Assembly (NCBI GenBank): GCA_001769655.1 | Contig: MEPC01000020.1 | Coordinates: 217,922 to 281,921 of the forward strand | DNA length: 64,000 nt | Reading direction: 5' to 3' | Source: Bacteroidetes bacterium RIFCSPLOWO2_12_FULL_37_12 | GTDB lineage: Bacteria > Bacteroidota > Bacteroidia > 2-12-FULL-37-12 | Shown here: positions 1 to 64,000 of the stretch, piece by piece | Numbering within the stretch: position 1 is the first letter of the stretch | Layout: each line of letters opens with the position of its first letter | Notes under the pieces: generated by a model | What the model was told of the DNA's origin: nothing | Databases searched by the model: none | The model's input: only the letters and a program-made list of their open reading frames with translations | Translations under genes and position numbers: made by a program

Positions 1-259
1 ACTGTACATCCGCTTTTTACAATGCATTGGTGTATGCTTTTCAGGTAGGAAGCATGTTTGGGATTTTTAGGAATCGGATAACCGTTGTTGATGAGAAGGA
101 GGCGCATGGTTTAGGAATAAATCATAAATTGGGTAAGGAAAAAAATTTAGCCACTGATTACACTGATTAAAAATAGTTTTAAGATTTTTTGTGGCATTAA
201 TCCGTGCAATCTGTGGCTAAATTGAATTTTTTCATGTTGGACTGAACAGTTACCAATGT

Positions 260-1153
260 TTATAATATAAATTTAATTCCAAAATCCCTGGCAAGCAAAT
301 CAAGGTCGTTTTCAAAATATTTCCCGACAATTTTTCGTTCTCCCCCGGTCAGCGGCGGATATTTTTTTTCTACCGTATTCAATTTATAAATAAAAGGAAA
401 TAATCGTGTACGCAGAAAGAGTTTCAATTTAAACGGGATGATATTAGAAATTAATTTTGTAAACGGATTATCGGGGTTATTTATAATCCGGTTTATAAAA
501 GAAAATTTTGAAACGCCGGCGGTATTAAACCGAATGGTGGTGTCAATGCTTACTGAATCATCTACGGAGAGAAATTGGAAAATATTTTTCATTGCTTCTA
601 CGGGCATTTTCTCAAGCAAATCCTGATTTATAATAAGTATGTTTTTCCGTGGAAAGTATTTTAACCAATTTGATAAATGAAGATGATACAGCCCGTGATA
701 AAAGTAAGTTAATTCATGCCGTTCAGTAAAATTGCCGTTCATGCGGTTTTCTTCCAGTTTCATGGTGTCAAGAAAGCTAATCTCCGGGTTTTCCCAGGAA
801 TTTCGAATGGCATATTGATATGCAGAATAAGCACGGCTGACCGGCTCGCGGAGGACTACAATTAATTTTGTTTCCGGGTTATAGGAAAAAACCCGTTCCG
901 GGCATTTCTCATCGGTCAGCATGTGAACATAAGCGGCACCACGAATTTTTGCAGAGTCATTGTTTTCAAAAAAACCATTCAGATATTTCTCGCCCTGGTT
1001 ATAAAAGCGGTCCTGTGTGAAGTAATGCAATTCTTTTACTTTTGCCATTTCCACTCCGGGATGCTGTTCCAGATAGCGGTAAATGGATGTAGTGCCACTT
1101 TTTTGAGCGCCGATTATCCAGAAGGATACGGGGGGATGTTTAGGAGTGTTCAA
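260..1153 (-). CDS. PAPS-dependent sulfotransferase (carbohydrate sulfotransferase family). The longest ORF extends to 1258, but a TTG start at 1153 overlapping the upstream stop (TTGA) is more likely.
   Basis: It carries the 5'-PSB motif 'GAQKSGTT' and the 3'-PB motif 'REPVSRAYSAY'. The ATG at 1258 would overlap the Wzy-like gene by 109 nt in another frame. Confidence 0.8.
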   Translation of the reverse strand: MNTPKHPPVSFWIIGAQKSGTTSIYRYLEQHPGVEMAKVKELHYFTQDRFYNQGEKYLNGFFENNDSAKIRGAAYVHMLTDEKCPERVFSYNPETKLIVVLREPVSRAYSAYQYAIRNSWENPEISFLDTMKLEENRMNGNFTERHELTYFYHGLYHLHLSNWLKYFPRKNILIINQDLLEKMPVEAMKNIFQFLSVDDSVSIDTTIRFNTAGVSKFSFINRIINNPDNPFTKLISNIIPFKLKLFLRTRLFPFIYKLNTVEKKYPPLTGGERKIVGKYFENDLDLLARDFGIKFIL

Positions 1154-2445
1154 TTTTTTAAAGAAAAAATATAAAAATATACCACCACAATTACAGGAGC
1201 TACTGTAGGACTGATTAAGGCGTGTCCGGCTAAAAATGAATGGAGCATAAAAATACACATTGCAGTCAAAAATGTAAAATTCAGCAGGGTACGGTTTCTT
1301 AGAAAAATCCAGCCCATTTTTAAAAGCATGACAGTGGGGAATAAGAGAACGAGAAAACCGAGAACATATCCATATGACCCTACCAGATCGTAATAATCCT
1401 GTTCTACTAATTTACCAACTTCTTCGCTTTTGGTCCATTGGGTGAGATTATAATCATACTGTTTGGCAATACGGTTTGAAAAAGTCAAAAAACCTTCTCC
1501 TGTCAGGTTTAAGAGCCATGAGCGACCATTTATCCGCTTTTGTGCCAGTGAAATGGTTTTATGTCTGGGTGTTTCTTCGAGTAATTTTTCAAATTTAACA
1601 ATCAGAAAATTGTATTTTTGATAAACGCGGTACAGTTGATACGTACCGGCGATAAAGCAAATAAGAAAAGAAATAATAACAATTGATTTAGTGACATTAC
1701 TCAGGTTAACATCGTTTTTCTTAAAGAAAATAATAGAGAACAGGAATAAAAAGGTACAACCTAACGCGCCAAGAGTTGCCGCACGGCTGGTTAGCAACAG
1801 TAATCCGCAAAAAATTATAAAACATTTTAAGAAGTTAAACCACCCGAAATTTTTAAAAAAAGCATGCAGTCCAAAAATATACGAAAGAAGAACGGCGAGT
1901 CCGATGTCATTGATGGCAATGAAGTAGGATTTTATACCGAAAGAATATTCTGATTTCTTGTATGCCTCCATTCCCATTCCTGTGAGAAAGGAAAAAATTA
2001 GCGCCACCGATGCAACAAATCCAAAATAAACCACCAGCTCTATCAGAAAGTTGAGTTTAATTTCTTTGGTTTGATTAAGATAAATCAAAAATGAAAGTAA
2101 GGAGATGGGAAGCAATATTTTGATAAAAAACTGAGATTCATGAATTAATGAATAATTGTCGGATCCTACGAACCAGAAACCATTTACTATGAAAAAAGTA
2201 ACGGTGAGCGCTGAAGAATAAACAAGTAATGTTTTTTGCTGAATTAATCCGATAAAAATGAATGTTGCAAGAAATAAGAAAGTCCGGTAAAGAATGCCAA
2301 TGGAAAAAAAATGCAAGTTTTTGCTCAACAGCAATCCGTTTGCCAGGTCCACAAATACAGGTATAAAAAGAATAAGCCAGAGGGAAAAATCGCTCAGGGA
2401 AATTTTTTTTAATTTGTCAACTAGGGGTGAGGATGTGAAAATCAT
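1150..2445 (-). CDS. O-antigen ligase / Wzy-like polysaccharide polymerase (polytopic membrane protein)
   Basis: 431 aa with about 10 hydrophobic helices and a large loop. It has a 4-nt overlap with the upstream GH gene and sits in a polysaccharide operon. Confidence 0.6.
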   Translation of the reverse strand: MIFTSSPLVDKLKKISLSDFSLWLILFIPVFVDLANGLLLSKNLHFFSIGILYRTFLFLATFIFIGLIQQKTLLVYSSALTVTFFIVNGFWFVGSDNYSLIHESQFFIKILLPISLLSFLIYLNQTKEIKLNFLIELVVYFGFVASVALIFSFLTGMGMEAYKKSEYSFGIKSYFIAINDIGLAVLLSYIFGLHAFFKNFGWFNFLKCFIIFCGLLLLTSRAATLGALGCTFLFLFSIIFFKKNDVNLSNVTKSIVIISFLICFIAGTYQLYRVYQKYNFLIVKFEKLLEETPRHKTISLAQKRINGRSWLLNLTGEGFLTFSNRIAKQYDYNLTQWTKSEEVGKLVEQDYYDLVGSYGYVLGFLVLLFPTVMLLKMGWIFLRNRTLLNFTFLTAMCIFMLHSFLAGHALISPTVAPVIVVVYFYIFSLKN

Positions 2446-3671
2446 TTATTCCTGTATATAATCCATTCTTTACGATTCAGAAAACCGGGAATTGTTCCAG
2501 TTACTCCCGAATAGGATTCTGTAATTTTATTTTTTTGCGATTCGTTGATGGTACAATAATTTAAAGAAACCTTAATCGTTTCTTCCTGACCTATAATTTC
2601 GAGGGACTCCGGAGTTTCTTTCAGCATAAAACCATTTTTAATCACCTCATAAAACCGGATAAAATAATCATAACAGGGTTTGGGGTTATGAATTGAATCA
2701 AAAAATCCAAGCCCTCCCTGATTTTTCCTGTTTTCCTCCAAACGGTAAAGGTAAACTTTTTTAACATCATACGTGTAACAGAATTTCAGCAATAAAGCTA
2801 ATTCATAGATAAAATTATACGAATTGATGTATTTTAATTTTTCTGTACTTGACTTTAATACATACGAATAAACATTATATTCGGTAATGTAACTATGAAA
2901 GATACGGGGATCAGGATTAAGAATTTCCGTATAAATATTTTTTTCTTCGGGATAAATATGGAAGGAAAGTGAAATATTTTTCTCCGTAAGGTAAGATAAT
3001 TCATTTTGCACAGATGTTTCAGCGGATTTTCTGATTAAATTTTCTTTAAAAAAAGAGGAAGTATATCCGCAACATAAAACAGTGGAATCGTATTTTTCAA
3101 TATTGCGGTAGAGAATATTTCTGATTTTTTCAAATTCAATCTTATTTCCCCAGAAAAACAAAGGTGCGTCCGGTTCATTTCCGATTTCAAACTGAATAGG
3201 TGGTAACCAACCTTTTCGGACTATATTTTCAAAAAAAGTTTGCATGTACAGAGTATATTTTTCATAATCGGTGGGAGGAAAACGGTTAGAATAACTGTAT
3301 GCTTTTTTTTGTTTTTCATTTAATTGGGAAAGGTCAGCGTTTTCTTCATAAGGAAAATCAGAGATGGAAATTAACAGTTTGAAATCATGCTTAATAATTT
3401 TTTCAATGTAGCCATATAGTTTAGCGCTGTCATTGTATAATCCTTTGGTAAATGGTTCAAATACACGTAATGAATTTATATTTTGTTTTTTTAGCCGGTC
3501 CAATAAGGGTTCAATCTGAGTTATTTCGTTGAGATATCCGATGTTAAACCCGAATTCAACATTCTTAAATAAGTTAGTTGACGCCGGTTCAGAAATCTGG
3601 CAAAAGGAAGTATAAAAAGAAATAAGAAAGGAAAACGATAAAAATGTTTGCGAAAGAATGGGGGATTTCAT
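2442..3671 (-). CDS. Secreted clan GH-A glycoside hydrolase (GH5/GH39-like), probably an exopolysaccharide-processing hydrolase
   Basis: N-terminal signal peptide. 'FEIGNEPD' is the NEP acid/base motif of TIM-barrel clan GH-A. Start overlaps the acetyltransferase stop (ATGA). Confidence 0.6.
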   Translation of the reverse strand: MKSPILSQTFLSFSFLISFYTSFCQISEPASTNLFKNVEFGFNIGYLNEITQIEPLLDRLKKQNINSLRVFEPFTKGLYNDSAKLYGYIEKIIKHDFKLLISISDFPYEENADLSQLNEKQKKAYSYSNRFPPTDYEKYTLYMQTFFENIVRKGWLPPIQFEIGNEPDAPLFFWGNKIEFEKIRNILYRNIEKYDSTVLCCGYTSSFFKENLIRKSAETSVQNELSYLTEKNISLSFHIYPEEKNIYTEILNPDPRIFHSYITEYNVYSYVLKSSTEKLKYINSYNFIYELALLLKFCYTYDVKKVYLYRLEENRKNQGGLGFFDSIHNPKPCYDYFIRFYEVIKNGFMLKETPESLEIIGQEETIKVSLNYCTINESQKNKITESYSGVTGTIPGFLNRKEWIIYRNK

Positions 3672-4249
3672 GCGTCCAATCGCGTTTCAAAAAATTGTTT
3701 ATTATTTTTCATCTCATCTTTACTCCAATCCCACCATTTTAAAATTTGCATTTTCTGAATAGTTTCCTCAGAAAATCTTTTCCGGATAAATACAGCAGGA
3801 TTTCCTCCATAGATACCGAATGGCTCGGCGTCTTTAGTAATTACAGAGCCGGCGGCTAATACGGCTCCGTTTCCTATTTTTACTCCCGGCAAAATAATGA
3901 CGTGGTCGCCTATCCAGACATTATGACCAATGGATACGTCTTTTTTAGCGGAAATTTTTGCCATTCCCGTAATTTCTTTTTGTAATTTATATTGAAGGTT
4001 CGGATAATTCATGTCATGGTTTGAACTGATGATATCAATGAACCCGCCGAAAGCGCAATAGTTGCCGATTTCAACGTTACCGCTCCCTTTAATAAGAACA
4101 GGACCATTTATGCATGTGCCGGTACCGATAGTAAGATTCGCCGATAATACAGAGCCCTTCCTGATAAAAACTTTTTGATAGTTTAACGAAAAGAAATTCA
4201 AATAAAAATTTAGAAATTTTCTGTGAAGAGGGGTTTTAATTATCAGCAT
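3668..4249 (-). CDS. Sugar O-acetyltransferase, left-handed beta-helix (hexapeptide repeat; maltose/galactoside acetyltransferase-like)
   Basis: Hexapeptide repeats 'IGDHVIILPGVKIGNGAVLAAGSVITKD…GNPA' at the C-terminus. Confidence 0.8.
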   Translation of the reverse strand: MLIIKTPLHRKFLNFYLNFFSLNYQKVFIRKGSVLSANLTIGTGTCINGPVLIKGSGNVEIGNYCAFGGFIDIISSNHDMNYPNLQYKLQKEITGMAKISAKKDVSIGHNVWIGDHVIILPGVKIGNGAVLAAGSVITKDAEPFGIYGGNPAVFIRKRFSEETIQKMQILKWWDWSKDEMKNNKQFFETRLDA

Positions 4250-4316
4250 AATAACTAAGTAAGTATTAAGGATTTTTGGCTACTGTTCAGCCCAATAAAT
4301 GGCAACTACTCGGCAT

Positions 4317-4467
4317 AAAAAAAAGTTCTCACGCAAAGTCGCAAAGAACGCAAAGTAAAAAATCATTAATGATTTTTTTTCTTTGCGTTCTTAATTCTTT
4401 GCGTACTTTGCGCCTTTGCGTGATATAATATTCGCGAGAAATAACACCGGTCTGAGTAGTTTTTTTG
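4317..4467. repeat. About 150-bp structured intergenic repeat (MITE-like), copy 1. It contains the long imperfect hairpin TCACGCAAAGTCGCAAAGAACGCAAAG…CTTTGCGTTCTT…CTTTGCGTGA and terminal inverted ends AACTACTC…GAGTAGTT.
   Basis: A near-identical copy lies at 51654–51800 (about 85% identity over ~145 nt). Both copies are intergenic and in the same orientation. Confidence 0.8.
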
Positions 4468-4479
4468 TGGGATTTAGTG

Positions 4480-5817
4480 TCAGTTTTTAGTTTTTAAAAA
4501 AGGTATATAAGCCACAAAGATACCAAATTTCTTATAGACCACGATTAAACACAGGATATTTGCCATTATCAAAGCAATCATATTTGATAAAGCGGCCCCA
4601 TTCATTCCCCATAAAGGGATAAGCCAGAAACTCAAAACAATGCCGAGAAAGGATGTTGCCATGATAATGTATTGAAAGATTACCTGATTGTTAGTCATCA
4701 GAAGAATCAACCCGACAGAACCGGAAATGGCACTGATAAATTGTCCGATGGAAATTAATACAAATGCAAGTGAACCGGATGTAAATTCCTTTCCATAAAG
4801 ACCCAAAATAAAACCCGGAAACAAAACAAACAGCACTAAAACTGGAGCCGAAGTAATAAAAATCATTTTGGTGGATTGTTTTGCAACGGTAGCAAATCCT
4901 TTCATATCCTGAGTAGCGAACAATTCTGAGAATTTAGGAGCAGAAATGCTGTTAACGGAAGCGAGCACTACACTACTTAAAGCTCCCAAACGTAATGCTA
5001 CATTATAAATACCCACTTCTGCATCGTCTCTGTAAATTCCAAGAATAATGGTATCGGTCCAACTTTGAATGAAACTTAAGGCGGAGGGTACCAGCATGGG
5101 AAGTGCAAGGGTTATTAAAGCGGAAGATGAAATTACAGGGTCATTAGTAACTATCTTACAACGGGGAGTTTTGTTTTCCCAATAATACCATGCTACCAAA
5201 GCAGAAAGAAAAATTGCTGAAATAAATGAATAAAAAACCAGCAAACTATTCCGGGAAAAATACCATAGCGATAAAAATAGTAATGTTGCGAACACATAAA
5301 ACAAACCTTTCTGTATAAAAGAATATGCCATAATATCTTTGCGACCTCTCAGGGATTCTGAAATAATAAAAAGCAATACATAAGGCAGGAGGCAAAAAGA
5401 AAATAATTTTATGGTATCCGCCAGATAGGGTTTAGAGAATATTTTATCAGCAATCAGTGGAGCGGAGAAATATAACAGGAACGATAATATAATATTGAAA
5501 GGAACAAGTATGCGGATAGATTTATTGAACAATGGCTTAATCAAATCATTTTTATTTTGTGCAAGGTATTGTGGGATTAATTTTAACAGAGCCATATCCA
5601 TTCCCCCTTTTCCAAGTATACTGAAAAGTGACAGTACGGCAAACCCAATCGAAAAAACGCCCACCGTTCCGGCTCCGGTAAATCGTGCCACTAACCAGAA
5701 AAAAATAAAATTCATTCCCATGCTGAGGGCTTTGACTATAAATGCCACAGTGCTCCCTTTCAGCATCTCGGAGAAATGCCGGTCGTTGCGGAATCTGGAG
5801 TAATATTTCTGAAACAT
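4480..5817 (-). CDS. wzx: Wzx-type oligosaccharide flippase (polysaccharide biosynthesis protein, MOP superfamily)
   Basis: 445 aa, about 12 TM helices, typical Wzx size and composition, placed in a polysaccharide locus. Confidence 0.7.
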   Translation of the reverse strand: MFQKYYSRFRNDRHFSEMLKGSTVAFIVKALSMGMNFIFFWLVARFTGAGTVGVFSIGFAVLSLFSILGKGGMDMALLKLIPQYLAQNKNDLIKPLFNKSIRILVPFNIILSFLLYFSAPLIADKIFSKPYLADTIKLFSFCLLPYVLLFIISESLRGRKDIMAYSFIQKGLFYVFATLLFLSLWYFSRNSLLVFYSFISAIFLSALVAWYYWENKTPRCKIVTNDPVISSSALITLALPMLVPSALSFIQSWTDTIILGIYRDDAEVGIYNVALRLGALSSVVLASVNSISAPKFSELFATQDMKGFATVAKQSTKMIFITSAPVLVLFVLFPGFILGLYGKEFTSGSLAFVLISIGQFISAISGSVGLILLMTNNQVIFQYIIMATSFLGIVLSFWLIPLWGMNGAALSNMIALIMANILCLIVVYKKFGIFVAYIPFLKTKN

Positions 5818-5862
5818 GCGGGTAAAAGTAATATTTTATTTGCTTACATCAACTATTTTATA

Positions 5863-5870
5863 TATGTTTG
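5863..5870 (+). promoter_or_regulatory. Bacteroidetes -7 promoter box TATGTTTG inside the shared 14-mer ATATATGTTTGTAT. The same 14-mer lies upstream of cysD.
   Basis: Matches the TAnnTTTG consensus of Bacteroidetes sigma-A promoters. An identical 14-mer occurs at 7887–7900 upstream of cysD. Confidence 0.45.
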
Positions 5871-7655
5871 TATTTCATCAGCGGCATCATGGATAAAATT
5901 ATTGTTTCCCTTGTCATTCTTTTTGTTGTAGTATCGCTTTACAAGGAACTATTCCGTCCGGTAGCGACTTTTGTAATTGCTATTGTTGTTCTGCTTTTAT
6001 TCAGAATTCTTTCTCCCAAAGATGTGCTTGCAGGTTTTGCCAACGAGCAGATAGCTGTTATTTTCCTTTTACTTGTGCTGAGTGATGTCATTAAGAAAAC
6101 CGGAGCGCTGGATATTTCAATGAAAAAAATTTTCAAACCCGGTCTTTCTTATCCTTCTTTTATGACAAGAATGTTCGGATCTGTTTCGTTTACTTCTGCC
6201 TGGGTAAACAACACTCCGTTAGTCGCTATCATGATTCCCCATATTTATCAATGGGCAAGGAAATGTAAAATATCGCCTTCAAAAGTTTTGTTGCCTTTGT
6301 CCTACGCGGCTATTCTCGGCGGCACGGTGACATTAGTAGGAACCTCTACCAACCTGGTGGTAAATTCATTGACCGTTGAGGCGCATCTTCCACCCTTAAA
6401 AATGTTTGATTTCACACTCATTGGAATTCCGTTAGTTATCCTCGGAGGACTTTTTTTATTAGTAGCGGGTCATAAGCTATTGCCTGAACGGCATGATTTA
6501 TTATCGGGCTTTTCTGAAAAATCAAGAGAGTACATTACGGAAACGGTTGTGCCTGCCGGTTCGCCCTTAATAGGAAAAAATATTGAAGAAGCCAACCTTC
6601 GTAATCTGAGAGGATTATTTTTGGTAGAAATCATTCGCGATGGAAGACAGATTGTTCCTGTTTCTCCCCGTGAAATAATCCGTCAGAGCGATGAATTGAT
6701 TTTTGCCGGAGAGGTGAATACAATCATTGATTTGGTGAAAGACCCTTCCATTCTTTCACTACCTCAATTTTCAAATCTTCATCCACAGGAAAACATCACC
6801 ATTGTAGATGTGGTTATTTCAACGAATTCAGTTATGAATGGAATGAGTGTGAAAAACACAAATTTCCGTGGAAAATACGATGCGGCAATTGTTGCCATCA
6901 GCAGAAACGGAGAAAAATTATCCGGAAAGATTGGAGACACATTGTTGCAGGCGGGTGATTTGTTATTGCTGGTGGTTGGCAAAGATTTTTATCAGAGAAC
7001 GGAAGGGGTGCAGGATTTTTATATTATTTCGAACGTGCGGGAACTGAATCACATTAATTCTAAAAAAGTATGGTTGATTTTATTATTTACACTCGCCGTT
7101 TTTGTATTGTCTGGTATAGGAATTATTTCCTTGTTTTTCGGATTGTTGATACTGTTAAGCATTTTTGCTTTTTTTAAATTTGTAAAATTAAAAGAAGTAA
7201 AAGAAAATTTAGACCTTCAGCTTCTTTTGATGTTGGTTTTATCGTTGGCATTGGGGAAAGCCATTGAACTATCCGGTACTGCAAATGTGTTAGCAAACAT
7301 GATGATTTCCGTCACTCAATCACTACATAGTCCTGTCATAATATTATTGGGTTTGTTTCTGATAACTCTCATACTGACTAACGTAATAACCCATGCCGCC
7401 GCCGCCGCTGTAATTTTCCCGATAGCGGTTGCCGCGGCGGTTCAACTTGGATTGGATACAAAACCATTTATTCTTGCGGTGGCTTATGCGGCATCCTGCG
7501 GTTTTATGACCCCCTTTAGCTATCAAACCAATTTAATGGTTTACGGTCCAGGCGGATATAAATTTTCAGATTACCTGCATATCGGATTCTGGATGACACT
7601 TATTTCAGTGGTGGTGTGCGTGGGCGGGTTGGGATTGGTGTATGGGTTGTTTTGA
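5868..7655 (+). CDS. DASS/SLC13-family anion permease with two central TrkA-C domains; probably a sulfate transporter. An alternative start MDKII lies at 5889.
   Basis: 595 aa with N- and C-terminal transporter halves, cytoplasmic TrkA-C-like domains in the middle, and a conserved 'TNLMVYGPGGY' end. It sits directly upstream of cysD. Confidence 0.7.
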   Translation: MYFISGIMDKIIVSLVILFVVVSLYKELFRPVATFVIAIVVLLLFRILSPKDVLAGFANEQIAVIFLLLVLSDVIKKTGALDISMKKIFKPGLSYPSFMTRMFGSVSFTSAWVNNTPLVAIMIPHIYQWARKCKISPSKVLLPLSYAAILGGTVTLVGTSTNLVVNSLTVEAHLPPLKMFDFTLIGIPLVILGGLFLLVAGHKLLPERHDLLSGFSEKSREYITETVVPAGSPLIGKNIEEANLRNLRGLFLVEIIRDGRQIVPVSPREIIRQSDELIFAGEVNTIIDLVKDPSILSLPQFSNLHPQENITIVDVVISTNSVMNGMSVKNTNFRGKYDAAIVAISRNGEKLSGKIGDTLLQAGDLLLLVVGKDFYQRTEGVQDFYIISNVRELNHINSKKVWLILLFTLAVFVLSGIGIISLFFGLLILLSIFAFFKFVKLKEVKENLDLQLLLMLVLSLALGKAIELSGTANVLANMMISVTQSLHSPVIILLGLFLITLILTNVITHAAAAAVIFPIAVAAAVQLGLDTKPFILAVAYAASCGFMTPFSYQTNLMVYGPGGYKFSDYLHIGFWMTLISVVVCVGGLGLVYGLF

Positions 7656-7748
7656 GGGGTGACATGACCATCTTAGAAGTTCTGAATATTAAAAAAAATT
7701 GTTACTAATCAGCACATAGCAACTTTTGCTCTAAAAGAACAACACTAT

Positions 7749-7783
7749 ACATATAACACTAAACAAAAAATGTTTAAGTGTTA
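7749..7783. repeat. Palindromic element TAACACTAAACA-N6-TGTTTAAGTGTTA. Positions 7749–7771 form a 23-mer that is repeated exactly, in inverted orientation, at 13644–13666.
   Basis: The 23/23-nt match ACATATAACACTAAACAAAAAAT versus its reverse complement at 13644–13666 was read directly from the sequence. Confidence 0.8.
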
Positions 7784-7889
7784 ATAGATTATTTGGGCTT
7801 TTCATTTAACATTAAATATTTTTTGTTTTATGTTATTTGTTTCTTCTTGCGGCTAATGATATCTTCTGAGCAGTTACAAAAAATTCATA

Positions 7890-7897
7890 TATGTTTG
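7890..7897 (+). promoter_or_regulatory. -7 promoter box TATGTTTG upstream of cysD, about 33 nt before the ATG
   Basis: Matches the TAnnTTTG consensus and sits within the 14-mer shared with the permease upstream region. Confidence 0.45.
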
Positions 7898-7929
7898 TAT
7901 CTTAACTAAACCCACAAAACGCAATCATC

Positions 7930-8835
7930 ATGGTATCCTACAAATTAACCCATCTCCAGGAATTAGAATCCGAATCCATCTTTATAATCCGCGAAGTAGC
8001 CGCACAATTTGAAAGACCTTGTCTTTTATTTTCAGGGGGTAAGGACTCGATTGTTATGGCATATCTGGCTTATAAAGCATTTTATCCGGCTAAAATTCCG
8101 TTCCCATTGGTGCATATTGACACAGGGCACAATTTTCCGGAGACGCTTACATACAGAGATGAATTAGTAAAACGTCTGAACGCAACGTTGCTCGTGGGAT
8201 TAGTTCAGGAGAGCATTGACAAAGGAAGAGCGACAGAAGAAAAGGGCTACAATGCGAGCCGTAATGTATTGCAAACGGTTACTTTATTAGATACCCTTGA
8301 AGCGCATAAATTTGATGCCGCTATGGGAGGAGCGAGAAGGGATGAAGAAAAAGCAAGAGCGAAAGAGCGGTTTTTTTCGCACCGCGATGAATTCGGGCAA
8401 TGGGATCCCAAAAACCAACGTCCGGAACTCTGGAATTTATTCAACGGGAAAAAGAATATCGGAGAGCATTTCCGGGTTTTTCCGTTGAGCAACTGGACGG
8501 AAATGGATATCTGGCAGTACATTGCGTTGAATCAAATTCCGATTCCTTCACTCTATTTCACTCATGAAAGAGATTGTTTTACAAGAGACAACGTGATTTA
8601 TTCTGCATCCGATTGCATGCTCAGGCGACCGGAAGAAAAAATTGAACGCAAGCAGGTGCGATTCAGAACCATAGGGGACATGACTTGCACCGGCGCTGTG
8701 ATTTCAAAAGCCAATTCTCTGGAAGATATTATTCAGGAAGTGGCGGCATCGCGTACTACAGAGAGAGGCACCCGTGCGGATGATAAGCGTTCGGAGACCG
8801 CTATGGAGGATAGAAAAAAGCAGGGGTATTTTTAA
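7930..8835 (+). CDS. cysD: Sulfate adenylyltransferase subunit 2 (CysD; PAPS-reductase-like ATP-PPase fold)
   Basis: 'SGGKDS' PP-loop, 301 aa, strong family resemblance throughout. Confidence 0.9.
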   Translation: MVSYKLTHLQELESESIFIIREVAAQFERPCLLFSGGKDSIVMAYLAYKAFYPAKIPFPLVHIDTGHNFPETLTYRDELVKRLNATLLVGLVQESIDKGRATEEKGYNASRNVLQTVTLLDTLEAHKFDAAMGGARRDEEKARAKERFFSHRDEFGQWDPKNQRPELWNLFNGKKNIGEHFRVFPLSNWTEMDIWQYIALNQIPIPSLYFTHERDCFTRDNVIYSASDCMLRRPEEKIERKQVRFRTIGDMTCTGAVISKANSLEDIIQEVAASRTTERGTRADDKRSETAMEDRKKQGYF

Positions 8836-8918
8836 GAATGAACACTCGTAAACCTGTGTCTGAGGAGTATATATAGAAAATAGAATTGCTCCTACAAATA
8901 GTAATTAACACAAAAAAC

Positions 8919-9764
8919 ATGAATAAAATGGAACAGCAATCAGCCATAAAAATTTTCGAAGAAAAAAAAGTAAGAACTCTGTGGGATGCTGAACAGGAGA
9001 AATGGTATTTATCCATAGTAGATGTGATAGCCGTTTTAACTGAAAGTCCCAATCCAAGAAAGTATTGGAGCGTTCTGAAAACACGATTAAAAGCTGAGGG
9101 AAGCCAGTTGGCTACAAATTGTAGTCAACTGAAAATGCAGTCGGCGGATGGTAAATTTTATCTTACGGATGTAGCCGACACGGAACAACTTTTCAGATTG
9201 ATTCAATCCATTCCATCGCCCAAAGCAGAGCCATTTAAACTTTGGCTTGCACAAGTTGCCTCTGAAAGATTAGATGAAATGCAAGATCCGGAACTCACTA
9301 TTGACAGAGCAATGAAAGAATATTTGCAATTGGGATATTCTGAAAGCTGGATAAATCAGCGGCTGAAAAGCATTGAAATTCGAAAAGAACTGACCGATGA
9401 ATGGAAAAAAAGAGGATTGAAAGAAGGAGTTCAGTTTGCAACGCTTACCGACATTATTACTAAGGCATGGAGTGATAGAACCACAAAAGAATATAAAATT
9501 CTGAAAGGGTTGAAGAAAGAAAATCTTAGAGATAATATGACCAACACCGAATTGATTTTAAACATGCTTGCGGAAGCATCAACCAAAGAAATTTCCTCCG
9601 TGGTTGAACCCAAGGATTTTGACACCAGTATAAAAGTGGCAAAGCAGGGTGGTGATGTCGCTAAAGTAGCAAGGAAAGAATTGGAAGCGCGGACAGGGAA
9701 AAAAGTGGTTACTTCTTTAAATGCAAAAGCTGTTTTGAGTTTGAAAGAGAGACAAGAAAAATAA
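8919..9764 (+). CDS. Bro-N domain protein (DinD / phage-antirepressor-like). The ORF extends from 8886; the likely start is MNKMEQQ at 8919.
   Basis: Bro-N-like N-terminus 'IKIFEEKKVRTLWDAEQEKWYLSIVDVIAVL', DinD-like length, inserted between cysD and cysN. Confidence 0.55.
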   Translation: MNKMEQQSAIKIFEEKKVRTLWDAEQEKWYLSIVDVIAVLTESPNPRKYWSVLKTRLKAEGSQLATNCSQLKMQSADGKFYLTDVADTEQLFRLIQSIPSPKAEPFKLWLAQVASERLDEMQDPELTIDRAMKEYLQLGYSESWINQRLKSIEIRKELTDEWKKRGLKEGVQFATLTDIITKAWSDRTTKEYKILKGLKKENLRDNMTNTELILNMLAEASTKEISSVVEPKDFDTSIKVAKQGGDVAKVARKELEARTGKKVVTSLNAKAVLSLKERQEK

Positions 9765-9787
9765 ATGAATATCGTTTTTGTTGTACT

Positions 9788-10261
9788 ATGAAACCACCCC
9801 AAAACATGAAAAAAAAATCACACCCCTACATCCCATTCCTGCTGGAAGACATAAAAGCCGCCCACCGCAGTTCTGCCGTTGCAAAATTGAACGAGCCGAA
9901 AACCATTGAAGAAGAACTGGAAGAATCGGAGCGTTTTGTTTCTGACGAACGCGAACATACGCTCAGTTATTACTGCGGATTGAAACCGGAGGACTTTCCT
10001 CCTGTAGAACAACTGTCTGATAGAGATATGCAAAAGGTATGCGAAGCGTTTAATACAATGATGGATACGTGGAATTTGTCTGTTGATTTGCCGGAGAATC
10101 TGCCGCCTTCTTTAGCATATCAACTGACGATTGGATTATTAAGTAAAGAGACCTTCATTCCCAATTGTGGGACATTGCATATTGACTTTTGCACGGGCTA
10201 TGCACCGGACTGTGAATTGAAGCAATATTGCCCCTGTCTGAAAATCTGGAACGAAAAATAA
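9788..10261 (+). CDS. Hypothetical Cys-rich protein (157 aa; motif CGTLHIDFCTGYAPDCELKQYCPC)
   Basis: The ORF is open, sits in the same operon position after the Bro-N gene, and I recognise no family for it. Confidence 0.35.
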   Translation: MKPPQNMKKKSHPYIPFLLEDIKAAHRSSAVAKLNEPKTIEEELEESERFVSDEREHTLSYYCGLKPEDFPPVEQLSDRDMQKVCEAFNTMMDTWNLSVDLPENLPPSLAYQLTIGLLSKETFIPNCGTLHIDFCTGYAPDCELKQYCPCLKIWNEK

Positions 10262-10271
10262 CCCACTCAAT

Positions 10272-11957
10272 TTACTTTCTCCTCAAAATCTTTTTTAAAA
10301 CAATCTTCTCAACCCAACTATGAAAAGGATAAATCAAAATCGCAACGCCGGCATTGAAAATTAATTTCCAGACAGGCGCTCCTCCCGTCCATTGCTCTAC
10401 ATAAGGGTCAATCAGCACAATGATAAATTCAAACCATAATAAAATGGATATGAAAATAATGGCTTCAATCAATTTCCGTCCTACATGAATTCGTACCAGT
10501 AAAATGATGGCTGTAAACAATATGACAAAAGCGATGGCAATGCCCGAATACTGAAGAATATTTCGACGGGTTTTTTCTTCCATGGAAATTCTCAATGATT
10601 CTGCTTCCACGCTTTTTTTAATGATTTCTGCTTTTTCATATTCATATTGCGTCTCCAAACGGGCTTGCTTTTTTTCATTATCCTTATTGTAAATACTATC
10701 GCGATATAAAATATAATTCTGATAATTTTCGAATGCCTGTTTGTAATAGTTGCCTCCATTCAGATTATTCAGATTCTTTTCTCCTTTTATTTTAAAAATT
10801 TCAGCGAGGTGTTGAAAGTTATCTTTGCATAGATCCTTACTGCCGATTTCTTTAGCAATGGATAAACTCTTTAAACAAAACTCTTCCGCTTTTTCCAACT
10901 CTTTTTGATTCAAATAAACTAATCCAATATTCCCATACTTATAAGAGATACTTTCTTTGTGACCGATTTCTTCTGCAATCTTCAATCCCTTGTTCAGATA
11001 TTCAAGAGCCAAGGGGTATTTTACTGTCATTGCATAATGATTATTTCCTGCTTTTACAGCGGAGTCACCTTGAAAAACAAAAACTAATCCTATACTACCC
11101 AGCAAAGTTGTGGCGCTATATTGATTTCCCATTTCTTCCGAAATTTTCAATGCTTTCAAAAAATAATTTAATGCCATTGTTAATTTACCTTGCGAAACAT
11201 AGTTCTCTCCCATATTATTAAGGATGATAGCAATTCCATAATTATTTCCGGTTTTCTCAACAAGTTCTAATGATTTGGAATAATAATTAAGGGCAAGCGG
11301 CAAATTTTCCTGCATAGTATAAACATTTCCGATATTACTGTAAATGGATGCGATCAAATCATTATCTTTCAAGACAACGGAAATTTTTAACGCCTGAAAA
11401 TAATAATCCAGCGCTTTTGGATAATTTCCCTGTTTAACCAATACCGCTCCTATGTTGCCCTGAAATCTTGCCATCTTTTGTTTGTCTCCGATTTCCTTAG
11501 ATATTTTTAATGCTTTCTGGAAGTAATTCAGCCCTTTGGTCATGTTCCCTTGCTCTATATAAATAACTCCTATATTCCCGGTTGCCGCGGCTATACCACT
11601 GTTATCAAATAACTGTTCGTAAATTTTTAATGATTGAAATTGAAAAAAAAGCGCAGAATCATAGTTACCTTTTAATCTATAGAATATTCCAAGATTGCTG
11701 TAAATATTTCCCAGCCCTATTAGCCAACGGGCTTTTAGTGCCAAAGCAAGGGCTTGCTTTCCTAATAGGATAGAAGTGTCGGGATTTTTGAACCGAAATG
11801 AAGAGCCGATTGTATTCAGTATATCTGCTTTTTCAGTATCTATACGGGAAATTTTTAATCTGGAAAAAAGGGAATCAATAGTGTCAGCGTTTGAGAAAGT
11901 TGGTAGATTAGGAGAAAATAGTATGCAGAGTAGGAAAATAATCGAATAATTTCTCAT
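10272..11957 (-). CDS. Periplasmic TPR-repeat protein with a coiled coil and the conserved C-terminal 3-TM module (FEF…DPY…GGAPVWK…P-x-H), with no kinase or output domain
   Basis: Signal peptide, more than 8 TPR-like repeats. The C-terminal ~70 aa align with the C-termini of the ORFs at 38700, 16261, 26171 and 31052. Confidence 0.75.
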   Translation of the reverse strand: MRNYSIIFLLCILFSPNLPTFSNADTIDSLFSRLKISRIDTEKADILNTIGSSFRFKNPDTSILLGKQALALALKARWLIGLGNIYSNLGIFYRLKGNYDSALFFQFQSLKIYEQLFDNSGIAAATGNIGVIYIEQGNMTKGLNYFQKALKISKEIGDKQKMARFQGNIGAVLVKQGNYPKALDYYFQALKISVVLKDNDLIASIYSNIGNVYTMQENLPLALNYYSKSLELVEKTGNNYGIAIILNNMGENYVSQGKLTMALNYFLKALKISEEMGNQYSATTLLGSIGLVFVFQGDSAVKAGNNHYAMTVKYPLALEYLNKGLKIAEEIGHKESISYKYGNIGLVYLNQKELEKAEEFCLKSLSIAKEIGSKDLCKDNFQHLAEIFKIKGEKNLNNLNGGNYYKQAFENYQNYILYRDSIYNKDNEKKQARLETQYEYEKAEIIKKSVEAESLRISMEEKTRRNILQYSGIAIAFVILFTAIILLVRIHVGRKLIEAIIFISILLWFEFIIVLIDPYVEQWTGGAPVWKLIFNAGVAILIYPFHSWVEKIVLKKILRRK

Positions 11958-12188
11958 GTACGTTCGGTTTAATTCAGGGGGTTGGTTTTTATAGGATTTC
12001 AGAGCAAAGTTATTGAAAATATATTCAAAGATTTATGTTAAAAGCATTTCGCAATAGAAAAGAAAGTTCTCTTATAAACAGATACCTGAAACTTTACTAT
12101 TTTGACAGTATGTAAGAAGTGATATTTTATCTTTAAATTTGCACGAAACAAAACTATTCCCAAGATTTAACCAAACGCAAATAAGTCC

Positions 12189-13454
12189 TTGCACACCAAC
12201 AAATATCTCGACATGGACCTCCTCCGCTTCACCACTGCAGGAAGCGTAGATGATGGCAAAAGCACGTTAATTGGGCGGTTGCTTTTTGATAGCAAATCCA
12301 TTTTTGAAGACCAACTTGAAGCCGTTGAATCCTCCAGCAAACGAAAAGGATTAGATCACATAGATTTATCCCTGCTGACAGATGGATTAAAGGCAGAACG
12401 CGAACAGGGAATCACCATTGATGTGGCTTACCGGTATTTTGCAACACCCAAACGTAAATTTATTATCGCCGATACTCCTGGGCATATTCAATATACCCGT
12501 AACATGGTGACAGGAGCATCAACCGCTAATCTGGCTATAATTTTAATTGATGCACGGAAAGGTGTTCTTGAACAGACCTGCCGTCATTCGTATATCGCTT
12601 CCCTGTTAAAAATCCCTCATCTGGTGGTCTGCATAAACAAAATGGATCTGGTGGACTACAAAGAAGAAGTATTTGAAAAAATTGTGCACGATTTTGATAA
12701 TTTTTCTTCCAAACTGGAAGTGGTTGATATTAATTATATTCCTATCAGTGCGTTGAAAGGGGACAATGTGGTTGACAAAAGTAAAAACATGGATTGGTAT
12801 CATGGTCAAACCTTGTTGTATTTACTGGAACATATCCATATCGGAAGCGACTATAATCATATTGATTGCCGGTTTCCGGTGCAGTATGTGATACGCCCTC
12901 ATTCAGATGAACATCATGATTACCGGGGGTATGCTGGAAGAATTGCCGGCGGAGTGTTTAGAGTAGCAGACAAAGTAAAAGTTTTACCCGGTGGCTTTAC
13001 TTCAACCATCAAAACCATTGATTTTTTCAACCAGTCATTAAAAGAAGCATACCCTCCCATGTCAGTGACACTAACCCTTTCCGATGACATTGATATCAGC
13101 AGAGGAGACATTATTGTAAGGGAAAATAACGTACCGCAGTTGGGGCAGGACATTGACATGATGATGTGCTGGTTTAATCCCAAGAAAATGAATCCCGCCG
13201 GCAAATATTTTTTGAGACATAACACCAAAGAAGGAAAGTGCATGGTAAAAGAAGTGCGTTATAAAGTGGATATCAATACCATGCAACGCAACGAAACGGA
13301 TAAAGACGTTTGCATGAATGACATTGCCAGGGTGTTAATCAGAACCACTTTCCCCTTGTGTTTTGACAGTTACCGGAAAAACCGTATCACTGGCAGTGTC
13401 ATACTTATGGATGAAGGAACCAATGAGACGGTGGCGGCTGGGATGATTGTTTGA
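12189..13454 (+). CDS. cysN: Sulfate adenylyltransferase subunit 1 (CysN GTPase)
   Basis: G1 box 'GSVDDGKSTLIGRLL', 'DTPGH', 'NKMD', 421 aa. Confidence 0.9.
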   Translation: MHTNKYLDMDLLRFTTAGSVDDGKSTLIGRLLFDSKSIFEDQLEAVESSSKRKGLDHIDLSLLTDGLKAEREQGITIDVAYRYFATPKRKFIIADTPGHIQYTRNMVTGASTANLAIILIDARKGVLEQTCRHSYIASLLKIPHLVVCINKMDLVDYKEEVFEKIVHDFDNFSSKLEVVDINYIPISALKGDNVVDKSKNMDWYHGQTLLYLLEHIHIGSDYNHIDCRFPVQYVIRPHSDEHHDYRGYAGRIAGGVFRVADKVKVLPGGFTSTIKTIDFFNQSLKEAYPPMSVTLTLSDDIDISRGDIIVRENNVPQLGQDIDMMMCWFNPKKMNPAGKYFLRHNTKEGKCMVKEVRYKVDINTMQRNETDKDVCMNDIARVLIRTTFPLCFDSYRKNRITGSVILMDEGTNETVAAGMIV

Positions 13455-13558
13455 GGGAGGGGCAATTCCTTAACCATTTTTTACAGAAGTTTAGCTATAT
13501 TTGCGGTAAGGTTGTGGGAAAATATACTAAAGGTAATCAGGTTTACGAAAAAAATGAA

Positions 13559-13666
13559 TAACACATAACACTAAACACATAACATAAAACACATAACATA
13601 AAATTATAAATGTAATAGAGGTTGAGCACTTAGAAGTTTTTTATTTTTTGTTTAGTGTTATATGTT
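13559..13666. repeat. AT-rich repeat cluster. It has tandem CACATAAC(A) units and the ATAACACTAAACA motif in both orientations. The 23-mer inverted copy of the 7749–7771 element lies at 13644–13666.
   Basis: Read directly from the sequence. Confidence 0.75.
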
Positions 13667-13700
13667 TTTTTAATTCTTAAACCTGAGCGGGTATTTATAG

Positions 13701-13759
13701 AAAATAGTAAATAGAAAATAGTAAATAGAAAATAGTAAATAGAAAATAGCCCCCCCCCC
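13701..13759. repeat. 14-nt tandem repeat (GAAAATAGTAAATA × about 3.6) immediately followed by a C10 homopolymer tract
   Basis: Read directly. C10 is highly atypical in this ~36% GC sequence. Confidence 0.85.
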
Positions 13760-13862
13760 ACTCCCCATGGCTTCATCAGAAAGACGCACCGGATTTACCC
13801 AATTAGTAAAAGAACACGAGCTGTATCCGCAGGAAGCGCCAGCCATGCTAAAAACATCGAAA

Positions 13863-14996
13863 ATGAAAATGTACATCGGAATTCCGAAAGAAACCTCTTT
13901 TCAGGAAAACCGGTTAGCATTGACCCCTCATGCCATAGGATTACTCGTTAATAACGGGCATGAAATTTTTGTGGAATCAGGTGCAGGAAATCCTTCCAAA
14001 TACAGTGACACTGATTACAGTGAGATGGGCGCACTGATTGTTCAAACAGCCGAAGAAGCATACAAAGCCGATTACATTCTCAAAGTGGAACCTCCTACAG
14101 AGGAAGAATTCAAGTTTTTAAGACCCGGACAAACCTTGTTTTCTGCCATACAATCCACTACGATTAAATTAGAATATCTGAAAGGGCTGATAAATAAACG
14201 AATCAATGCCATTGCTTTTGAATACATCAAAGATGAAAGTAACACCATGCCAATTGTTCGAAGCATGAGTGAGATTACAGGTAGTACAGTCATGCTTGTG
14301 GCGGCAGAATTATTAAGTAGTACGAATAACGGAAGAGGAATCATTCTTGGAGGTATTACCGGAGTGCCACCTACACAAGTGGTCATTCTTGGAGCGGGAA
14401 CCGTTGCTGAATATGCAACCCGTACTGCTCTTGGGTTGGGAGCAGAAGTAAAAATTTTTGATACAAGCATATTCAGGTTGCGCCGGCTTAAACATAGTTT
14501 GAACAGGGAAATATTTACATCCATTATTAGTCCTGCTATTCTAGCTTCATCCCTCAAAACAGCGGATGTTGTGGTAGGAGCTATTTCTCCGGAAAAAGGC
14601 ACCACCACGTATGTAGTACCTGAAGAATTAATCCGGAAAATGAAACCTAATTCCGTCATCATTGATGTGAGCATTGACCAGGGTGGGTGTTTTGAGACAT
14701 CAAAGGTTACCACTCATTTGAATCCCACTTTTAAAGTACATGAAGTTATTCATTATTGTGTTCCCAACATTTCGTCACGGGTGGCACGCACTGCTACTAA
14801 AGCATTGAGTAATACATTGGCGCCTATTCTTTTATCCATCGGCGAAAAAGGTGGCTTTGAACAGGCATTGTGGGAAGATAATGGGTTACGGAACGGTGTA
14901 TATTCGTATAAAGGTCACCTTACCAATCAATTTTTAGCAGAAAAATTCTCGCTAAAACATCAGGACATTTCATTAATGATTATTTCGAGAATATAA
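13863..14996 (+). CDS. ald: Alanine dehydrogenase (AlaDH/PNT family). The ORF is open from 13767; the likely start is MKMYIGIPKE.
   Basis: N-terminus 'MYIGIPKETSFQENRLALTPHAIGLLVNNGHEIFVESGAG', Rossmann 'VVILGAGTVAEYA', about 377 aa from the chosen start. Confidence 0.75.
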   Translation: MKMYIGIPKETSFQENRLALTPHAIGLLVNNGHEIFVESGAGNPSKYSDTDYSEMGALIVQTAEEAYKADYILKVEPPTEEEFKFLRPGQTLFSAIQSTTIKLEYLKGLINKRINAIAFEYIKDESNTMPIVRSMSEITGSTVMLVAAELLSSTNNGRGIILGGITGVPPTQVVILGAGTVAEYATRTALGLGAEVKIFDTSIFRLRRLKHSLNREIFTSIISPAILASSLKTADVVVGAISPEKGTTTYVVPEELIRKMKPNSVIIDVSIDQGGCFETSKVTTHLNPTFKVHEVIHYCVPNISSRVARTATKALSNTLAPILLSIGEKGGFEQALWEDNGLRNGVYSYKGHLTNQFLAEKFSLKHQDISLMIISRI

Positions 14997-15008
14997 TTCC
15001 TCAGAACC

Positions 15009-15665
15009 ATGGCAATCATATACACCAAAAAATTTTCGAATGGCAACCGGCTTGCTCTTTGGGAGCTTACCGAAGAAAGAGAACAACTCGAAAAAGATCT
15101 TCAAATGGATGAAACTGAATTGTTGCAATATCAGCAGGTGACACATCCTGAACGTGCACGGCAATGGCTTGCCGCACGGGTTTGCTTGAAAGACCTGATT
15201 GGCAGAGAAGGAAGAAAATTTAAAATCGTTTACAACGAACTTCGCAAACCCTGCTCGGCTGAACCTGGGATATTTTTTTCTATTTCGCACACCCGTCGAT
15301 ACGTATCGGTAATTTATGGATTCACTAACGAGCTTGGGTTGGACATTGAATATATTCATCCCAGAATTTTTAACATTAAGGAAAAGTTTGTTACACCCGA
15401 AGAAGAAACGATTTTTGAAGGAGTTACTGAGTTGGAAAAATATCATATCATCTGGGGCGCAAAAGAATGTCTTTTTAAGGTTTACAGTGAACAGAAACTT
15501 GATTACAAAGCCAATCTTATTATAGAACAATTTTCAGGGGCACAAAATAAAGGGGAATGTACAGGCGCCATCCGCCTTGAAAATAAAACGATACGTTACA
15601 CCGTTCATTATGAAATTTTTGAAGGCCATTTACTGGCTTATATTATTGACACCCCTTTGTCTTAG
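15009..15665 (+). CDS. Sfp-type 4'-phosphopantetheinyl transferase
   Basis: 'GLDIE' and 'WGAKECLFK' (W..KEA..K) motifs, 218 aa. Confidence 0.75.
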   Translation: MAIIYTKKFSNGNRLALWELTEEREQLEKDLQMDETELLQYQQVTHPERARQWLAARVCLKDLIGREGRKFKIVYNELRKPCSAEPGIFFSISHTRRYVSVIYGFTNELGLDIEYIHPRIFNIKEKFVTPEEETIFEGVTELEKYHIIWGAKECLFKVYSEQKLDYKANLIIEQFSGAQNKGECTGAIRLENKTIRYTVHYEIFEGHLLAYIIDTPLS

Positions 15666-16137
15666 TTGCCGGGAACCCATGAAGGGAATGCTGAGAATAG
15701 AGCCCACAGAACATGCACAGTTGCTTTCAAAAGTAAACCCTTCTGAAAAAGTTATTACCGTAGTAAATTTCTGGGCAACCTGGTGTAAACCCTGCGTGGA
15801 AGAGATTCCTGAATTTGTTCAATTTCAAAAATGGATTGTTGAAAATTCAAATGCAGAGATCTCCTGCCCGGTACGGCTTATTTTTGTTTCATTTGATTTT
15901 AAGAATGAAATTGAAAAAAAGGTTTTTCCTTTTCTCGAATCACGGAATTTTTCAGGAACCCATTATTTTGTTGATGAAAAGCAGACCACATTTATTGATG
16001 GAATTGATCCACAATGGCAGGGACAGCTCCCAACCACATTCATTTATTTCCAGGGCAAACAAAAAACACGTATAGATAAAACGATTACATTTGGAGAATT
16101 GCTGACATCGGTAAAATTGGTTTGCGGGTCAGATTGA
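15610..16137 (+). CDS. TlpA/ResA-like thiol-disulfide oxidoreductase (thioredoxin fold, periplasmic). The ORF extends from 15577; the likely start at MKFLK gives a signal peptide.
   Basis: 'FWATWCKPC' CxxC motif, signal peptide 'MKFLKAIYWLILLTPLCLSC'. Confidence 0.7.
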   Translation: MKFLKAIYWLILLTPLCLSCREPMKGMLRIEPTEHAQLLSKVNPSEKVITVVNFWATWCKPCVEEIPEFVQFQKWIVENSNAEISCPVRLIFVSFDFKNEIEKKVFPFLESRNFSGTHYFVDEKQTTFIDGIDPQWQGQLPTTFIYFQGKQKTRIDKTITFGELLTSVKLVCGSD

Positions 16138-16151
16138 TGTGTTTTTTTATA

Positions 16152-16180
16152 GAGACACGGAGCACCGTGTATTATTTTTT
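16152..16180 (+). terminator. Rho-independent terminator-like hairpin (ACACGG-agca-CCGTGT followed by ATTATTTTTT) after the TlpA-like gene
   Basis: GC-rich stem-loop plus T-run, read from the sequence. Confidence 0.5.
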
Positions 16181-16182
16181 AG

Positions 16183-16210
16183 TAGAGACACGGCGCACCG
16201 TGTCTCTACA
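16183..16210. repeat. Perfect 12-bp-stem palindrome GTAGAGACACGG-cgca-CCGTGTCTCTAC. It is related to the palindrome at 46843–46879.
   Basis: Both elements contain the GTAGAGAC/GTCTCTAC inverted pair. Confidence 0.7.
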
Positions 16211-16260
16211 AGAACAAATGTTCTCTATCATACAACTATTTTCATAATCCCGAAATCAAT

Positions 16261-19044
16261 TTGAAAATGTCTTTCAGAATAAACCATACACTGCATATAT
16301 TTTTATTCTTTTTTATATTTATTCTTGTTCTTGTTCTCTCCCCCGCTTACGCCCAAAACTACCGGATAGAAAAATACTCAGTGGAAGCAGGCATGGCACA
16401 GGCATCGGTGGTTGACATAGAACAGGACAAAGATGGAAATATTTGGTTTGCCACTTCGGGCGGCGCTACTTATTATAATGGTAAGACATTTGAAACCGTC
16501 ACTACCGGTCATGGCTTGTTAAATAACAGGGTGCGGGAAATTTTTTGCGACAAAAAAGGAAATATCTGGATAGGTACCGGTGAGGGAATTTCAGTCATCC
16601 ATTACAATTCATTTCTTCATAGTGACACATTATCGGTTAAGAATTATACCAAGGCACAAGGGTTACCCGATAACCGGATTTCCAGCATAATACAAGACAC
16701 AAAAAACCGGATATGGATTACTACAACTGGAGGTGTGGCACGGTATCTATATAACGTGTTGGACACTTCCTGCACAAAATGTTTCAGTACGTTTACCGTA
16801 GAAAGCGGATTATTTACCAATCAAATCAATTCAATCTACGAGGATTTAAAAGGACAATTATGGCTCTGTTCACAAAAAGGATTAGCCATGTTCAATCCGG
16901 ATGATCTTTCCGGGAAAATTCTTAATCCCTTGATTTTAAATACAAGTAATGGATTGAAAGAAAACACGGTGAGAACAATAGCGCAGGGTAAAGACGGGAT
17001 TTATTGGATAGGTCTGTTGGGTTCATTAATGAGAATGAAATTAACGGATGATGATAAAAAATATTTCACATTGGAAGATGGTGTAAATTATTTTCCTGTT
17101 TTATTCGGAAATCAGATTCAACGCGCTACGGTTGACCCTAATGGAGATGTCTGGATTGGGGCACACGGTGCGCTAAGAATCTCCGAAGAGGGCAGTGATT
17201 TTATCAGCATGGATAATGGATTGGGAAAGGGTTCCGTAAGAGCAGTTTTTCATGACAGAGAAGGCAATACCTGGTTCGGAACATCTGCAGAAGGATCCAG
17301 CAAATTCAGAAGTAAAATGTTTTCGGTTTATAGCACGGATCATGGACTTATCTGCAATGATTTAAGAGCTATACTGGAAGACCACCGGGGATGGGTATGG
17401 ATGGCTGGTGCCACCGGACTGTCACTGTTAAATCCAGCGGAAAAAAATTATCAGAAACCATACAAAAAGCTTTTCCGGAATTATTCTACCCGCGAAGGAA
17501 TAAATTATACGGGCTCACTCTGGTCGTTGGCAGAAGATAAAGAAGGCAATATCTGGATAGGTGCCGGCGGTGGAATTTCTGTGGTAAATGCAAAAGAATT
17601 TGAAAAAGGAAAAGTGGTATTTGACAATTTTTTGGAAGCAGATGGCTTAAAGAATCCCGCCACCATGGCTTTATATCAGGATAAGAAAGGTAGAATCTGG
17701 GCGGGAACTTTAGGAGGGATTGCGTTATTTCAGGGAAAACTCTTTGAATCGAAAACAGTTCGGACGTCTCAACATAAAAAACATCCCTCATTCAATTTTT
17801 ATGGTCCTGAAAAAGGCATTCCTTTTTCACAGATACTTGATATTAAGGAAGACGCACGCGGAAATTTATGGATTGGTTCCGGCGGTGGATTACTCCGGCT
17901 CAAAGAGTTGACGGATGACACCATTGAAGTGGAAATTATTGGAACGCAACAAGGGTTAAAGAATATTCACATTTTATCAATTACGGAAGATAAAGTTGGA
18001 AATCTTTGGCTGGGAACTGCCGGAGGAGTTACTAAATTAAAAGTGATTCGCAACGAACCACTCGAAGTGAGTGTCACTAACTATACTGTAAAGGACGGAC
18101 TGAGTTCAGATACTCCGTACTTGCTGTTGATTGACAGCAAAGGGGATTTGTGGGTGGGAACCAACCGCGGAGTTGACCGTTTTTACATACGACAGGGAGA
18201 ATTTAAAAAAATCAAATCTTACGACAAAGACCAAGGATTTTCGGGTATTGAATGTAATCACAATGCCGGCTGGATGGACCGGAACGGGAACCTGTGGTTT
18301 GGGACGATGGGGGGCGCCATTTATTATAATGGAAGGGAAGATAAACCGAACCTGACGGAGCCGCTTGTAAAAATTTCAGAGTTAAAATTATTTTATGATA
18401 AAATAAATCCAGTTAATTTTGAAAAAAAAGAAACTGCTTATAGTGATTCCTCCTCTTCCCTTTTATTCAATTACAATCAAAATCACCTGACATTTGAATA
18501 TATCGGCGTAAGTTTAAGCCATCCGGATAAGGTAACCTATCAATATATGTTAAGAGGATTTGATAATGGCTGGAGTCCGGTGACACGCGAAAACGATGCT
18601 ACTTATTCAAATATACCACCCGGCAACTATGTTTTTATGGTAAAGGCGTGCAACGAGGAAGGAATCTGGAACCGTAAACCGGTTGAAATATCGTTTACCA
18701 TAAAAAAGCAATATTGGGAAACGGGATGGTTTTACACATTACAGGTTTTATTTTTTGCCGTTCTTATCGGAACTACATTTTATTTAAACCGCTCCAACAC
18801 CCAAACGCGTATTGCCACGACGCTGATTTTTGTCACGTTGTTTGTCAGTTTTGAATATGTAGAGGAAACGGTGGAGCCCTATCTGATGAATTTCACCGGC
18901 GGCGCTCCGCTTTTTAAAGTCATAACCAATTTGATTCTCGCATCCATTCTTGTTCCGGTGGAGCATCGTATCCGTAAATTTCTTGCGGGATTAAGTAAGG
19001 GGAAAGAGGAGGGGGAGATTGAGAATACGGTAGTTAGTGACTAA
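16261..19044 (+). CDS. Periplasmic Reg_prop (two-component regulator propeller) + Y_Y_Y domain protein. It ends in the conserved 3-TM module instead of histidine-kinase, receiver or AraC domains.
   Basis: Signal peptide. Many 'DxxGNIWIGT' propeller repeats. Y_Y_Y region 'TYQYMLRGFDNGWSP…ATYSNIPPGNYVFMVKA'. C-terminus 'WETGWFY…FEYVEETVEPYLMNFTGGAPLFKV…VPVEH'. Confidence 0.8.
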   Translation: MKMSFRINHTLHIFLFFFIFILVLVLSPAYAQNYRIEKYSVEAGMAQASVVDIEQDKDGNIWFATSGGATYYNGKTFETVTTGHGLLNNRVREIFCDKKGNIWIGTGEGISVIHYNSFLHSDTLSVKNYTKAQGLPDNRISSIIQDTKNRIWITTTGGVARYLYNVLDTSCTKCFSTFTVESGLFTNQINSIYEDLKGQLWLCSQKGLAMFNPDDLSGKILNPLILNTSNGLKENTVRTIAQGKDGIYWIGLLGSLMRMKLTDDDKKYFTLEDGVNYFPVLFGNQIQRATVDPNGDVWIGAHGALRISEEGSDFISMDNGLGKGSVRAVFHDREGNTWFGTSAEGSSKFRSKMFSVYSTDHGLICNDLRAILEDHRGWVWMAGATGLSLLNPAEKNYQKPYKKLFRNYSTREGINYTGSLWSLAEDKEGNIWIGAGGGISVVNAKEFEKGKVVFDNFLEADGLKNPATMALYQDKKGRIWAGTLGGIALFQGKLFESKTVRTSQHKKHPSFNFYGPEKGIPFSQILDIKEDARGNLWIGSGGGLLRLKELTDDTIEVEIIGTQQGLKNIHILSITEDKVGNLWLGTAGGVTKLKVIRNEPLEVSVTNYTVKDGLSSDTPYLLLIDSKGDLWVGTNRGVDRFYIRQGEFKKIKSYDKDQGFSGIECNHNAGWMDRNGNLWFGTMGGAIYYNGREDKPNLTEPLVKISELKLFYDKINPVNFEKKETAYSDSSSSLLFNYNQNHLTFEYIGVSLSHPDKVTYQYMLRGFDNGWSPVTRENDATYSNIPPGNYVFMVKACNEEGIWNRKPVEISFTIKKQYWETGWFYTLQVLFFAVLIGTTFYLNRSNTQTRIATTLIFVTLFVSFEYVEETVEPYLMNFTGGAPLFKVITNLILASILVPVEHRIRKFLAGLSKGKEEGEIENTVVSD

Positions 19045-19481
19045 AATGTTTTAAAGGGATGCAACGTTGCCTCCTGAATACATTCTACAAGATAAAACTC
19101 CTTTAGTTCTGGAAATGTCCGCAATTGTCGAACAAGAAAAATTGTCTCGGGTAAAATTAACGCATGATTTTTATACAATTTAAAAAAATTCTGAATTTAA
19201 AAAGAAGCGAGAAAAATCTTTGTTTCCGAGAAAGGAAATAATGTTGTACGTTCAGTAGTGATTAGTTACATATATTGTTTATTATGGAAGAATTTATTAT
19301 ATTTGTTAGGTTTTTATTTTTATAGAATTTTATTATTTAAAACACACCTATAAAAAAATTAACACGGACATCTCAATGTTGCAAACAAATAAACAATTAC
19401 ACATCATTGGAGACCAGTGACCAATCAAAAAAACGGGGTGTCCCCGAAAAACCATACGAGTAGGGCTAATATGAAAATGAC

Positions 19482-21851
19482 ATGAAAACTATAAATTTTC
19501 ACTTTTGTACCTTTTTACTGATGTTAATGAGCAACTCCTCTTTTTCTCAATGGACATCTTATAATACTTCAAACTCGGGATTAATGGATAATTACTGCTG
19601 GTACATAGCTGCTGACCCTAAGGGTGATATTTGGGTCAGCACACAATATTCAGGTGCGAACAAATTAACAGATTCAACTTGGATCAACTATACCACTTCT
19701 AACTCCAGTATTGGAGGAAATTTTGTTTGTCCTGTAAATTTTGATAAAAAAGGGAATACATGGATTGGATCAAATGGTGGAGGGCTTTCAAAATTTGATG
19801 GTTCAAATTGGACTGTATATAACACTTCTAATTCCGGTTTACCGAGTAATATTGTTTATAGAATTGAATTTGATGCAAGTGGAAATGTTTGGGTAGGGAC
19901 AAAATTGGGCGGCTTGGCAAAATTTAATGATACCGTTTGGACAGTATATAATACAAGTAATTCGGGTATGGTATCAAATGATGTTAATGCTTTAACTTTT
20001 GACAAAAATGGAAATATTTGGGTGGGTACCCGTTTTGGAGGCCTCACTAAATTTGATGGCAATAGTTCATGGACAAATTATAATACCCTTAATTCACCTA
20101 TTCCAAATGATTCTGTATATTTTCTGAAATATATTTACCAAACAGATATATTATGGGTTGGAACTGTAGGAGGATTAGCTACTTTATCAGATAGTACATG
20201 GGCTATATATACTACTACAAATTCAGGACTACCTCATAATTACATAAGGTCAATTGCTTATTCATATAACGGTGAAGCGTGGATTGCTACAGGTGGTGGT
20301 GGAGTGGCACGATTAGTAGATACAACTTGGACCGTCTATAATACGTCAAATTCAAATCTACCAAGCAATATGGTATGGTCTGTTGCTACCGATATACGGG
20401 AAAAAGTTTGGGTAGCTACCTGGGGCGGCGGCATTGCAAGTATAAATCCATTTGGCGATAGCATTACTGTAATTATTACAAGCGCTGTTGACAATCCGGG
20501 TGATACGATTGAACTCCCAGATGTAGGTGTGGTTATTAACTTTGACTCATCCAGCACAGTGCTTTCCGGAGATGATGGGGTTACAGTTACGCAGTATCTG
20601 GATGGACTGGACAGTACCCAACAACAAACTTCAAGTACAGATTCAGTGGCTACTATCTTCAACAATAGCTACTGGAACATTTTTTCATATTTAGATACGT
20701 TTAATGTTACTGTCTGTTTTAGCTTTGATTCCTCACAATTCAACACTGGTTTTCTTCAATACCTGAGCATGGTCTTTCAGGAAATTCAGGGGGATCCCTG
20801 GCAACTCATAACATCTGTTCCTACAGTTACTGATAGCACAATTTGCTTCACTACAAATCATTGGAGCAACTGGGCATTAGCCATTACAAAATCAGATTCC
20901 AAAATGCAGATTGACACAGTATTTTATAACCAAAATGTTACACCCATTATTTATACAAAAGAATTTTCACAATCCGGAATAACCTTCAAAACAAAATTAA
21001 ATGCAGGAGAAACGGATACTATTTTTGTTGCCCGTTATGATATTAATCCGGGTGGAAATGCACCTGCTGAAATTCAAAGCTATCTAAATACATTCTGGGA
21101 AATTAGAAATCAGAAAAAAGATACAACCGCATTATTTATTGATGCCACTGATATAGAAGGATTTCTTCCTGAACAAAAACAAAATTACGTAGTTTTGAAT
21201 CGTGCCGGAGTTTTTGATGATTGGAAAATCCTTCCTACACTCAGAGTAAAGAGAAATTCAAAAGAAGTTTTGTTTGTACAAAAAGATACCTTGTTTGGTC
21301 AATTTCTTATTGGTGTATCCAGCAAAGTTCAACCTTATTTTACAGATAGCATTGTATTTACTCCTGCTTGTGCCGGTGATAGTATTCTATTCTCATCAGT
21401 TATTGATGGTGGCACTCCTCCTTATACTTATTCCTGGACAGGAGACGTGGGATTAAGTGGCACAACTGAAACCTTAGGTTTTGTATATCCCAACATGGGG
21501 CAATACTCAGTTACATTAAAGGTAGAAGATACCTTTGGTGCTGAAACAGAATATATTTCAACGGTGAATATAGGTTGTACCAACCGAATGGTAGATAATG
21601 TTCCCGGAAAAAATCCTGTATTTTTTCCAAATCCAACTGAAAACGGAATCATGTATTTATCTTTTTCTGGACACGGTTCACATAATATAATAATATCTGT
21701 TTGTGACCTTTTTGGAAGGAAAGTTTATAGTCACACAACAAACCTGTTAGAAAATATCAGGATGAATTTGAGCCACCTAAATTCAGGAAGTTATATAGTT
21801 CATGTAAAAACAAAGGATAAAGAGTACAGAGAGATGGTTAGAGTGAAATGA
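19482..21851 (+). CDS. T9SS-secreted protein with N-terminal Reg_prop-like propeller repeats (NTSNSGL…GNxWxGT), a PKD-like region and a type A Por secretion C-terminal domain
   Basis: Signal peptide. At least 6 'YNTSNSG' repeats. C-terminus 'VFFPNPTENGIMYLSF…GSYIVHVKT…' is typical of the T9SS CTD (TIGR04183-like). Confidence 0.75.
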   Translation: MKTINFHFCTFLLMLMSNSSFSQWTSYNTSNSGLMDNYCWYIAADPKGDIWVSTQYSGANKLTDSTWINYTTSNSSIGGNFVCPVNFDKKGNTWIGSNGGGLSKFDGSNWTVYNTSNSGLPSNIVYRIEFDASGNVWVGTKLGGLAKFNDTVWTVYNTSNSGMVSNDVNALTFDKNGNIWVGTRFGGLTKFDGNSSWTNYNTLNSPIPNDSVYFLKYIYQTDILWVGTVGGLATLSDSTWAIYTTTNSGLPHNYIRSIAYSYNGEAWIATGGGGVARLVDTTWTVYNTSNSNLPSNMVWSVATDIREKVWVATWGGGIASINPFGDSITVIITSAVDNPGDTIELPDVGVVINFDSSSTVLSGDDGVTVTQYLDGLDSTQQQTSSTDSVATIFNNSYWNIFSYLDTFNVTVCFSFDSSQFNTGFLQYLSMVFQEIQGDPWQLITSVPTVTDSTICFTTNHWSNWALAITKSDSKMQIDTVFYNQNVTPIIYTKEFSQSGITFKTKLNAGETDTIFVARYDINPGGNAPAEIQSYLNTFWEIRNQKKDTTALFIDATDIEGFLPEQKQNYVVLNRAGVFDDWKILPTLRVKRNSKEVLFVQKDTLFGQFLIGVSSKVQPYFTDSIVFTPACAGDSILFSSVIDGGTPPYTYSWTGDVGLSGTTETLGFVYPNMGQYSVTLKVEDTFGAETEYISTVNIGCTNRMVDNVPGKNPVFFPNPTENGIMYLSFSGHGSHNIIISVCDLFGRKVYSHTTNLLENIRMNLSHLNSGSYIVHVKTKDKEYREMVRVK

Positions 21852-21885
21852 TTGGTTTTAAACCATTTCAAAATATCGGATTGGA

Positions 21886-22659
21886 TTATTTATAATAAAA
21901 ACTTCCTAACTGGAAATAGCGCAATATTTCGTTTATTAGCACCAGTATCTTACGGATAAAAATGCGCACTGTATTATTTACTCCTTTGCCGGAAGGAGTT
22001 AACTCAAAACTTACTTTACCTATTTTTTCACGTATAGGAGTTTCTCTTTTTCTTTTTTCAATAATCACGATACTGTCATAATAATGAATTGAGTTAGCCG
22101 TTCGCGTGAAATTATTTACCTTAAATCTTTTTTGTTCGGAATGGAAAGCATGCAAATAGTCAATAAAATTTTTACTATACTCTATAAAGGTCCCCCTTCT
22201 TTTAAGACCCCCTCCGTACATGAGCCAATAGGAAGAATGTAAATCTTCACAAACATATACTCCTTCCTCTTTTACATGTTCAAATAATACTTCATACGTG
22301 GCAATTTGTTGTGTCATTTTGTGTCCTCCGTCATCAATAAGAATATCAATTGGGGGAATTTTATTTTTTAATTCTTTCAAAAAATTCCGGTCCGACTGCG
22401 AGCCGATGAATATTTTTATATTTTCCTCTTCCAGTTTTTTACAATTAGGATCTATATCCACACCGTAAATTTTTGCCTTATCGCCAAAATAGTTTTTCCA
22501 CATTTGCAAACTCCCTCCCTGTGAGACACCAATTTCCAGTATGACAATTTCTTTATTTCTGAACCGGCTGAAATGGCGGTCATACACTTCAAAGTAATGA
22601 AGCCATTTAAAAATGAGGCGGTCTTTGTTTTCTATAAAATATTTTTCCAGGTCATTCAT
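21886..22659 (-). CDS. Class I SAM-dependent O-methyltransferase (CmcI / macrocin-O-MT-like, 'cephalosporin hydroxylase' family)
   Basis: 'ILEIGVSQGGSLQMWKNYFGDKAKIYGVDID' and 'IDILIDDGGH'. Confidence 0.65.
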   Translation of the reverse strand: MNDLEKYFIENKDRLIFKWLHYFEVYDRHFSRFRNKEIVILEIGVSQGGSLQMWKNYFGDKAKIYGVDIDPNCKKLEEENIKIFIGSQSDRNFLKELKNKIPPIDILIDDGGHKMTQQIATYEVLFEHVKEEGVYVCEDLHSSYWLMYGGGLKRRGTFIEYSKNFIDYLHAFHSEQKRFKVNNFTRTANSIHYYDSIVIIEKRKRETPIREKIGKVSFELTPSGKGVNNTVRIFIRKILVLINEILRYFQLGSFYYK

Positions 22660-22673
22660 AACGATTCGTGAGG

Positions 22674-24182
22674 TTAAGGGTAAGTTTTTCGGGATATAAT
22701 GTTCAGGTTTTCGGGAATTAATTTTGAAAAAAAAACACCAACAATATAAAGCAATAATACGGAACTATTTCTGTATATCAGGTCCAAAAACACAGAATCC
22801 AATACCGGTAGCACAAAATTCAGCATTAATGCACAACTAAAAAACAAGACCAAAATCAAGTAATGATAATTATAGGGTTGAAATTTAAAGATTCTATAAA
22901 TAACGAGGCACTTGGAAACATTGAAAAGAAAAGCAGAAATACCTGTTGCAAAAGCCGCCCCTAAAATTTCCATATTCGGAATTAACCAAAAGTTTAAAAG
23001 AAAGGTGGTAACGATTAACAGGAGAAGAAGAAATATTCCATATAAATATTTTTTCGAAAAATATATAATAGAACTATTGGTACCGGTACTCATATTAATC
23101 AGGGAACTGCTGGCAATAATTATAGTTACCCAATACCCGTTGCGATATTCAGCAGGCAAAAACGAAAGCCCATTCTGGAGATTTACTATTAATAAAAGAA
23201 ACAAAAAGCCGCCAACCACTGTGAGGTATCTTACGGAATCCTTATAGATTTTATCCACCGTATTCAAATCGTTTTTAGCCAAAGCGTCTGAAATTCTCCC
23301 GTCAGTAATCCGGTTCAGCACGTTTGAAGGTATTTCAATGAGGGTGCCTATTAGTACGGCGATGCTGTAAACCGCTACTTTATCTAATGACACAAAACCG
23401 CCCAGCAAGGCTACATCTACATTTTTTAATCCTATGGATGCAATTCCTGCAAATCCGAACATGGAAGTAAATAAAAACGTTTGCCGGTTTAAATAGGGCT
23501 TTAAAAAATTCCACTGAGGGAACACAGTTATCCTGTCATTTTTATAAATAAACACGGTTAGTATTATAAATTGCAATCCATAGATCAAGACATACCCGGC
23601 GATAAAGGAATGGATAGTAATCAATTTGAGAAAATACAAAGAAAGAAGTATTGTAAATGCGAGCCGGTTGAACAGTTCATTAAGGAAGGAAGGAAAATTT
23701 GGTTTAAAAAGGGCGAAACAATATGCAGTCAGCACGGCAATAAATCCCATGAATAATCCCATGGGGAGCACGTAGTTAAAATATTCGGTAAATAGGAATG
23801 ATTTCTCTGTATATTTTTCAATAATGATATCTTTGAAAAAATAACCGACTGTAGAGAAAAGAATATAAAGAAGTGCGGTGGCACCGGTAATAATCCAAAA
23901 AAATCCATGGTGACCTTTTTCAGGGTTTCGGAAATAGGGAAAATATTTTAGGGTAAAGGAAGAAATACCCACAGGGAAAATAGAAGAAAAAAGCAGGGAA
24001 ACGGAGTATAAAATTCTTACCAGCCCTACTTCTTCGGGGGTAAGGAGATAGGGCTGTAAAACCAGAAGATTTACAAAGCCGACTAAAATTCCTGAGTACG
24101 CTATAAGCGTATTGGTAATGCCTTGACGTTGGATGATGCCCATGGGGGGGAGAAGAAGGGCAAACATAGCGAAAAAAATCAT
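22674..24182 (-). CDS. Polysaccharide biosynthesis protein / Wzx-like flippase (MOP superfamily)
   Basis: 502 aa with about 12–14 TM helices and a 'polysaccharide biosynthesis protein' architecture. Confidence 0.6.
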   Translation of the reverse strand: MIFFAMFALLLPPMGIIQRQGITNTLIAYSGILVGFVNLLVLQPYLLTPEEVGLVRILYSVSLLFSSIFPVGISSFTLKYFPYFRNPEKGHHGFFWIITGATALLYILFSTVGYFFKDIIIEKYTEKSFLFTEYFNYVLPMGLFMGFIAVLTAYCFALFKPNFPSFLNELFNRLAFTILLSLYFLKLITIHSFIAGYVLIYGLQFIILTVFIYKNDRITVFPQWNFLKPYLNRQTFLFTSMFGFAGIASIGLKNVDVALLGGFVSLDKVAVYSIAVLIGTLIEIPSNVLNRITDGRISDALAKNDLNTVDKIYKDSVRYLTVVGGFLFLLLIVNLQNGLSFLPAEYRNGYWVTIIIASSSLINMSTGTNSSIIYFSKKYLYGIFLLLLLIVTTFLLNFWLIPNMEILGAAFATGISAFLFNVSKCLVIYRIFKFQPYNYHYLILVLFFSCALMLNFVLPVLDSVFLDLIYRNSSVLLLYIVGVFFSKLIPENLNIISRKTYP

Positions 24183-24462
24183 TTTAATTGTATATCCAAA
24201 ATATTTGACTTACCTTTACAATTGCAAAAATTAAATTTGTTTTCTAAATTAAATTATTACTTTCAATACAAAAATTAAATTTTCACTCAAGAATGAGGGA
24301 ACTATTTGCATCACCTTTACCTACCACACACTTCATCTTGAGGATAAAATGTAAAACATATCCACCACTTTTTGTAACTCCACAAGTGTGATAAATGAAT
24401 TGATTTAAATACTCATGCACTCTTAATTACACAATTAATGACGCATATATATTATATCAAAA

Positions 24463-25371
24463 ATGAAAAATGTTAGTGTAATATTAACGACTTTTAATGG
24501 AGAAAAAACCGTTGAGAAAACGATAGATTCAATTTTAAATCAAAATGGCATTAATAAAGAATTTACGATTGAATTAATTGCAATAGACGATTGCTCAAGC
24601 GATAGCACTATGTCAATTTTAAAAAGAAAGAACTGTGTGGTTTATAACATGGAACGGAATACGGGCGGTCCTAATAAAGGGAGAAATATAGGAATTAAAA
24701 AAGCTACGGGAGATTATATTTGTATCGCAGACCAGGATGATGTATGGGAAAAACACAAACTAAGAGCTTTATTACCCCATTTGGAAACAGTTAGCATCGT
24801 TACATCCGGATACACTTTATCAGATAAAAATCAAAAAAAAAATATATATAGATTTCAACGAAATGGAAATGGATTCATTTATTTTAATAAAAATGAAACC
24901 TTTAGAAAAAAGCTTGCAAAATCAACAAACGAACAGAATACATATTTAGGAAGTATAATTTACCGGAAGGAATTAAATGAAATACTATTTGAAGAACACT
25001 ATGGGGTCGTTGATTTTGACTGGGTTTTGCGTTTGTTTCACAATCAAACATCCATTGAGGTTTGTGATTCTCTTTACATAAGAAATGTTGATGAAAACAA
25101 TTTATCTTTAAATGAAGATTACCGGAAAAAGGATTTTTACTATTCCTTAATAGCATTGAAAGATTATGAAGAAGCTTATCCTAAAGAAGTAGCTCAAGGT
25201 TATCGGAAAATACATGGAAGCATGGCGCGGTACTACTATTTGATTGGAAATATGAAACAAGCAAGGTTTTATTTTTTAAGATCCGACTGGAATCTGAAAA
25301 CGCTTTTATACTACATCACAACATTTGTTGGTTCAGATTTTGTCAAAAAAAAGTTTAAAATTTTTGGATAA
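24463..25371 (+). CDS. Family 2 glycosyltransferase
   Basis: 'VSVILTTFNGEKTVEKTIDSILNQ', 'DDCSSDST', and 'DQDDVW' DxD-like motif. Confidence 0.8.
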   Translation: MKNVSVILTTFNGEKTVEKTIDSILNQNGINKEFTIELIAIDDCSSDSTMSILKRKNCVVYNMERNTGGPNKGRNIGIKKATGDYICIADQDDVWEKHKLRALLPHLETVSIVTSGYTLSDKNQKKNIYRFQRNGNGFIYFNKNETFRKKLAKSTNEQNTYLGSIIYRKELNEILFEEHYGVVDFDWVLRLFHNQTSIEVCDSLYIRNVDENNLSLNEDYRKKDFYYSLIALKDYEEAYPKEVAQGYRKIHGSMARYYYLIGNMKQARFYFLRSDWNLKTLLYYITTFVGSDFVKKKFKIFG

Positions 25372-25372
25372 A

Positions 25373-26140
25373 ATGAGCAAACGGTTAAAGCAATTAAAAC
25401 AATCAATTAATTTCTACAGGCAAGAATTTTGGTCTGTTTTGAGAAAGTTAAAATTATTTATAATAACTCAACCGGAAAAAGTTAACCATCTCAAGGTTAA
25501 GATCAGATGTAGAAAAAAATGGTATGGGAGTAATTATGGCGGTTTTTATCTGAATCCTGACAAAATAAATGAGAATTCTATAGTATATTCTTTTGGAATA
25601 GGTAAGGACATAACTTTTGATAAAAGAATAATGAAGAAACATGGATGTAAGGTGTTTGCGTTTGATCCTACACCAAAATCAATTGAATATGTTGATGATA
25701 GCAAACCAAGTTCATTATTTAATTTTTTTAGATACGGCATTGGAACAACCACAAAAATTGAAAAATTTTATTTGCCGAAAAATAAACATGGTGTCTCCGG
25801 AAGTATGGAAATAAATGAATCATTGGATGAAAATTGTTTCGTTGAAGTCCCAATGAGAACAATCAAAGATATTACAAGTGAATTTGGGCATAGTAAAATA
25901 GATGTACTTAAAATGGATATCGAAGGTTCCGAATATGTTGTTTTGGAATCAATACTTAAATCAGGAATAAACATTGGGCAAATTTTAGTCGAGTTTCACG
26001 ACAGGTTAGTTAATTCAGGCGAATACCGATCTAAAAATATTGTTAATCTACTAAGTGAAAAAGGGTTTAATATTTTTGGCATATCTGCTAGTTACGAAGA
26101 GGTTTCATTCATCAATAATTCTATTGCACAGGGTAATTAA
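25373..26140 (+). CDS. FkbM-family methyltransferase. The start ATG at 25373 immediately follows the GT2 stop; the ORF is listed from 25325.
   Basis: FkbM-like core 'VFAFDPTPKSIEY…LKMDIEGSEYVVLESIL'. Confidence 0.65.
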   Translation: MSKRLKQLKQSINFYRQEFWSVLRKLKLFIITQPEKVNHLKVKIRCRKKWYGSNYGGFYLNPDKINENSIVYSFGIGKDITFDKRIMKKHGCKVFAFDPTPKSIEYVDDSKPSSLFNFFRYGIGTTTKIEKFYLPKNKHGVSGSMEINESLDENCFVEVPMRTIKDITSEFGHSKIDVLKMDIEGSEYVVLESILKSGINIGQILVEFHDRLVNSGEYRSKNIVNLLSEKGFNIFGISASYEEVSFINNSIAQGN

Positions 26141-26170
26141 TAAAACTAAGTTCAATTAAAAAAAGTTTTT

Positions 26171-28849
26171 TCATTTTTTTTCACCCAGGTACTTACTAAA
26201 TATTTTTTCTAATGGTAATAGAATTATAGCAAGAATTAAATTCATGAACACTTTAAAAATAGGAATTCCACCGCCAATATTGTCAAAATAGGGTTCCAGC
26301 AAAGTTTTTGTAAATTCAAAAACGACAAATATGCTTATGAAAATTAATACGGTTTTATATTTTTTATGTGATGAAGAACTATGGCCAATAATAAAAGACA
26401 CGCTTAGCAATGAAAGAAATAATAATAATTCAGACGAATAAAACCACCACGTTTCCCAAAAAGGAGGTTTTATCCTAAAATTAAACATTACAGCTTTTTC
26501 GTTCCAAATCCCATCATTATTACAAGCCCTTACATTAAATTGATATCTGCCTGGTTTCAAATTAGAATAGGTGGTTTTATTTTCAGAAGTAATGGGTGAC
26601 CAGTCCTGGTCAGAACCATCCAATTTAAATTGATATAAAACCTTTTCAGGAATACATAAACTTACACCAATAAATTCAAAAGTCAAATGATTTTTTTCAA
26701 TGGGAAATTCAAACTTTTGAGAATTATTTTCCTTTCCTGCCAAATATTTTCTTAAATCTACATTTTGGAAATGCAATTTAACACTATTTAAACTAATTAC
26801 CGGTTCTACCTGGTTTTTCTTATCATATTCCCTATCATAAACCGTAACCCCTTTGGAAGTTCCAAACCATATTTTTCCATCATGATCCTTAAATACAGCA
26901 TTGGGTTTACATTCTATACCAAAAAATCCTTCAGCAAGTCCAAAAGAAGTAAATTCTATTTTATTATTCTTAATAAATAGTGGATAATTAAATTTAATTA
27001 TCCCTTTAACAGTCCCAATCCATAAATTACTGTCATTATCAAAAAGCAGTGAATTAATATTCAGATTTCCTAAACCATCTTTGCTGCTGAATAATTTATT
27101 ATTAACAGTTTCTATTTTACTCTTATTATTAGGAATCATTAACAGACCGTGACCATACACCCCTGCCCAGATATTCCTACGACCATCTTCAATCAATGCA
27201 TAAACAACATTATTGTGAAAATTCTGTCCTAATCTAATATTTACGGGCGTATATTTTTTAGAAAAAGTATCATATTTCATACATGCAATTCCGAAATTTG
27301 AGCCAATCCATATATTCTTGTTCTTGTCTTCGAAGGTAGAATATTGTCTATTAAATACACCGAATTTATTATAATTAAGAATTGAATCAACACGATTAAA
27401 TGGAGGTGCACTTTTATCAAAAATAATCCTACTTAACCCATTTGAAGTAGAACACCATATATCATTCCGTTTACTTATAAGAATGTTTAATATTTTATTA
27501 CTGGACAGTTCAAGGTTTTGAGTTATATTCGGTTTAGAAATAATGTCTTTACCAGATTGATATACTATTTGTAATCCGGCTCCATAAGTAGCAAAAAACA
27601 ATTTATTAGATGAATCTTTTTCAATATCGTAAATAACATTATTAGTTATATTTGGAATTTTTATATATTGAAAAGATATTGAGTCATTTGGGTGCTCCCG
27701 GTTATTTAATATGTAAACACCTTTTTCTGTACCAAGAATAACCCTTGATAGATGATCTTCGTTGATGCATTGAACTTGTTCATCTTTCAAGCCATTTTTT
27801 TTGGAATAATTAATAAATGTAAAACCACTGAATTTATTTAATCCTCCTCCGAAAGAACCAAACCATAAATTTCCTTCCCTGTCTTTTATACCCGCCCAAA
27901 AACTTGTGGCTGAAAGTCCATTGACAGGTAGAAAGTGCAACAATTTTGAAAATGAGTTAGCGCCGTCTTTTTCGATATCATTAAAAAAAACCCCATTATT
28001 AGTAGCAAACCAAAGGTTGTTCCTTTCGTCTTCCATAGTAACCCGTATTTTGGATTTAGACAGAGCTTTGGGTTGAAAGATGGTAGCGCTAAATTTATTC
28101 CCAGTTTCAAAACGCACGGAGGAAAACCTGTAAACGCCATCATCGGTACTTACCCAAATATTTTTTTTACTGTCTTCAAAAATGTTCCAAATTGTACCTC
28201 GGTTATTTCTATTATTAAAATCTGATGCCCGGTAGAGATTTTGAAGATGGAAGATTTCTAGCTCACCATTAAAATGGCCAATCCAAATATTTGAGTCAGA
28301 ATCGGCATGCAAAGAAAAAACTTTCTCTGACAATAATCCCTTCGCCTTTGTCATACACTGAAATGAATTTTCTTTAGATGGATTATAAATCCATATTGCC
28401 TCATGAGGTCCCGCTGTTCCAAACCATATTTCGTGATTAATATTTTCAATAATAGATGTTATCCGGTTCGGTACAATTGCCCACTTCGAGCTGATATTAT
28501 GAAAACTTGTTTTTTCATTTATGAAACCAATTCTTTTTTGACAAATCCCTTTACCAGTGCCAAGCCATAATTGATTATTACTATCTTCAAAAATTGAATA
28601 AATGATATTAGAACTTAGCCCATCTGAGGTAGTAAAATTTTCAAAAACATTGCCATCATATCGGGTCAATCCACCGGCAGTACCTATCCACAGATAACCA
28701 GAATTGTCCTGGCAAATTGCATACACTTCTGAGTGCGGCAATCCTTCCTCAATAGAAATCGTTTTAAATTGATAGGTTTGGGAAAATGAATGAGTTGCGT
28801 AAAACAGAAAGCCAACAATAGAAGGAAAAAAACATTTCATTTTTTTCAA
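26171..28849 (-). CDS. Periplasmic Reg_prop + Y_Y_Y protein ending in the conserved 3-TM module (paralog of 16261 and 31052)
   Basis: Signal peptide, propeller repeats, 'LYQFKLDGSDQDWSP…TTYSNLKPGRYQFNVRA', C-terminus 'WETWWFY…FEFTKTLLEPYFDNIGGGIPIFKV…LPLEK'. Confidence 0.8.
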   Translation of the reverse strand: MKKMKCFFPSIVGFLFYATHSFSQTYQFKTISIEEGLPHSEVYAICQDNSGYLWIGTAGGLTRYDGNVFENFTTSDGLSSNIIYSIFEDSNNQLWLGTGKGICQKRIGFINEKTSFHNISSKWAIVPNRITSIIENINHEIWFGTAGPHEAIWIYNPSKENSFQCMTKAKGLLSEKVFSLHADSDSNIWIGHFNGELEIFHLQNLYRASDFNNRNNRGTIWNIFEDSKKNIWVSTDDGVYRFSSVRFETGNKFSATIFQPKALSKSKIRVTMEDERNNLWFATNNGVFFNDIEKDGANSFSKLLHFLPVNGLSATSFWAGIKDREGNLWFGSFGGGLNKFSGFTFINYSKKNGLKDEQVQCINEDHLSRVILGTEKGVYILNNREHPNDSISFQYIKIPNITNNVIYDIEKDSSNKLFFATYGAGLQIVYQSGKDIISKPNITQNLELSSNKILNILISKRNDIWCSTSNGLSRIIFDKSAPPFNRVDSILNYNKFGVFNRQYSTFEDKNKNIWIGSNFGIACMKYDTFSKKYTPVNIRLGQNFHNNVVYALIEDGRRNIWAGVYGHGLLMIPNNKSKIETVNNKLFSSKDGLGNLNINSLLFDNDSNLWIGTVKGIIKFNYPLFIKNNKIEFTSFGLAEGFFGIECKPNAVFKDHDGKIWFGTSKGVTVYDREYDKKNQVEPVISLNSVKLHFQNVDLRKYLAGKENNSQKFEFPIEKNHLTFEFIGVSLCIPEKVLYQFKLDGSDQDWSPITSENKTTYSNLKPGRYQFNVRACNNDGIWNEKAVMFNFRIKPPFWETWWFYSSELLLFLSLLSVSFIIGHSSSSHKKYKTVLIFISIFVVFEFTKTLLEPYFDNIGGGIPIFKVFMNLILAIILLPLEKIFSKYLGEKK

Positions 28850-28925
28850 ATTAATGGGAATATTATTTTCTTTTTAAATATATAATGTCCAAATTTAGTA
28901 ATTTTGCGGGAAACAAAAATCTATC

Positions 28926-31037
28926 TTGAAAAACGTTATGAAATTAATCCCTTTTACAAACAGAAATACTATACTTTTATTGCTTTTTATTACACTTTGT
29001 AATGATTCATTTTCGCAAAAAGAAAGAAATATCTGGTATTTTGGAGATTTTGCCGGTTTAGATTTTAACAGTGGGATTCCCGTTGCATTAACAAATAGCA
29101 ACATGTCAACTTATGATAATTGTGCTTCGGTAGCCGATTGCAACGGCGCTCTGCTTTTCTATTCAAACGGAGTAAATGTCTGGAATAAAAATCATGCAAT
29201 AATGCCTAATGGTAGTGGGCTTTTAGGAAATACTTCCGGAGGAAATTCGGCTTTTTCAGTTAAACAACCCGGAGTTAATTCTTTTTATTATTTATTCACC
29301 ATTGATTTCGGAGCAGGACCCAATGGACTTAGGTATTCTATAATTGATATTGATTTACAAGGTGGGTTAGGGGATGTCACCTCTACAAAAAATAAAATTC
29401 TTGTAAATCCAAGCACAGAAAAAATCACAGCAATCGTTCATTCTAATAAAAGTGATATATGGATTATTACTCATCCCTGGAACAGTAATAGTTTTTATTC
29501 TTTTCTACTCACTGATTCCGGTTTAGATACGGTACCTCAAATAAGTACAATCGGTTCCATGCATAGCGGAAGTATTAGTAATTCGTCAGGTCAAATATCG
29601 GCTTCGCAAAGTGGAAATAAGATTGTTTGTGCGATTTATGATTTGCAACAGTATGAATTATTTGATTTTAATAAAACTACAGGAGTTTTATCCAATCTTA
29701 TAACGTTTTCCGATTACCCCAGAGCATGGGGAACAGAATTTTCTCCCGATGGTACAAAATTATATATTTCACAATGGACATACTCGGATATCATTCAATT
29801 TGACATTTCAAGCGGAGTTCAATCAACAATTTTAAGCTCTGAAATAACTATTGGTACTGTTACCGGACCAAACTCCCTTTACAAGGCAGGTTATTTGCAA
29901 GTAGGACCTGATGGGAAAATATATATTGCAAAATATGAAAGTGATTATTTAGGAGTGATAGTATCTCCAAATAATTCAGGAATAACCTCCAATTTTATTG
30001 ATAATGGTGTATTTCTTTCTAATAAAAAATCACTGGCAGGGTTACCATCATTTTTATCTTCATCTTCTTCTCCCATTTTTTTCTCACTTTCCCCACTAAC
30101 ACCCTCTATATGTTCAGGTGATACCGTTACCCTCACAGCAAGCGGTGCCACTTATTATTCGTGGTCACCTTCTACGGGCCTTAATGCAACTTCAGGAGAT
30201 ACAGTTATAGCTTATCCAGATTTTACTACAAATTATAAAGTGGTTGGCACCAACTCAGCAGGTTGTTCGGATAGTGTGGAAGTTACTGTAACGGTGCAGC
30301 CATCACCTAATTCTGCTTTTAACTATACTATTTCGTGTAAAACCGTAGAATTTATTAATTCCGACTCATTAACGAAACTTTTTCTATGGAATTTCGGTGA
30401 CGGTGACACAAGTTTTATTTCAAACCCCCAGCATCTTTACGCGGATACCGGGAATTACTCCGTGATGCTTGTGACAAAATCAACTAATTGTGGCAACGAT
30501 ACATCCTACCAAAATATAACTATATCTCCTCCCATAAAAGCACAATTTTCTTATTCCGTTGATACTTGCGCCTCAATAGTGAATTTTATAAATTTGTCTC
30601 CTGATGTAAATACTTTTTTATGGGAATTCGGTGATAATAGTAACAGCACAATAAAAAATCCTTCTCATCCCTATACTGTTTCCGGAAATTATTCTGTGAA
30701 TTTTATTGTTAATTCCGGAACAGAGTGCGCCGATTCAATTCAACACACTATAGCTATTGGTGCGGATTGGCTTAATTCTACTATTTTTATTCCAAATGCT
30801 TTTACACCTAACGGAGATGGAGTTAACGATAAATTTGAAATTCTCCAGAATTATTCATGCGGCCAATACACTTTTTTTATTTTCAATCGATGGGGGCAAT
30901 TACTAATCACTCTTACCGACTTAACTCAACCATGGGAAGGAAAATTAAATGGTAATGTAATTCCTGAGGGCGTTTATGTATATCTTTTGCGGAGTGTTCA
31001 AAATGTCAAAACAGGAACATTAACTGTTATTAGATAG
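28926..31037 (+). CDS. T9SS-secreted multidomain protein: N-terminal beta-rich domain, several PKD-like domains, and a type B T9SS C-terminal domain (gliding-motility-associated CTD)
   Basis: Signal peptide. C-terminus 'IPNAFTPNGDGVNDKFEI…NRWGQLL…WEGKLNG…GVYVYLL' (TIGR04131-like). The C-terminal ~480 aa are about 80% identical to those of the 33888 ORF. Confidence 0.75.
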   Translation: MKNVMKLIPFTNRNTILLLLFITLCNDSFSQKERNIWYFGDFAGLDFNSGIPVALTNSNMSTYDNCASVADCNGALLFYSNGVNVWNKNHAIMPNGSGLLGNTSGGNSAFSVKQPGVNSFYYLFTIDFGAGPNGLRYSIIDIDLQGGLGDVTSTKNKILVNPSTEKITAIVHSNKSDIWIITHPWNSNSFYSFLLTDSGLDTVPQISTIGSMHSGSISNSSGQISASQSGNKIVCAIYDLQQYELFDFNKTTGVLSNLITFSDYPRAWGTEFSPDGTKLYISQWTYSDIIQFDISSGVQSTILSSEITIGTVTGPNSLYKAGYLQVGPDGKIYIAKYESDYLGVIVSPNNSGITSNFIDNGVFLSNKKSLAGLPSFLSSSSSPIFFSLSPLTPSICSGDTVTLTASGATYYSWSPSTGLNATSGDTVIAYPDFTTNYKVVGTNSAGCSDSVEVTVTVQPSPNSAFNYTISCKTVEFINSDSLTKLFLWNFGDGDTSFISNPQHLYADTGNYSVMLVTKSTNCGNDTSYQNITISPPIKAQFSYSVDTCASIVNFINLSPDVNTFLWEFGDNSNSTIKNPSHPYTVSGNYSVNFIVNSGTECADSIQHTIAIGADWLNSTIFIPNAFTPNGDGVNDKFEILQNYSCGQYTFFIFNRWGQLLITLTDLTQPWEGKLNGNVIPEGVYVYLLRSVQNVKTGTLTVIR

Positions 31038-31051
31038 TTTCCCCCTCCCTT

Positions 31052-33778
31052 TCATCCACTCTCCTTCTTCCCTTCCAAATATTTTCTTATGAATTTCTCT
31101 AAGGGAAACAAAATCACCGCCAGAATTAAATTAATCAACACTTTAAAAAGGGGCGCTCCACCTACCACTAAAACAAAATAGGGTTCCAGTAATGTTTGCG
31201 CAAATTCAAATAAAATAAAAATGCAAACAAATATCAAAATGGTTGCTACCCGTGTATTGGTTTTCGAATGACCCACTTTGAAAGAAGCACCCAGCAAAAC
31301 CACTAAAAATGAAATTTGTAAGGAATAAAACCACCAGGTTTCCCAGTATGGAGGGGAAATAATAAATGAAAAAGTAGTGGGGGTTTTATTCCATACGCCA
31401 TCGTTATTGGATGCCCTCACTTGAAACGAATAATTGCCGGGTTCCAGTGACGTATAGGTTGCTGTGTTTATTAGCGTCACCGGCGCCCAGTTCTTATCAT
31501 AACCCTTTAGCATGAATTGATATTTTACTTTTTGTGGTATTGCCAAACTGATGCCGATAAAATCAAAGGTGAGATGGTTTAGTGTATAGGGTAATCGTAA
31601 ATCGCCCGGTAATCCGGTTTCAGGTTTATTAAATGTGGAATAATCTGAAAACTTAAACGGGTTAAAGAATATCCTGATATTTTGAATGTGCGTTCTGGGT
31701 TCTTGTAAATTTAATTTATCATAAACTGGATTATAAATCATCACACCTTTATTTGTACCAAAATACAACAAACCATTTTTATCGGTACACACCGCATTCA
31801 GATTGCAATCAACGCCGGTAAATCCTTCCCACAATCCATACGTACGGACAATTTTTTTCCTTGAAAAATAATATTGATTCATTTCAATCTTGTTTATCCC
31901 ATTGTTGGTCCCCACCCATAAATTTCCATCCGCATCGAAAATCATGGACTCAATCATGTCATCCGCTAAACCATCTTCCGTCGTAATCCTATCTTTGATT
32001 TTTATAAGATTATTTATGACCTGAACCATAAAAATACCTTCGCCATAAGAACCTAAAATCAGATTATTGTACTGACCCGGTAACAGATTATTAAAGCGAT
32101 TAACTTTTATATCCAGGTTATTGGTTGAATAAAGTTCAAATTCAACTCCTCCGTTTTTAGAAGGAAGTGAAGAATTTAATCGTGCGAAGCCGGTTGGCGT
32201 TGTCACCCAAATTGTATTTTTATTGTCTGCTGTCATATCAAAAACTCTTGGACTTTTTAATCCGGTTCTCCGGATATACAACTTCGGAGAATGTTGTTTG
32301 AGAAATGAATCTTCCACTAAACAAATTCCCCCATACGTGCATATCCAGAGTTTATGCTGAGGGTCTCTGTAGAATCCAGTGACATTATTATGCGGAAGTC
32401 CTTCATTTTCTGTAAAATGTCTTAGAACTTTCAGTGTTTTCATTTTTTTATCCTGGTAATAAAACTGCCATGCACCTCCTCCCACTATTCCCGCCCAAAC
32501 CGTTTCACCGTCATTAAAAAGCGACAATACAGATTTTCCGGGCAACCCATAAGTGCTGTCAATGACAAAGATTGGTTTTTGCGTATTCAAATATCCATTG
32601 TTAGACATTTCATATATGAAAATTTTTCCACCGTCCTCACCTACCCATACGTAATTATTTTTGTCAACGGTTATTGACGATATCTGACTCTTGTTTAATC
32701 CCTGGTTTATGTTGATAGAAGAAAATGCCTCATTTCTTAATTTGTTTAATCCCTCCCCAAAAGTTCCTATCCAATAGTTTTTTTCATGATCAGCGTAAAA
32801 AGCCCAGATACTGTTGGCGCTTAATCCCTCTTCGGTAGAAAATCTTTTTTCCCAAATGCTATCTGTGTTAAAAATATTTTTAGGATACATTATTTTATAA
32901 ACCCCAGCATTGGTTCCACACCACATTTCTTTTCCTGTATTGAAAAATGTCCGAAAACTTTTATTTTTTATTTCAGGGGTTTCCAAATTTTTTATCCGAA
33001 ACGTATAATTGGTTTCTTTCTGTGATGGCATTATATTTATACCTTTATCAGAGCCGAACCAGATATTGTGAAATTCGTCTTCTTCAATCACCCATATTTT
33101 ATTACTTGTCAATCCATCTTCAATTCCAAAATGCCTTATTCCGTATTTATTACTTTCTTTCTCGTAATGTAAATAATAAATTCCGCTTAAATAAGTTCCT
33201 AACCAAATGTCTTGATTCTGGTCATCAAAAATGGCATGGATATGATTATTTCTTTCTTCTTTATCCAATTTAATTGTATTGAAAATAAAACGATTCATTA
33301 TTAAATCTTGATAATTAATAACGGATAATCCATTGCTTGTACCGATTAGCAGATTTCCGTTTTTTGCCTGGCGGATACGGGGAACTTTGACAGATGGGAG
33401 ACCTTCTTTTGTTGAAAATGTTTGAAAAATTTTATCCCCTGTATGTTGCGCATATCCCTTTTTAATGACACTTACTCCACCGACGTCTGTACCGAACCAT
33501 AAATTTCCAACAGTATCTTCACAGATAGTGTAAACTACGTTGTCACCCAACCCATCTTTCAAAGTGTAATTCACAAAATTTTTCCCATCGTATTTACTGA
33601 CTCCGCCGCCGGTTCCAATCCATAAGAAACCATTTTTGTCCTGACAAATAGCAAAAATGTTCGATTCATTTAATCCTTCATTTACTGAGTAAACAGAAAA
33701 GGGAACTGTTTGGGCGGAAGCAAGAATAGAATAAAAGGTATAAATAATAAAAACAAAAATTAGTTCCAAATGTTTCAT
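31052..33778 (-). CDS. Periplasmic Reg_prop + Y_Y_Y protein ending in the conserved 3-TM module (paralog)
   Basis: Signal peptide, propeller repeats, 'KYQFMLKGYDKNWAP…ATYTSLEPGNYSFQVRA', C-terminus 'WETWWFY…FEFAQTLLEPYFVLVVGGAPLFKV…FPLEK'. Confidence 0.8.
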   Translation of the reverse strand: MKHLELIFVFIIYTFYSILASAQTVPFSVYSVNEGLNESNIFAICQDKNGFLWIGTGGGVSKYDGKNFVNYTLKDGLGDNVVYTICEDTVGNLWFGTDVGGVSVIKKGYAQHTGDKIFQTFSTKEGLPSVKVPRIRQAKNGNLLIGTSNGLSVINYQDLIMNRFIFNTIKLDKEERNNHIHAIFDDQNQDIWLGTYLSGIYYLHYEKESNKYGIRHFGIEDGLTSNKIWVIEEDEFHNIWFGSDKGINIMPSQKETNYTFRIKNLETPEIKNKSFRTFFNTGKEMWCGTNAGVYKIMYPKNIFNTDSIWEKRFSTEEGLSANSIWAFYADHEKNYWIGTFGEGLNKLRNEAFSSININQGLNKSQISSITVDKNNYVWVGEDGGKIFIYEMSNNGYLNTQKPIFVIDSTYGLPGKSVLSLFNDGETVWAGIVGGGAWQFYYQDKKMKTLKVLRHFTENEGLPHNNVTGFYRDPQHKLWICTYGGICLVEDSFLKQHSPKLYIRRTGLKSPRVFDMTADNKNTIWVTTPTGFARLNSSLPSKNGGVEFELYSTNNLDIKVNRFNNLLPGQYNNLILGSYGEGIFMVQVINNLIKIKDRITTEDGLADDMIESMIFDADGNLWVGTNNGINKIEMNQYYFSRKKIVRTYGLWEGFTGVDCNLNAVCTDKNGLLYFGTNKGVMIYNPVYDKLNLQEPRTHIQNIRIFFNPFKFSDYSTFNKPETGLPGDLRLPYTLNHLTFDFIGISLAIPQKVKYQFMLKGYDKNWAPVTLINTATYTSLEPGNYSFQVRASNNDGVWNKTPTTFSFIISPPYWETWWFYSLQISFLVVLLGASFKVGHSKTNTRVATILIFVCIFILFEFAQTLLEPYFVLVVGGAPLFKVLINLILAVILFPLEKFIRKYLEGKKESG

Positions 33779-33887
33779 GATTTGAAGGGTATTTGACTTA
33801 ATTTTGTGTATGGGGTTTTAGCTACTCAGTTTGAAATAAAATTCAAATATAACTGAAACTACTCTTTTATGATAATTTTCATTACGA

Positions 33888-35729
33888 ATGAAACAATACC
33901 TCCTGATTTTTATTTATTATTTTATCATTCCAACTGTTTTCGGACAAACATGGATTCAGCAAGCTAATTTCGGGGGCGCTGGAAGATATTCCGCATCCGG
34001 TTTTGTTATTGGAAACAAATGTTATATCGGTACCGGCTACAACGGAAGTGCTTTAAAGGATTTTTGGGAATATGACCCTGGATCTGATACGTGGACAGAA
34101 ATTGCAACATTTGGTGGCTCAGGTAGAAGCGGCGGAGCGGCTTTTTCAATTGGTTCTAAAGGATATGTTGGTGTTGGTTGGGATGGTTCACCATTGAGCG
34201 ATTTTTGGGAATGGGATCAAACAAGTAATAGCTGGACACAAAAAGCAGATTTTGGGGGTAAGTCAAGGGTAAGTGGCGCTGGATTTTCTATTGGGTTTCT
34301 TGGTTACATTGGTGTAGGATTTAACGGAGCTTCCTCTTACTATCAGGATTTTTGGGAATATAATCCTGCTAACGATAGCTGGACTTTATTTACCGATTCT
34401 TGTATAACATCGGCGGCTTATGTTGTTGCATTTACTATCGGAACGGATGCCTATTGGGGTACAGGGAGAACGGGGACTGGTAATTATACACAGAACTTCT
34501 GGAAATTAAGCCAAAGTTTTGAACCCGTTTCTTTATCATTTACTACAAATCCGGGTACACTTTGCGATGATAATTCTATAACATTTAAGAATACTTCAAT
34601 AGGAATTAGTTCCTTTTTATGGGATTTTGGAGATGGTACTACAATCATAAGTACTAATCCAACGCACCAGTTTCCAGGTGCAGGTGCGTATAAAGTAATG
34701 CTTAAACCAAGTTCCTTCATGTGTCCGGAGGATTCATCTACTCAGATTATTACAATAAATTCTTCCCCCACCCTCTCCCTCTCCCCCCTCACCCCTTCCA
34801 TCTGCCCCGGCGACACCGTTACCCTCACCGCAAGTGGTGCCACTTCCTACACTTGGTCACCCTCAACGGGTCTAAATGTAACTTCGGGAGATACGGTTAT
34901 TGCCAACCCCGACTCTACTACAAATTATAAAGTTGTAGGCACGAATTCTACTGGTTGTTCAGATAGTGTGGAAGTTACTGTAACCGTACAAACTTCCGTT
35001 ACTTCCTCTTTTGCTTTTACTTCCAATTGTAAAACTGTTAGTTTTACAAATAATAGCCAAAACGGGACAAATTATTTCTGGGATTTCGGTGATGGAATAA
35101 CAAGTTCAGATATTAATCCTGCACACCTTTATGCAGATACAGGCATTTATAAAGTGATGCTTGTGGTAAATTCATTAAACTGTGGTAACGATACATCCAT
35201 TCAAAATATAACTATTTCCACGCCCATAAAAGCACAATTTTCTTACGCCATTGATACCTGCGTCGCCACCGTGAATTTTATAAATTTGTCTCCCTCAGCT
35301 AATACTTTTTTCTGGAAATTTGGAGATAATAGCATCAGCAATTTAAAAAATCCTTCTCATCAATATACTGTTTCCGGAAATTATTCTATAAATTTAATCG
35401 TTAATTCCGGTACAGAGTGCGCCGATTCAATTCAACATAATATACCTATTGATAAGGATTGGCTTAATTCCACTATTACTATCCCGAATATTTTTACCCC
35501 CAACGGAGACGGAATCAATGATAAATTTGAAATTCTCAGCAACAATATCTGCAATAAATACAACATTAAGATTTTCAACAGGTGGGGGCAACTACTTATT
35601 GACATTACTGACTTTACTTACCCTTGGGATGGAAAATTAAATGGCAGTGTAATTCCTGAGGGTGTTTATATATATGTAATTCAGGGAGAAAAAAATGTCA
35701 AAACGGGAACATTAACTGTTTTAAGATAA
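33888..35729 (+). CDS. T9SS-secreted protein: N-terminal Kelch-type beta-propeller repeats, PKD-like domains, and a type B T9SS CTD
   Basis: Kelch-like repeats '…DFWEYDPGSDTWTEIATFGG…GAAFSIGSKGYVGVG'. C-terminus 'IPNIFTPNGDGINDKFEI…NRWGQLL…WDGKLNG'. Confidence 0.75.
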   Translation: MKQYLLIFIYYFIIPTVFGQTWIQQANFGGAGRYSASGFVIGNKCYIGTGYNGSALKDFWEYDPGSDTWTEIATFGGSGRSGGAAFSIGSKGYVGVGWDGSPLSDFWEWDQTSNSWTQKADFGGKSRVSGAGFSIGFLGYIGVGFNGASSYYQDFWEYNPANDSWTLFTDSCITSAAYVVAFTIGTDAYWGTGRTGTGNYTQNFWKLSQSFEPVSLSFTTNPGTLCDDNSITFKNTSIGISSFLWDFGDGTTIISTNPTHQFPGAGAYKVMLKPSSFMCPEDSSTQIITINSSPTLSLSPLTPSICPGDTVTLTASGATSYTWSPSTGLNVTSGDTVIANPDSTTNYKVVGTNSTGCSDSVEVTVTVQTSVTSSFAFTSNCKTVSFTNNSQNGTNYFWDFGDGITSSDINPAHLYADTGIYKVMLVVNSLNCGNDTSIQNITISTPIKAQFSYAIDTCVATVNFINLSPSANTFFWKFGDNSISNLKNPSHQYTVSGNYSINLIVNSGTECADSIQHNIPIDKDWLNSTITIPNIFTPNGDGINDKFEILSNNICNKYNIKIFNRWGQLLIDITDFTYPWDGKLNGSVIPEGVYIYVIQGEKNVKTGTLTVLR

Positions 35730-35766
35730 TCTATTATGAAATAAACAACTCTTTTATTATACCTAA

Positions 35767-35864
35767 TCCTCTATTTTGCCACCTCTTTATTACAAAATAC
35801 TTTATATTTGCTACCTCTTTATTACAAAATAAGTTATATTTGCACCCTCTTTATTACATAAACA
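35767..35864 (+). promoter_or_regulatory. 32-bp tandem repeat (about 2.7 copies) directly abutting the AAA-ATPase start codon. Each full copy contains a TTATATTTG (-7 box-like) motif.
   Basis: Units: CCACCTCTTTATTACAAAATACTTTATATTTG / CTACCTCTTTATTACAAAATAAGTTATATTTG / CACCCTCTTTATTACATAAACAATG. Confidence 0.7.
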
Positions 35865-37214
35865 ATGAATATTAAGCGTAACGCATACCAAAAACTGTCG
35901 CAATGGAAATCATCCAAAGACAGAAAACCATTACTTATCCGTGGTGCAAGGCAAGTGGGTAAGACCACGCTGGTAAGGACATTTTCCAGGGAATTTTTCA
36001 ACTATATTGAACTTAACCTGGAGAAAAAATCAGATAAAAAACTATTTGAAATAGAAGATGTTCGTACTTTATTCAATGCCGTTTGTTTATATAAAAAAGT
36101 AAATCGTATTGATAAACCCACTCTACTCTTTATTGATGAAATTCAAGAATCGCCCACCGCTATTAAAATGCTCAGGTATTTTTATGAAGAATTACCAGAT
36201 ATTTTTGTAATTGCCGCCGGCTCTTTGCTTGAATTTGCTTTTAATAAAGTAAGTAATTTCCCAGTGGGTAGAATTGACTATTTATTCATGTCTCCACTAA
36301 ATTTTCAGGAGTATCTGGGAGCTATGGAAAATTTACAAGCCGTTGAAACCATTAATACTATCCCTGTTCCTGAACATGCCCATTCAATTTTATTAAATTT
36401 ATTTCATCAATATGCTATTATAGGTGGCATGCCCCAAATTGTTAGTAGGTATTTACAAAGCAATAACATGATAAACTTGTCTGCTGGCTATAATAAACTC
36501 TGGCAATCTTTTAAAGATGATGTAAAAAAATATGGAAAAAATGAAACGGAAAGAAAAATTATAAGACATGTAATAGAATCAGCGCCCAGCCAAAATGATA
36601 GAATAAAATTTGAGGGTTTCGGTAATTCCAATTACAGATCAAGAGAGGTAGGAGAAGCATTAAGGGCTTTGGATTTATCAAAAATAATACAGCTCATATA
36701 TCCCGGAACTATTCTTAAACCACCTATCGTAACTGATTTTAATAAGCGACCACGGTTACAGTTTTTAGATACGGGATTGTTAAATCATGCTTTACAGGTG
36801 CAAGTTGAGTTATTTACTTTAGCTGATATGGATGATTTCTATAGAGGAAAAATCATACAGCATTTAGTAACCCAGGAATTGATTTCTGTGCATGATCAGA
36901 TTGCGTATAAACCGCATTTCTGGGTCCGTCAGGAGAAGGATTCTAATTCAGAAGTTGATTTAATTTATCATTACCAAAAGTACCTGTTCCCTATAGAAAT
37001 TAAATCAGGAAGTACCGGAGCATTAAGGTCGTTACATCAGTTTGTCGAACGCACCAATCATCCTTATGCACTAAGGGTTTATTCGGGTCCTTTTCGTATT
37101 GAAAAGTCAAAGACCGCTAAAGGGATACCATACATATTAATGAACTTGCCTTACTATCTTGGAACAAAAATACCCGATTACATAAAATTTTTAATTGAAA
37201 AATATAAATTATAA
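35865..37214 (+). CDS. AAA+ ATPase of the AAA_14/DUF4143 family
   Basis: Walker A 'GARQVGKTT', Walker B 'LLFIDEIQ', about 450 aa, a typical Bacteroidetes DUF4143 ATPase. Confidence 0.75.
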   Translation: MNIKRNAYQKLSQWKSSKDRKPLLIRGARQVGKTTLVRTFSREFFNYIELNLEKKSDKKLFEIEDVRTLFNAVCLYKKVNRIDKPTLLFIDEIQESPTAIKMLRYFYEELPDIFVIAAGSLLEFAFNKVSNFPVGRIDYLFMSPLNFQEYLGAMENLQAVETINTIPVPEHAHSILLNLFHQYAIIGGMPQIVSRYLQSNNMINLSAGYNKLWQSFKDDVKKYGKNETERKIIRHVIESAPSQNDRIKFEGFGNSNYRSREVGEALRALDLSKIIQLIYPGTILKPPIVTDFNKRPRLQFLDTGLLNHALQVQVELFTLADMDDFYRGKIIQHLVTQELISVHDQIAYKPHFWVRQEKDSNSEVDLIYHYQKYLFPIEIKSGSTGALRSLHQFVERTNHPYALRVYSGPFRIEKSKTAKGIPYILMNLPYYLGTKIPDYIKFLIEKYKL

Positions 37215-37245
37215 GGGTTTTAAAAACAATAAAAATTCATTTCTC

Positions 37246-38541
37246 CTATATAGCGTTTCCTGTTATATTAAATTTCCTCATTACCTCCGCCGGCGTCACG
37301 CACCCGTAACCGCTTTCATAAAAATATTCCAATAGTTTTCTGTATGCCTGGGGATAACCTTTAAAAGTATATCCCGAAAAAAAATTATTGTGCCACAAAA
37401 CAGAGAGCACGCAGTTGTACTTGTTTTTTTCAAAAAATGCAATCACGGTGTCGGCAATCTGAGAGGGTTTTTCTTTCATATAGGAATGTAGAGTCCTGTC
37501 CATTACCTGTAGTGGCATTTCAACAAATGTATAAGGTTCTTTTGTGGCAAAATTATAGGGTTTGAAAGGAAGTCCGTAGCTATTGCGGAAACCAATCATT
37601 TCAGAAAAACCAACGCTGGTATCTATGGGAATCCCTGAGATTTCGAGCTCGTTGAATGCTTGCGGTAAACGGAATTTAAGATAATGATACCGGTTGCTAT
37701 TTGGAACAAATCCAAGTTTTTGAATTTCCAACGCAAAGGAATCAGAAGATATGCTTTTATGAATTCCATTTTCACAATTATTTTTTCTGACAAGATTAAT
37801 GGCATCCCTTATACTTTTATCATGAATGTTATAATCGGCATTTGATTCTCTGTTGTTAATTTTCCCTTTATTCACCAGCCAGTAAAACGTTGATTTAAAA
37901 TCAAATTTGCTTTCTGTTTTCATAATCTTGTCAACATTCAGCCAGTAGGGTTTCATAAGAAGGATTTTTATAAAGAGTTTAAAGAAAAATCCAACATTTC
38001 CGGAACGTAATGCTGAACTTGCTTCTTCCTTCAATCCCTCATTTACAAGGTCAATGTCATGCGATAGAAATAGTTGAGATTTTACAGGATTATCTTTACA
38101 ACCACTTAATTTTGGATGTGTAGCTAATTCATCAAAGCATTGCTGTACCAGATTTTCCTGTACGTTGTTAAATTTTTTTTGATAACTGTCTGCGTATCTG
38201 AATCTCCCCAGGCCGTCGGTTTCATTACAATGATATTCCTGACAGCAGTTCATCATGTAAAATGCGCTGGCTAACAGGTCGGTAACACCGGTATAAGTTA
38301 CTATGCGGCAGGATTTGAAAAAATGTTCTGTGTGAATAAATAATTTATTTCCCAGCTTGGAATAAAATTCTGAAGCGACAGGAATATCAGAGTCATCGCT
38401 CGCTGTGACATTAAGAGTGTTTTCATTTTTTTGATTACAGAATGTTAATTCGATATTCTTATTCCGCGCAAATGCCTTTAACGTATAGATGACTGGTGCA
38501 GTAAAATTTTTTCCAGGTTCAATGTAAACAAGGGTAATCAT
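37246..38541 (-). CDS. Hypothetical protein, possibly polysaccharide-deacetylase-like. The ORF is listed to 38706; the likely start MITLVYIEP lies at 38541.
   Basis: 'LSHDIDL' and C-terminal '…FVEMPLQVMD' are weakly reminiscent of NodB-type esterases. I have low confidence in the function. Confidence 0.35.
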   Translation of the reverse strand: MITLVYIEPGKNFTAPVIYTLKAFARNKNIELTFCNQKNENTLNVTASDDSDIPVASEFYSKLGNKLFIHTEHFFKSCRIVTYTGVTDLLASAFYMMNCCQEYHCNETDGLGRFRYADSYQKKFNNVQENLVQQCFDELATHPKLSGCKDNPVKSQLFLSHDIDLVNEGLKEEASSALRSGNVGFFFKLFIKILLMKPYWLNVDKIMKTESKFDFKSTFYWLVNKGKINNRESNADYNIHDKSIRDAINLVRKNNCENGIHKSISSDSFALEIQKLGFVPNSNRYHYLKFRLPQAFNELEISGIPIDTSVGFSEMIGFRNSYGLPFKPYNFATKEPYTFVEMPLQVMDRTLHSYMKEKPSQIADTVIAFFEKNKYNCVLSVLWHNNFFSGYTFKGYPQAYRKLLEYFYESGYGCVTPAEVMRKFNITGNAI

Positions 38542-38597
38542 TTTAAGCCAAAAGTACGTTCTTTCGGGAAAAAATCCTACATATACATTACCTTTGC

Positions 38598-38690
38598 TCA
38601 TGCGAAAGGTATAAAGGTTAAGGGTATAAAGGTATAGATGTATAGGGTATAATGGTTTAACCCCTATACCCCTATACCCATTTTCTTTTA
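38598..38690. promoter_or_regulatory. Array of GGTATA(AAG) direct repeats followed by inverted CCCCTATACC × 2, centred on GGTTTAACC, in a divergent promoter region
   Basis: Read from the sequence. Similar GGGTATAAAG…TATGGTTTAA…GGTATA blocks occur at 53741–53812 and CCTATACCCTATACC occurs at 50827–50841. Confidence 0.6.
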
Positions 38691-38699
38691 GAATATAAA

Positions 38700-40388
38700 A
38701 TGACAAAACTTATTCCGGATTTTCTTCTGATTTTAGTTTCATCCGTTTTCTTTTGTGTCACTGCAGGAAATCGTGGTGACGATTCATTGAGAAGCATCAT
38801 ACAAAAAGAGAAAAATGACACGATAAAAATCAATCTTCTTAACCAACTGGCGAATAGTTTATTGATGAAAAATCCCGATTCCGGTCTTTTTCTATCTCAG
38901 CAAGCAATCACGCTATCCCAGCAGAAAAAATTTTACAGCGGCTTAGCCAATGGCTATGAGAACGCAGGGCTTTGTTTTGCTCAGAAAGGAGATTACAAGT
39001 CAGCGTATGATTTTTATGTGAAAGCCATTAACAGTCATGAAATACTGGGAAGTAAGACGGGATTAGCATCCTGCTTTTGTAACCTGGGCGACCTCTTCCT
39101 TGACCAGAGCGAGTATGCGCAAGCCATGAATTATTTTCTGAAAGCGTTGAAAATAAATAACCAAATCCTAGATAAAGTAAACATTTCAAAAATACTCGGA
39201 AACATGGGTATAACGTATTTCTATCAGGGTGAATTTCCAAAAGCGTTGAATTATTATTATCAGGCAATGAAAATAAACAAAGAGTTAGTGGAAAAAGCAA
39301 TGTTGGAAGGAAATACAAGCAAAATAAACAAATACAAAAATTTAATGGCGAAAAGCTATTCCAACATCGGAATTATTCATTACGAACAGGATGAATTTCA
39401 AAAAGCATTGGAATATTTTTACAAGGCACTTAAACTAAAAGAGGAAATCGGCGATAAATACGGAATAGCAGGAAATTTATGGAATCTCGGAAATTTATAT
39501 TCAGATAATAATGAGTTTGAAAAAGCTTTGGAGAATTACACGCGTGCGTTGAGAATTTCAGAGGAAATTGGCGATAAAATGGGTATGGCAAGCAATCTTG
39601 GAAATATCGCAAGCATTTATCAGAAACAAAACCAGGTTGAAAAAATGCTGGAATATTATCAGATGTCCCTGAAAATGCAGGAGGAAATAGGAGATAAAAA
39701 TGGGGTGTGCGTAAATTTTGGACGTTTAGGAACTTATTATATGAATGCCGGGCAATTTAATCTGGCAGAAAAATATTTAAAGCGGGCGTTTTCGTTGAGT
39801 GACAGCATCGGCACATTGGGCAACACCCGCATCACGGCAGAACGCTTGAGTAATCTCTATTTAAGTTATGGACAAAAGGAATATAAAACGGGAAATTTCA
39901 AATCCTCAGCAGACCAGTTTCTTCTTTCACTCGAATATATTAAAAGAGCATTTTCGGCAAAAGATTCCTTAATTAATCAGGACAAAAGCAAAGAAATAGG
40001 ACGGCTTGAAGCAAAACATGAAATAGAAATCAAAGAGTTGGAAAGAAAAAGAGCTGAAACGGAACAGTTGAGAAAAAGTGAAGAGCAAACCGAGCGAAGG
40101 AATTTATTGCAATATTCGGGCATTTTCATTTTTATTCTTGCGCTTGGGCTTACGGCTTTGTTCACCGGAAAATTACGAGTCAGTATGAAACTTACCGAGG
40201 GAATAATCTTTTTTATGTTTTTATTATTTTTTGAATTTATTCTAGTGTTATTAGACCCCTACTCGGACAGAATTACACAAGGTATCCCTATTTATAAACT
40301 TTTATTTAATGCCATCATTGCGGCATTTATTTTTCCCGCACATGCTTACCTCGAAAAAATTATTATTAAAAGAATTCATGGGGGGTAA
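38700..40388 (+). CDS. Periplasmic TPR-repeat protein with a coiled coil and the conserved C-terminal 3-TM module (paralog of 10272–11957)
   Basis: Signal peptide, TPR repeats, C-terminus 'RRNLLQYSGIFIF…FEFILVLLDPYSDRITQGIPIYKLLFNA…FPAHAYLEK'. Confidence 0.75.
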   Translation: MTKLIPDFLLILVSSVFFCVTAGNRGDDSLRSIIQKEKNDTIKINLLNQLANSLLMKNPDSGLFLSQQAITLSQQKKFYSGLANGYENAGLCFAQKGDYKSAYDFYVKAINSHEILGSKTGLASCFCNLGDLFLDQSEYAQAMNYFLKALKINNQILDKVNISKILGNMGITYFYQGEFPKALNYYYQAMKINKELVEKAMLEGNTSKINKYKNLMAKSYSNIGIIHYEQDEFQKALEYFYKALKLKEEIGDKYGIAGNLWNLGNLYSDNNEFEKALENYTRALRISEEIGDKMGMASNLGNIASIYQKQNQVEKMLEYYQMSLKMQEEIGDKNGVCVNFGRLGTYYMNAGQFNLAEKYLKRAFSLSDSIGTLGNTRITAERLSNLYLSYGQKEYKTGNFKSSADQFLLSLEYIKRAFSAKDSLINQDKSKEIGRLEAKHEIEIKELERKRAETEQLRKSEEQTERRNLLQYSGIFIFILALGLTALFTGKLRVSMKLTEGIIFFMFLLFFEFILVLLDPYSDRITQGIPIYKLLFNAIIAAFIFPAHAYLEKIIIKRIHGG

Positions 40389-40437
40389 TCGCTATAGCCA
40401 TCATGTTGAGGATTGGTTTACGCTCTTTCAATAAGAC

Positions 40438-40485
40438 CTCACCCCAGCCCCTCTCCAATAAAATGGAGAGGGGTGAGAAATTTTT
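40438..40485 (+). terminator. Rho-independent terminator: CTCACCCCAGCCCCTCTCCA-ataaaa-TGGAGAGGGGTGAG followed by AAATTTTT
   Basis: 10–14-bp GC-rich stem plus T-run immediately after the TPR gene stop. Confidence 0.7.
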
Positions 40486-40546
40486 AATTTGACGGTTATT
40501 GGGGTAATCACTCCTGACATGTTTACCAACATTTTTTTGCATACCT

Positions 40547-41362
40547 TTGCGCCCCATGAAACCGATTACGCTTTATTTTGGTAAATTCGTACTTATAGCA
40601 ATCTTTGTCCTTTCCGTAAGCGCTTGCTCCAAATTCAACCGTCTGCTGAAGAGCGATAATGTGGAAGGAAAGTTAGCCGCCGCCATAGCATATTATGAGA
40701 AGAAAGATTATTTTCATGCTGTCACTCTTTTGGAAGATTTGTTGCCGCTGATGCAAGGAAAAAAAGAGGGGGAGAAAGTCATGTACTATTATGCGTATTG
40801 TTTTTATGGGCAGGAGGACTTCAGCTCTGCAACGTATCATTTTAAAAAGTTTTATGAAACCTACCCCCGGAGTGAATTGGCTGAAGAAGGATATTTCATG
40901 TATGCTTATTGCCTGTACAGTGATTCGCCGGTTTATAACCTGGATCAGTCGAGCACTTACAGAGCCATTGAGGCAATAGTATCGTTTATCAGCATTTTTC
41001 CAAATAGCACGCGACTCAGTGAATGTAATAACATTATTGATGAACTCCGGAAGAAAATTTTGCTGAAAGATTATCATAATACAAAAATATATGGCAAGCT
41101 CGAATATTATAAAGCGGCAGTCATCGCACTGAATAATTTTATTGATGACTACCCCGTATCGGAATTTGACGAAGAAATACGTTTTTTACGTCTTGAGGCA
41201 CAATACAATCTTTCTAAAAGCAGTACGGAATTAAAACAAAAGGAACGATTTGCAGATGCGCTTAATTATTATGAGAATTTCATTGATAAATATCCTCAAT
41301 CAAAAAGAATAAAACAGGCAGAATCCTATTACGATGTGATTATTAAAAAAATAAAGGGATAA
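40547..41362 (+). CDS. bamD: Outer-membrane protein assembly factor BamD (TPR-like lipoprotein)
   Basis: Lipoprotein signal peptide '…LSVSAC', BamD-like length, conserved bamD–rpoZ–coaBC synteny. Confidence 0.7.
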   Translation: MRPMKPITLYFGKFVLIAIFVLSVSACSKFNRLLKSDNVEGKLAAAIAYYEKKDYFHAVTLLEDLLPLMQGKKEGEKVMYYYAYCFYGQEDFSSATYHFKKFYETYPRSELAEEGYFMYAYCLYSDSPVYNLDQSSTYRAIEAIVSFISIFPNSTRLSECNNIIDELRKKILLKDYHNTKIYGKLEYYKAAVIALNNFIDDYPVSEFDEEIRFLRLEAQYNLSKSSTELKQKERFADALNYYENFIDKYPQSKRIKQAESYYDVIIKKIKG

Positions 41363-41439
41363 ATTTTTAATATAAATATTCAACATTATTACAACCGTAT
41401 TACAATTCAACAATTTAACATTTCAATTCTAAAAAAACC

Positions 41440-41751
41440 ATGCTCAAAAACACTTCCATTATAACTCGCGACACACGCGCTATTGAAAAAGAAACGGGAA
41501 ATATTTATGAGTCCATTTCGGCTATAGCAAAGCGTGCCCGTCAGATTTCCCAGCATTATAAGGAAGAATTGAATGATAAATTAAAAGCATTCGATACTTC
41601 TCTCGATACACTGGATGAGATTCAGGAAAATAAGGAACAAATTGAGATTTCAAGGCATTACGAGAAAATGTCAAAGCCCACCCAGATGGCGATTGAAGAA
41701 TATCTGGATGGCAAATTGGTGGTAAAATATCCGGATAGGGAGGAGAATTAG
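41440..41751 (+). CDS. rpoZ: DNA-directed RNA polymerase subunit omega
   Basis: 'SISAIAKRARQISQ' matches the omega 'AARRARQ' core. 103 aa, positioned before coaBC. Confidence 0.65.
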   Translation: MLKNTSIITRDTRAIEKETGNIYESISAIAKRARQISQHYKEELNDKLKAFDTSLDTLDEIQENKEQIEISRHYEKMSKPTQMAIEEYLDGKLVVKYPDREEN

Positions 41752-41760
41752 TAGTCCTAA

Positions 41761-42966
41761 ATGCTGAAAAACAAAAAAATATTACTTGGCGTTTGTGGAA
41801 GCATAGCCGCCTATAAATCAACCTTGTTACTGCGTGAATTAATTAAAGAAGGCGCAGAAGTAAAAGTAGTTTTTTCACCCTCTGCATCACAATTTGTCAC
41901 TCCTTTAACTTTCTCAACCTTATCTAAAAATCCGGTTTATACCGAGTTTACCGATGCAAAATCCAATGTATGGGTTAATCATGTAGAGCTGGGTTTATGG
42001 GCTGATTATTTCTTGATAGCTCCTGCTACAGCGCGTACTATTTCTAATTTTTCCCACGGAAATTGCGATTCATTATTGTGCGCAGTGTTTCTTTCAGCTC
42101 GGTGTAAAGTGGCATTAGCGCCCGCCATGGACGCTGATATGTTCAACCATTTTTCTACGCAAAAAAACCTGCAATCTCTCAGGGAGCAAGGGATAACGAT
42201 TATACCTCCTGGAACCGGAGAACTTGCGAGTGGATTGACCGGCGAAGGCAGAATGGCTGAACCGGAAGAATTATTGAAATTTTTACAAAACGAGTTCCGC
42301 AAAAGTCCTCTATCAAAAAAAAAAGTTCTGATTACCGCAGGTCCCACTCATGAAGCAATAGATCCAGTTCGTTATCTGGGAAATAATTCAACCGGAACTA
42401 TGGGTTACCGGTTAGCGGAAGTTTTTGCCCGACGAAATTCGAGCGTCACTCTCATAAGCGGACCTGTGTCATTAGAAAAACCAAACGGTAATATCCGATG
42501 CCTGAATGTTGTTTCGGCAGAGGAAATGAAAAATGCTTGTCTTCGTGAATTTCCGGAACAAGACATTGTAATCATGTCAGCGGCGGTAGCTGATTTTAAA
42601 CCTGCTCATTATTCTTCCAATAAAATCAAAAAAAACGAATCGGAAACATTACAACTCACGTTAGTTAAAAATCCGGATATTTTGGCTGAACTAGGCGAAA
42701 AGAAAAAGAAAAATCAGATACTCATAGGTTTCGCGCTTGAATCCGGGAAAAATATTTCTTACGCAAAAGAAAAGTTGAAAAGAAAAAAACTCGATATGCT
42801 TGTTTATAATACCCTGGATGATAAAGGATCCGGATTCGGTAAGTCAACCAATAAAATTACGTTGTTGTTTCCCGATGGGAAGGAAAAATTGTTTCCGTTA
42901 AAGAAAAAAGCTGAAGTGGCGGAGGATATTGCAGATGAGGTGGAGGGGATGGTTAGAAACACTTAA
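41761..42966 (+). CDS. coaBC: Bifunctional phosphopantothenoylcysteine decarboxylase / phosphopantothenate–cysteine ligase
   Basis: N-terminal flavoprotein 'KKILLGVCGSIAAYKSTLLLREL', C-terminal CoaB domain, 401 aa. Confidence 0.9.
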   Translation: MLKNKKILLGVCGSIAAYKSTLLLRELIKEGAEVKVVFSPSASQFVTPLTFSTLSKNPVYTEFTDAKSNVWVNHVELGLWADYFLIAPATARTISNFSHGNCDSLLCAVFLSARCKVALAPAMDADMFNHFSTQKNLQSLREQGITIIPPGTGELASGLTGEGRMAEPEELLKFLQNEFRKSPLSKKKVLITAGPTHEAIDPVRYLGNNSTGTMGYRLAEVFARRNSSVTLISGPVSLEKPNGNIRCLNVVSAEEMKNACLREFPEQDIVIMSAAVADFKPAHYSSNKIKKNESETLQLTLVKNPDILAELGEKKKKNQILIGFALESGKNISYAKEKLKRKKLDMLVYNTLDDKGSGFGKSTNKITLLFPDGKEKLFPLKKKAEVAEDIADEVEGMVRNT

Positions 42967-43010
42967 ACATTTTTTATTAAGTGTTTTATGTTAAGTGTTA
43001 TTCTTTCAGA
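42967..43010. repeat. Palindromic element AACACTTAAACA-ttttttat-TAAGTGTT, a relative of the 7749/13644 motif. It may act as a weak terminator after coaBC.
   Basis: Read from the sequence. Confidence 0.5.
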
Positions 43011-43033
43011 GAAAAAATAGTTGTGTTAAATAG

Positions 43034-44080
43034 TTAAGCTGTCTGCATTTTTTTCAATATAAAAGGAATCAAGACAATTAAAATTCCTGCAAAACTGCCG
43101 AAAATTATTCCCAATAATATAGCAGGAACGGGCTTCAGGTATTTTTCTTCGAGGGGGAATGAAGGTGAATCAATGACACGTATAACCGGTTTCTTTTTGA
43201 GGAAAGAAATTTTAGCCGTTTCCAGATTTTTTACAATTTCTCCGTACATGACATTGAGTATTTCAACTTCTCTGCGGAAAGGAAATTCTTCGAGATAGCC
43301 CTGCGCTTTCACCAACCGGTTGCCGGTCTCATCTTTCCATCTTGCCAGATTCGTTTCGGCTTTCGTTAATTCTTTTACAACCGAGTCCCTCCGGTTTTCT
43401 AAAATTTTAACAATGTCTGCCTCTCCTTCAGTCATGCTGGCGACATAAAAATCAACTACACTTTCCACTAAAAAGTCAGATAAGTATTTTGAAATTTCTT
43501 CGTTTTTAGTTTTAATGGTTAATGTTATAATATTTTCTTTAGAATTGCTGACTTCAATTTTATTTTCTTTAAAATCATCCCAGATTTCAAATACAGCTTT
43601 ATTTTCCGCCAAATCCATTCCGGTCACCTGATTGCTATGAAACTTCATTTTCTCCAGCAGTGGGTCTCCTTCCCAGTTATCTTTGTATCCCATAAGTTCA
43701 ATGATGTGATTTCCTAAAAGTTCTTTTCTACCCCCGATAAGTGTTTCTTTAAGCAAGGCGGAACCCAACATGCGCTTTGAAGAAAAAATGGTAACTAATT
43801 TATCTTCGTCCAGCGCGGTAGTTCCCAAACCAAATCCGGAAGCTAACTGAAGGTATTGCGAAATAGCACCCGCACCACTGCTCATGTCGGTGCTTTCAAG
43901 CATGATGGTGGTTTCAGCAAGATATTTTCTAGGGTAAAAGAACGAGAATAATAAAAGTAAAAGGCAAAAAATAAACGCAGAAATAATCAAAATCCGTCTT
44001 TTTTCGAGAAGGGTATTAAGGGCTTCGCGGAAAAGAAGTAGCAGATCTGCAAAAGTGATTTCGGAGTTGGGTTTATTCAA
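43034..44080 (-). CDS. wzz: Polysaccharide chain-length determinant (Wzz-like) protein
   Basis: 348 aa with N- and C-terminal TM helices flanking a coiled-coil periplasmic domain, placed downstream of Wza. Confidence 0.65.
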   Translation of the reverse strand: MNKPNSEITFADLLLLFREALNTLLEKRRILIISAFIFCLLLLLFSFFYPRKYLAETTIMLESTDMSSGAGAISQYLQLASGFGLGTTALDEDKLVTIFSSKRMLGSALLKETLIGGRKELLGNHIIELMGYKDNWEGDPLLEKMKFHSNQVTGMDLAENKAVFEIWDDFKENKIEVSNSKENIITLTIKTKNEEISKYLSDFLVESVVDFYVASMTEGEADIVKILENRRDSVVKELTKAETNLARWKDETGNRLVKAQGYLEEFPFRREVEILNVMYGEIVKNLETAKISFLKKKPVIRVIDSPSFPLEEKYLKPVPAILLGIIFGSFAGILIVLIPFILKKMQTA

Positions 44081-44092
44081 GGGATTGGGTTA

Positions 44093-46798
44093 TTAAAGAT
44101 TCCCAAAATTTTTCATTAAAACGGTCAAGGTTAAAATGCTGACTAATGACGCACTGAATCCCTGAAAAAATTCATGCCACTTTACGGGAGTGTCTTTCGA
44201 TTTGTCTTTCTGTTTTTTCTCAGGTTTTTCGGGAACCACAATAGTGGACCCCAGCACAACTTTTGGATAAATTTTAAAAAGACCAAAATGAGTGGTCTGA
44301 TGAATGAGCTTATTGGGATAAATCACATACGTTTTTCTTTTCCATGCATTTTTATCAAAGCCGGCAGTAAAATGATTTACATAGAATTTTGCCCGTTTTC
44401 CTTTATAAAAAGGACTATTGACACTGGTAAGAGAATCAACGCCAGGATATTTTACCGCACCATTTATTTTGATTAATTCATTAATGCGTGGAATTATTAT
44501 TTCATCCCCATCTTTAAGCACATAATTAAAAGCTGACTTTGGTTTTTTAATAGCGCGTTTCATATCTAAAATAACATTTCCTGCATTTTGATACGAGCGG
44601 AGCATAGTGGCGCCTTCCGGGAAAGCCCAGTTGGTTAGTCCGCCTGCCCGTTCAATGATGTCTGTTATTTTATCCTTTTTACTTTTCAGCGTGTATGTCC
44701 CCGGGTAATTCACTTCACCGCTTAAAAAAACATTTTCGGGATATTCAAAATCTGGATCTTTTCTGATAAAGATATGATCATAAGGAAATAATTCAAACGC
44801 TTTGGAAAGAGAGTCAATTTCAAGATTTTCCCCCGCCTTTGTTCTTTTAACTATAACAGTTTCCCCCTTTTTCTTATTTAACTTATCATAAAAAGTAATG
44901 CGTGACACTTCAATGATATTGTTTGCCGCTTCTCTTTTAAGACCCCCAGCCATGTAAATGGCATCGTACAATGTCATGCCGGGAGAATAATAAAAAGTTC
45001 CGGGTGTACGGACGGTACCTGAAATTTCAACGGAATCATTATCCAGAAAGAAGTTTTTGGAAAAAACACGTATGCGGTCGCCCTTTTTCAATAAAAAAGT
45101 ATCAAGGGATTTCATAGTAGAACCAGTATCAAATTTTACAGGAATATATTCACTGCTCATGTCATCACGGTAGCGTAATACAAAACCACGCGATAAGTAA
45201 GATGTCTCAAGAAAACCGCCACTTCTGAGAATAAGGTCTTTTAACGTCATCCCATCGGCATACGGATAAATATCAGGTTTTCTGACTTCCCCGTCTAATG
45301 CCACTGTATATTGATCCATAAAATCCTTTTTGGAAAAAATGCTTACGATATCTTCTTCCTGTAGGAGGATATTTTCAGACGACGATGGATTTTTAAGAAT
45401 AGCACCCGGAAAGATTGGAAGTAATTGGCGAGAGTAGTCATTTTGTAATCTCAGCAAATACCCTTTATCGGGGTAAAATTCTTTATTTACTCCTTCAGCC
45501 CGTTGAATAATATCATAAATGCGGGTTCCATTAATAAATTGATATTTTCCCGGAAGTTTTACAGCGCCGTTTATTTCCACATAATTTTCTGTACCGGATG
45601 GAATGGCGGAAACCGTAATGTCATCTCCATCCTTTAACTCAAAGTCCTTACCTGAAGTATGTAATTTTCCATAGAGTATATCCAGTAATATTTCCTTATT
45701 TTTTTCGAGTCGTTTGAGATTGAATTTATCAATAAAAGCATCGGCTGTAAAAGCGCCTGCATAGCTAATCAATGTTTTCAGATTTTCCTTATCAAGGAGT
45801 TCAAAATTTCCCGGTCGTTTAACTTTTCCGGTTATAGAAACAATTTTTCCATAAGGTGGCACGATGATGTAATCGTTATCTTCGAGATAAAAATCCTGTT
45901 TGCTATCGGGGTTCATCAGAAACTCATAAATATCGAGGGAACGAATAGTTTTGCCTTCGCGTCGCACTTGTATTTTACGGACAGAACCAATGGGACTTAA
46001 ACCACCTGCGGCGACTAACGCATTGAATGCAGTATTCACAGCCGGAATAGAATAGGAGCCCGGGTTCTTAACTTCCCCAACTATATTTATGGTTATCACT
46101 CTAGCCTGAATAAGAGTAATGTCAAATTTTGAATTTTTCAGGTCAAGAAATGATTCGAAACGGTTTTTTAGCAAGGAACGTGCATCAGAAAAACGCAATC
46201 CTTTCAAGAATATTTTTCCGGTTTCTTTGGGTTGAATGGAACCATCTTCTGAAATAAGGAAAACATCATTATAATCAGAAAAACCCCAGACAGAAACATT
46301 AATTTTATCTCCGGGGCTTAACAAGTAATTGTCCGGTGTTTTTACATCGCTCGTTTTTTGAAAATACCCGATTTGACGGTTCTCAAAAAAGTCCTGTCCA
46401 AAGATCTCACTTCCCTCTTTCTGATAGGTTACTTCAGGTGAAGATGTAGTTACAGATTCGGATTTTTGAGTTTGATTTTCTATTTCCTGAGATGGGGCAA
46501 CGGAGGTGCCTTGTTCAGAAGTTGATTTCTGAACTCTGATGCTTTCAATCATGTTAATTTCCTCTTCTGATATACCCATCTGACGGAGTTTGTCAGGGGA
46601 TGGAATATCGGAAGGGTTCATGCTTTTAATTTTCTCGGGAGTAATTCCGAGTTTCAGGAGTTTTTCGGGGGTTGGGGTTTCGTTGGGATTTAATTTTTTT
46701 AGTAAATCGTTTGCCGAAGGGTTATTCTCCTGGGCATTGGTTAATCCGGGTAAATAAAATAAGATAAAAAAAGAAAGGATGATTGGGAGGTTTTTCAT
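44093..46798 (-). CDS. wza: Polysaccharide export protein (Wza-like, multiple SLBB domains)
   Basis: 901 aa, signal peptide, N-terminal Pro-rich repeats, repeated SLBB-like segments typical of Bacteroidetes Wza. Confidence 0.75.
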   Translation of the reverse strand: MKNLPIILSFFILFYLPGLTNAQENNPSANDLLKKLNPNETPTPEKLLKLGITPEKIKSMNPSDIPSPDKLRQMGISEEEINMIESIRVQKSTSEQGTSVAPSQEIENQTQKSESVTTSSPEVTYQKEGSEIFGQDFFENRQIGYFQKTSDVKTPDNYLLSPGDKINVSVWGFSDYNDVFLISEDGSIQPKETGKIFLKGLRFSDARSLLKNRFESFLDLKNSKFDITLIQARVITINIVGEVKNPGSYSIPAVNTAFNALVAAGGLSPIGSVRKIQVRREGKTIRSLDIYEFLMNPDSKQDFYLEDNDYIIVPPYGKIVSITGKVKRPGNFELLDKENLKTLISYAGAFTADAFIDKFNLKRLEKNKEILLDILYGKLHTSGKDFELKDGDDITVSAIPSGTENYVEINGAVKLPGKYQFINGTRIYDIIQRAEGVNKEFYPDKGYLLRLQNDYSRQLLPIFPGAILKNPSSSENILLQEEDIVSIFSKKDFMDQYTVALDGEVRKPDIYPYADGMTLKDLILRSGGFLETSYLSRGFVLRYRDDMSSEYIPVKFDTGSTMKSLDTFLLKKGDRIRVFSKNFFLDNDSVEISGTVRTPGTFYYSPGMTLYDAIYMAGGLKREAANNIIEVSRITFYDKLNKKKGETVIVKRTKAGENLEIDSLSKAFELFPYDHIFIRKDPDFEYPENVFLSGEVNYPGTYTLKSKKDKITDIIERAGGLTNWAFPEGATMLRSYQNAGNVILDMKRAIKKPKSAFNYVLKDGDEIIIPRINELIKINGAVKYPGVDSLTSVNSPFYKGKRAKFYVNHFTAGFDKNAWKRKTYVIYPNKLIHQTTHFGLFKIYPKVVLGSTIVVPEKPEKKQKDKSKDTPVKWHEFFQGFSASLVSILTLTVLMKNFGNL

Positions 46799-46842
46799 AT
46801 TAGTTGCAAATGTCTAATAAAAATGACTAAAAAACAATTAAA

Positions 46843-46879
46843 CCGTGTAGAGACGGGTTTTAAACCCGTCTCTACACGG
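46843..46879 (-). terminator. Perfect 18-bp-stem palindrome CCGTGTAGAGACGGGTTT-ta-AAACCCGTCTCTACACGG. It overlaps the WbaP stop and is followed on the minus strand by TTTAATTGTTTTT. It is a probable intra-operon terminator or attenuator.
   Basis: Read from the sequence. It shares the GTAGAGAC/GTCTCTAC core with the 16183–16210 element. Confidence 0.6.
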
Positions 46880-48263
46880 CGTTCTTTTCACCTTTTACCA
46901 TTTTCCAGATTGTTAAAAAAATTATTCTGATATCAAAAATAAAATTCCAGTTTTCAATATAAAAAACATCGTATAAGACCCTACGACGCATGAGAGATGG
47001 GTCTTTGGTTTCACCGCGAAAGCCATTCGCCTGAGCCCAGCCGGTAATACCAGGTTTAGCAAAATGCCGTATCATAAATCCATTAATAATTTTTGCATAT
47101 TCTTCGGTATGTTTTAACATGTGGGGGCGGGGACCAACGACAGACATTTCCCCTTTCAACACATTGAAAAATTGCGGAAGTTCGTCAATAGATGTTTTTC
47201 GTAAGAATTTTCCGATAGAAGTCAAACGCTGGTCGTCTTTGGTTGCCTGGACAATATCAGCGTCTTTGTTTTCCTGCATAGTTCTGAATTTTAGGCAAAG
47301 AAACTCGCGGTTTAATTCACCGGATCTTTTCTGCTTGAAAAATACCGGTCCTTTAGATGTAATTTTGATTAAAAATGAAATAATCGGAAGCAACCAACTG
47401 AAAACAAGTACGATTATGAATATGGAAAAGAGAACATCAAAAATCCTTTTAGCCATTCGGTTATAAGTTTTTTCGAGAGGTTCTTTACGGATTAAGATAA
47501 CAGGAATGGAACCATAGAAATCAATATTTACTTTTTTAGGGATATAACGCATAAAATCCGGTATAATTTTAACCCGGATTAAGTTTTTATCACAATAAGT
47601 AATTATATCTCTCACTTTATCGCCGGCAGAATCAGGCAAAGCAATGTAAACCTCTTCGACCTGGTTTTCGATTACAAATTTCTTACAATCATTAATAGGA
47701 CCCAGAACATGTTGTTCGGAGGCATGTTTTGAAGGGTCATCATCAAAAAATCCCAGAAAACGATACCCGTAAGAAAAATCCGTTGCAAAAAATTCTCGCA
47801 TTGCTTGTCCCACAGGACCTGCTCCAAGAACGATCACTCTGCGGTAATTAAACCCCTTGCTCCTGTACCATTTTAATACGGAGACAGTAAATAATCGCCA
47901 GAAGGAGACACTGACGCAAAATATAGTATAGGAAGTTAAAATATATTGAGTTGAAAAAGGGGATCCGGTAAATAAAAAAGCGAGGGATAAGAAAGAGAGC
48001 AGGTGAACAGCCAGCGCTTTTAATAAATCAAAGAAAATTATTTCATTCTTTTTTACCCGATAAATTGTGTATTCTCCGAATAATACTGCAATCAAGACCC
48101 ACAGCAGGTTAACCAACAAAAGAATAGGATAATATGAAAAAGTACTAATACGGTTTCCTGAGGGGGACACTTCCAGAGATGCAATAAACAATGCTCCATT
48201 CAACAGAAAAATGTCACCTGACAGCAGAACCAGAGAAGTAAATTTTGAATACCCTTTAGTCAT
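46872..48263 (-). CDS. wbaP: Undecaprenyl-phosphate hexose-1-phosphate transferase (WbaP-type initiating sugar transferase)
   Basis: N-terminal TM helices, NAD-binding-like linker, C-terminal bacterial sugar transferase domain '…SVVGPRPH…'. Confidence 0.85.
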   Translation of the reverse strand: MTKGYSKFTSLVLLSGDIFLLNGALFIASLEVSPSGNRISTFSYYPILLLVNLLWVLIAVLFGEYTIYRVKKNEIIFFDLLKALAVHLLSFLSLAFLFTGSPFSTQYILTSYTIFCVSVSFWRLFTVSVLKWYRSKGFNYRRVIVLGAGPVGQAMREFFATDFSYGYRFLGFFDDDPSKHASEQHVLGPINDCKKFVIENQVEEVYIALPDSAGDKVRDIITYCDKNLIRVKIIPDFMRYIPKKVNIDFYGSIPVILIRKEPLEKTYNRMAKRIFDVLFSIFIIVLVFSWLLPIISFLIKITSKGPVFFKQKRSGELNREFLCLKFRTMQENKDADIVQATKDDQRLTSIGKFLRKTSIDELPQFFNVLKGEMSVVGPRPHMLKHTEEYAKIINGFMIRHFAKPGITGWAQANGFRGETKDPSLMRRRVLYDVFYIENWNFIFDIRIIFLTIWKMVKGEKNAV

Positions 48264-48293
48264 TAGGATTTCAGGTTTGGATAAAAATTATCG

Positions 48294-49481
48294 TTAATGA
48301 AAAACCATTTTGTAAAAATCAACCAAGCGTTTGCTTTCATGATCCCACGAAAGTTCTTTCAGCACTCTATGATAACCAAATTCACCCATTTTTTTGCCGA
48401 TTTCCGGTGTATCTAATAAATACATTATTTTAGTCGCAAAATCTTCCACATCATTATGACGCACATATAAAGAAGCATCTCCAGCGGAAAATCTTCCTTC
48501 TTTTAAATCAAATTGCACGATAGGTTTTTTCAAAGCCATGTATTCCATAATTTTATTCATGGTGGAAAGGTTATTCATCTCGGTGGGTTTATCAGGATTA
48601 ACACAGATATCGCAGGTGTTTAAAACATCCACCATAAGCGTGTCATCAACTCTTCCGTAGAAGTCAACACAATCATCTATCTTCAATTGGGTAGCCAGTT
48701 TTTTAATTTTTTCCAAGTCAGTGCCACCTCCGACAATGGCAAACTGAATGTCGTTTCTTTTTTGTTTAATAAGTTTTACTGTCTGCATGAGAAGATCTAA
48801 TCCTTCCTGACCACCGATTACACCCAGATATCCAACCAAAAATTTTTTATTTTTCTTATATACCTGATTTCCATCCGTAATTTTCATTCTTTTAAGCCCC
48901 GGACCACTTCTGACAACAGTTACTTTATCAGGAGACATTTTTCCCCTACGGATGGCAATTTCCTTGTATGACTCATTAGTGGCAATGCTGAAATTTGCTG
49001 TCATAAAAGTTAGCCGTTCAAGCCATAACATAATTCTATAAAATAAATCTTTTCGTGCAAATTTTGCCAGGTAGAGTTCGGGGTTAATATCATGGTGGTC
49101 GAAAACATATTTTACTCCGAAAAGTTTGTAAGGTAACGCAGTTAAAAATATAAGGTCAGGGGGGTTACAGCCGTGAATGACATGAAACCGTTTATGGAGA
49201 AAAATTTTTAAACCCAACCATCCCTGCCAGAAAAGCGCAGTACTGTATTCCAGAAGATATCCGAATGCGCCGCTTCCTTCCATGGGTAAGGGATGCCTGA
49301 AGATTTCTATATCATCTATAACCTCATAACTTTTATTCTGCCCTTTCATTTTAGGGCAAATTATTGATATTTTTGCGCCTTCTTCTTTCAACGTGCATGC
49401 CTCTTGCCATACACGCCGGTCGAAAGGCGCTGATAAGTTTTCTATGATGATCAGGATGTGTTTACCAGCAAATGCCGACAT
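48294..49481 (-). CDS. Family 4 glycosyltransferase (GT-B)
   Basis: 395 aa with a C-terminal GT4 'E…E' region. Confidence 0.7.
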   Translation of the reverse strand: MSAFAGKHILIIIENLSAPFDRRVWQEACTLKEEGAKISIICPKMKGQNKSYEVIDDIEIFRHPLPMEGSGAFGYLLEYSTALFWQGWLGLKIFLHKRFHVIHGCNPPDLIFLTALPYKLFGVKYVFDHHDINPELYLAKFARKDLFYRIMLWLERLTFMTANFSIATNESYKEIAIRRGKMSPDKVTVVRSGPGLKRMKITDGNQVYKKNKKFLVGYLGVIGGQEGLDLLMQTVKLIKQKRNDIQFAIVGGGTDLEKIKKLATQLKIDDCVDFYGRVDDTLMVDVLNTCDICVNPDKPTEMNNLSTMNKIMEYMALKKPIVQFDLKEGRFSAGDASLYVRHNDVEDFATKIMYLLDTPEIGKKMGEFGYHRVLKELSWDHESKRLVDFYKMVFH

Positions 49482-50772
49482 AGTTATCTGAGGTTATCCG
49501 GTGAGGGTCAACTCTGACCAGATCAATAATAGTTTGGGTGGGTTTAATTAAATGGAGTGCCTTGGAAAATTCAGGAGATTTATTTCCAATAAGAATAATA
49601 TCAGAACCCTTAATCACATCTTCCATTTTTTTAAGTATGTGTTTAGAAATATGCGGGATACGTTGTTCTATAAATTCTTTATTTTTTCCTAGAAGTTTTG
49701 CTAAAAATACATTATTATCATAAATCCGGACCTTGTAATTTTTTCCAATCAGCATTTCGATGAGTGTTACCATCGGGCTTTCACGTAAATCATCGGTTCC
49801 TGCTTTAAAAGCAAAGCCAAGCACACCGATTTTTTTCTTACCCGTATTGTAAATCAACCGTAATGCTCTCTGGATATGGTATTCATTGCTATCAAGCAGT
49901 GAACTAAGCATTGGGATTTTCAGATCCAGATGATGGGCTTTATAAGTCAAAGCTCTTACATCTTTAGGAAGGCAGGAGCCACCGAAAGCAAAACCCGGTT
50001 TTAAATAATAAGGCGACAGATTGAGTTTCTTATCCTGAGCAACAATTTCCATTACCCGGTGGCTGTCTATCCCCAGCTCTTTGCAGATATTTCCTATTTC
50101 ATTGGCAAAAACGATCTTGGTTGCATGGAAATTATTATTTGCGTACTTAATCATTTCGGCTTCTTCAGGAGTTAGGCAGAAAATCGGGGAGGAAATCTGA
50201 CGGTATAATTTCTTTAATTCGATTTCACTTTTCCTGCAAGTAGCGCCAATAATGGTGTAAGGTGGTTCATAAAAATCTTTGACGGCAGTCCCCTCTCTTA
50301 AAAATTCAGGATTGGAAGCCATTCCGAATTCATGTGTCGGTCTTTTACCGGATGATTCTTCTATTAGTTTGACACAGTGCCTGATGGTTCCGGGAGAAAC
50401 CGTACTACGGATTACTATTGTATGAAAAGTTTTTTTTGCCTTCAGAGCAACTCCAATTTTAATGCAAACCTTGTGAATGTAAGATAAATCTATGTCGCCG
50501 TTTGCTAAGCTGGGTGTTCCGACACAGACAATGGAGATGTCAGAGTTTAAAATGGCTGAAATTTCATCGGTAGTGGCTAAAAGTTTTTTTGTTTTTATCC
50601 CTTTTTTTATCAATTCTTCCAAACCCTCTTCAATGATAGGTGATTTACCTTTATTAATAAGTTTTACTTTTTGAGGGGAAATATCAACCCCAATAACTCT
50701 ATTTCCATTATTGGCGAAACATGCGCTTGATACTGCTCCCACATAGCCGAGTCCGAAAATGCTTATATTCAT
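49462..50772 (-). CDS. Nucleotide-sugar 6-dehydrogenase (GDP-mannose 6-DH / UDP-GlcNAc 6-DH, WbpA-like)
   Basis: 'MNISIFGLGYVGAVSSACFA' Rossmann fold. At 436 aa the size and N-terminus are very close to AlgD/WbpA. Confidence 0.8.
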   Translation of the reverse strand: MNISIFGLGYVGAVSSACFANNGNRVIGVDISPQKVKLINKGKSPIIEEGLEELIKKGIKTKKLLATTDEISAILNSDISIVCVGTPSLANGDIDLSYIHKVCIKIGVALKAKKTFHTIVIRSTVSPGTIRHCVKLIEESSGKRPTHEFGMASNPEFLREGTAVKDFYEPPYTIIGATCRKSEIELKKLYRQISSPIFCLTPEEAEMIKYANNNFHATKIVFANEIGNICKELGIDSHRVMEIVAQDKKLNLSPYYLKPGFAFGGSCLPKDVRALTYKAHHLDLKIPMLSSLLDSNEYHIQRALRLIYNTGKKKIGVLGFAFKAGTDDLRESPMVTLIEMLIGKNYKVRIYDNNVFLAKLLGKNKEFIEQRIPHISKHILKKMEDVIKGSDIILIGNKSPEFSKALHLIKPTQTIIDLVRVDPHRITSDNYVGICW

Positions 50773-50869
50773 GCGGTATTTTTAAAGGGCAAATATCAAT
50801 GAAATATTTTGAATTACCTATTTTATCCTATACCCTATACCACAAAACGGAAAACACATAGGTTAGCCA

Positions 50870-51604
50870 CTACAAATACCCATTTGCCAGCACATCTGCA
50901 ATGTGCAGTACCTTAAGATTCAAATTGTTTTTCTGGATGTACCCATTCAAGTGCATCAGGCAGGAAAGATCTGAGGATATTAAATATTCCGCTTGTGTAT
51001 CGAGGGCATGTTGAATTTTTTGTTCCCCCATTGCCACTGAGATTGGCTCAAACTTGACAGCAAACGTACCCCCAAATCCGCAACAGGTTTCGGTATCTTT
51101 CATTTCGATGAGCGTTAAACCTTTTACATGAGCAAGGAGTTTTCGGGGCGCTGATTTAATTCCACACTCCCGCAAAGCACTACAGGAATCGTGATACGTG
51201 GCCGTGCCATTAAATGTAGCGCCGACATCAGTGACACCAAGCACATCGGTTAGAAATTCTGTAAACTCAAATAGATTTCTCTGGATTTGCTTGCAGGGGT
51301 TATAAAGCGAAGAATGTTGGAATAATTCATTGTAATAATTCCGAACCATTCCGGTACAAGATGCGCTCGGACAAACAATGTAGTTATCATTTGGAAAATC
51401 ACGGATAAATTTGGATGCCACTTCAAAAGCATCGTTCCAATGACCTGCATTAAAAGCAGTTTGACCGCAACAGGTTTGAGCAGGGTTGTAGTTTACTTTA
51501 CAACCCAATTTCTCCAGTACTTTCACCATATTGAATCCTGTTTCAGGATATATCTGGTCAATAAAGCAGGGGATGAAGAGGTCAACTTTGGTTTTGTCTG
51601 GCAT
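50870..51604 (-). CDS. (Fe-S)-binding CCG-domain protein (LutA / glycolate oxidase Fe-S subunit-like)
   Basis: Cysteine-rich 'FIPCFIDQ…CCGQ' and 'CPSASC…CCGFGG' CCG motifs, 244 aa. Confidence 0.65.
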   Translation of the reverse strand: MPDKTKVDLFIPCFIDQIYPETGFNMVKVLEKLGCKVNYNPAQTCCGQTAFNAGHWNDAFEVASKFIRDFPNDNYIVCPSASCTGMVRNYYNELFQHSSLYNPCKQIQRNLFEFTEFLTDVLGVTDVGATFNGTATYHDSCSALRECGIKSAPRKLLAHVKGLTLIEMKDTETCCGFGGTFAVKFEPISVAMGEQKIQHALDTQAEYLISSDLSCLMHLNGYIQKNNLNLKVLHIADVLANGYL

Positions 51605-51653
51605 TTATTAGAAATAAATTTAAAAAGAAAAAGTTTTGTAACTATTCAGCATG

Positions 51654-51800
51654 AAAAAAGTTCTCACGCAAAGTCGCGAAGAACGCAAAGAAAAAAGTCA
51701 GTAATGATTTTTTTTCTCTGCGTACTTAATACTTTGCGTACTTTGCGACTTTGCGTGACATAATAATTGCGAAAAAGAATACTCGCCTGAGTTTTTATAA
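51654..51800. repeat. About 150-bp structured intergenic repeat (MITE-like), copy 2 (see 4317–4467)
   Basis: About 85% identical to copy 1 and in the same orientation. Confidence 0.8.
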
Positions 51801-51804
51801 AGTT

Positions 51805-53127
51805 TTAACCCGTTACAACACCGTTTTTTTTGATTCGCAGCAAAACCAACATACACATCAGAAAGAACGCACTCAACATTAATGCTGAATACCGGATGTT
51901 TCCGGTTAAATCCGAAACAAATCCAAATGCAAAAGTACCGAAAACAATTGCCACTTTTTCACTGACATCATAAAAACTATAAAATGAAGCATACTCAGTG
52001 GGTCTTCCAGCAATCAGAGTTGCGTAAGTAGAACGGAAGAGTGATTGCATTCCTCCCATCATCATCCCAGCCATAAAAGCCATGATGTAAAAACCCGTTT
52101 CGGTCTTTAAAAAATATGCCCATACACTTATTCCAATCCAAACAAGAACACAAAAGCGCAAACCGGAGATGTTTCCTATTTTCCCCGATAAGAAAGCCAT
52201 TACATGCGCTCCAAAAATACCTAATAGCTGAGTCAGCAATATGGTAAGAATAAGTTTGAATGACGATAGTTGCAAAATCTGGGAACCATAAATGGTCGCC
52301 ATGTACAAAGCCGTTTGCAATCCCATGCTGGCAAAAAAATATCCGAGCAAATATTTTTTTAATAACGGATGAGCACTTGTATATTTCCATGCGAGTGATA
52401 ATTTTTTTAAACCGGATAAAGCCGATTGCTGACAATCTGTATTCAAACAGTGCTTTTCGTTTAGATTTAAAAAAGTGAATTGTGCAAACCCGAACCACCA
52501 TAATCCGGTAACGACAAATGAATACCGGATAAGTATGGTTCCCTCCATAAATTGTGCAGTTTCATTCCATTTTATGAAAACAAGAATCAGTACTAACAAA
52601 ACCGAACTTCCCAGGTATCCCAAAGAGAAACCCCTCGCTGAGATTTTATCAACATTATCTGTTCCGGCTATTTCGGGAAGAAAAGCGTTATAAAAAACAA
52701 TACTGGCTGTAAATCCCACCATTCCTAGTATAAAAAATAATACTCCCCATTCAAAAAATTCTTCTGTAAAAAAATAAAGCAATCCACAACTCATGCATCC
52801 CACATAGCAAAAGAATTTCATGAATTTTTTTCTGAGATTACCGGCATCGGCTATGCCCGATAAAAAAGGGATGATGAGCGCCACAATTAAAAAAGCTGCG
52901 GACAGCGAATAAGAATAAAGTGCAGAACTAGCCATTTTTATTCCCCAAAAATCAACAACGCATTGCAGTTGTCCTCCTGGCAGATTATTGCATAAGCCGG
53001 TTTTTTGTGATAGATGTTCGTAATAGACGGGAAAAATAGCGGACGTAATTACGAGTGAAAAAACGGAATTTGCCCAGTCGTACATGCACCAGGCGGTTTG
53101 GGTTTTGTGTTGTGGGTGGGGAGGCAA
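51805..53127 (-). CDS. MFS transporter (UMF1-like). The likely start MYDWANS is 14 codons in.
   Basis: 12 TM helices and a 'YDWANS' N-terminal motif. Confidence 0.6.
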   Translation of the reverse strand: MPPHPQHKTQTAWCMYDWANSVFSLVITSAIFPVYYEHLSQKTGLCNNLPGGQLQCVVDFWGIKMASSALYSYSLSAAFLIVALIIPFLSGIADAGNLRKKFMKFFCYVGCMSCGLLYFFTEEFFEWGVLFFILGMVGFTASIVFYNAFLPEIAGTDNVDKISARGFSLGYLGSSVLLVLILVFIKWNETAQFMEGTILIRYSFVVTGLWWFGFAQFTFLNLNEKHCLNTDCQQSALSGLKKLSLAWKYTSAHPLLKKYLLGYFFASMGLQTALYMATIYGSQILQLSSFKLILTILLTQLLGIFGAHVMAFLSGKIGNISGLRFCVLVWIGISVWAYFLKTETGFYIMAFMAGMMMGGMQSLFRSTYATLIAGRPTEYASFYSFYDVSEKVAIVFGTFAFGFVSDLTGNIRYSALMLSAFFLMCMLVLLRIKKNGVVTG

Positions 53128-53133
53128 TGGGAG

Positions 53134-53727
53134 CTAAATTTTTGGAAGAAGCCCTTTCATGATTTTCTTAACCGAATCATTCAAATTCATCTTATCAGTT
53201 CTGATTTCAACATCAGGATTCACAGGAGCTTCAAATGGGGAATCAATACCTGTAAAATTTTTAATCATTCCTATCCTCGCTTTTTTATAAAGACCTTTTA
53301 CATCCCGATGCTCGCAAACATTCAAGGGGCAATTTACATAAATTTCAAAAAATTCATTCCTTCCGACTAATTTTCTTATGGCTTGCCTCTCTTTTTTAAA
53401 TGGGGAGATAAACGCAGTTAGCACAATGATTCCTGCCTCTACAAACAATCTGGCTGTTTCACCGATTCTCCTTATATTTTCCGCCCTGTCTTCTTCACTA
53501 AAACCAAGGTCTTTACATAAGCCCTTACGGATATTGTCACCGTCAAGTAAATAAGTACGAAATCCCATTTTATGTAATCTTTCCTCAACTTTATTGGCAA
53601 GAGTGGATTTGCCGGATCCTGATAGTCCGGTAAACCAAATTATCAAGGAATTATGGTTATTTAAATGTTGGCGGTCTTTTTTGGAGATAGTGTGAGAATG
53701 GGGGATTATGAATTTAGGTGATGACAT
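53134..53727 (-). CDS. cysC: Adenylyl-sulfate (APS) kinase
   Basis: P-loop 'GLSGSGKSTLA' and 'YLLDGDNIR'. Confidence 0.9.
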   Translation of the reverse strand: MSSPKFIIPHSHTISKKDRQHLNNHNSLIIWFTGLSGSGKSTLANKVEERLHKMGFRTYLLDGDNIRKGLCKDLGFSEEDRAENIRRIGETARLFVEAGIIVLTAFISPFKKERQAIRKLVGRNEFFEIYVNCPLNVCEHRDVKGLYKKARIGMIKNFTGIDSPFEAPVNPDVEIRTDKMNLNDSVKKIMKGLLPKI

Positions 53728-53740
53728 TACTAATGATTTA

Positions 53741-53812
53741 GGATATACGGGTATAAAGTATATGGTTTAATGTATTAGGGTGGTATATCTATATACCTCT
53801 GTACCCAATACC
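53741..53812. promoter_or_regulatory. GGTATA-type repeat block (GGATATACGGGTATAAAGTATATGGTTTAATGTATTAGGGTGGTATATCTATATACC), related to the 38598–38690 block
   Basis: Read from the sequence. It is intergenic within the minus-strand operon. Confidence 0.5.
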
Positions 53813-53831
53813 TTTTCAGCATGAGTAACTA

Positions 53832-54320
53832 TCAGGTTTTTCGGATAAACTTTGCTGGATTTCCTGCCACAACTGTGAAAGGAGGAACATCTTTTGTAAC
53901 TACGCTACCGGCACCTACAAATGCATTTTCCCCAATAGTTAACCCACAAAGAATAGTGACACTGGAACCAACAGTCGCTCCTTTTTCTATATGTGTTTCA
54001 ATTACTTTCCAATCTGATTCGGTTGCCAATTCCCCACTTTCGTTTACCGCTCTTGGAAATTTATCATTAATAAAAGTAACATTATGTCCTATAAAAACAT
54101 TATCGTGTATATGAACTCCTTCGCAAATAAAAGTATGAGAAGATATTTTACAGTTTTTCCCGATAAATGCACCTTTTTGAATTTCTACAAATGCACCGAT
54201 TTTTGAATTATCATCTATGGAACAACCATACGCATTTACAAAATTGAATACTTTAACGTTTTTACCAAGCTTAACATTAATGAGGGATTGTTTTTCGTTG
54301 TTGATAGTAATCAGTTCCAT
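53832..54320 (-). CDS. Hexapeptide-repeat N-acetyltransferase (WbpD/PglD-like, acting on a UDP-amino-sugar)
   Basis: Left-handed beta-helix repeats '…GATVGSSVTILCGLTIGENAFVGAGSVVTKD…GNPA'. Confidence 0.7.
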   Translation of the reverse strand: MELITINNEKQSLINVKLGKNVKVFNFVNAYGCSIDDNSKIGAFVEIQKGAFIGKNCKISSHTFICEGVHIHDNVFIGHNVTFINDKFPRAVNESGELATESDWKVIETHIEKGATVGSSVTILCGLTIGENAFVGAGSVVTKDVPPFTVVAGNPAKFIRKT

Positions 54321-54328
54321 TTTTCTTA

Positions 54329-55333
54329 CTATAAAATTGTTTCCTTTCCTTTGTTCTTTATAGAGTACTGAGCCGCTTCCAGAATTTTGACCACTTCTAA
54401 CCCGGAGTTATAATCCGCCAACGGTTGTGTTCCGTTCAGGATGGCACTGATAAAATCTTCAGCCATTCCTCCCAATGCTTCTTTCATATCAATTTTAGGG
54501 GTATAAATATCTCCGGTTCTATAATCAACCAATATCTTTCTTTTTTCTTCATCGGTTTTTAATGAATATCCGGAGTCATATATTTTTACTTTCTCTGTGG
54601 GCTCCACATCGTTGTAAACCACCATTTTCTTATCACCCCCAATGAGCAGGTAACGGATCTTGACAGGCGAACTCCATGAACAATTAAAATGAGCAATGAT
54701 CCCAGATTGATAATTGACCGTCATGTATGCAATATTTTCAATGGAGCTATGTGTGTGGGATACCCCTACTGCCTGGATGCTGAATGGTGTTTCTTTTACC
54801 AAATGTGTAAGTATTGAAATATCATGGGGAGCCAGGTCCCAAAGAACATTTATATCGGGCTGAAATAGTCCAAGATTTATTCTGGTAGAGTCAAAATAAT
54901 TAATTTTTCCGATGGTACCTTTATCTACAATTTCTTTGATTTTTTTTACTGCGCCGTTGTATAAAAATGTATGGTCAACCATAAGCACTTTTTTTCTAAT
55001 CATAGAAATCTCAATCAACTCCTTGGCGCTGGCACTGGTATGAGTCATGGGTTTTTCTATAAGCACATGTTTATCGTTTTGTAAGGCATTTTTAGCAAGT
55101 TCGAAATGACTATAAACGGGGGTAACAATTACAACAGCATCAATTTCTGAATTATTGATAACTTCATCAGCAGATCTGGTAACCTGAAGAGCCGGGTAAA
55201 GCCGTTGAGCAGATTTTAAAACATCTTCTCTTAAATCAGCTAAGTGGGTAACCTGGCAGTTTTTTGTATTGTTAAAATTTCTAACAATATTTGGTCCCCA
55301 GTAACCGAAACCGATAATGGCTATTTTTAACAT
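54329..55333 (-). CDS. Gfo/Idh/MocA-family oxidoreductase (WbpB-like UDP-sugar 3-dehydrogenase)
   Basis: 'MLKIAIIGFGYWGPN' Rossmann N-terminus, 334 aa. Confidence 0.75.
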   Translation of the reverse strand: MLKIAIIGFGYWGPNIVRNFNNTKNCQVTHLADLREDVLKSAQRLYPALQVTRSADEVINNSEIDAVVIVTPVYSHFELAKNALQNDKHVLIEKPMTHTSASAKELIEISMIRKKVLMVDHTFLYNGAVKKIKEIVDKGTIGKINYFDSTRINLGLFQPDINVLWDLAPHDISILTHLVKETPFSIQAVGVSHTHSSIENIAYMTVNYQSGIIAHFNCSWSSPVKIRYLLIGGDKKMVVYNDVEPTEKVKIYDSGYSLKTDEEKRKILVDYRTGDIYTPKIDMKEALGGMAEDFISAILNGTQPLADYNSGLEVVKILEAAQYSIKNKGKETIL

Positions 55334-55383
55334 TTATTGTTTTGAGGCAAATATCCGATATCTTTAAACAATATCCAATCACT

Positions 55384-56511
55384 TCACAATACTTGTGTTT
55401 GTTGTGAAAAACCTTTTGCCCTTTCTGTTTGAATTTCCAATAATTTAGACACTATCCTTGTAGAGGTTTTCCCATCCCAAAGTTCAGGAATTTTTCCTTT
55501 TTTCCAAGTACCAGATAAAATTTTATCTACTAAATTTTTTAATTGACTTATGTCTTGAAGCAGTTCATTGGTTCCTACTTTAATGGTTTCAGGTCTTTCA
55601 GTATTCTTTCGCAAAGTAATACAAGGTATTCCCAAAACGGTTGTTTCTTCCTGAATTCCACCGGAATCGGTTATAACGGCTTTTGAGTTTTTTACTAAAT
55701 ACATAAATTCCAGATAACCCAATGGATCAATAGTAATAATATTTTGAAAATTTATTTTTATTTTTTTTAAATTATTTACGGTTCGCGGGTGAGCAGGAAA
55801 AACTACAGGCAAATTGCCGGCAGATATATTTATATGGTTCAAAATATTTTCCAACGAGGCGAGGTCATCCACATTGCTCGGCCTATGCAGGGTAAGAATG
55901 AAATAATTCTTATCTGATAAATTATAGGTATCCCAAAGTAAGGGTTTTTTAAGTTTATTCAGATTTGCTTGCAGTGTATCAATCATGGTGTTGCCGACAA
56001 AATGTATTCTTGATTGTTCTATTCCTGCTTTCAATAAATTGTCGTTGGCAAAACTGGAAGTAGTGAAAAAGTGATCCGCAAGTGCATCCGTTACCATTCG
56101 GTTGATTTCTTCTGGCATGGTAAGATCAAATGAACGGATACCGGCTTCAACATGAGCTAATTGAGTATTAAGTTTTTTAGCAATCACGCTACAAGCTAAA
56201 GTAGAATTTACATCACCCACTACTACAACGACATCTACAGGATTATTTATAAGTTCTTCTTCAAATCGGATCATGATGTTGGCTGTTTGAACTGCTTGCG
56301 AGCCGGAACCGACCCCCAGGTTAATGTCAGGAGGAGGAATTTCCAATTCGTGAAAAAAAGTATCGCTAAGCGCTTTATCGTAGTGCTGGCCTGTATGCAC
56401 TAAGCGGTATTGAATAGGGATGCCCATGGATTGTTGTTTACGAATTGCTCTGATGATAGGGGCAATTTTCATAAAGTTAGGGCGTGCTCCGGCAATGATT
56501 GTAACTTTCAT
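55384..56511 (-). CDS. wecB: UDP-N-acetylglucosamine 2-epimerase (non-hydrolysing)
   Basis: 'MKVTIIAGARPNFMKIAPII', 375 aa. Confidence 0.85.
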   Translation of the reverse strand: MKVTIIAGARPNFMKIAPIIRAIRKQQSMGIPIQYRLVHTGQHYDKALSDTFFHELEIPPPDINLGVGSGSQAVQTANIMIRFEEELINNPVDVVVVVGDVNSTLACSVIAKKLNTQLAHVEAGIRSFDLTMPEEINRMVTDALADHFFTTSSFANDNLLKAGIEQSRIHFVGNTMIDTLQANLNKLKKPLLWDTYNLSDKNYFILTLHRPSNVDDLASLENILNHINISAGNLPVVFPAHPRTVNNLKKIKINFQNIITIDPLGYLEFMYLVKNSKAVITDSGGIQEETTVLGIPCITLRKNTERPETIKVGTNELLQDISQLKNLVDKILSGTWKKGKIPELWDGKTSTRIVSKLLEIQTERAKGFSQQTQVL

Positions 56512-56571
56512 TTAGACCCTTGTTTTTTTTATAAGTTAGCAAAGTTAAATAAAAAAAACGATAGGTTTATA

Positions 56572-57603
56572 TTAATCTGGCTTGGTTAAAGAAAGCAATT
56601 CATTTACTAAAAATTGGGTTAACTGGTAATTGATGACATGCTTATGGGCAGAATTTTTCTTCTTGATTTCTATTTTTCCGATATCATTAATGTTATGTAT
56701 AAATTTGATTAAACCGGTTTTTTGCATATAGGCATCCAGCGAACCGAGCTTACCAGAGAATATTGAATAGACAGGAGTTCCCAGAAGAGCCGCTTCCCGG
56801 TTCATGGTTCCGCCACCGGAGATGACTAAGTCGGAATAATAGGCGGCGTTCATTCCATCAACAACATCAAGCGGTATGAAAAAGTTTGCTGAAACTAATT
56901 GTTGCAGTTGCTGATTCTGGAGTTGGGTTCTTGGCAGACAAATAGAATAAACATTGGGGTTGCTTTTCAAAAACTTTATCAATTCCATTAATAATGCTTC
57001 GCTTTGTTCATCGTGATAGTTTGCCTGTGTAGCGGGCGGGCGGAGAATGACTAAAATTAAATTACGGGGAATATTGTGTTTATCAAGAAAATCAGGGTCA
57101 GCAACAAAATCTTTCAAATATAACTCTTCTTTATATCCGGGATATTTTATTAATTTATTTTTTTTTGCACCGATTGCTTTAATGCCTTCTTCTGAAATAC
57201 CTTCCGGTATCCATAATTTTGTAGATAGTCGGCTGAAGATTATAGATTCTGTATGTTCGTAGTCCAATCCGCAGAATAAAGGGATTCTCATAAACCACGA
57301 ACAAATGGTTTGAGAACGGGAGCCGTGACATATTGAAGCATGAACTTTGTGTTTTTTTATGAATCTGTAAAGCTGGTAAGCTCTTATAAATAATCCAAGT
57401 AGTTTTAACAGTTTGTTTTTACCATAATGCTTTCCAATGGTGGTGAACGTTAGATTGGTTTTTTTTAACAAGGCAATGGTTTGAGCATAATCCCTGGCAG
57501 TAATAATTACCTTTTGGCTCCGTAATTCCAATTCTTTGACAATGGGAATAAACAAAGGGACATGAGGAGAGTTGTCCAGATCAATCCAAATAGTTTTAGT
57601 CAT
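56572..57603 (-). CDS. DUF354-like protein (GT-B / epimerase-like fold) that commonly accompanies sugar amidotransferases
   Basis: Size, N-terminus 'IWIDLDNSPHVPLF', and placement next to the AsnB-like gene. I have low confidence. Confidence 0.35.
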   Translation of the reverse strand: MTKTIWIDLDNSPHVPLFIPIVKELELRSQKVIITARDYAQTIALLKKTNLTFTTIGKHYGKNKLLKLLGLFIRAYQLYRFIKKHKVHASICHGSRSQTICSWFMRIPLFCGLDYEHTESIIFSRLSTKLWIPEGISEEGIKAIGAKKNKLIKYPGYKEELYLKDFVADPDFLDKHNIPRNLILVILRPPATQANYHDEQSEALLMELIKFLKSNPNVYSICLPRTQLQNQQLQQLVSANFFIPLDVVDGMNAAYYSDLVISGGGTMNREAALLGTPVYSIFSGKLGSLDAYMQKTGLIKFIHNINDIGKIEIKKKNSAHKHVINYQLTQFLVNELLSLTKPD

Positions 57604-57631
57604 AATACAGTTTTGTTTTTAGAGGTTCCCT

Positions 57632-59455
57632 TCATAAATAATCTTCCATCCAATAGTACAGCGATATAAGCGTAAAAATTTGTTTTTCTTTATTCAATTT
57701 ATGTTGAAAGTGTTGTTTAAAAATTTTATCTACGGTACGAATATCAAAGTAACCGGCAAATTTACTGCCGGGTTCGGTAAGCATTTTATAAAATTTTTCT
57801 CCCACGTTACTTTTAAACCAAGTATCGGTAGGGGAAGAAAACCCTTTCTTTTTTCTATAGACAATGGAAGGGGGTAAAATTTTTTCGGCGAATTTTTTAT
57901 GAATGAATTTTCCTTGTCCGATTTTCAAACGATACTGATAGGGCAATGATTCAAGAAAAGTCACTAATTCATTATCAAGTAACGGAACCCTTGTTTCTAT
58001 GGAATAGTGCATGGAAACCTTATCTGTATAAAGTAAAAGATCATCGGCAAGATTCATTCTTAAGTCAAGCGACATCATAGCTTCAACGGGTTTTTGTTTG
58101 TATCCTTCCAGCAACTCGTAAAAGTATTTTATTTTTTCAATACTACTATTGGCGGATTGCCCAATCAAGCTATTTATCTCTTCAGTAGTGAACAAAGCAT
58201 ATATTTTATCAAATCGTTTTACCACTTCTTTTTCTGCAAGTGAATTAGAGGCACGATACAATTTTTCATTTGTAATTTGATGTGAAAGAGCTTTCATGGC
58301 TTTGAAAAGAAAAGCAGGTAAATGCTGGCGCCACAATTCTCCCTGGTAACGGGGGTAACCTCCGAGCGGTTCATCAGCACCTTGTCCCGTGAGAACTACT
58401 TTCAAGTGTTTTTTTACCAATTCATTCAAAAAGTACATTGGAATTATAGAAGTAGTTCCGAGCGGTTCTTCAATAATAGAGATGCATTTCCTTAAAATAG
58501 TTGAAAATTGAACAGAAGAAATTGATACTTCATAATGGTCAGTTCCTATAAATTCAGCCGTTTTTTGTGCCTCTATCAACTCATTGGCTTCACTCTGCTC
58601 TTGAAAACCGACAGTGAATGTTTTGATTTTTTTCCCATAATATTTTTGAGCGTAATGGGTGACCAATGCCGAGTCAATGCCACCGCTCAATAAAACTCCG
58701 ATTTCCACATCAGCAAGTAACTGACGTTTTATAGCATTTTCAAAAAAGAATTCATATTGCTGAAGGGCATCCCGGAAACTAATCTGGTGGTTGATAATTA
58801 CAGGTGAAATAAAAGTGTTCTCCAATAATGTTCCTTTCTGTAAATCATATTCTAAGTAATGTCCCGGTCTGACTTTTTTAATATCTTTAAATAACGTATG
58901 CGGCGAAGGATTGTACCGAAGCCGCAATAATTCCGCTAAACTGTTTTTATCAATAGTGGTTGAAACAAGCTGTCGGATAGGTCGTATTTCAGAAGATAAA
59001 ATCAACGATTTCCCGAAATGATAATAATACAACGGTTTGACGCCAAACCGGTCTCTTACTAAATAAATCTTTTGATTGATTTTATCTAAAAAAGCGAATG
59101 CGAAAATTCCATTCAGATTGCCGATGGACTTGATTCCGAAATGTATAAAATAATACAATATGGTTTCTGTATCGGAGTGCCCCTTGAAATTGACTGAGGG
59201 TAGTTTTTGCCTTAAATCGGCATGATTGTAGATTTCACCGTTAAAAATAATGGAGTAATTTCCACAATCGGAAATCATCGGTTGATGTCCGGCAGAGGTA
59301 AGGTCAATGATAGAAAGTCGTCTATGTCCAAAAATAATTTTATTGCCTGCTAAATCAAAGTTTTCAATGCCATAATCATCCGGACCACGGTGAGCAATCA
59401 TGTTCAATGTTTCATTACCAAAAGGATGATTGACGCTGGCTAAAATACCGCACAT
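57632..59455 (-). CDS. Asparagine synthase family glutamine amidotransferase (WbpS-like; probable amidation of a uronic acid)
   Basis: Ntn 'MCGI' N-terminus, PP-loop 'LLSGGIDSA', 607 aa. Confidence 0.85.
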   Translation of the reverse strand: MCGILASVNHPFGNETLNMIAHRGPDDYGIENFDLAGNKIIFGHRRLSIIDLTSAGHQPMISDCGNYSIIFNGEIYNHADLRQKLPSVNFKGHSDTETILYYFIHFGIKSIGNLNGIFAFAFLDKINQKIYLVRDRFGVKPLYYYHFGKSLILSSEIRPIRQLVSTTIDKNSLAELLRLRYNPSPHTLFKDIKKVRPGHYLEYDLQKGTLLENTFISPVIINHQISFRDALQQYEFFFENAIKRQLLADVEIGVLLSGGIDSALVTHYAQKYYGKKIKTFTVGFQEQSEANELIEAQKTAEFIGTDHYEVSISSVQFSTILRKCISIIEEPLGTTSIIPMYFLNELVKKHLKVVLTGQGADEPLGGYPRYQGELWRQHLPAFLFKAMKALSHQITNEKLYRASNSLAEKEVVKRFDKIYALFTTEEINSLIGQSANSSIEKIKYFYELLEGYKQKPVEAMMSLDLRMNLADDLLLYTDKVSMHYSIETRVPLLDNELVTFLESLPYQYRLKIGQGKFIHKKFAEKILPPSIVYRKKKGFSSPTDTWFKSNVGEKFYKMLTEPGSKFAGYFDIRTVDKIFKQHFQHKLNKEKQIFTLISLYYWMEDYL

Positions 59456-59466
59456 GATTTGGTTGT

Positions 59467-59982
59467 TTATTTTCTTTTTTTAATTAATTTTGCCGGTACA
59501 CCGCCAACTACACTATATTCTTCCACATCTTTAGTTACAACTGCACCAGCACCAATGATACTGCCCCTTCCTATTTTTATACCGGGCATAATAATTACAT
59601 TTCTTCCTATCCATACATTGTCTTCAATTATTGGGTTTACATTTTTTATTTCACCTTGCTGAATCATGGGCACATTGATTTGAGCAAAATCATGACTTGA
59701 ATTCAGCAGAGTAACATTAGGCGCTATCATTACATAACTTCCGATTTCTGCTCCTTGAATAAACACATTTTCGTTGATATGAGTATGTGAACCGATTTTT
59801 ATGCCATTAGCTGAAGCGATGTAAACCGAATTTTCAAAATAATTATTCGTATGGGGTTCCATTATCTTTAAGATATTTTCCACATACCAACAGCGTACTC
59901 TATTGAAGAAAAATCCAAAGCGCGAGTGAGGAAGTTTTGCTATTATTAAATAGTAAACAAGAAGTTTAATTTTTTTCAGCAT
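59467..59982 (-). CDS. Hexapeptide-repeat acetyltransferase (WcaF / serine-acetyltransferase-like)
   Basis: LbH repeats '…NVWIGRNVIIMPGIKIGRGSIIGAGAVVTKD'. Confidence 0.7.
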   Translation of the reverse strand: MLKKIKLLVYYLIIAKLPHSRFGFFFNRVRCWYVENILKIMEPHTNNYFENSVYIASANGIKIGSHTHINENVFIQGAEIGSYVMIAPNVTLLNSSHDFAQINVPMIQQGEIKNVNPIIEDNVWIGRNVIIMPGIKIGRGSIIGAGAVVTKDVEEYSVVGGVPAKLIKKRK

Positions 59983-61153
59983 GTAGTTTCATGGTTAATA
60001 CATACAAATAAGGCAGGACTGCCCAACGAAGTGTGTTTTTATTTCTTTTAATTCCAAAAATATCAATGATTGAATAAATATCGTTATTTATAATAAAATA
60101 ATTTTGGATAGTTGAAGATAATGAGTGTACCAATGGGTGGTCTTTGAGTAACAGCGCAACATTTAATAATTCAGCATTGTCGTATAAATCGTATTTTACC
60201 ATAGATGGCTTATCTGAAATTGAAAACCTTCTTGCAAGTTTAGTTTTGTTATCATAAAAATTGTTTTTTACATAGTTATATCCTTTTTGAATTATAGTAT
60301 CTGCTTGGTTTAAAGGGAAAAGTAACTGTGCTTTAAAAATATTTTTTAAAATAAAACAAGAGTGAAAACAGTCAATAAAATTTCCAGAAAGGGTGTCCGC
60401 ATAATAATACCAACTGCCATCCGTTTGTTGGAAATTTACAATAAAGTTGTAAAGCCGAAGAATTTTTTCTTTAATATATGCCTGTTTATCAGGAAAATAA
60501 GGAAGAAGCAATGCGTAACAATACATTGCGTAAGAATTAGCATTTATTACAATCCTGTTTTCTTTCACCGGAGCATACGAAAGTGCGAGTTGGTCAGCAT
60601 CTGATTTCAAAACTAAAATGTCTTTTTCAATGAAATCAAAAACACTTTTTATAACAGGATCAAACCCTTTGTTACCTGTTTTTTCTCTGTATTTTATAAG
60701 CGCTTCAAGCACATAAGGGGTGTTGGTTATATAGGGTGTCTGTGGCGGATATACTCCATTTTTAGAAACCCAAAGAGTGTTCATTCCCCAGCAGTATCCG
60801 TTATAACCTTTTGAAAAATTTTCAACTAACCAGCGAATATGCTTCTCGGCAACATGCAGGTAATTGACCGTTTGTCCGTTATCAAAGAGTTCCAATAATG
60901 CCAAGGCAGAAAGTGCCCGCACCATTGGATATTCTTGTTTTTGATAACCAAAGCGGTATGAATTATTCAGAAATAAATCAAACAGGGTTAAGGTTGCCGC
61001 CGGAAGTATTCCGGTTATTTTATTTTTATAAAATAAATATTTAATCTTTTTGCCAATGGATGTTTTCCAAATATCATAAGGGTCATAACAACTTAAATTT
61101 TCTTGAAGGCAAAACTTTTCAATAAAAGGGATTGTTTTTATTTCGGCGAACAT
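59966..61153 (-). CDS. Hypothetical protein in the EPS operon. It may be an (alpha/alpha)-toroid polysaccharide-modifying enzyme (heparinase II/III-like or glucuronyl C5-epimerase-like) or a polymerase.
   Basis: 395 aa, soluble, no motif I can assign with confidence. The guess rests on context only. Confidence 0.25.
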   Translation of the reverse strand: MFAEIKTIPFIEKFCLQENLSCYDPYDIWKTSIGKKIKYLFYKNKITGILPAATLTLFDLFLNNSYRFGYQKQEYPMVRALSALALLELFDNGQTVNYLHVAEKHIRWLVENFSKGYNGYCWGMNTLWVSKNGVYPPQTPYITNTPYVLEALIKYREKTGNKGFDPVIKSVFDFIEKDILVLKSDADQLALSYAPVKENRIVINANSYAMYCYALLLPYFPDKQAYIKEKILRLYNFIVNFQQTDGSWYYYADTLSGNFIDCFHSCFILKNIFKAQLLFPLNQADTIIQKGYNYVKNNFYDNKTKLARRFSISDKPSMVKYDLYDNAELLNVALLLKDHPLVHSLSSTIQNYFIINNDIYSIIDIFGIKRNKNTLRWAVLPYLYVLTMKLHAEKN

Positions 61154-61187
61154 TATTATTATTTTTTAGTTACTATTCAGTAACATT

Positions 61188-62297
61188 CTATTTAGAATTT
61201 AATTCAGTATAAACCTCTTCTAATTGATCGGCAATTTTTTCAACACTAAAAAGTGTAGCTAATTTTTTGTTGTTATCCGACATTTGCTGACGTAGTTCAG
61301 CGTGATCTAATAAATAATCAATTTTTTCAGCCAGCATTTTTGGGTTTTGCGAATCAATCCAAAGGCAATTATCCGGCTCGGAAAGAAAATCGGTGATGGG
61401 TCTGACCTTCGTAGTAATGATAGCCATGCCACAGGTTACTGCATAAAAGAAAGCCATCGGGAATCCTTCTAAATGATAAGATGGGAATATAAAAATATCA
61501 CTTTGCATATATTGTTTAATGAGTTCTTCCAAAGGTATTTCTCCCATTAATGTTACCGTATCTTGCATTTTCAACTCCATAATGATTGATTTAGCTTGAT
61601 TTAATAATTGCCCTTCTCCAAACAAAAGTAATTTAAAATCATTCCGTTGAAGAAAGCTTGTGGAGCGAATCGCATCCAGAATACCTTTGGTTTCAATAAA
61701 CCGGGAAGCAAAAATGATTTTCTTGATGGGGGATGATGTTTTCATGTCATTACAATCACTGGGATTAATGGGGTTAATTACGGGATTGTAAATTTTAGAG
61801 ACATTCACTCTATGACCATATTGATTTTTTATTATTTTTTGTTCTTCCGTAGAGGTAACAATAATTCGATGACACCGGGTTAAAAACCAATTTGCATAAC
61901 CCAGCCATAATTTATTCCAATTAGTTATAAGATGCCACTCTCCACCATGTGCATGCAGTACAAATTTTTTTCTAAAAAAACGGGTAATCAAAAGATGTAT
62001 AGAGTCCCTTAGGATTGTTTTTTTATCAAAGCTGGATTGAATATGTATAATGTGGGGGTTGAAAAACAAAATCGTGCCGATAAAATTAAAAAGCTGGAGT
62101 ATTTCTGCTGAACTCCTTTGGAGTTTATTTAATCCTCGTTTTGGTTTTGCATAAAGGATTTTCTTATAGACCATTTCTCCGGACATAAGCTCCAGTACTT
62201 TTTCCAATCCCATTACCACTGAAGCAATTCCTCCCTCTGCTTCTTCGCCGGGAGTTGCAAGCAATATCTTTATTTTATTTTTTATAATACTTTTCAA
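61188..62297 (-). CDS. Family 4 glycosyltransferase (paralog of the 63044 gene)
   Basis: C-terminal GT4 motif 'FPSYHLEGFPMAFFYAVTCGMAIITT'. Confidence 0.75.
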   Translation of the reverse strand: MKSIIKNKIKILLATPGEEAEGGIASVVMGLEKVLELMSGEMVYKKILYAKPKRGLNKLQRSSAEILQLFNFIGTILFFNPHIIHIQSSFDKKTILRDSIHLLITRFFRKKFVLHAHGGEWHLITNWNKLWLGYANWFLTRCHRIIVTSTEEQKIIKNQYGHRVNVSKIYNPVINPINPSDCNDMKTSSPIKKIIFASRFIETKGILDAIRSTSFLQRNDFKLLLFGEGQLLNQAKSIIMELKMQDTVTLMGEIPLEELIKQYMQSDIFIFPSYHLEGFPMAFFYAVTCGMAIITTKVRPITDFLSEPDNCLWIDSQNPKMLAEKIDYLLDHAELRQQMSDNNKKLATLFSVEKIADQLEEVYTELNSK

Positions 62298-62961
62298 TCA
62301 GGCGGAAGTTATATTCGATATTATTATTCAAACCAAGTTGTTTAAGTATGGGAATTATTTTTGTATGATCTATTGCATAATAACTTCCTTCATTTACAAA
62401 ATCATACGTCGCTTTGATTTGTAAAACCTGTTCAAAGATACTAATTAAATCTATTACCTTAATTGGCTTTCCCAATACAATATTTATAATTTGATTGTTA
62501 AAATCATTACGTCTTAGAATGATTGACACTATTTTTGCAATATCGTCAACGTCTATCAAATATCTATAAGCAAGTGCGTAAGCAGTAATCTTTTCACCGT
62601 TATTTATCTTGTTAAATAAATAATTGGTTAGTGTATTGGGATTAGAAGTATTTCCAACCACAATAGGTAGCCGAAAAATAATATAATGTTGAACCTGTTG
62701 CTGAATATAGGATTCTATTTCTCTTTTATGAATAATGTATGGAGTGTCATTTAAGCTGTTATCCTCAACACTGCAAGTGCTAAAATAAACCAGCATAGCA
62801 TCATCCTTTATGCTCTTTAGCAGAAGATTTTTTTCTCTGTCAAAAGCGGCTTTTGAAAATTCTTTAGAATTGGAAACCCCTGAAGCAAAAATGATTACAG
62901 AATTCTCTTGTTGAGGAAGACATTTGAACGCATTTGCTAATAAACCATTGCCTATAATCAT
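62275..62961 (-). CDS. Short NAD(P)-binding epimerase/reductase-like protein
   Basis: N-terminus 'MIIGNGLLANAF' (GxGxxA), YxxxK 'YIIHK', 228 aa. Confidence 0.4.
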   Translation of the reverse strand: MIIGNGLLANAFKCLPQQENSVIIFASGVSNSKEFSKAAFDREKNLLLKSIKDDAMLVYFSTCSVEDNSLNDTPYIIHKREIESYIQQQVQHYIIFRLPIVVGNTSNPNTLTNYLFNKINNGEKITAYALAYRYLIDVDDIAKIVSIILRRNDFNNQIINIVLGKPIKVIDLISIFEQVLQIKATYDFVNEGSYYAIDHTKIIPILKQLGLNNNIEYNFRLIEKYYKK

Positions 62962-63043
62962 AAAATAATTAATATTTTGTTACTGATTCGTTGTGGATTT
63001 TGGGTTTATAAGGAACTAATATTCCCTGTATTATATTCTACCC

Positions 63044-64000
63044 TTATTGTGAAATTAGCTTTTGATAAAGAGTCAGAAATTCGTGAGAAATTTTCTCCGG
63101 GCTGAAAGATAATGACAATTTTTTGTTATTTTTTCTCATTGGGGTTACTAAATCCGGATGATCTAACAAAAAACCAATTTTTTCTGCAAGAATACGAGGG
63201 TTTTTGGGCTCCACCCAAAGACAATTCTCCGGTTCGGAAAGAAAATCCGAAACAGCTCTTATTTTTGTGGTAATGATGGGTAACCCACACGATACTGCAT
63301 AAAAAAGAGCCATAGGGAAGCCCTCCCCATAATAAGATGGAAATAAAAACATATCGCATTGAAGATATTGTTCAATCAATTGAGGCAATGAAACTTCGGA
63401 TTTAAGTGTAATCTTATCCTGTAAGTTTAAAGAACTAATTAACGATTGGGCTTTATTAAATAAAATACCCTTTCCATAAATTAAAACATGAAAATCATTT
63501 CTGTGCATTAAATGCGATGTTGCATGAACTACATCCAAAACTCCTTTCTCTTCAATTAAACGGGATGCAAAGATTATTTTTTTAATCGGCTGAAATTTTG
63601 AAAAATCAAGTTGTGCCGGGATAGGAATAGGTGAAACAACTGGGTTATAAATGGTACTCACTTTAACTTTATCCTTATAAATATACTCTAAGACCTGTTG
63701 TTCATTGGATGAGGTTACAATGATACGATTACAAGAAGTTAAATATAATTTAATATAATATTGCCATCCCTTACTCCATTCATTTACTTTGTCCCACTCA
63801 CCCCCATGTGCATGTAAAATAAATTTCTTACCGGTTAACCGAGTAGCCCAAAGATAGATAGAATCACGTAATACATTAATATTTTTATAATGAAATGTTG
63901 ATTGAATATGAACGACATCCATTTTAAAGATAATAATTTTAACAACAAATGCGAAAAGATCATAGATTTCCAAAATAAATTTATTAATTCCAAGTAATTT
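63044..64000 (-). CDS. Family 4 glycosyltransferase. It is partial: the reading frame stays open to the window edge, and the listed start at 63973 is a TTG picked by the ORF tool.
   Basis: About 60% identical to the 61188–62297 protein. The frame continues N-Y-L-E-L-I-K-F-I upstream of 63973 and aligns with paralog residues about 60–70. Confidence 0.7.
   Translation of the reverse strand, partial: KLLGINKFILEIYDLFAFVVKIIIFKMDVVHIQSTFHYKNINVLRDSIYLWATRLTGKKFILHAHGGEWDKVNEWSKGWQYYIKLYLTSCNRIIVTSSNEQQVLEYIYKDKVKVSTIYNPVVSPIPIPAQLDFSKFQPIKKIIFASRLIEEKGVLDVVHATSHLMHRNDFHVLIYGKGILFNKAQSLISSLNLQDKITLKSEVSLPQLIEQYLQCDMFLFPSYYGEGFPMALFYAVSCGLPIITTKIRAVSDFLSEPENCLWVEPKNPRILAEKIGFLLDHPDLVTPMRKNNKKLSLSFSPEKISHEFLTLYQKLISQ

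Follow-up and report, generated by a model that had tools for sequence, protein, structure and literature searches.

Three intact genes divide cysD from cysN in an aquifer Bacteroidota bacterium: a probable islet of independent embedded-type genes

PrrC-type genes, which lie within type I restriction-modification (R-M) operons in the order hsdM-hsdS-prrC-hsdR, are the classical case of an embedded second-line defence. A homologue of one of the genes considered here occupies the same operon position, with no sequence relationship to PrrC: its product, a Bro-N plus helical domain protein, is no anticodon nuclease, and no R-M partner lies near the copy at our locus. The closest described family is found among the PDCs, the 'guilt-by-embedding' candidates that Payne et al. 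derived from genes nested inside BREX, DISARM and type I R-M systems, with seven systems confirmed and 145 PDCs untested according to the accessible part of their paper (10.1101/2024.01.29.577857); that part reports no anti-phage activity for the relevant candidate, PDC-S13, whose defence function stands as a prediction only. A further point of reference is provided by the operon-embedded small genes of Bacteroidota and cyanobacteria, namely those of the PDDEXK_3 (GxxExxY) type, the PF05635 type (23S rRNA intervening-sequence four-helix-bundle proteins) and the AbiE pairs, which, like the genes studied here, sit in the cysD–cysN spacer (10 relatives) and recur as neighbours of homologues of two of those genes, but share no homology with the corresponding proteins.

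Here we compare these systems with a locus of an aquifer Bacteroidota bacterium in which cysD and cysN are split by three intact genes. In our judgement the 3.3 kb between them probably represent an islet specific to this lineage, made up of three genes with separate evolutionary histories that accumulated in a spacer acting as a landing pad, two of them read through from cysD and serving as single-gene accessories.

Layout and transcription signals of the divided locus

The features are listed below by their positions in the window, that is, the whole 64-kb stretch of DNA analysed.

5868..7655, + strand: SLC13/CitMHS-type anion permease with TrkA_C domains (Pfam CitMHS 4.8e-53, Na_sulph_symp 1.6e-10, TrkA_C)
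7740..7849, no strand: AT-rich imperfect palindrome (I2) in the permease–cysD gap (inverted repeat; RNA fold -27.4 kcal/mol, z = -5.1)
7890..7897, + strand: TATGTTTG, matching the Bacteroidota -7 promoter consensus TAnnTTTG (motif scan, consensus match only)
7930..8835, + strand: cysD, sulfate adenylyltransferase small subunit (NCBIfam NF009214, TIGR02039)
8919..9764, + strand: inserted gene 1, 281-aa protein, Bro-N domain at the N-terminus, C-terminal half helical (PF02498, PDC-S13, phrog_15286)
9788..10261, + strand: inserted gene 2 (orf157), 157-aa Cys-rich protein of an unannotated family (no profile match)
10272..11957, - strand: inserted gene 3, 561-aa TPR-3TM protein (TPR_12 2.3e-45)
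11958..12212, no strand: divergent TPR–cysN spacer, 255 nt (candidate -7 boxes by motif scan)
12012-12005, - strand: TAACTTTG, candidate -7 box for the TPR gene (consensus match only)
12134-12141, + strand: TAAATTTG, candidate -7 box for cysN (consensus match only)
12156-12149, - strand: TAGTTTTG, candidate -7 box for the TPR gene (consensus match only)
12213..13454, + strand: cysN, sulfate adenylyltransferase GTPase subunit without a CysC fusion (NCBIfam NF003478, TIGR02034)
13557..13669, no strand: second copy of the AT-rich palindrome (I3), 3' of cysN (inverted repeat; fold z = -2.3)

From the cysD stop at 8835 to the cysN ATG at 12213 there are 3377 nt, which hold the three genes (an insert of about 3.3 kb) and successive spacers of 83, 23, 10 and 255 nt; all the coordinates given for these genes in the initial annotation were confirmed. 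Both flanking genes pass the curated equivalog cut-offs of their models, CysD with 435.1 bits against NF009214 (cut-off 413) and 425.6 bits against TIGR02039 (cut-off 396.6), CysN with 593.8 bits against NF003478 (cut-off 590) and 560.2 bits against TIGR02034. The cysN reading frame opens at TTG 12189, and the likelier start is ATG 12213, from which the N-terminus MDLLRFTTAGSVDDGKS aligns with residue 1 onward of the relatives. The permease upstream of cysD serves as a marker of context and synteny for the sulfate locus, a homologue lying directly 5' of cysD in five of the relatives.

That the insert might not truly lie between cysD and cysN, the order being an assembly or binning chimera, is suggested by the several metagenome contigs (seven) that break inside the Bro-N gene and by one scaffold with an N10 gap in it. 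We consider this barely conceivable, given that at least three independent long contigs or scaffolds (157, 137 and 93 kb) cover the whole stretch from cysD to cysN and are identical there, and that the breaks are explained by the high conservation of the Bro-N gene across species (78-82% nt and 85-91% aa identity), which tangles assembly graphs. The same gene order is found in independent assemblies, namely an ENA k141 contig (157 kb), two ANAN16 scaffolds, GCA_001769355.1 and JGI 3300025311.

The two palindromes share a 23-nt core, ACATATAACACTAAACAAAAAAT, exact at 7749-7771 (+) and 13643-13665 (-); the upstream copy is likely to be a transcript boundary and the downstream one a transcript end. 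The TATGTTTG box precedes cysD, its start lying 40 nt and its end 33 nt from the ATG, and three further matches to the consensus, for which chance gives roughly one per 1.2 kb, fall within the 255-nt spacer, where about 0.2 would be expected from the window-wide density. In the motif scan of the locus such boxes stand only before cysD, cysN and the TPR gene; no terminator-like site was found in 8836-12212, nor any stable hairpin at the orf157/TPR junction. The Bro-N gene and orf157, co-oriented with cysD and following after spacers of 83 nt and 23-41 nt, thus have neither a promoter-like box nor a terminator of their own, which makes their read-through transcription probable. Judging from these consensus motifs, the two small genes would ride the host operon from the cysD promoter, the convergent TPR gene would interrupt that operon, and cysN would then be expressed from its own promoter in the divergent spacer.

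Three inserted genes of separate affinities

The Bro-N domain recognised earlier in the 281-aa protein is borne out by PF02498 at residues 17-112 (38.3 bits against a Pfam gathering cut-off of 25.6; 2.1e-9), and the protein matches PDC-S13 end to end (PADLOC, E = 5.9e-137, residues 4-278 on positions 1-275 of 286) as well as phrog_15286 (1.3e-124). Its description as DinD-like stands only as far as a faint similarity of the C-terminal half: E. coli DinD, of comparable length (274 versus 281 aa), aligns pairwise by BLASTP over residues 125-224 only, about 100 residues, with 28% identity and E = 4e-4, and the NCBIfam DinD model gives no match at E <= 0.01. There are more than 8000 homologues, many of them 85-91% identical, and a dN/dS of 0.02-0.06 at a dS of 1.4 to saturation reveals strong purifying selection, pointing to long-term function and not to recent transfer. 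The dN of the protein, about 0.05-0.10 against about 0.2 for CysD, remains this low with synonymous sites near saturation and hence argues for a strongly constrained function.

Homologues that are 88-91% identical sit within type I R-M operons, in the order hsdR-BroN-hsdM in six loci and in one as hsdM-hsdS-BroN-hsdR with start and stop abutting, and a 68%-identical homologue is part of a type I-B cas operon (cas4-BroN-cas1b, Arcobacter pACLO). Nesting in known defence systems was seen in ten loci, while two of the seven contexts examined lie outside defence loci. In their nesting within R-M systems the close homologues agree with the way PDCs were defined, whereas the copy in the window has a metabolic operon as its host, with cysD on one side and an unannotated ORF on the other. 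The terms 'hitch-hiker' and 'defence-related', proposed from the sequence at the outset, are reasonable labels for a PDC-S13 member with close homologues in type I R-M and cas operons.

The second gene belongs to a family that eludes annotation, since profile searches of Pfam, NCBIfam, PHROG and PADLOC returned no match, and its predicted fold, albeit confident, found no structural match. As its homologues begin at MHPY, translation may in fact start from ATG 9806 (151 aa). The family, in which tandem-duplicated forms exist, comprises 687 cluster representatives and is chromosomally encoded, mainly in Bacteroidota and Balneolales. Its Cys-rich character, also part of the initial annotation, holds across the family: C63 and C135 are invariant and C142, C148 and C150 at least 90% conserved, with the spacing CX6CX5CXC and a conserved C-terminal motif, D[FY]C[TS]GYAPxCx5[YF]CxCxxxW; these cysteines would be the candidate ligands of a putative Zn or Fe-S site. 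Among 47 informative distinct loci (68 distinct loci in all), 16 lie within cas operons, one of them a Cas9 locus and the others of type I, where the gene is co-oriented upstream of cas4/cas1, between cas3 or effector genes and cas4-cas1-cas2; about two thirds of the informative loci are outside defence loci, occasionally next to sbcCD, uvrB or topA, and the neighbours of embedded type that recur are 23S_rRNA_IVP, an HUH/RAYT-like protein, AbiEii, PDDEXK_3 and DUF6922. Neither a cas gene nor a CRISPR array lies near the window copy within 64 kb, and the family goes unmentioned in the survey of CRISPR-linked genes consulted. A phage-borne anti-CRISPR inhibitor was considered and rejected, there being no relative in IMG/VR (2.9 M contigs) or PLSDB and no PHROG match.

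The C-terminal tip of SSB (DDDIPF in E. coli) is the docking peptide for SSB-interacting proteins (PMC5872125), and about 40% of the orf157 family end in a similar acidic ...[DE]LPF tail. An acidic linker with a [DE][LI]PF-COOH end occurs in 33/82 family ORFs in the loci, in 24/58 close homologues and in 44/150 cluster representatives, and in 0/290 neighbouring ORFs; the family nonetheless lacks an OB fold and any similarity to SSB, and both the window protein and its closest homologue are without the tail. Binding of the tailed members to SSB partners is a lead only, drawn from the sequence of their termini. One may go further and picture an undescribed family of metal-binding adaptors that would connect the machinery of DNA-end processing or spacer acquisition to the network of SSB interactions, with the copy at cysDN as a tail-less stray; the enrichment upstream of cas4-cas1-cas2 and the occasional vicinity of sbcCD, uvrB and topA would fit such adaptors, which we nevertheless hold to be unlikely.

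The third protein combines TPR repeats and a coiled coil with a signal/TM segment and, at the C-terminus, a three-TM module. It shares the TPR array and TM segments with TPR membrane sensors of the cyclase, histidine-kinase and SpoIIE types but lacks their cytoplasmic output domain, none having been found after the TPR array and TM segments. Identity to the best homologues other than itself is only 31-41%, and most of these do carry such outputs (PF00211, PF02518 or PF07228); no homologue above 41% was found outside the species, whose genome has paralogues of the gene, one of them full-length, 34% identical and located in the window at 38700-40388. The gene is thus a lineage-specific paralogue.

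An early suggestion was that the Bro-N gene and orf157 form a toxin–antitoxin or defence pair. Insertion as one two-gene module would agree with their common strand, their adjacency at 23 nt with no terminator between them, and the separate association of each family with defence operons. However, no Bro-N homologue lies beside an orf157-family gene in any of the 68 distinct loci (within the flanks examined), no orf157 homologue beside the Bro-N gene in the seven contexts examined, and the families differ widely in abundance (58 homologues of orf157 in a database where Bro-N has over 8000 close ones); nor does either protein match a toxin or antitoxin model in Pfam, NCBIfam or PADLOC. Since the two never co-occur elsewhere, the paired module is not supported and we deem it very unlikely.

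The cysD–cysN spacer of relatives as a landing pad

Adjacency was tested on 80 relatives, and both genes were inside the fetched locus in 77 of them (Bacteroidota-type). In 62 of these 77 cysD and cysN are adjacent, with spacers of 16-335 nt and median-type values of about 50-130 nt; 14 carry inserted ORFs and one an ORF-less spacer of 566 nt, while two further loci have cysD without cysN within 5-8 kb. The notion that the two genes are normally adjacent is consequently upheld, whereas overlap or translational coupling would be unusual in this phylum, given these typical spacers. A homologue of the Bro-N gene, orf157 or the TPR gene was found in the gap in 0/77, so that the proposed comparison with orthologous loci showed no shared ancestral order and favours insertion into an ancestrally adjacent cysD-cysN pair; by this comparison, the split arrangement is derived. 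The relatives included no close, same-genus one without the insert; identity to the best CysD match is only 78%, and the three genes may represent one composite insertion.

The inserts of the relatives comprise a PDDEXK_3 gene (four relatives), a 23S_rRNA_IVP gene (five), AbiEii with AbiEi/DUF6088 (one), an HD_3 gene (two), a PIN_2 gene (one) and a 224-aa ORF without family assignment (one), and make the cysD-cysN spacer of Bacteroidota a recurrent landing pad for small genes. The link to phages or mobile elements that had been read into the Bro-N domain found no support: Pfam and PHROG searches found no integrase, transposase or phage genes in the insert, no direct or inverted repeats flank 8836/12212, and no tRNA occurs in the 64-kb window, so that a classical mobile element (IS, transposon, integrative island, prophage) was rejected. 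The composition of the three genes falls within the host range and thus bears no mark of recent arrival.

Both small genes could alternatively be the survivors of a decayed type I R-M or CRISPR-cas operon once present between cysD and cysN, as such operons are the typical setting of both families and the gain and loss of defence operons is rapid. We find this quite unlikely, because three intact ORFs fill the interval and leave no space for hsd or cas pseudogene remnants, the window is devoid of a CRISPR array, and in the relatives single small genes enter the spacer directly, without a defence operon. Still less probable, indeed highly improbable, is that the inserted genes are tied to sulfate assimilation, as a cys regulator or sensor in an adaptive or ancestral order: read-through, if it takes place, would have the small genes expressed along with cysD, and such TPR membrane proteins are sensor-like, but these genes are found at cysDN in none of the 77 relatives, the families turn up in R-M, cas and assorted housekeeping settings and never accompany cys genes elsewhere, and the TPR protein is without an output domain.

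The reading we favour is thus that of an islet of small embedded genes, and not of a new sulfur-pathway feature, because two of the gene families usually sit in R-M or CRISPR operons. Its first member is a PDC-S13 gene with a DNA-binding-type N-terminal domain, whose usual home is type I R-M operons and occasionally cas operons; its second comes from an undescribed chromosomal family most often housed in CRISPR-cas operons; and its third is a local paralogue from a lineage-expanded family of sensor-like membrane proteins. By guilt of embedding, the Bro-N gene and orf157 are most likely independent single-gene accessories of defence or DNA metabolism; they are probably neither a pair nor components of the sulfur pathway.

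For the sulfur pathway the arrangement would have very little consequence, both enzyme subunits being intact and each having a plausible promoter. Its relevance lies rather in the observation that genes catalogued as defence-embedded also nest in housekeeping operons, and the cysD-cysN inserts in 14 of the 77 relatives call for caution in guilt-by-embedding predictions, while offering a natural system for the spread of embedded genes without visible mobility machinery. The conservation of the Bro-N/PDC-S13 protein above that of CysD implies a strongly constrained function, and the part of the locus worth following up is the Cys-rich orf157 family, whose strong cas-operon association and SSB-like tail provide a testable lead in CRISPR adaptation or DNA repair.

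The cysD-cysN spacer in the window and in relatives

Our ORF map reproduces exactly the coordinates of the initial annotation and places three genes between cysD and cysN, whose products both score above the curated NCBIfam equivalog cut-offs.

Genes of the interrupted locus
7930-8835, + strand, cysD
8919-9764, + strand, Bro-N ORF, 281 aa
9788-10261, + strand, orf157, encoding a Cys-rich protein of 157 aa
10272-11957, - strand, TPR-3TM ORF, 561 aa
12189 (TTG, ORF start) and 12213 (ATG, from which the N-terminus is conserved), cysN

The 281-aa protein indeed carries the Bro-N domain assigned to it (residues 17-112), in the 561-aa protein membrane segments follow a TPR array, and the 157-aa protein has no match in Pfam, NCBIfam, PHROGs or PADLOC. 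The same gene order recurs across several independent assemblies of a single population of aquifer Bacteroidota (RIFCSPLOWO2_12_FULL_37_12 and _02_FULL_36_8, by their NCBI names, ANAN16 scaffolds, and ENA and JGI contigs), and the cysD-insert-cysN arrangement is therefore real. Exact-protein look-up within the species recovered Bro-N after cysD on every contig, and no empty site in which cysD is joined straight to cysN. An apparent split of the Bro-N gene in one fetched locus (L188) was rejected, the break being an N10 scaffold gap. Many metagenome contigs of the window species begin or end within this gene (L083-L087, L189 and L190; window 8987-9425), and L083 shows 3% divergence within the Bro-N gene region; such breaks are consistent with assembly-graph tangling caused by the conservation of the gene across species (78-82% nucleotide identity among community members).

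The organization of the locus elsewhere was assessed in 80 loci from GTDB species representatives, chosen for the CysD genes closest to that of the window (71-78% identity; Bacteroidota for the most part), and CysN and the three inserted proteins were then located in them. Both genes are present in 77 of these loci and adjacent in 62, where 16-335 nt separate them and overlap is not usual; in none of the 77 relatives is any of the three inserted genes represented by a homologue in the gap, and the gene order of the window is therefore derived. The earlier reading as an insertion or hitch-hiker is supported. Fourteen relatives carry at least one ORF in the gap, and the spacer has thus repeatedly served small accessory genes as a landing pad, the largest insert among the sampled loci being that of the window, alongside the 3.4-kb gap of L021.

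Genes in the cysD-cysN gap of relatives, by fetched locus
L007, L009, L010, L014: PDDEXK_3/GxxExxY proteins
L025, L041, L067, L068, L072: 23S-rRNA-IVS four-helix-bundle proteins
L024: AbiEii and AbiEi/DUF6088 pair
L021, L046: HD_3 phosphohydrolases
L073: PIN_2 gene
L080: 224-aa ORF without family assignment

In L021 (10739-12234) the HD_3 protein is accompanied by proteins of 135 and 390 aa, both without Pfam match, and this insert may be another uncharacterised embedded module. Two loci have no cysN near cysD: a Rikenellaceae MAG (L016, 8001-10741; none within 8 kb) and a Saprospirales MAG (L063, 2730-7416; none within 5.4 kb), the latter with sufE downstream of cysD and, beyond it on the opposite strand, purE/purK.

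No mobile-element scar is evident between 8836 and 12212, where flanking direct or inverted repeats, integrases, transposases and tRNAs were all absent, and a composition test for foreign origin placed the three inserted genes inside the host range of GC and GC3. The most plausible reading of the TPR-3TM gene is a lineage-specific paralogue that came to lie in the spacer, not mobile cargo: its best homologues outside its own species are only 31-41% identical, and the same genome encodes at least two full-length paralogues, one of them in the window (38700-40388, 34% identical). Most of those homologues from outside the species possess an output domain in the cytoplasm (adenylate cyclase, histidine kinase or SpoIIE phosphatase); the window protein is without one. 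Its C-terminal three-TM module (...FEF..V.IDPY....TGGAP..K......), for which Pfam has no model, recurs within the 64 kb in the second TPR protein and in three Reg_prop/Y_Y_Y proteins (10272-10592, -; 40071-40376, +; 18733-18984, +; 31082-31315, -; 26240-26365, -), and no output domain is recognisable in any of the five.

Transcription signals and other features of the window

Neither a terminator-like (intrinsic) site inside the insert nor a stable hairpin at the 10-nt convergent orf157/TPR junction was detected. As a sigma-70-type promoter scan was uninformative (20 sites against 19.7 expected), the Bacteroidota -7 promoter consensus TAnnTTTG was used instead; this motif, whose chance frequency is roughly one per 1.2 kb, is matched upstream of cysD (7890) and cysN (12134) and twice upstream of the TPR gene (12012 and 12156, - strand), with no match ahead of Bro-N or orf157. 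No riboswitch precedes cysD, Rfam having no match in this region or close to it. Two AT-rich, imperfectly palindromic elements, each about 110 nt long, bracket the cysD-to-cysN block, at 7740-7849 (folding with z = -5.1) and at 13557-13669; a 23-nt core (ACATATAACACTAAACAAAAAAT; 0 expected by chance) is identical in both, and a weaker copy lies at 42963-42999. These palindromes look like transcript boundaries; they may be terminators or copies of a small intergenic repeat. In the simplest model, drawn at the level of motifs, the cysD promoter would drive Bro-N and orf157 by read-through, this cysD-Bro-N-orf157 unit would end at the convergent TPR gene, and cysN would form an independent unit with a promoter of its own.

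Further features were noted in the window. A possible phase-variable tract at 13697-13759, immediately upstream of an alanine dehydrogenase/PNT-like gene at 13767, consists of about 4 perfect tandem copies of a 14-nt unit (ATAGAAAATAGTAA) and, after them, a C10 homopolymer. Rfam has a single match in the window, a DUF805 RNA motif (19402-19470, +; 69.9 bits against a gathering score of 51.1) upstream of a 789-aa ORF at 19482. A 139-nt intergenic repeat occurs at two distant sites (4319-4457 and 51654-51792, 88% identical), and the neighbouring genes 28926-31037 and 33888-35729 share, at 30082-30731 and 34774-35423, two segments of about 280-300 nt that are 75-81% identical and represent paralogous domains.

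The Bro-N gene and its family

The window Bro-N protein matches the PADLOC profile PDC-S13 end to end (E = 5.9e-137) and also matches phrog_15286. The 'phage defence candidates' (PDCs) are so defined because they lie within BREX, DISARM or type I R-M systems, and PADLOC gained 145 of them as predictions without experimental test (10.1101/2024.01.29.577857). The contexts of the Bro-N homologues agree with this definition. In six fetched loci (L177-L181, L191) a homologue with 88-91% identity to the window protein separates hsdR from hsdM, and in three others (L192-L194) such a homologue separates hsdS from hsdR, its start and stop abutting the neighbouring genes in each case; on the Arcobacter plasmid pACLO a 68% homologue interrupts a type I-B operon, with cas4 and cas1b on either side, and three further homologues occupy unrelated contexts. 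By its profile match, the window gene is a member of a catalogued defence candidate that is here located outside any defence system. The name PDC-S13 was not encountered in the literature searched, the main text of the PDC paper (10.1101/2024.01.29.577857) makes no mention of Bro-N, and a 2013 review of defence systems has nothing on embedded Bro genes. In L177-L181 a PDDEXK_3 gene (7599-7976) lies between hsdM and hsdS of the type I R-M operon that also houses the Bro-N homologue, which consequently holds two embedded genes.

The family comprises more than 8000 close homologues and is scarce on viral contigs (16 in IMG/VR, plus 4 small uncultured 'phage' records). When the window copy and five homologues from different genomes were compared (15 pairs), amino acid identities of 85-91% contrasted with nucleotide identities of only 78-82%, dS ranged from 1.4 to saturation and dN/dS from 0.02 to 0.06; for comparison, dN of CysD to its nearest relatives is about 0.19-0.22. 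These values point to very strong purifying selection as the source of the conservation. Recent horizontal transfer as the origin of the 85-91% identities was rejected on the grounds that synonymous positions approach saturation.

Similarity to DinD is only remote, in the C-terminal half of the protein (pairwise E = 4e-4), and no NCBIfam DinD model is matched. An AF2 model was unusable (pLDDT 54) because the alignment, consisting only of 85-100% identical sequences, was too shallow, and a sequence search of the PDB yielded only insignificant Fic-like matches (E about 0.5).

The 157-aa Cys-rich family and the nesting of small genes

The 157-aa protein has 58 word-indexed homologues and, by profile search, 687 cluster representatives, which where named come from Bacteroidota and Balneolales. 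Their alignment displays conserved N-terminal motifs (HPYxPHLLxDIxAAHR, YYCGL and FPP) and a C-terminal signature, D[FY]C[TS]GYAPxCx5[YF]CxCxxxW, with C63 and C135 invariant and C142, C148 and C150 nearly so. In about 30 representatives (290-390 aa; for instance the family proteins P0190, P0197, P0215, P0246 and P0260) the whole domain is duplicated in tandem, and many of these retain an acidic ...LPF C-terminus.

Genomic contexts were collected for 88 loci, 68 of them distinct and 47 with informative flanks; 16 of these 47, an estimate based on metagenome fragments, place the gene in a cas operon. There it is co-oriented and located between cas3 or effector genes and cas4-cas1-cas2, or, in L091, between a large Cas9 gene and cas1, and the next gene is often a HUH-motif (LMPNHxH) IS200/RAYT-like gene of about 209 aa. 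Such HUH genes (about 200 aa, without Pfam match) are themselves nested in cas operons, either immediately downstream of the orf157 homologue or in the cas1-cas2 interval (L089, 6636-7268; L091, 6522-7148 and 8213-8803; L103; L124; L175, 6559-7188). The remaining contexts are mixed (after sbcCD; near uvrB, topA, rtcB, peptidases or secreted proteins), and their recurrent small neighbours are of the embedded type: 23S_rRNA_IVP, PDDEXK_3, DUF6922, DUF6429 and AbiEii. That the family is absent from both IMG/VR and PLSDB speaks against its being an anti-CRISPR carried by phages. A preprint on CRISPR-linked genes contains nothing that matches; the family is uncatalogued and behaves like a cas-embedded accessory gene.

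Many members end in an acidic linker and [DE][LI]PF-COOH (24 of 58 close homologues, 44 of 150 representatives and 33 of 82 locus ORFs), a tail found in none of 290 neighbouring ORFs and lacking from both the window protein and its nearest homologue (P0002, 70% identical, from the Cas9 locus). It resembles the C-terminal docking peptide of SSB, DDDIPF in E. coli (PMC5872125), a likeness of sequence that may serve as a lead, not as a test. A link between the tail and cas context was rejected, the tail being present in 7 of 24 loci with cas context and in 26 of 58 others.

The proposal that the two small genes form a two-gene toxin-antitoxin or defence module did not withstand the comparison of contexts, as no Bro-N homologue flanks any of the 68 distinct orf157 loci and no orf157 homologue occurs in the seven Bro-N contexts. 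Their adjacency looks coincidental, that is, independent genes of the embedded kind occupying one permissive spacer.

Small genes nested in operons are known for defence operons, as exemplified by PrrC and by the PDC and HEC candidates; at cysDN, such nesting recurs at a housekeeping operon across Bacteroidota, a finding in itself of modest interest. Worth following up are the unusually strong constraint on the PDC-S13 protein and the Cys-rich family, which combines no known fold with a cas association and an SSB-like tail.

What the first reader, a model, noticed from the sequence alone, without database searches (positions are those of the whole stretch)
10272..40388. Undescribed conserved C-terminal 3-TM module shared by five output-less periplasmic sensor-like proteins
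Five large proteins have different periplasmic parts. Three have Reg_prop propeller + Y_Y_Y domains (16261–19044, 26171–28849, 31052–33778). Two are TPR + coiled-coil proteins (10272–11957, 38700–40388).

All five end in the same ~65-aa module. It runs TM helix, short basic loop, TM helix ending in F-E-F/Y, acidic loop with E/D-P-Y, then G-G-(A/I)-P-(L/I/V)-(F/W/Y)-K, a third TM helix ending in P-x-E/H, and a short basic tail.

The periplasmic parts of the Reg_prop/Y_Y_Y proteins resemble Bacteroidetes hybrid two-component sensors. Those sensors normally continue into HisKA/HATPase/REC/AraC domains. Here every cytoplasmic signalling domain is absent and is replaced by this module. The conserved charged residues inside helices (FEF, PxE) suggest a functional intramembrane unit rather than a simple anchor. 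It could be a partner-docking, ion-conducting or proteolytically processed transducer.
Basis: seen in the sequence. Interest (0 to 1): 0.85.

Follow-up and report, generated by a model that had tools for sequence, protein, structure and literature searches.

The report
Unannotated membrane hairpin ending output-less sensors
Five secreted, sensor-like proteins in this Bacteroidota genome end in the same highly conserved, unannotated pair of membrane helices where relatives carry a kinase or phosphatase, and this module defines a large family (about 1,700 sequence clusters) of unknown function found only in uncultured bacteria.

Summary
All five ORFs exist. Three have Reg_prop + Y_Y_Y ectodomains and two have TPR + stalk ectodomains, and all end in a homologous membrane module. 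The similarity is not compositional: cross-class profile scores are 41-46 bits against at most 11.4 bits in 2000 shuffles, and hhalign gives 99.1% probability. The shared core is narrower than three TMs. TM1 is class-specific and inherited from ordinary one-TM sensors. The common unit is a hairpin of about 60 aa, TM2-tight turn-TM3: FEF...[DE]PY.E...GG.P..K...N...A....P.[HE]. The module matches no Pfam, NCBIfam, PADLOC or PDB entry and has no specific fold relative. An exhaustive search finds 1,670 clusters (50% identity). It is always C-terminal and never followed by a cytoplasmic domain. Some Flavobacteriales/Cytophagales-type MAGs carry dozens of copies, often in tandem arrays and sometimes fused head-to-tail. 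Paralogs in the same genomes carry the same ectodomains joined through one TM to SpoIIE/PP2C, and other paralogs to His_kinase or cyclase outputs. So the hairpin occupies the output position. Function is inferred only. My best guess is an intramembrane transmitter or docking module. A ligand-gated conductance and a non-signalling oligomerising anchor remain open.

The parts
10272..11957 (-). T1: TPR-type module protein (561 aa): signal peptide, TPR array, long stalk helix, TM1, hairpin. GenBank OFY70970, 'hypothetical protein'.
   Evidence: ORF; translation; TPR families only; exact match in the public collection.
10275..10568 (-). T1 C-terminal module (aa 464-561). The cross-class hairpin TM2-turn-TM3 is aa 495-561 = 10275-10475.
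   Evidence: Alignment A1; HMM hit E 4e-37; coordinates.
16267..19044 (+). R2: Reg_prop + Y_Y_Y-type module protein (925 aa from the ATG at 16267; the mechanical ORF starts at TTG 16261). GenBank OFY70975.
18712..19041 (+). R2 C-terminal module (aa 816-925); hairpin aa 848-925 = 18808-19041. Has the longest cytoplasmic tail of the five.
26171..28840 (-). R3: Reg_prop + Y_Y_Y-type module protein (889 aa from the ATG at 28840; the ORF extends to TTG 28849). GenBank OFY70981.
26174..26461 (-). R3 C-terminal module (aa 794-889); hairpin aa 827-889 = 26174-26362.
   Evidence: P0001 is this fragment.
31052..33778 (-). R4: Reg_prop + Y_Y_Y-type module protein (908 aa). GenBank OFY70983. Its ectodomain is homologous to the periplasmic domains of Bacteroides hybrid two-component sensors.
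   Evidence: PDB 4A2L E 1.4e-49 and 3V9F E 8.3e-47.
31055..31348 (-). R4 C-terminal module (aa 811-908); hairpin aa 843-908 = 31055-31252. AF2 model of this module: three helices (5-27, 32-62, 66-93), mean pLDDT 82.6.
38700..40388 (+). T5: TPR-type module protein (562 aa). GenBank OFY70987. AF2 full-length model: mean pLDDT 90.9, TPR superhelix 40-396, one continuous helix 400-489 (stalk running into TM1), and hairpin helices 496-526 and 530-561.
40095..40385 (+). T5 C-terminal module (aa 466-562); hairpin aa 497-562 = 40188-40385.
   Evidence: P0006 is a fragment of it.

Best explanation
The five proteins are inner-membrane, periplasm-facing receptor-type proteins. In them the usual cytoplasmic output domain is replaced by a previously unannotated, autonomous membrane domain. 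Shown: a Sec-type signal peptide is followed by a known sensor ectodomain. This is either two Reg_prop beta-propellers + Y_Y_Y (as in Bacteroides hybrid two-component sensors) or a TPR superhelix whose last helix continues as a long stalk directly into TM1. TM1 is the class-specific sensor TM. After a basic cytoplasmic loop of about 6-10 residues comes the shared hairpin. TM2 carries the invariant FEF. It extends into an acidic periplasmic cap, [DE]-P-Y-x-E, then a tight G-G-x-P turn, then TM3 (K...N...A....P-x-[H/E]), then a short basic amphipathic tail in the cytoplasm. Inferred mechanism: ligand-induced movement of the ectodomain and stalk is passed through TM1 to the hairpin. The hairpin acts as an intramembrane transmitter. 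Its conserved polar stripe (E46, N71, K67, H/E82) and juxtamembrane tail dock the TM or juxtamembrane region of one or more partner proteins, or of other family members. Candidate partners include the single-pass PP2C (SpoIIE) sensor phosphatases that are enriched next to module genes. On this reading many different ectodomains (dozens per genome) feed into the cell through one common membrane-embedded adaptor. The descriptive part (a real, new, conserved domain in the output position) I hold at about 0.9. The confidence given below is for the docking/transmitter mechanism.
For: The domain is real and conserved. It matches no known family or fold. The family is large: 1,670 clusters at E<=1e-3 and 656 at E<=1e-10. 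In the top 149 representatives, 115 are TPR-type, 31 are Reg_prop-type and 3 are fragments. The module is terminal, with a median of 3 residues after it, and every apparent exception is a tandem fusion. Charges fit the positive-inside rule: loop 1 +2.1/-0.9, turn +1.1/-2.4, tail +2.4/-1.1 per sequence. Fused units are separated by one extra signal-peptide-like TM. Both observations indicate an odd number of TMs with N-out, C-in. The same ectodomains joined by one TM to SpoIIE, and further paralogs with His_kinase or Guanylate_cyc outputs, occur in the same lineages, which places the hairpin in the output position. The stalk helix is continuous with TM1, as in signalling receptors. The hairpin is more conserved (48-60% identity) than the ectodomains (31-32%) among window paralogs. 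SpoIIE sensor genes are enriched at +-1-2 genes: 17/428 against 4/608 further away, odds ratio 6.2, p 4e-4. Two have 4-bp stop/start overlaps, and some have unrelated ectodomains, so this is not just tandem duplication. Tandem arrays (64 of 225 immediate neighbours are module genes, odds ratio 4.9) and natural 2-3-unit fusions suggest the units act side by side.
Against: No partner has been identified. About 85-90% of module genes have no SpoIIE or kinase neighbour, and no other conserved neighbour family exists in 75 + 5 loci. The SpoIIE enrichment rests on roughly four independent contexts in related MAGs. The conserved residues form essentially one stripe per helix, which mutual packing of TM2 and TM3 could explain without any partner. 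Coordinates of the models were not available and the coevolution analysis was too noisy (Meff 158), so no contact or interface could be tested. No experimental data exist for any member. All members come from uncultured organisms and are annotated as hypothetical or TPR repeat proteins.
Confidence: 0.4

Rival explanations
1. Self-contained ligand-gated conductance. Dimers or higher oligomers of the hairpin form an ion- or proton-conducting path that the ectodomain gates, so the output is a change in membrane potential or ion flux and no partner is needed.
For: The polar and small residues form a continuous stripe through the membrane on both helices. On TM2 these are E34, E46, D53 and E57. On TM3 they are K67, N71, A75, H/E82 and E86. 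There is an acidic cap at the periplasmic mouth. No conserved partner gene lies nearby. Tandem fusions are compatible with hetero-oligomers. A terminal 2-TM hairpin with a short conserved loop and a basic tail is the layout of CorA- and MCU-type channels (from my own knowledge; an analogy only). The weak structural neighbours include ND4L/NuoK and MrpF, 3-TM subunits with membrane-embedded glutamates.
Against: No channel family is hit in Pfam or NCBIfam even at E<=10. The inter-helix turn is only about 3-4 residues in both AF2 models, so there is no re-entrant pore loop. The structural matches are non-significant (Foldseek E>=3.9). Dozens of different ligand-gated channels in one genome would be unprecedented. 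The same stripe is equally well explained by helix-helix packing.
Confidence: 0.15
2. Non-signalling anchor or oligomerisation device. On this reading the proteins are periplasmic binding or scaffold proteins, or decoy receptors that heterodimerise with full-length paralogous sensors. The hairpin is conserved only to insert and hold them stably in the inner membrane.
For: There is no cytoplasmic domain at all. TPR arrays are classical scaffolds. Full-length paralogs with the same ectodomains exist in the same genomes and sometimes next door. One conserved stripe per helix fits simple hairpin self-packing.
Against: TM1 alone would anchor the protein, as it does in the paralogs. The hairpin is the most conserved part of the proteins, and all invariant columns lie in it. 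It has been combined with two unrelated ectodomain classes and kept 88-98% conservation at about a dozen positions across Flavobacteriales, Cytophagales-type (Microscillaceae) and Kapaibacterium MAGs. That degree of constraint is unusual for an anchor.
Confidence: 0.2
3. C-terminal sorting or processing signal. The G-G-x-P motif, TM3 and the basic tail are recognised and cleaved by an intramembrane or sortase-like enzyme, as for GlyGly-CTERM/rhombosortase or PEP-CTERM/exosortase. Alternatively the protein is a substrate of regulated intramembrane proteolysis.
For: The tripartite layout (motif, hydrophobic helix, basic cluster) sits at the extreme C-terminus, with helix-breaking G-G-x-P and P80. 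The window is a polysaccharide locus, the usual home of exosortase systems.
Against: None of NCBIfam's models, which include its C-terminal sorting-signal families, matches the tails even at E<=10. No exosortase, rhombosortase or rhomboid was found among the window ORFs that were scanned. Two further TMs lie upstream, so cleavage would not release the protein. There is no cytoplasmic domain to liberate by intramembrane proteolysis. Conservation extends through TM2 (F45/E46/F47 at 97/98/91%) and along the whole of TM3, far beyond a sorting motif.
Confidence: 0.05

Closest known systems
Bacteroides hybrid two-component system (HTCS) sensors, e.g. the periplasmic domains solved as PDB 4A2L/4A2M and 3V9F
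   Same: The R-type proteins share the whole periplasmic architecture (Reg_prop propellers + Y_Y_Y) and the juxtamembrane W-rich motif plus TM1. Sequence homology runs end to end (E 1e-49 and 8e-47).
   Different: HTCS continue after one TM into HisKA/HATPase_c/REC/AraC. Here nothing cytoplasmic follows. A 60-aa membrane hairpin ends the protein.
Paralogous single-pass sensors in the same lineages: TPR-TM-SpoIIE, Reg_prop-Y_Y_Y-TM-(PAS)-SpoIIE, TPR-TM-His_kinase (LytS-type), Reg_prop-Y_Y_Y-His_kinase, and TPR-Guanylate_cyc
   Same: They have the same two ectodomain classes. The TPR and Reg_prop paralogs whose membrane regions were examined have the same stalk/TM1 layout. They occur in the same genomes and are sometimes adjacent or translationally coupled to module genes.
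   Different: They have one TM followed by a recognised cytoplasmic output. The module HMM does not match them beyond TM1.
TPR-type Bacteroidota sensor kinases such as Porphyromonas FimS (NCBIfam NF053520)
   Same: The TPR array plus stalk of T1 and T5 align to the N-terminal half of the FimS model (E 2e-31 and 2e-35, far below the model's cut-off).
   Different: There is no kinase core. The score is about 110-120 bits against a cut-off of 600, so these proteins are not members of that family.
Auxiliary membrane proteins that control kinases through TM contacts (YycH/YycI with WalK; PMC7355866, PMC5013275)
   Same: Both are extracytoplasmic domains anchored in the membrane with no cytoplasmic signalling domain. 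This is the functional precedent for the docking model.
   Different: There is no sequence or fold relationship. YycH and YycI have a single N-terminal TM and are encoded in the kinase operon. Here the anchor is a C-terminal 3-TM unit and usually no kinase or phosphatase is adjacent.
C-terminal sorting signals (GlyGly-CTERM, PEP-CTERM)
   Same: Both have a short motif, a hydrophobic helix and a basic cluster at the extreme C-terminus.
   Different: No model matches. Two extra TMs lie upstream. Conservation covers TM2 and all of TM3. No cognate sortase was seen in the window.
Small 3-TM subunits with membrane-embedded glutamates (complex I ND4L/NuoK, MrpF)
   Same: Both are up-down-up three-helix membrane bundles of about 90-100 aa with conserved acidic residues inside the bilayer. 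They are the best membrane-protein neighbours in the fold searches.
   Different: The matches are non-significant (Foldseek E 4-8, TM-score about 0.5, identity 9-15%). This is an analogy of shape only.

Membership tests
Bacteroides-type hybrid two-component system (HTCS) | Periplasmic Reg_prop beta-propellers followed by a Y_Y_Y domain | tested here: met
   Met for R2, R3 and R4. Pfam Reg_prop E 1e-52 to 1e-59 and Y_Y_Y E 1e-17; PDB 4A2L and 3V9F. Not applicable to T1 and T5.
Bacteroides-type hybrid two-component system (HTCS) | Single TM followed by HisKA + HATPase_c | tested here: not met
   No HisKA or HATPase_c hit at E<=0.1. The proteins end 3-25 residues after TM3.
Bacteroides-type hybrid two-component system (HTCS) | C-terminal receiver (REC) and AraC-type HTH | tested here: not met
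   Absent from all five proteins.
Any curated protein family or domain (Pfam-A 2025, NCBIfam 20.0, PADLOC 2.0) | The hairpin or module scores above a family's threshold | tested here: not met
   Tails scanned alone at E<=10 give only scattered hits of 10-16 bits against cut-offs of 22-34 bits. NCBIfam gives none. PADLOC gives none.
Proteins with a solved structure | Sequence or fold similarity of the module to a PDB chain | tested here: not met
C-terminal sorting signals (GlyGly-CTERM / PEP-CTERM type) | Match to a curated sorting-signal model | tested here: not met
   NCBIfam scan of the five hairpins at E<=10 gives no sorting-domain model.
C-terminal sorting signals (GlyGly-CTERM / PEP-CTERM type) | The signal's helix is the only membrane helix of the mature protein, so cleavage releases or re-anchors it | tested here: not met
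   Two further TMs (TM1, TM2) precede it in all members.
C-terminal sorting signals (GlyGly-CTERM / PEP-CTERM type) | The cognate exosortase or rhombosortase is encoded in the genome or locus | tested here: inconclusive
   None was found among about 40 window ORFs scanned. The rest of the genome was not available.
Pore-loop / 2-TM ion channels (KcsA/GluR0, CorA, MCU types) | Sequence match to the channel family | tested here: not met
   No Ion_trans_2, CorA, MCU or other channel family is hit at E<=10.
Pore-loop / 2-TM ion channels (KcsA/GluR0, CorA, MCU types) | Oligomer with a continuous pore | not testable with these tools
   Only monomer AF2 without coordinates was available.
Auxiliary TM regulators of sensor kinases (YycH/YycI-like concept) | Extracytoplasmic domain plus membrane anchor, with no cytoplasmic signalling domain | tested here: met
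   This is an analogy of architecture only, with no homology.
Auxiliary TM regulators of sensor kinases (YycH/YycI-like concept) | Encoded in an operon with the regulated kinase or phosphatase | tested here: inconclusive
   SpoIIE sensors are enriched 6-fold at +-1-2 genes (p 4e-4), with two 4-bp overlaps. However, only 10 of 225 immediate neighbours are SpoIIE sensors.

The most novel reading that the evidence does not exclude
The hairpin is a new class of signal-output module that works entirely within the membrane. It either docks dozens of different periplasmic receptors onto one shared, still unidentified membrane hub (an intramembrane analogue of chemoreceptors docking on CheA/CheW), or it forms receptor-gated ion or proton paths. 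If so, a whole branch of Bacteroidota uses a signalling route that domain-based censuses of two-component and one-component systems cannot see.
Probability: 0.3. Interest if true: 0.85.

Novelty: new variant of a known kind. Interest (0 to 1): 0.6.

Why it matters
Censuses of bacterial signal transduction count proteins by their recognised output domains, so these receptors are invisible to them. They are deposited as 'hypothetical protein' or 'TPR repeat protein'. Yet single genomes encode at least 23-34 of them, and the family comprises about 1,700 clusters at 50% identity. The hairpin is the most constrained part of the proteins. It has been joined to two unrelated sensor ectodomains. One of these is the well-studied glycan-sensing module of Bacteroides hybrid two-component systems. 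Defining the hairpin as a domain family would re-annotate these proteins at once. It would also give a concrete handle for asking how a periplasmic signal can be passed on without any cytoplasmic domain, through a profile, invariant residues to mutate and candidate PP2C partners.

Tried and rejected
1. Word-index protein searches with A1 and A2 returned only 7 and 15 short fragments, so they gave no names or domain architectures. The exhaustive HMM search was used instead.
2. The search for related loci with the diverse alignment A2 failed because no stretch was conserved enough. It was redone with class-specific alignments.
3. The afdb50 fold library was unavailable.
5. Apparent stand-alone module genes turned out not to be an independent family. 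P0164 and P0165 are TPR-type genes split by a premature stop or a scaffold gap. L080/L081 is a 115-aa remnant of a syntenic R-type gene.
6. Apparent cases of sequence after the module are all tandem fusions or short tails.
7. Mean-field coevolution on 298 module copies (Meff 158) was dominated by terminal and gap artefacts and was not used.
8. Model coordinates are not exposed, so no contacts could be measured.
9. A functional link to T9SS cargo was rejected as a general feature. Cargo genes show no positional enrichment around module genes (odds ratio 0.8, p 0.48), and none was found among the neighbours scanned at the five R-type loci from other metagenomes.
10. The sorting-signal, defence-system and channel-family readings were tested against libraries with negative results.
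11. Literature searches for Reg_prop/Y_Y_Y proteins lacking kinase domains found nothing relevant.


Full report
OBSERVATION.

All five ORFs exist at the stated coordinates. For two of them the biologically likely starts are the ATGs at 16267 and 28840, and those exact products are deposited in GenBank. Pfam finds Reg_prop + Y_Y_Y in three proteins, called R2, R3 and R4 here, and only TPR families in two, called T1 and T5. No HisKA, HATPase, REC, HTH, GGDEF, SpoIIE or other cytoplasmic domain is found in any of them. All five begin with a signal-peptide-like segment.

A profile of these tails finds exactly five copies in the six-frame translation of the window (E 1e-36 to 1e-42; next best 0.05).

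The similarity is not a matter of hydrophobic composition. A profile built only from the three Reg_prop tails scores the two TPR tails at 42-46 bits, against a maximum of 9.9 bits among 1000 composition-matched shuffles. The TM2-TM3 part alone scores 41-46 bits against at most 11.4 bits in 2000 shuffles. A profile-profile comparison of independent T-type and R-type alignments gives 99.1% probability, E 1.7e-18.

WHAT THE SHARED UNIT IS.

TM1 is not conserved between the two classes (10-19% identity). Each class has its own juxtamembrane motif: RRNxLQYSGI in the TPR type and [FY]WETWWFY in the Reg_prop type. The second motif also occurs in ordinary one-TM Reg_prop sensors. Most tblastn-confirmed metagenome matches to it covered only the TM1 end of the query, and SpoIIE paralogs carry PPFW.TWWFY followed by a single TM.

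The unit common to both classes is therefore a hairpin of about 60 aa. Over 180 copies from the best 149 database representatives, conservation is extreme at particular positions:
- F45/E46/F47: 97/98/91%
- [D/E]53: 97%
- P54: 95%
- G62: 88%
- P64: 98%
- K67: 90%
- N71: 98%
- A75: 97%
- P80: 97%
- position 82: H in the TPR type, E in the Reg_prop type

Among 60 full-length TPR-type proteins, every invariant column lies in the module. Among the window paralogs the hairpin is 48-60% identical while the ectodomains are 31-32% identical.

ANATOMY.

AF2 on the module, using a 44-sequence alignment, gives three helices (5-27, 32-62, 66-93) with mean pLDDT 82.6. The full-length T5 model (60 sequences, mean pLDDT 90.9, pTM 0.74) has these parts:
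- a TPR superhelix at residues 40-396
- one continuous helix, 400-489, running from the last repeat through the stalk into TM1
- a 6-residue loop
- the hairpin helices 496-526 and 530-561, joined by a 3-residue turn

The 'acidic loop' is therefore a helical extension of TM2, [DE]-P-Y-x-E, capped by a tight G-G-x-P turn.

Charges follow the positive-inside rule. Per sequence, loop 1 has +2.1/-0.9, the turn +1.1/-2.4, and the tail +2.4/-1.1. Natural fusions of two or three complete units always insert one extra signal-peptide-like hydrophobic segment between units. That arrangement only works if the module has an odd number of TMs. Together these observations give the topology: ectodomain in the periplasm, TM1 out-to-in, TM2 in-to-out, TM3 out-to-in, and a short basic tail in the cytoplasm.

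The conserved residues form one stripe on each helix. On TM2 these are E34, F38, L42, E46, L49, D53 and E57. On TM3 they are K67, N71, A75, I78, H/E82 and E86.

IS IT KNOWN?

No family matches the module in any library searched:
- Pfam-A (2025 copy): no credible hit, even when the tails are scanned alone at E<=10.
- NCBIfam 20.0: no hit to any model, which include its C-terminal sorting-signal families.
- PADLOC: no hit on the hairpin.
- PDB sequences: none.
- Foldseek: nothing below E 3.9. The nearest membrane hits are the 3-TM subunits ND4L/NuoK and MrpF at TM-score about 0.5.

Full-text paper searches found nothing on such proteins. The window's five proteins are deposited as 'hypothetical protein' in Rifle-aquifer MAGs, Bacteroidetes bacterium RIFCSPLOWO2_12_FULL_37_12 and 02_FULL_36_8. 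Other members are named 'hypothetical protein' or 'TPR repeat protein'.

HOW WIDESPREAD?

An exhaustive HMMER search of 1.84 billion cluster representatives finds 1,670 proteins at E<=1e-3, 656 at E<=1e-10 and 17 at E<=1e-30. Of the best 149, 115 are TPR-type, 31 are Reg_prop-type and 3 are fragments. The module lies at the extreme C-terminus, with a median of 3 residues after it. Every case with more sequence after it is a tandem fusion or a short tail, and no output domain ever follows.

A pattern-limited scan of species-representative genomes returned 75 loci from 13 MAGs. These are Flavobacteriales, Vicingaceae and 'Bacteroidetes bacterium' MAGs, one Kapaibacterium, and one contig labelled Hyphomicrobiales. 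A Microscillaceae member also exists. Copy numbers are high. The fetched flanks alone hold at least 34 module genes in MAG B1T1B10 and at least 23 in another MAG. No cultured carrier was seen.

CONTEXT.

The commonest neighbour of a module gene is another module gene. This is so for 64 of 225 immediate neighbours (odds ratio 4.9 against positions 3-6 genes away, p 1.5e-13).

The paralogs without the module that cluster with these proteins include sensors with the same ectodomains, a single TM and a real output:
- TPR-TM-SpoIIE
- Reg_prop-Y_Y_Y-TM-(PAS)-SpoIIE
- TPR-TM-His_kinase
- Reg_prop-Y_Y_Y-His_kinase
- TPR-Guanylate_cyc

The hairpin therefore sits exactly where an output domain sits in the nearest relatives.

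SpoIIE sensor genes are enriched at +-1-2 genes (17/428 against 4/608; odds ratio 6.2, p 4e-4). Two have 4-bp stop/start overlaps (L025, L034). Some have an unrelated ectodomain, for example SBP_bac_3 in L034 and Reg_prop next to a TPR-type module gene in L006. This is a real but minority association, resting on about four independent contexts.

T9SS cargo genes flank all three R-type genes in the window. They show no positional enrichment in the 75 loci (p 0.48). None was found among the neighbours scanned at the five R-type loci from other metagenomes, where the neighbours include LptF/G, a prolyl oligopeptidase, a PHP-domain protein, DUF3078 and a PAS histidine kinase. No other neighbour family recurs.

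MECHANISM.

Shown: this is a receptor-type inner-membrane protein with a known ligand-binding ectodomain, a stalk continuous with TM1, and a strongly constrained terminal membrane hairpin in place of a cytoplasmic output.

Inferred, as my best guess (confidence about 0.4): the hairpin is an intramembrane transmitter or docking module. Movement of TM1 relative to the hairpin would alter a surface that is read by a membrane partner or by other family members. That surface would be formed by the E46/N71/K67 cluster in the outer leaflet and the E34/H82 cluster plus the amphipathic tail at the cytoplasmic face. The adjacent PP2C sensors are the only candidates the data point to. YycH/YycI with WalK is the functional precedent for control through TM contacts (PMC7355866, PMC5013275). 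The tandem arrays and head-to-tail fusions suggest that units act side by side.

The rivals are as follows:
- A self-contained receptor-gated conductance (0.15). The polar stripe and acidic cap favour it. The absence of a pore loop and of any channel homology counts against it.
- A non-signalling anchor, scaffold or decoy (0.2). This is hard to square with the hairpin being the most conserved part of the protein and being shared by two unrelated ectodomain classes, when TM1 alone anchors the paralogs.
- A C-terminal sorting or processing signal (0.05). No model matches, two TMs lie upstream, and there is nothing cytoplasmic to release.

VERDICT.

This is an unannotated, sizeable domain family that occupies the output position of two known sensor architectures. 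I class it as a new variant of a known kind, membrane receptor proteins. There is a realistic chance, about 0.3, that it represents a new intramembrane mode of signal output. Its function remains untested.

Noticed in passing
window 7930-13454: The sulfate-adenylyltransferase genes are split apart. A cysD-like gene (PAPS_reduct, 7930-8835) and a cysN-like gene (GTP_EFTU, 12189-13454) are separated by a BRO-N domain ORF (8886-9764), an unannotated 157-aa ORF (9788-10261) and the opposite-strand T1 gene. This looks like an insertion between two genes that are normally adjacent. An APS kinase (cysC, 53134-53727) lies in the polysaccharide locus, which hints at a sulfated polysaccharide.
   Followed up: partly
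window 19482-21851, 28926-31037, 33888-35729: Each of the three Reg_prop-type module genes is flanked by a secreted T9SS cargo gene: Reg_prop+PKD+Por_Secre_tail, PKD+CHU_C, and Kelch+PKD+CHU_C. The association does not hold in 80 related loci, so it may be specific to this genome or coincidental.
   Followed up: yes
window 22674-24182 (-): A 502-aa ORF with about 13 predicted TM segments has no Pfam or NCBIfam match. It sits between a methyltransferase and a GT2 glycosyltransferase. It may be a divergent Wzx/Wzy-type flippase or polymerase.
   Followed up: partly
P0008-P0045 (29 of the best 149 representatives); loci proteins of 1051-1540 aa: Two or three complete units (TPR ectodomain plus module) occur as natural head-to-tail fusions in one polypeptide. 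Each junction keeps the former signal peptide as an extra TM. No W or other read-through signature is seen at the six junctions printed, and the same fusions are seen with code 11 in genome loci, so they look real.
   Followed up: partly
L025 8654-12360; L034 8807-12129: The module gene's stop codon overlaps by 4 bp the start of a SpoIIE (PP2C) membrane sensor gene. In L034 that sensor has an unrelated SBP_bac_3 ectodomain. This suggests translational coupling and a possible functional pair.
   Followed up: partly
L080 4470-4868 and L081 4408-4806 versus L079 7634-10402: Downstream of an LptF/G permease gene, two metagenome contigs carry only a 115-aa ORF that is nearly identical to the C-terminus (TM1 remnant + hairpin + 40-aa tail) of the syntenic 922-aa R-type protein in L079. 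This is either an ectodomain-deletion remnant or a natural stand-alone hairpin.
   Followed up: partly
window 37246-38706 (-) and 38700-40388 (+): The mechanical ORF of a DUF7033/VimE-like deacetylase homologue overlaps the 5' end of T5 by 7 bp, head to head. Its TTG start is probably too far upstream, and the family match begins at residue 142.
   Followed up: no
window 24001-28000: This is the lowest G+C in the window (0.30 against 0.35-0.39 elsewhere). It covers a GT2 glycosyltransferase, an FkbM methyltransferase and the R3 gene, so it may be a recently acquired segment of the polysaccharide locus.
   Followed up: no
L005 (CAYVTD010000001.1): A 137-kb contig labelled 'uncultured Hyphomicrobiales' carries a typical TPR-type module gene (53% identity to T5's module). 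All other carriers are Bacteroidota-type, so this contig may be mis-binned.
   Followed up: no
L077 1-584 and 5239-7230: In one metagenome contig the split TPR-type module gene has nearby genes whose products hit Guanylate_cyc; the second also has TPR repeats. This adds a cyclase to the outputs combined with this TPR ectodomain. A HepT/NTP_transf_2 toxin-antitoxin pair sits in between.
   Followed up: no

Follow-up and report, generated by a model that had tools for sequence, protein, structure and literature searches.

Within the 64-kb stretch of Bacteroidota DNA analyzed here (the window), a gene for a stand-alone adenylyl-sulfate (APS) kinase, cysC, is followed directly by a gene for an MFS transporter. 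Both lie on the minus strand with polysaccharide genes on either side (locus 2), and the sulfate adenylyltransferase genes cysD and cysN are 44.3 kb and 39.7 kb away from cysC, respectively. This arrangement raises the question of which pathway cysC serves, and whether the polysaccharide genes or the transporter beside it have any part in that pathway.

The APS kinase gene and its polysaccharide surroundings

The cysC open reading frame (53134..53727, minus strand) is intact and encodes a product of 197 aa. In profile searches, this product matched PF01583 with an E value of 1.6e-69 (233 bits; cut-off, 21.1) and scored above the curated cut-offs of NF003013 (296 bits; cut-off, 163) and TIGR00455 (282 bits; cut-off, 138.7). 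Upon alignment with a solved APS kinase, Arabidopsis APK1 (3uie; E value, 3.6e-56), the P-loop GLSGSGKST and the LDGDN(I/V)R, DRAENIRR, and ISP motifs were found to be identical in the two proteins. Judged by these scores and motifs, 53134..53727 is a genuine APS kinase gene, encoding the PAPS-making step. The APS kinase identity given in the preliminary description was thereby borne out, and its coordinates for the cysC and MFS reading frames matched exactly. A tblastn search revealed no further cysC-like sequence in the 64-kb window, and an Rfam scan near cysC revealed no riboswitch or other RNA. The gene order around cysC recurred in independent assemblies from several samples, which indicated that the layout is not an assembly artefact.

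On the minus strand, locus 2 runs from a GT4 gene through a truncated epimerase-like open reading frame, a further GT4 gene, and genes for a 395-aa product, a hexapeptide acetyltransferase, an AsnB-like protein, and a DUF354 protein to the genes for WecB, a WbpB-like oxidoreductase, a WbpD-like acetyltransferase, CysC, and the MFS transporter. Past the MFS gene follow those for a LutA-like CCG protein, a sugar dehydrogenase (Ugd), a GT4 protein, a WbaP-like protein, Wza, and Wzz, down to position 43034. The operon order described earlier was broadly right, but it had three acetyltransferases and ended at the MFS gene, where the genes in fact continue; just two acetyltransferases of locus 2 lie within the window, and the third (3668..4249) belongs to the neighboring polysaccharide locus (locus 1).

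The block just upstream of cysC (53832..56511) comprises sugar-nucleotide genes with gaps of 50 nt (WecB-WbpB), 8 nt (WbpB-WbpD), and 104 nt (WbpD-cysC). WecB (55384..56511, minus strand) matched TIGR00236 wecB at 311.9 bits (cut-off, 210). The WbpB-like GFO/MocA oxidoreductase (54329..55333, minus strand) gave family-level matches only, scoring 139.8 bits versus an equivalog cut-off of 450, and the WbpD-like hexapeptide acetyltransferase (53832..54320, minus strand) gave generic hexapeptide matches alone. In Pseudomonas aeruginosa O5, the wbp pathway makes UDP-ManNAc3NAcA by means of WbpA, WbpB, WbpE, WbpD, and WbpI, plus the WbpG amidotransferase. Like that system, locus 2 has a 2-epimerase, a GFO-type oxidoreductase, a hexapeptide N-acetyltransferase, a sugar dehydrogenase, and an AsnB-like amidotransferase. 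Unlike in that system, no WbpE-type aminotransferase was found nearby, and no DegT-type enzyme was found in the window or in the 8 kb upstream. The WbpB and WbpD names given at first were thus not upheld, as the matches fall below the equivalog cut-offs and the aminotransferase of the pathway was not found nearby. Although WecB passes its cut-off, the full UDP-ManNAc3NAcA gene set was not found in the searched stretch of locus 2.

A scan for sigma-70 promoters, which is unsuited to Bacteroidota, gave fewer matches than were obtained in shuffled sequences, and the Bacteroidota -7 motif TAnnTTTG, itself just ~3-fold enriched upstream of genes here, was used instead. One match, TAACTTTG (56540..56547, minus strand), lies 36 nt upstream of the WecB start and is a weak candidate promoter for a WecB-WbpB-WbpD-cysC-MFS unit; TATGTTTG sits 40 nt upstream of cysD, and TAAATTTG sits 55 nt upstream of cysN. 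No TAnnTTTG match was found within 200 nt upstream of cysC, nor was a terminator-like hairpin found in the 104 nt preceding it, so it is plausible that cysC may be read through from WecB-WbpB-WbpD. Because 6 nt separate the cysC stop codon from the MFS start codon, these two genes are probably cotranscribed. The 200-nt gap past the MFS stop codon holds a 139-nt palindromic repeat (51654..51792, minus strand), a long hairpin and then a U run, which by its form would be a terminator-like or REP-like element; the 211-nt stretch that includes the gap (51605..51815) gave a predicted fold of -54.9 kcal/mol (z score, -4.9). A second copy of the repeat, 88% identical (4319..4457, minus strand), lies in locus 1 between the Wzx stop codon and the acetyltransferase start codon.

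The other PAPS genes and their layout in relatives

The remaining sulfate activation genes of the window lie on the plus strand. An SLC13/DASS-type anion permease with TrkA-C domains (5868..7655; PF03600, PF02080, and PF00939) is presumed from its family to be the sulfate importer of the PAPS module. It is followed by cysD, encoding sulfate adenylyltransferase subunit 2 (7930..8835; 454 bits to NF003587 and 425.6 bits to TIGR02039 [cut-off, 396.6]), and by cysN, encoding subunit 1, the GTPase (12189..13454; 560 bits to TIGR02034). The cysN product has no fused APS kinase domain, covering positions 21 to 430 only of the 632-position bifunctional CysNC model, and a separate cysC is therefore needed for PAPS. 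Three inserted genes (8886..11957) separate cysD from cysN; they encode a Bro-N protein (plus strand; PF02498), a 157-aa product (plus strand), and a TPR membrane protein (minus strand), and a match to phrog_15286 (E value, 1.5e-124) falls within them. The interval is 3.35 kb, compared with cysN within ~80 nt of cysD in two related loci (L091 and L175). Thus, the distance of about 40 kb between cysC and "cysDN" given in the preliminary description was sound, but cysD and cysN are split and do not form the unit that this name implied. No Inositol_P match, as expected of a cysQ-type PAP phosphatase, was obtained among the 49 open reading frames of at least 120 aa that were scanned, of 52 in all; cysQ may lie elsewhere in the genome.

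In the five nearest cysC relatives whose context was examined, cysC always lies directly upstream of cysD (of sat in one case), and in four of them it follows an SLC13 permease. The order is SLC13-cysC-cysD-cysN in L175 (72%, 87%, and 93% identity to the cysC, cysD, and cysN products of the window), SLC13-cysC-cysD in L176 (73%, 68%, and 86% for SLC13, cysC, and cysD), and cysC-cysD-cysN in L091 (70%, 86%, and 80%). The module also retains cysQ in the other two: in Catalinimonas (L092), SLC13-cysC-cysD-cysN-cysQ is found inside a polysaccharide locus, and in L093, cysQ-SLC13-cysC-sat is found between Wza/Wzi/Wzz and Wzx-GT2-sulfotransferase-Wzy. Moreover, cysC was directly upstream of cysD in 10 of 14 Bacteroidota species genomes, nine of which had cysN there too, and the cysC gene of the window grouped with such module-type cysC genes in a neighbor-joining tree. 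Since its nearest relatives keep cysC beside cysD, the PAPS module appears to have been broken up in this genome: permease, cysD, cysN, and cysC are all present in the window, but not as one contiguous unit.

From relatives that are 68 to 72% identical in cysC, we infer that cysC was relocated. The ancestor would have possessed a contiguous SLC13 permease-cysC-cysD-cysN module, from which cysC would have moved by ~44 kb in this lineage, to a site between the WecB/WbpB-like/WbpD-like block and a preexisting housekeeping pair consisting of the UMF1 MFS gene and the LutA-like gene; cysD and cysN would have been split separately, by the 3.35-kb insertion. Alternatively, cysC may have been acquired independently rather than relocated. 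One specific source, Thermodesulfobacteriota or Dadabacteria, was suggested by a scan of species genomes, in which the best cysC matches were 60 to 65% identical while cysD and cysN matched Bacteroidota. This foreign origin was dropped when a larger protein search returned cysC genes of 68 to 72% identity; these lie in SLC13-cysC-cysD(-cysN) modules, and the cysD and cysN genes beside them are likewise the nearest to those of the window. A decayed cysC copy between the SLC13 gene and cysD (7656..7929) was also sought, with six cysC proteins as tblastn queries (E values up to 10), and no match was obtained there.

The MFS transporter and its recurrent neighbor

The gene downstream of cysC (51805..53127, minus strand; 440 aa) encodes an Atg22/UMF1-family MFS transporter. 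Its product matched PF11700 (ATG22) with an E value of 2.5e-71 (241 bits; cut-off, 24.1) and MFS_1 with an E value of 1.8e-09, and an AlphaFold (AF2) model showed a 12-helix MFS fold (pLDDT, 84; pTM, 0.86), for which Foldseek gave a probability of 1.0 to many MFS structures. The Foldseek matches offered no clue to the substrate, the best PDB matches being 11 to 17% identical and spanning transporters of sugars, drugs, anions, and metals. The nearest homologs are only ~49% identical. A TTG start codon was preferred over the ATG chosen by other gene callers because that ATG lies past the first residues of the N-terminal motif conserved among the homologs (consensus, K...AW.MYDWANS). In yeast, Atg22 exports amino acids from the vacuole; although the strong family match and the fold agree with membership in the family, the context of the MFS gene in the window, between cysC and the downstream LutA-like gene, offers no parallel to what Atg22 does in yeast. 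A literature search on bacterial UMF1/Atg22 function and on a link between MFS and LutA yielded nothing usable, and no bacterial member of the family whose substrate is known was found there or among the solved structures.

The LutA-like gene (50870..51604, minus strand) encodes a protein with two CCG domains (PF02754; E value, 3.9e-33). Among 63 metagenome loci of UMF1 relatives, 11 had such a gene immediately after the UMF1 gene, at identities of 30 to 65% (50 to 65% in 10 of the 11), and it is the recurrent, evolutionarily tied partner of the MFS gene. Conversely, none of the 83 loci of MFS relatives (80 from metagenomes and 3 from genomes) contained cysC, cysD, cysN, any other sulfur gene, or SLC13, sulfotransferase, glycosyltransferase, or polysaccharide assembly genes, and no UMF1 MFS gene was found in any of the 84 loci of cysC relatives (79 from species genomes and 5 looked-up contigs). 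The MFS protein is a secondary transporter for which the loci of its relatives lend no support to a role in sulfation or polysaccharide export, and it is probably unrelated to the neighboring cysC. The part in polysaccharide or PAPS function that the gene had been given earlier was not sustained.

The sulfotransferase and the destination of PAPS

The only recognizable sulfotransferase in the searched sequence is encoded in locus 1, by a 297-aa gene that is also called in the source contig (260..1153, minus strand). The product is a PAPS-dependent carbohydrate-type enzyme (PF00685; E value, 3.7e-17) whose nearest solved relatives are 3rnl and the heparan sulfate 3-O-sulfotransferases, and the PAPS-binding motifs KSGTT and REPVSRAYS are present. 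Locus 1 also encodes Wzx, an acetyltransferase, a hydrolase-like protein, a Wzy-like protein, a GT4 protein, and a Wza-like protein, and it is divergent from SLC13-cysD; the sulfotransferase gene is 4.7 kb from the SLC13 gene and 52 kb from cysC. Most likely, then, cysC feeds the sulfotransferase of locus 1. According to this scheme, the SLC13 permease would take up sulfate, as its family suggests; CysD and CysN, by family membership, would convert the sulfate to APS; CysC, by family membership and its intact motifs, would convert APS to PAPS; and the sulfotransferase would use PAPS in the cytoplasm to add sulfate to a sugar in the lipid-linked repeat unit before flipping by Wzx. The entire account, in which cysC provides the APS kinase step of a scattered PAPS supply pathway for the locus 1 sulfotransferase, was relocated, and is probably unrelated in function to the MFS gene, is the one that we favor and consider reasonably probable.

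The preliminary description had instead predicted that the polymer of locus 2 is the sulfated one. Such a prediction would require a sulfotransferase that was not recognized, and expression of cysC would be tied to that polymer. Indeed, cysC lies on the same strand as, and at short gaps between, the sugar-nucleotide genes and the Ugd/GT4/WbaP/Wza/Wzz block, neither a promoter motif nor a terminator separates it from the genes upstream, and two soluble locus 2 proteins, one of 395 aa (59966..61153) and one of 515 aa encoded upstream of the window, have no family match; either of these could be an unrecognized sulfotransferase. However, no Pfam sulfotransferase family was matched by the products of ~29 kb of locus 2 (its part in the window plus 8 kb beyond the window's end), and searches of the proteins without a family against Pfam at E values up to 1 gave nothing relevant. 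A motif for binding the 3'-phosphate was found in the locus 1 enzyme alone, by a crude regular expression; this was so strict that just 2 of 82 loci with cysC were caught and the PF03567 enzyme of L093 escaped it, and its result is given little weight. With a bona fide sulfotransferase adjoining the other PAPS genes in locus 1, 52 kb away, sulfation of the locus 2 polymer appears unlikely. What stands of the earlier proposal is the tie between PAPS and polysaccharides as such, for which the sulfotransferase in a Wzx/Wzy locus beside SLC13-cysD and the PAPS genes in polysaccharide loci of relatives both speak, but not for locus 2.

We also considered ordinary assimilatory sulfate reduction, in which APS would be converted to PAPS and then, by PAPS reductase, to sulfite, and the polysaccharide setting would be incidental. 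The cysDNC genes are the classical assimilatory set; in Escherichia coli they are contiguous, coregulated with cysH and cysIJ, and serve cysteine synthesis. The same three enzyme families occur here, and cysC, cysD, and cysN each lie in a different context, a sign that the region is rearranged. Unlike the situation in E. coli, no cysH, cysI, cysJ, or cysK was found in the window and its ~15-kb flanks (~80 kb), although cysH and cysIJ could lie elsewhere in the genome, beyond the stretch that this search covered. Moreover, SLC13-cysD is divergent from the sulfotransferase-bearing locus, the module of the nearest relatives sits in polysaccharide loci with cysQ or sulfotransferases (L092 and L093), and the homologous cluster of Bacteroides was given the role of supplying PAPS to a sulfotransferase (PMC9417993). 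A purely assimilatory role thus seems somewhat less probable even than sulfation of the locus 2 polymer. Beyond the searched stretch, however, the genome may encode a second CysC, a PAPS reductase, or further sulfotransferases, so that assimilation or acceptors of another kind could be served by cysC in addition to, or in place of, the locus 1 enzyme. By far the least credible proposal is that cysC and the UMF1 gene form a functional pair, with sulfate, a sulfonucleotide (PAPS or PAP), or a sulfated product moved across the inner membrane. The 6-nt spacing with probable cotranscription would fit such a pair, and no bacterial UMF1 member of known substrate was found in the literature search or among solved structures that would speak against it, but the pairing was seen in this organism only, the MFS gene has another conserved neighbor, and a dedicated SLC13 permease is already present beside cysD. 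If this pairing were real, transport of PAPS, PAP, or sulfated small molecules by UMF1 would imply sulfation outside the cytoplasm and would provide the first bacterial UMF1 substrate.

Supply of PAPS to the locus 1 sulfotransferase has counterparts in several known systems. Rhizobial nodPQ are cysDN/cysC paralogs dedicated to Nod factor and lipopolysaccharide sulfation, with NodQ being a fused CysN-CysC; these genes are contiguous and symbiosis regulated. They resemble the set described here in that sulfate activation is dedicated to glycan sulfation and not to assimilation. In Bacteroides thetaiotaomicron, a member of the same phylum, the PAPS synthesis genes of BT_0411-BT_0416 adjoin the sulfotransferase gene BT_0416 (PMC9417993), and, as proposed for the window, a transporter with stand-alone cysC, cysD, and cysN supplies a PF00685-type sulfotransferase rather than cysteine synthesis. 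The Bacteroides genes are contiguous, however, and cholesterol or other steroids serve as the acceptor, whereas in the window 44 kb lie between cysC and cysD, cysN is separated from cysD, and a Wzx/Wzy polysaccharide locus holds the sulfotransferase gene. In Cobetia marina KMM 1449, the gene cluster for a sulfated capsule includes cysN/cysC, cysD, cysQ, and a sulfate permease gene (PMC11766843); PAPS synthesis and sulfate uptake are thus encoded amid polysaccharide biosynthesis genes, with sulfotransferase genes in the cluster as well. The environmental loci L092 and L093 are similar. Cobetia differs in its fused CysNC, in its ABC transporter (group III) pathway for the capsule, and in a module that includes cysQ; in the window, cysC stands apart from the other PAPS genes, no cysQ was found, and each of the two loci is of the Wzx/Wzy type.

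The presence of PAPS genes in polysaccharide or sulfotransferase loci is thus already documented in Bacteroides and Cobetia, and nothing here would surprise a specialist; it is the layout that is unusually scattered. For annotation, these results indicate that the position of the sulfotransferase, and not the chance position of cysC, should decide to which locus a sulfated product is assigned, and that genes surrounded by a polysaccharide cluster, as the MFS and LutA-like genes are here, need not be part of it. More speculatively, a kinase step placed in a second polysaccharide locus could couple the sulfation of one polymer to the expression of another. With this organism, there is a further environmental Bacteroidota genome whose sulfate activation is apparently dedicated to glycan sulfation and not to cysteine synthesis, and a sulfated surface polysaccharide is predicted for this uncultured aquifer organism.

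cysC and its place in locus 2

The open reading frame (ORF) at 53134..53727 on the minus strand encodes an APS kinase (cysC); in profile searches it matched PF01583 (E value, 1.6e-69), NF003013 (296 bits; cut-off, 163) and TIGR00455 (282 bits; cut-off, 138.7), solved APS kinases aligned with it (3uie; E value, 3.6e-56), and the P-loop, substrate, and Mg motifs were conserved. The adjacent ORF at 51805..53127 on the same strand encodes an Atg22/UMF1-family major facilitator (MFS) transporter (PF11700; E value, 2.5e-71), whose predicted model was a confident 12-helix MFS fold (pLDDT of 84). A preliminary description had reported these two genes amid polysaccharide genes, and this observation was confirmed, as both coordinates were exact, the family matches agreed, and at least seven independent assemblies shared the gene order of the window.

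The polysaccharide locus that holds cysC (locus 2, minus strand, toward the window end) begins with a GT4 gene cut by the window end, an epimerase-like ORF, a GT4 gene, a 395-amino-acid soluble protein without a family assignment (59966-61153; sub-threshold GH88 match; E value, 6.5e-4), and a hexapeptide acetyltransferase. The epimerase-like ORF (62275-62961; 228 amino acids) aligned with PF01370 only over the C-terminal portion of the profile (positions 139 to 239) and is probably truncated or degenerate, since the Rossmann N terminus is missing. There follow an AsnB-like amidotransferase, DUF354, WecB, a WbpB-like GFO/MocA oxidoreductase, a WbpD-like acetyltransferase, cysC, and the MFS gene, and then, after a 200-nt gap, a LutA-like protein with two CCG domains, a nucleotide-sugar dehydrogenase, a GT4, a WbaP-like priming transferase, Wza, and Wzz. 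No DegT/WbpE-type aminotransferase was found in the window or in the 8 kb upstream (L089, the sequence beyond the window end, 1-10000), despite the WbpB-like and WbpD-like genes at 53832-56511; within the sequence covered, the predicted 2,3-diacetamido-uronic acid pathway is not complete.

Most intergenic gaps in locus 2 did not exceed 82 nt; the three larger ones precede cysC (104 nt) and follow the MFS gene (200 nt) and the LutA-like gene (97 nt). A consensus scan placed the Bacteroidota -7 motif TAnnTTTG 27 to 111 nt upstream of approximately 10 of 47 genes (approximately 3 expected), including cysD (-40), cysN (-55), and WecB (-36), and found none in the 200 nt preceding cysC, the MFS gene, or the LutA-like gene. 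In silico, no terminator-like hairpin lay between the WbpD-like gene and cysC, and the gap 3' of the MFS gene was predicted to fold as a long hairpin with a U run after it (-54.9 kcal/mol; z = -4.9). Based on these gaps, the motif upstream of WecB, and the positions at which hairpins are present or lacking, a WecB-WbpB-WbpD-cysC-MFS transcription unit is a reasonable prediction. The hairpin belongs to a 139-nt palindromic repeat present in two copies (4319-4457 and 51654-51792; 88% identical), each just past a stop codon, one that of Wzx in locus 1 (before the next gene) and the other that of the MFS gene, and each forming a long hairpin (approximately -55 to -60 kcal/mol; z of approximately -4.9) followed by a U run. 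Among the loci compared for it, the 18-nt core occurred only in those of this same organism. A REP/MITE-like element and a shared terminator are both conceivable; because the other copy sits inside locus 1 after Wzx, the repeat is perhaps a REP-like insertion and not a full terminator.

A dispersed sulfate activation module

The remaining sulfate activation genes lie near locus 1, the polysaccharide locus at the window start. An SLC13/DASS permease (5868..7655) and cysD (7930..8835) diverge from locus 1 at a distance of 50 nt, and cysN (12189..13454) follows after three unrelated genes. These form a 3.35-kb insertion (8886-11957) comprising a Bro-N protein (phrog_15286; E value, 1.5e-124), a 157-amino-acid unknown, and an opposite-strand TPR membrane protein; in L091 and L175, both close relatives, cysN starts no more than approximately 80 nt past cysD. 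cysN has a TAAATTTG motif of its own, 55 nt upstream. Profile comparison showed that cysN lacks a fused kinase domain, and PAPS formation therefore depends on a separate cysC.

Among 79 species-representative genomes with cysC relatives, 14 loci were from Bacteroidota, and in 10 of these cysC was directly upstream of cysD (with cysN also present in 9 of the 10); the SLC13 permease was directly upstream of cysC in 3 of the 14 and on the opposite strand in a fourth. In a large protein collection, the five closest cysC genes with context looked up (67 to 72% identical) were all directly upstream of a sulfate-adenylylating gene (cysD, or sat in L093), and SLC13 preceded cysC in four. The neighboring module genes in these loci are likewise those most closely related to their counterparts in the window, as in L175 (SLC13-cysC-cysD-cysN; cysC 72%, cysD 87%, and cysN 93% identical), L176 (SLC13-cysC-cysD; 73%, 68%, and 86%, respectively), and L091 (cysC-cysD-cysN; 70%, 86%, and 80%, respectively), and in a neighbor-joining tree the window's cysC grouped with these module-type genes and that of Catalinimonas. 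An initial idea that cysC had been acquired from Thermodesulfobacteriota was an artefact of a smaller genome collection, as the larger protein collection gave closer, module-type relatives. No cysC remnant was found between SLC13 and cysD. The simplest reading of these comparisons is that SLC13, cysC, cysD, and cysN once formed one contiguous module that came apart in this lineage, and that cysC would have landed just upstream of the MFS/LutA-like pair.

Other features of the window were also recorded. The inserted TPR protein (10272-11957, minus strand) has a paralogue at 38700-40388 (plus strand), both with C-terminal membrane helices (34% identity over the full length; E value, 1e-95). A divergent pair, a Reg_prop/Y_Y_Y protein (minus strand) and a T9SS-secreted PKD/CHU_C protein (plus strand), occurs in two consecutive copies at 26171-35729, where DNA repeats (75 to 81% identical; spacing, 4,692 to 4,890 nt) suggest a segmental duplication; there is a further Reg_prop/Y_Y_Y gene, the third, at 16261..19044. 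The Rfam DUF805 RNA motif RF03081 was detected at 19402-19470 on the plus strand (69.9 bits; gathering score, 51.1); the gene that lies 12 nt downstream of it (19482..21851) encodes a Reg_prop/PKD/T9SS-tail protein and is not a DUF805 gene.

The MFS transporter and its LutA-like neighbor

The motif shared by MFS homologues (consensus K...AW.MYDWANS) starts upstream of the ATG chosen by other gene callers, and therefore a TTG start 6 nt past the cysC stop is likely. The nearest homologues were only approximately 49% identical, and relatives in Pontibacter, Flexibacter, and an Ignavibacteria metagenome-assembled genome had unrelated neighbors (three genome contexts). The preliminary description had placed the transporter with cysC in the polysaccharide operon, and a functional tie of the transporter to PAPS or polysaccharides was not borne out: no UMF1 MFS gene was beside cysC in any of the 79 species-representative loci, and none of 80 metagenome loci with MFS relatives contained cysC, cysD, cysN, SLC13, or homologues of the window's sulfotransferase, glycosyltransferases, Wzx, or Wza. 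A LutA-like CCG homologue (30 to 65% identical; 50 to 65% in 10 of 11) was instead found downstream on the same strand, 23 to 114 nt away, in 11 of 63 loci with enough downstream sequence (L095, L098, L107, L108, L117, L121, L122, L125, L131, L134, and L165), amid housekeeping genes that varied between loci. From this pairing and the 0 of 80 result, the two genes form a conserved pair that lies by chance between two polysaccharide blocks, separated in the window by the palindromic repeat. The transporter is thus probably unrelated to PAPS or polysaccharide function, and that it handles a sulfonucleotide or sulfated compound, for which there is no comparative support, is highly improbable. Neither lutB nor lutC was beside the stand-alone LutA-like gene in the window or in two loci inspected. 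The pair (50870-53127) hints at an uncharacterised unit of a transporter and an Fe-S protein.

Use of PAPS

Locus 1 (minus strand) consists of Wzx, an acetyltransferase, a secreted hydrolase-like protein, an 11-helix Wzy-like protein, and a PF00685 sulfotransferase (260..1153) and continues beyond the window start (L094, 13565-21230) with a GT4, a 1,372-amino-acid Wza-like/DUF3604 exporter, and a T9SS-secreted DUF3604 protein. Locus 2 continues past the window end (L089, 1-8113) with a CMP-sugar synthetase-like gene, an acetyltransferase, a formyltransferase, and NeuB, which are nonulosonic-acid genes, and then a Wzx flippase, a methyltransferase, a 515-amino-acid unknown, and a 12-helix Wzy-like protein. 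Because each continues beyond the window and locus 2 has its own Wzx and Wzy-like genes, these are two separate Wzx/Wzy-type loci. The only sulfotransferase found was that of locus 1, adjoining SLC13-cysD; it has both PAPS-binding motifs, and its closest solved relatives are the bacterial sulfotransferase 3rnl and heparan sulfate 3-O- and N-sulfotransferases. The proposed tie between PAPS and polysaccharide modification therefore stood in part: the link is present, but the sulfotransferase belongs to neighboring locus 1, and no locus 2 product matched sulfotransferase families.

No cysH, cysI, or cysJ was present in approximately 80 kb of inspected sequence. Moreover, in two close relatives the module lies within polysaccharide loci: in Catalinimonas the module, accompanied by cysQ, stands between glycosyltransferases and MBOAT/AlgX genes, and in L093 it stands between Wza-Wzi-Wzz and Wzx-GT2-sulfotransferase-Wzy. 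There is also published precedent, as the Bacteroides BT_0411-0416 cluster supplies PAPS to a sulfotransferase (PMC9417993) and the capsule locus of Cobetia marina carries cysNC, cysD, and cysQ with a sulfate permease (PMC11766843). Together with the sulfotransferase beside SLC13-cysD, these observations make it a well-supported inference that PAPS serves glycan sulfation. The sulfated product is expected to be that of locus 1 and not of cysC-bearing locus 2, and the arrangement in the window is a scattered version of an already documented module.
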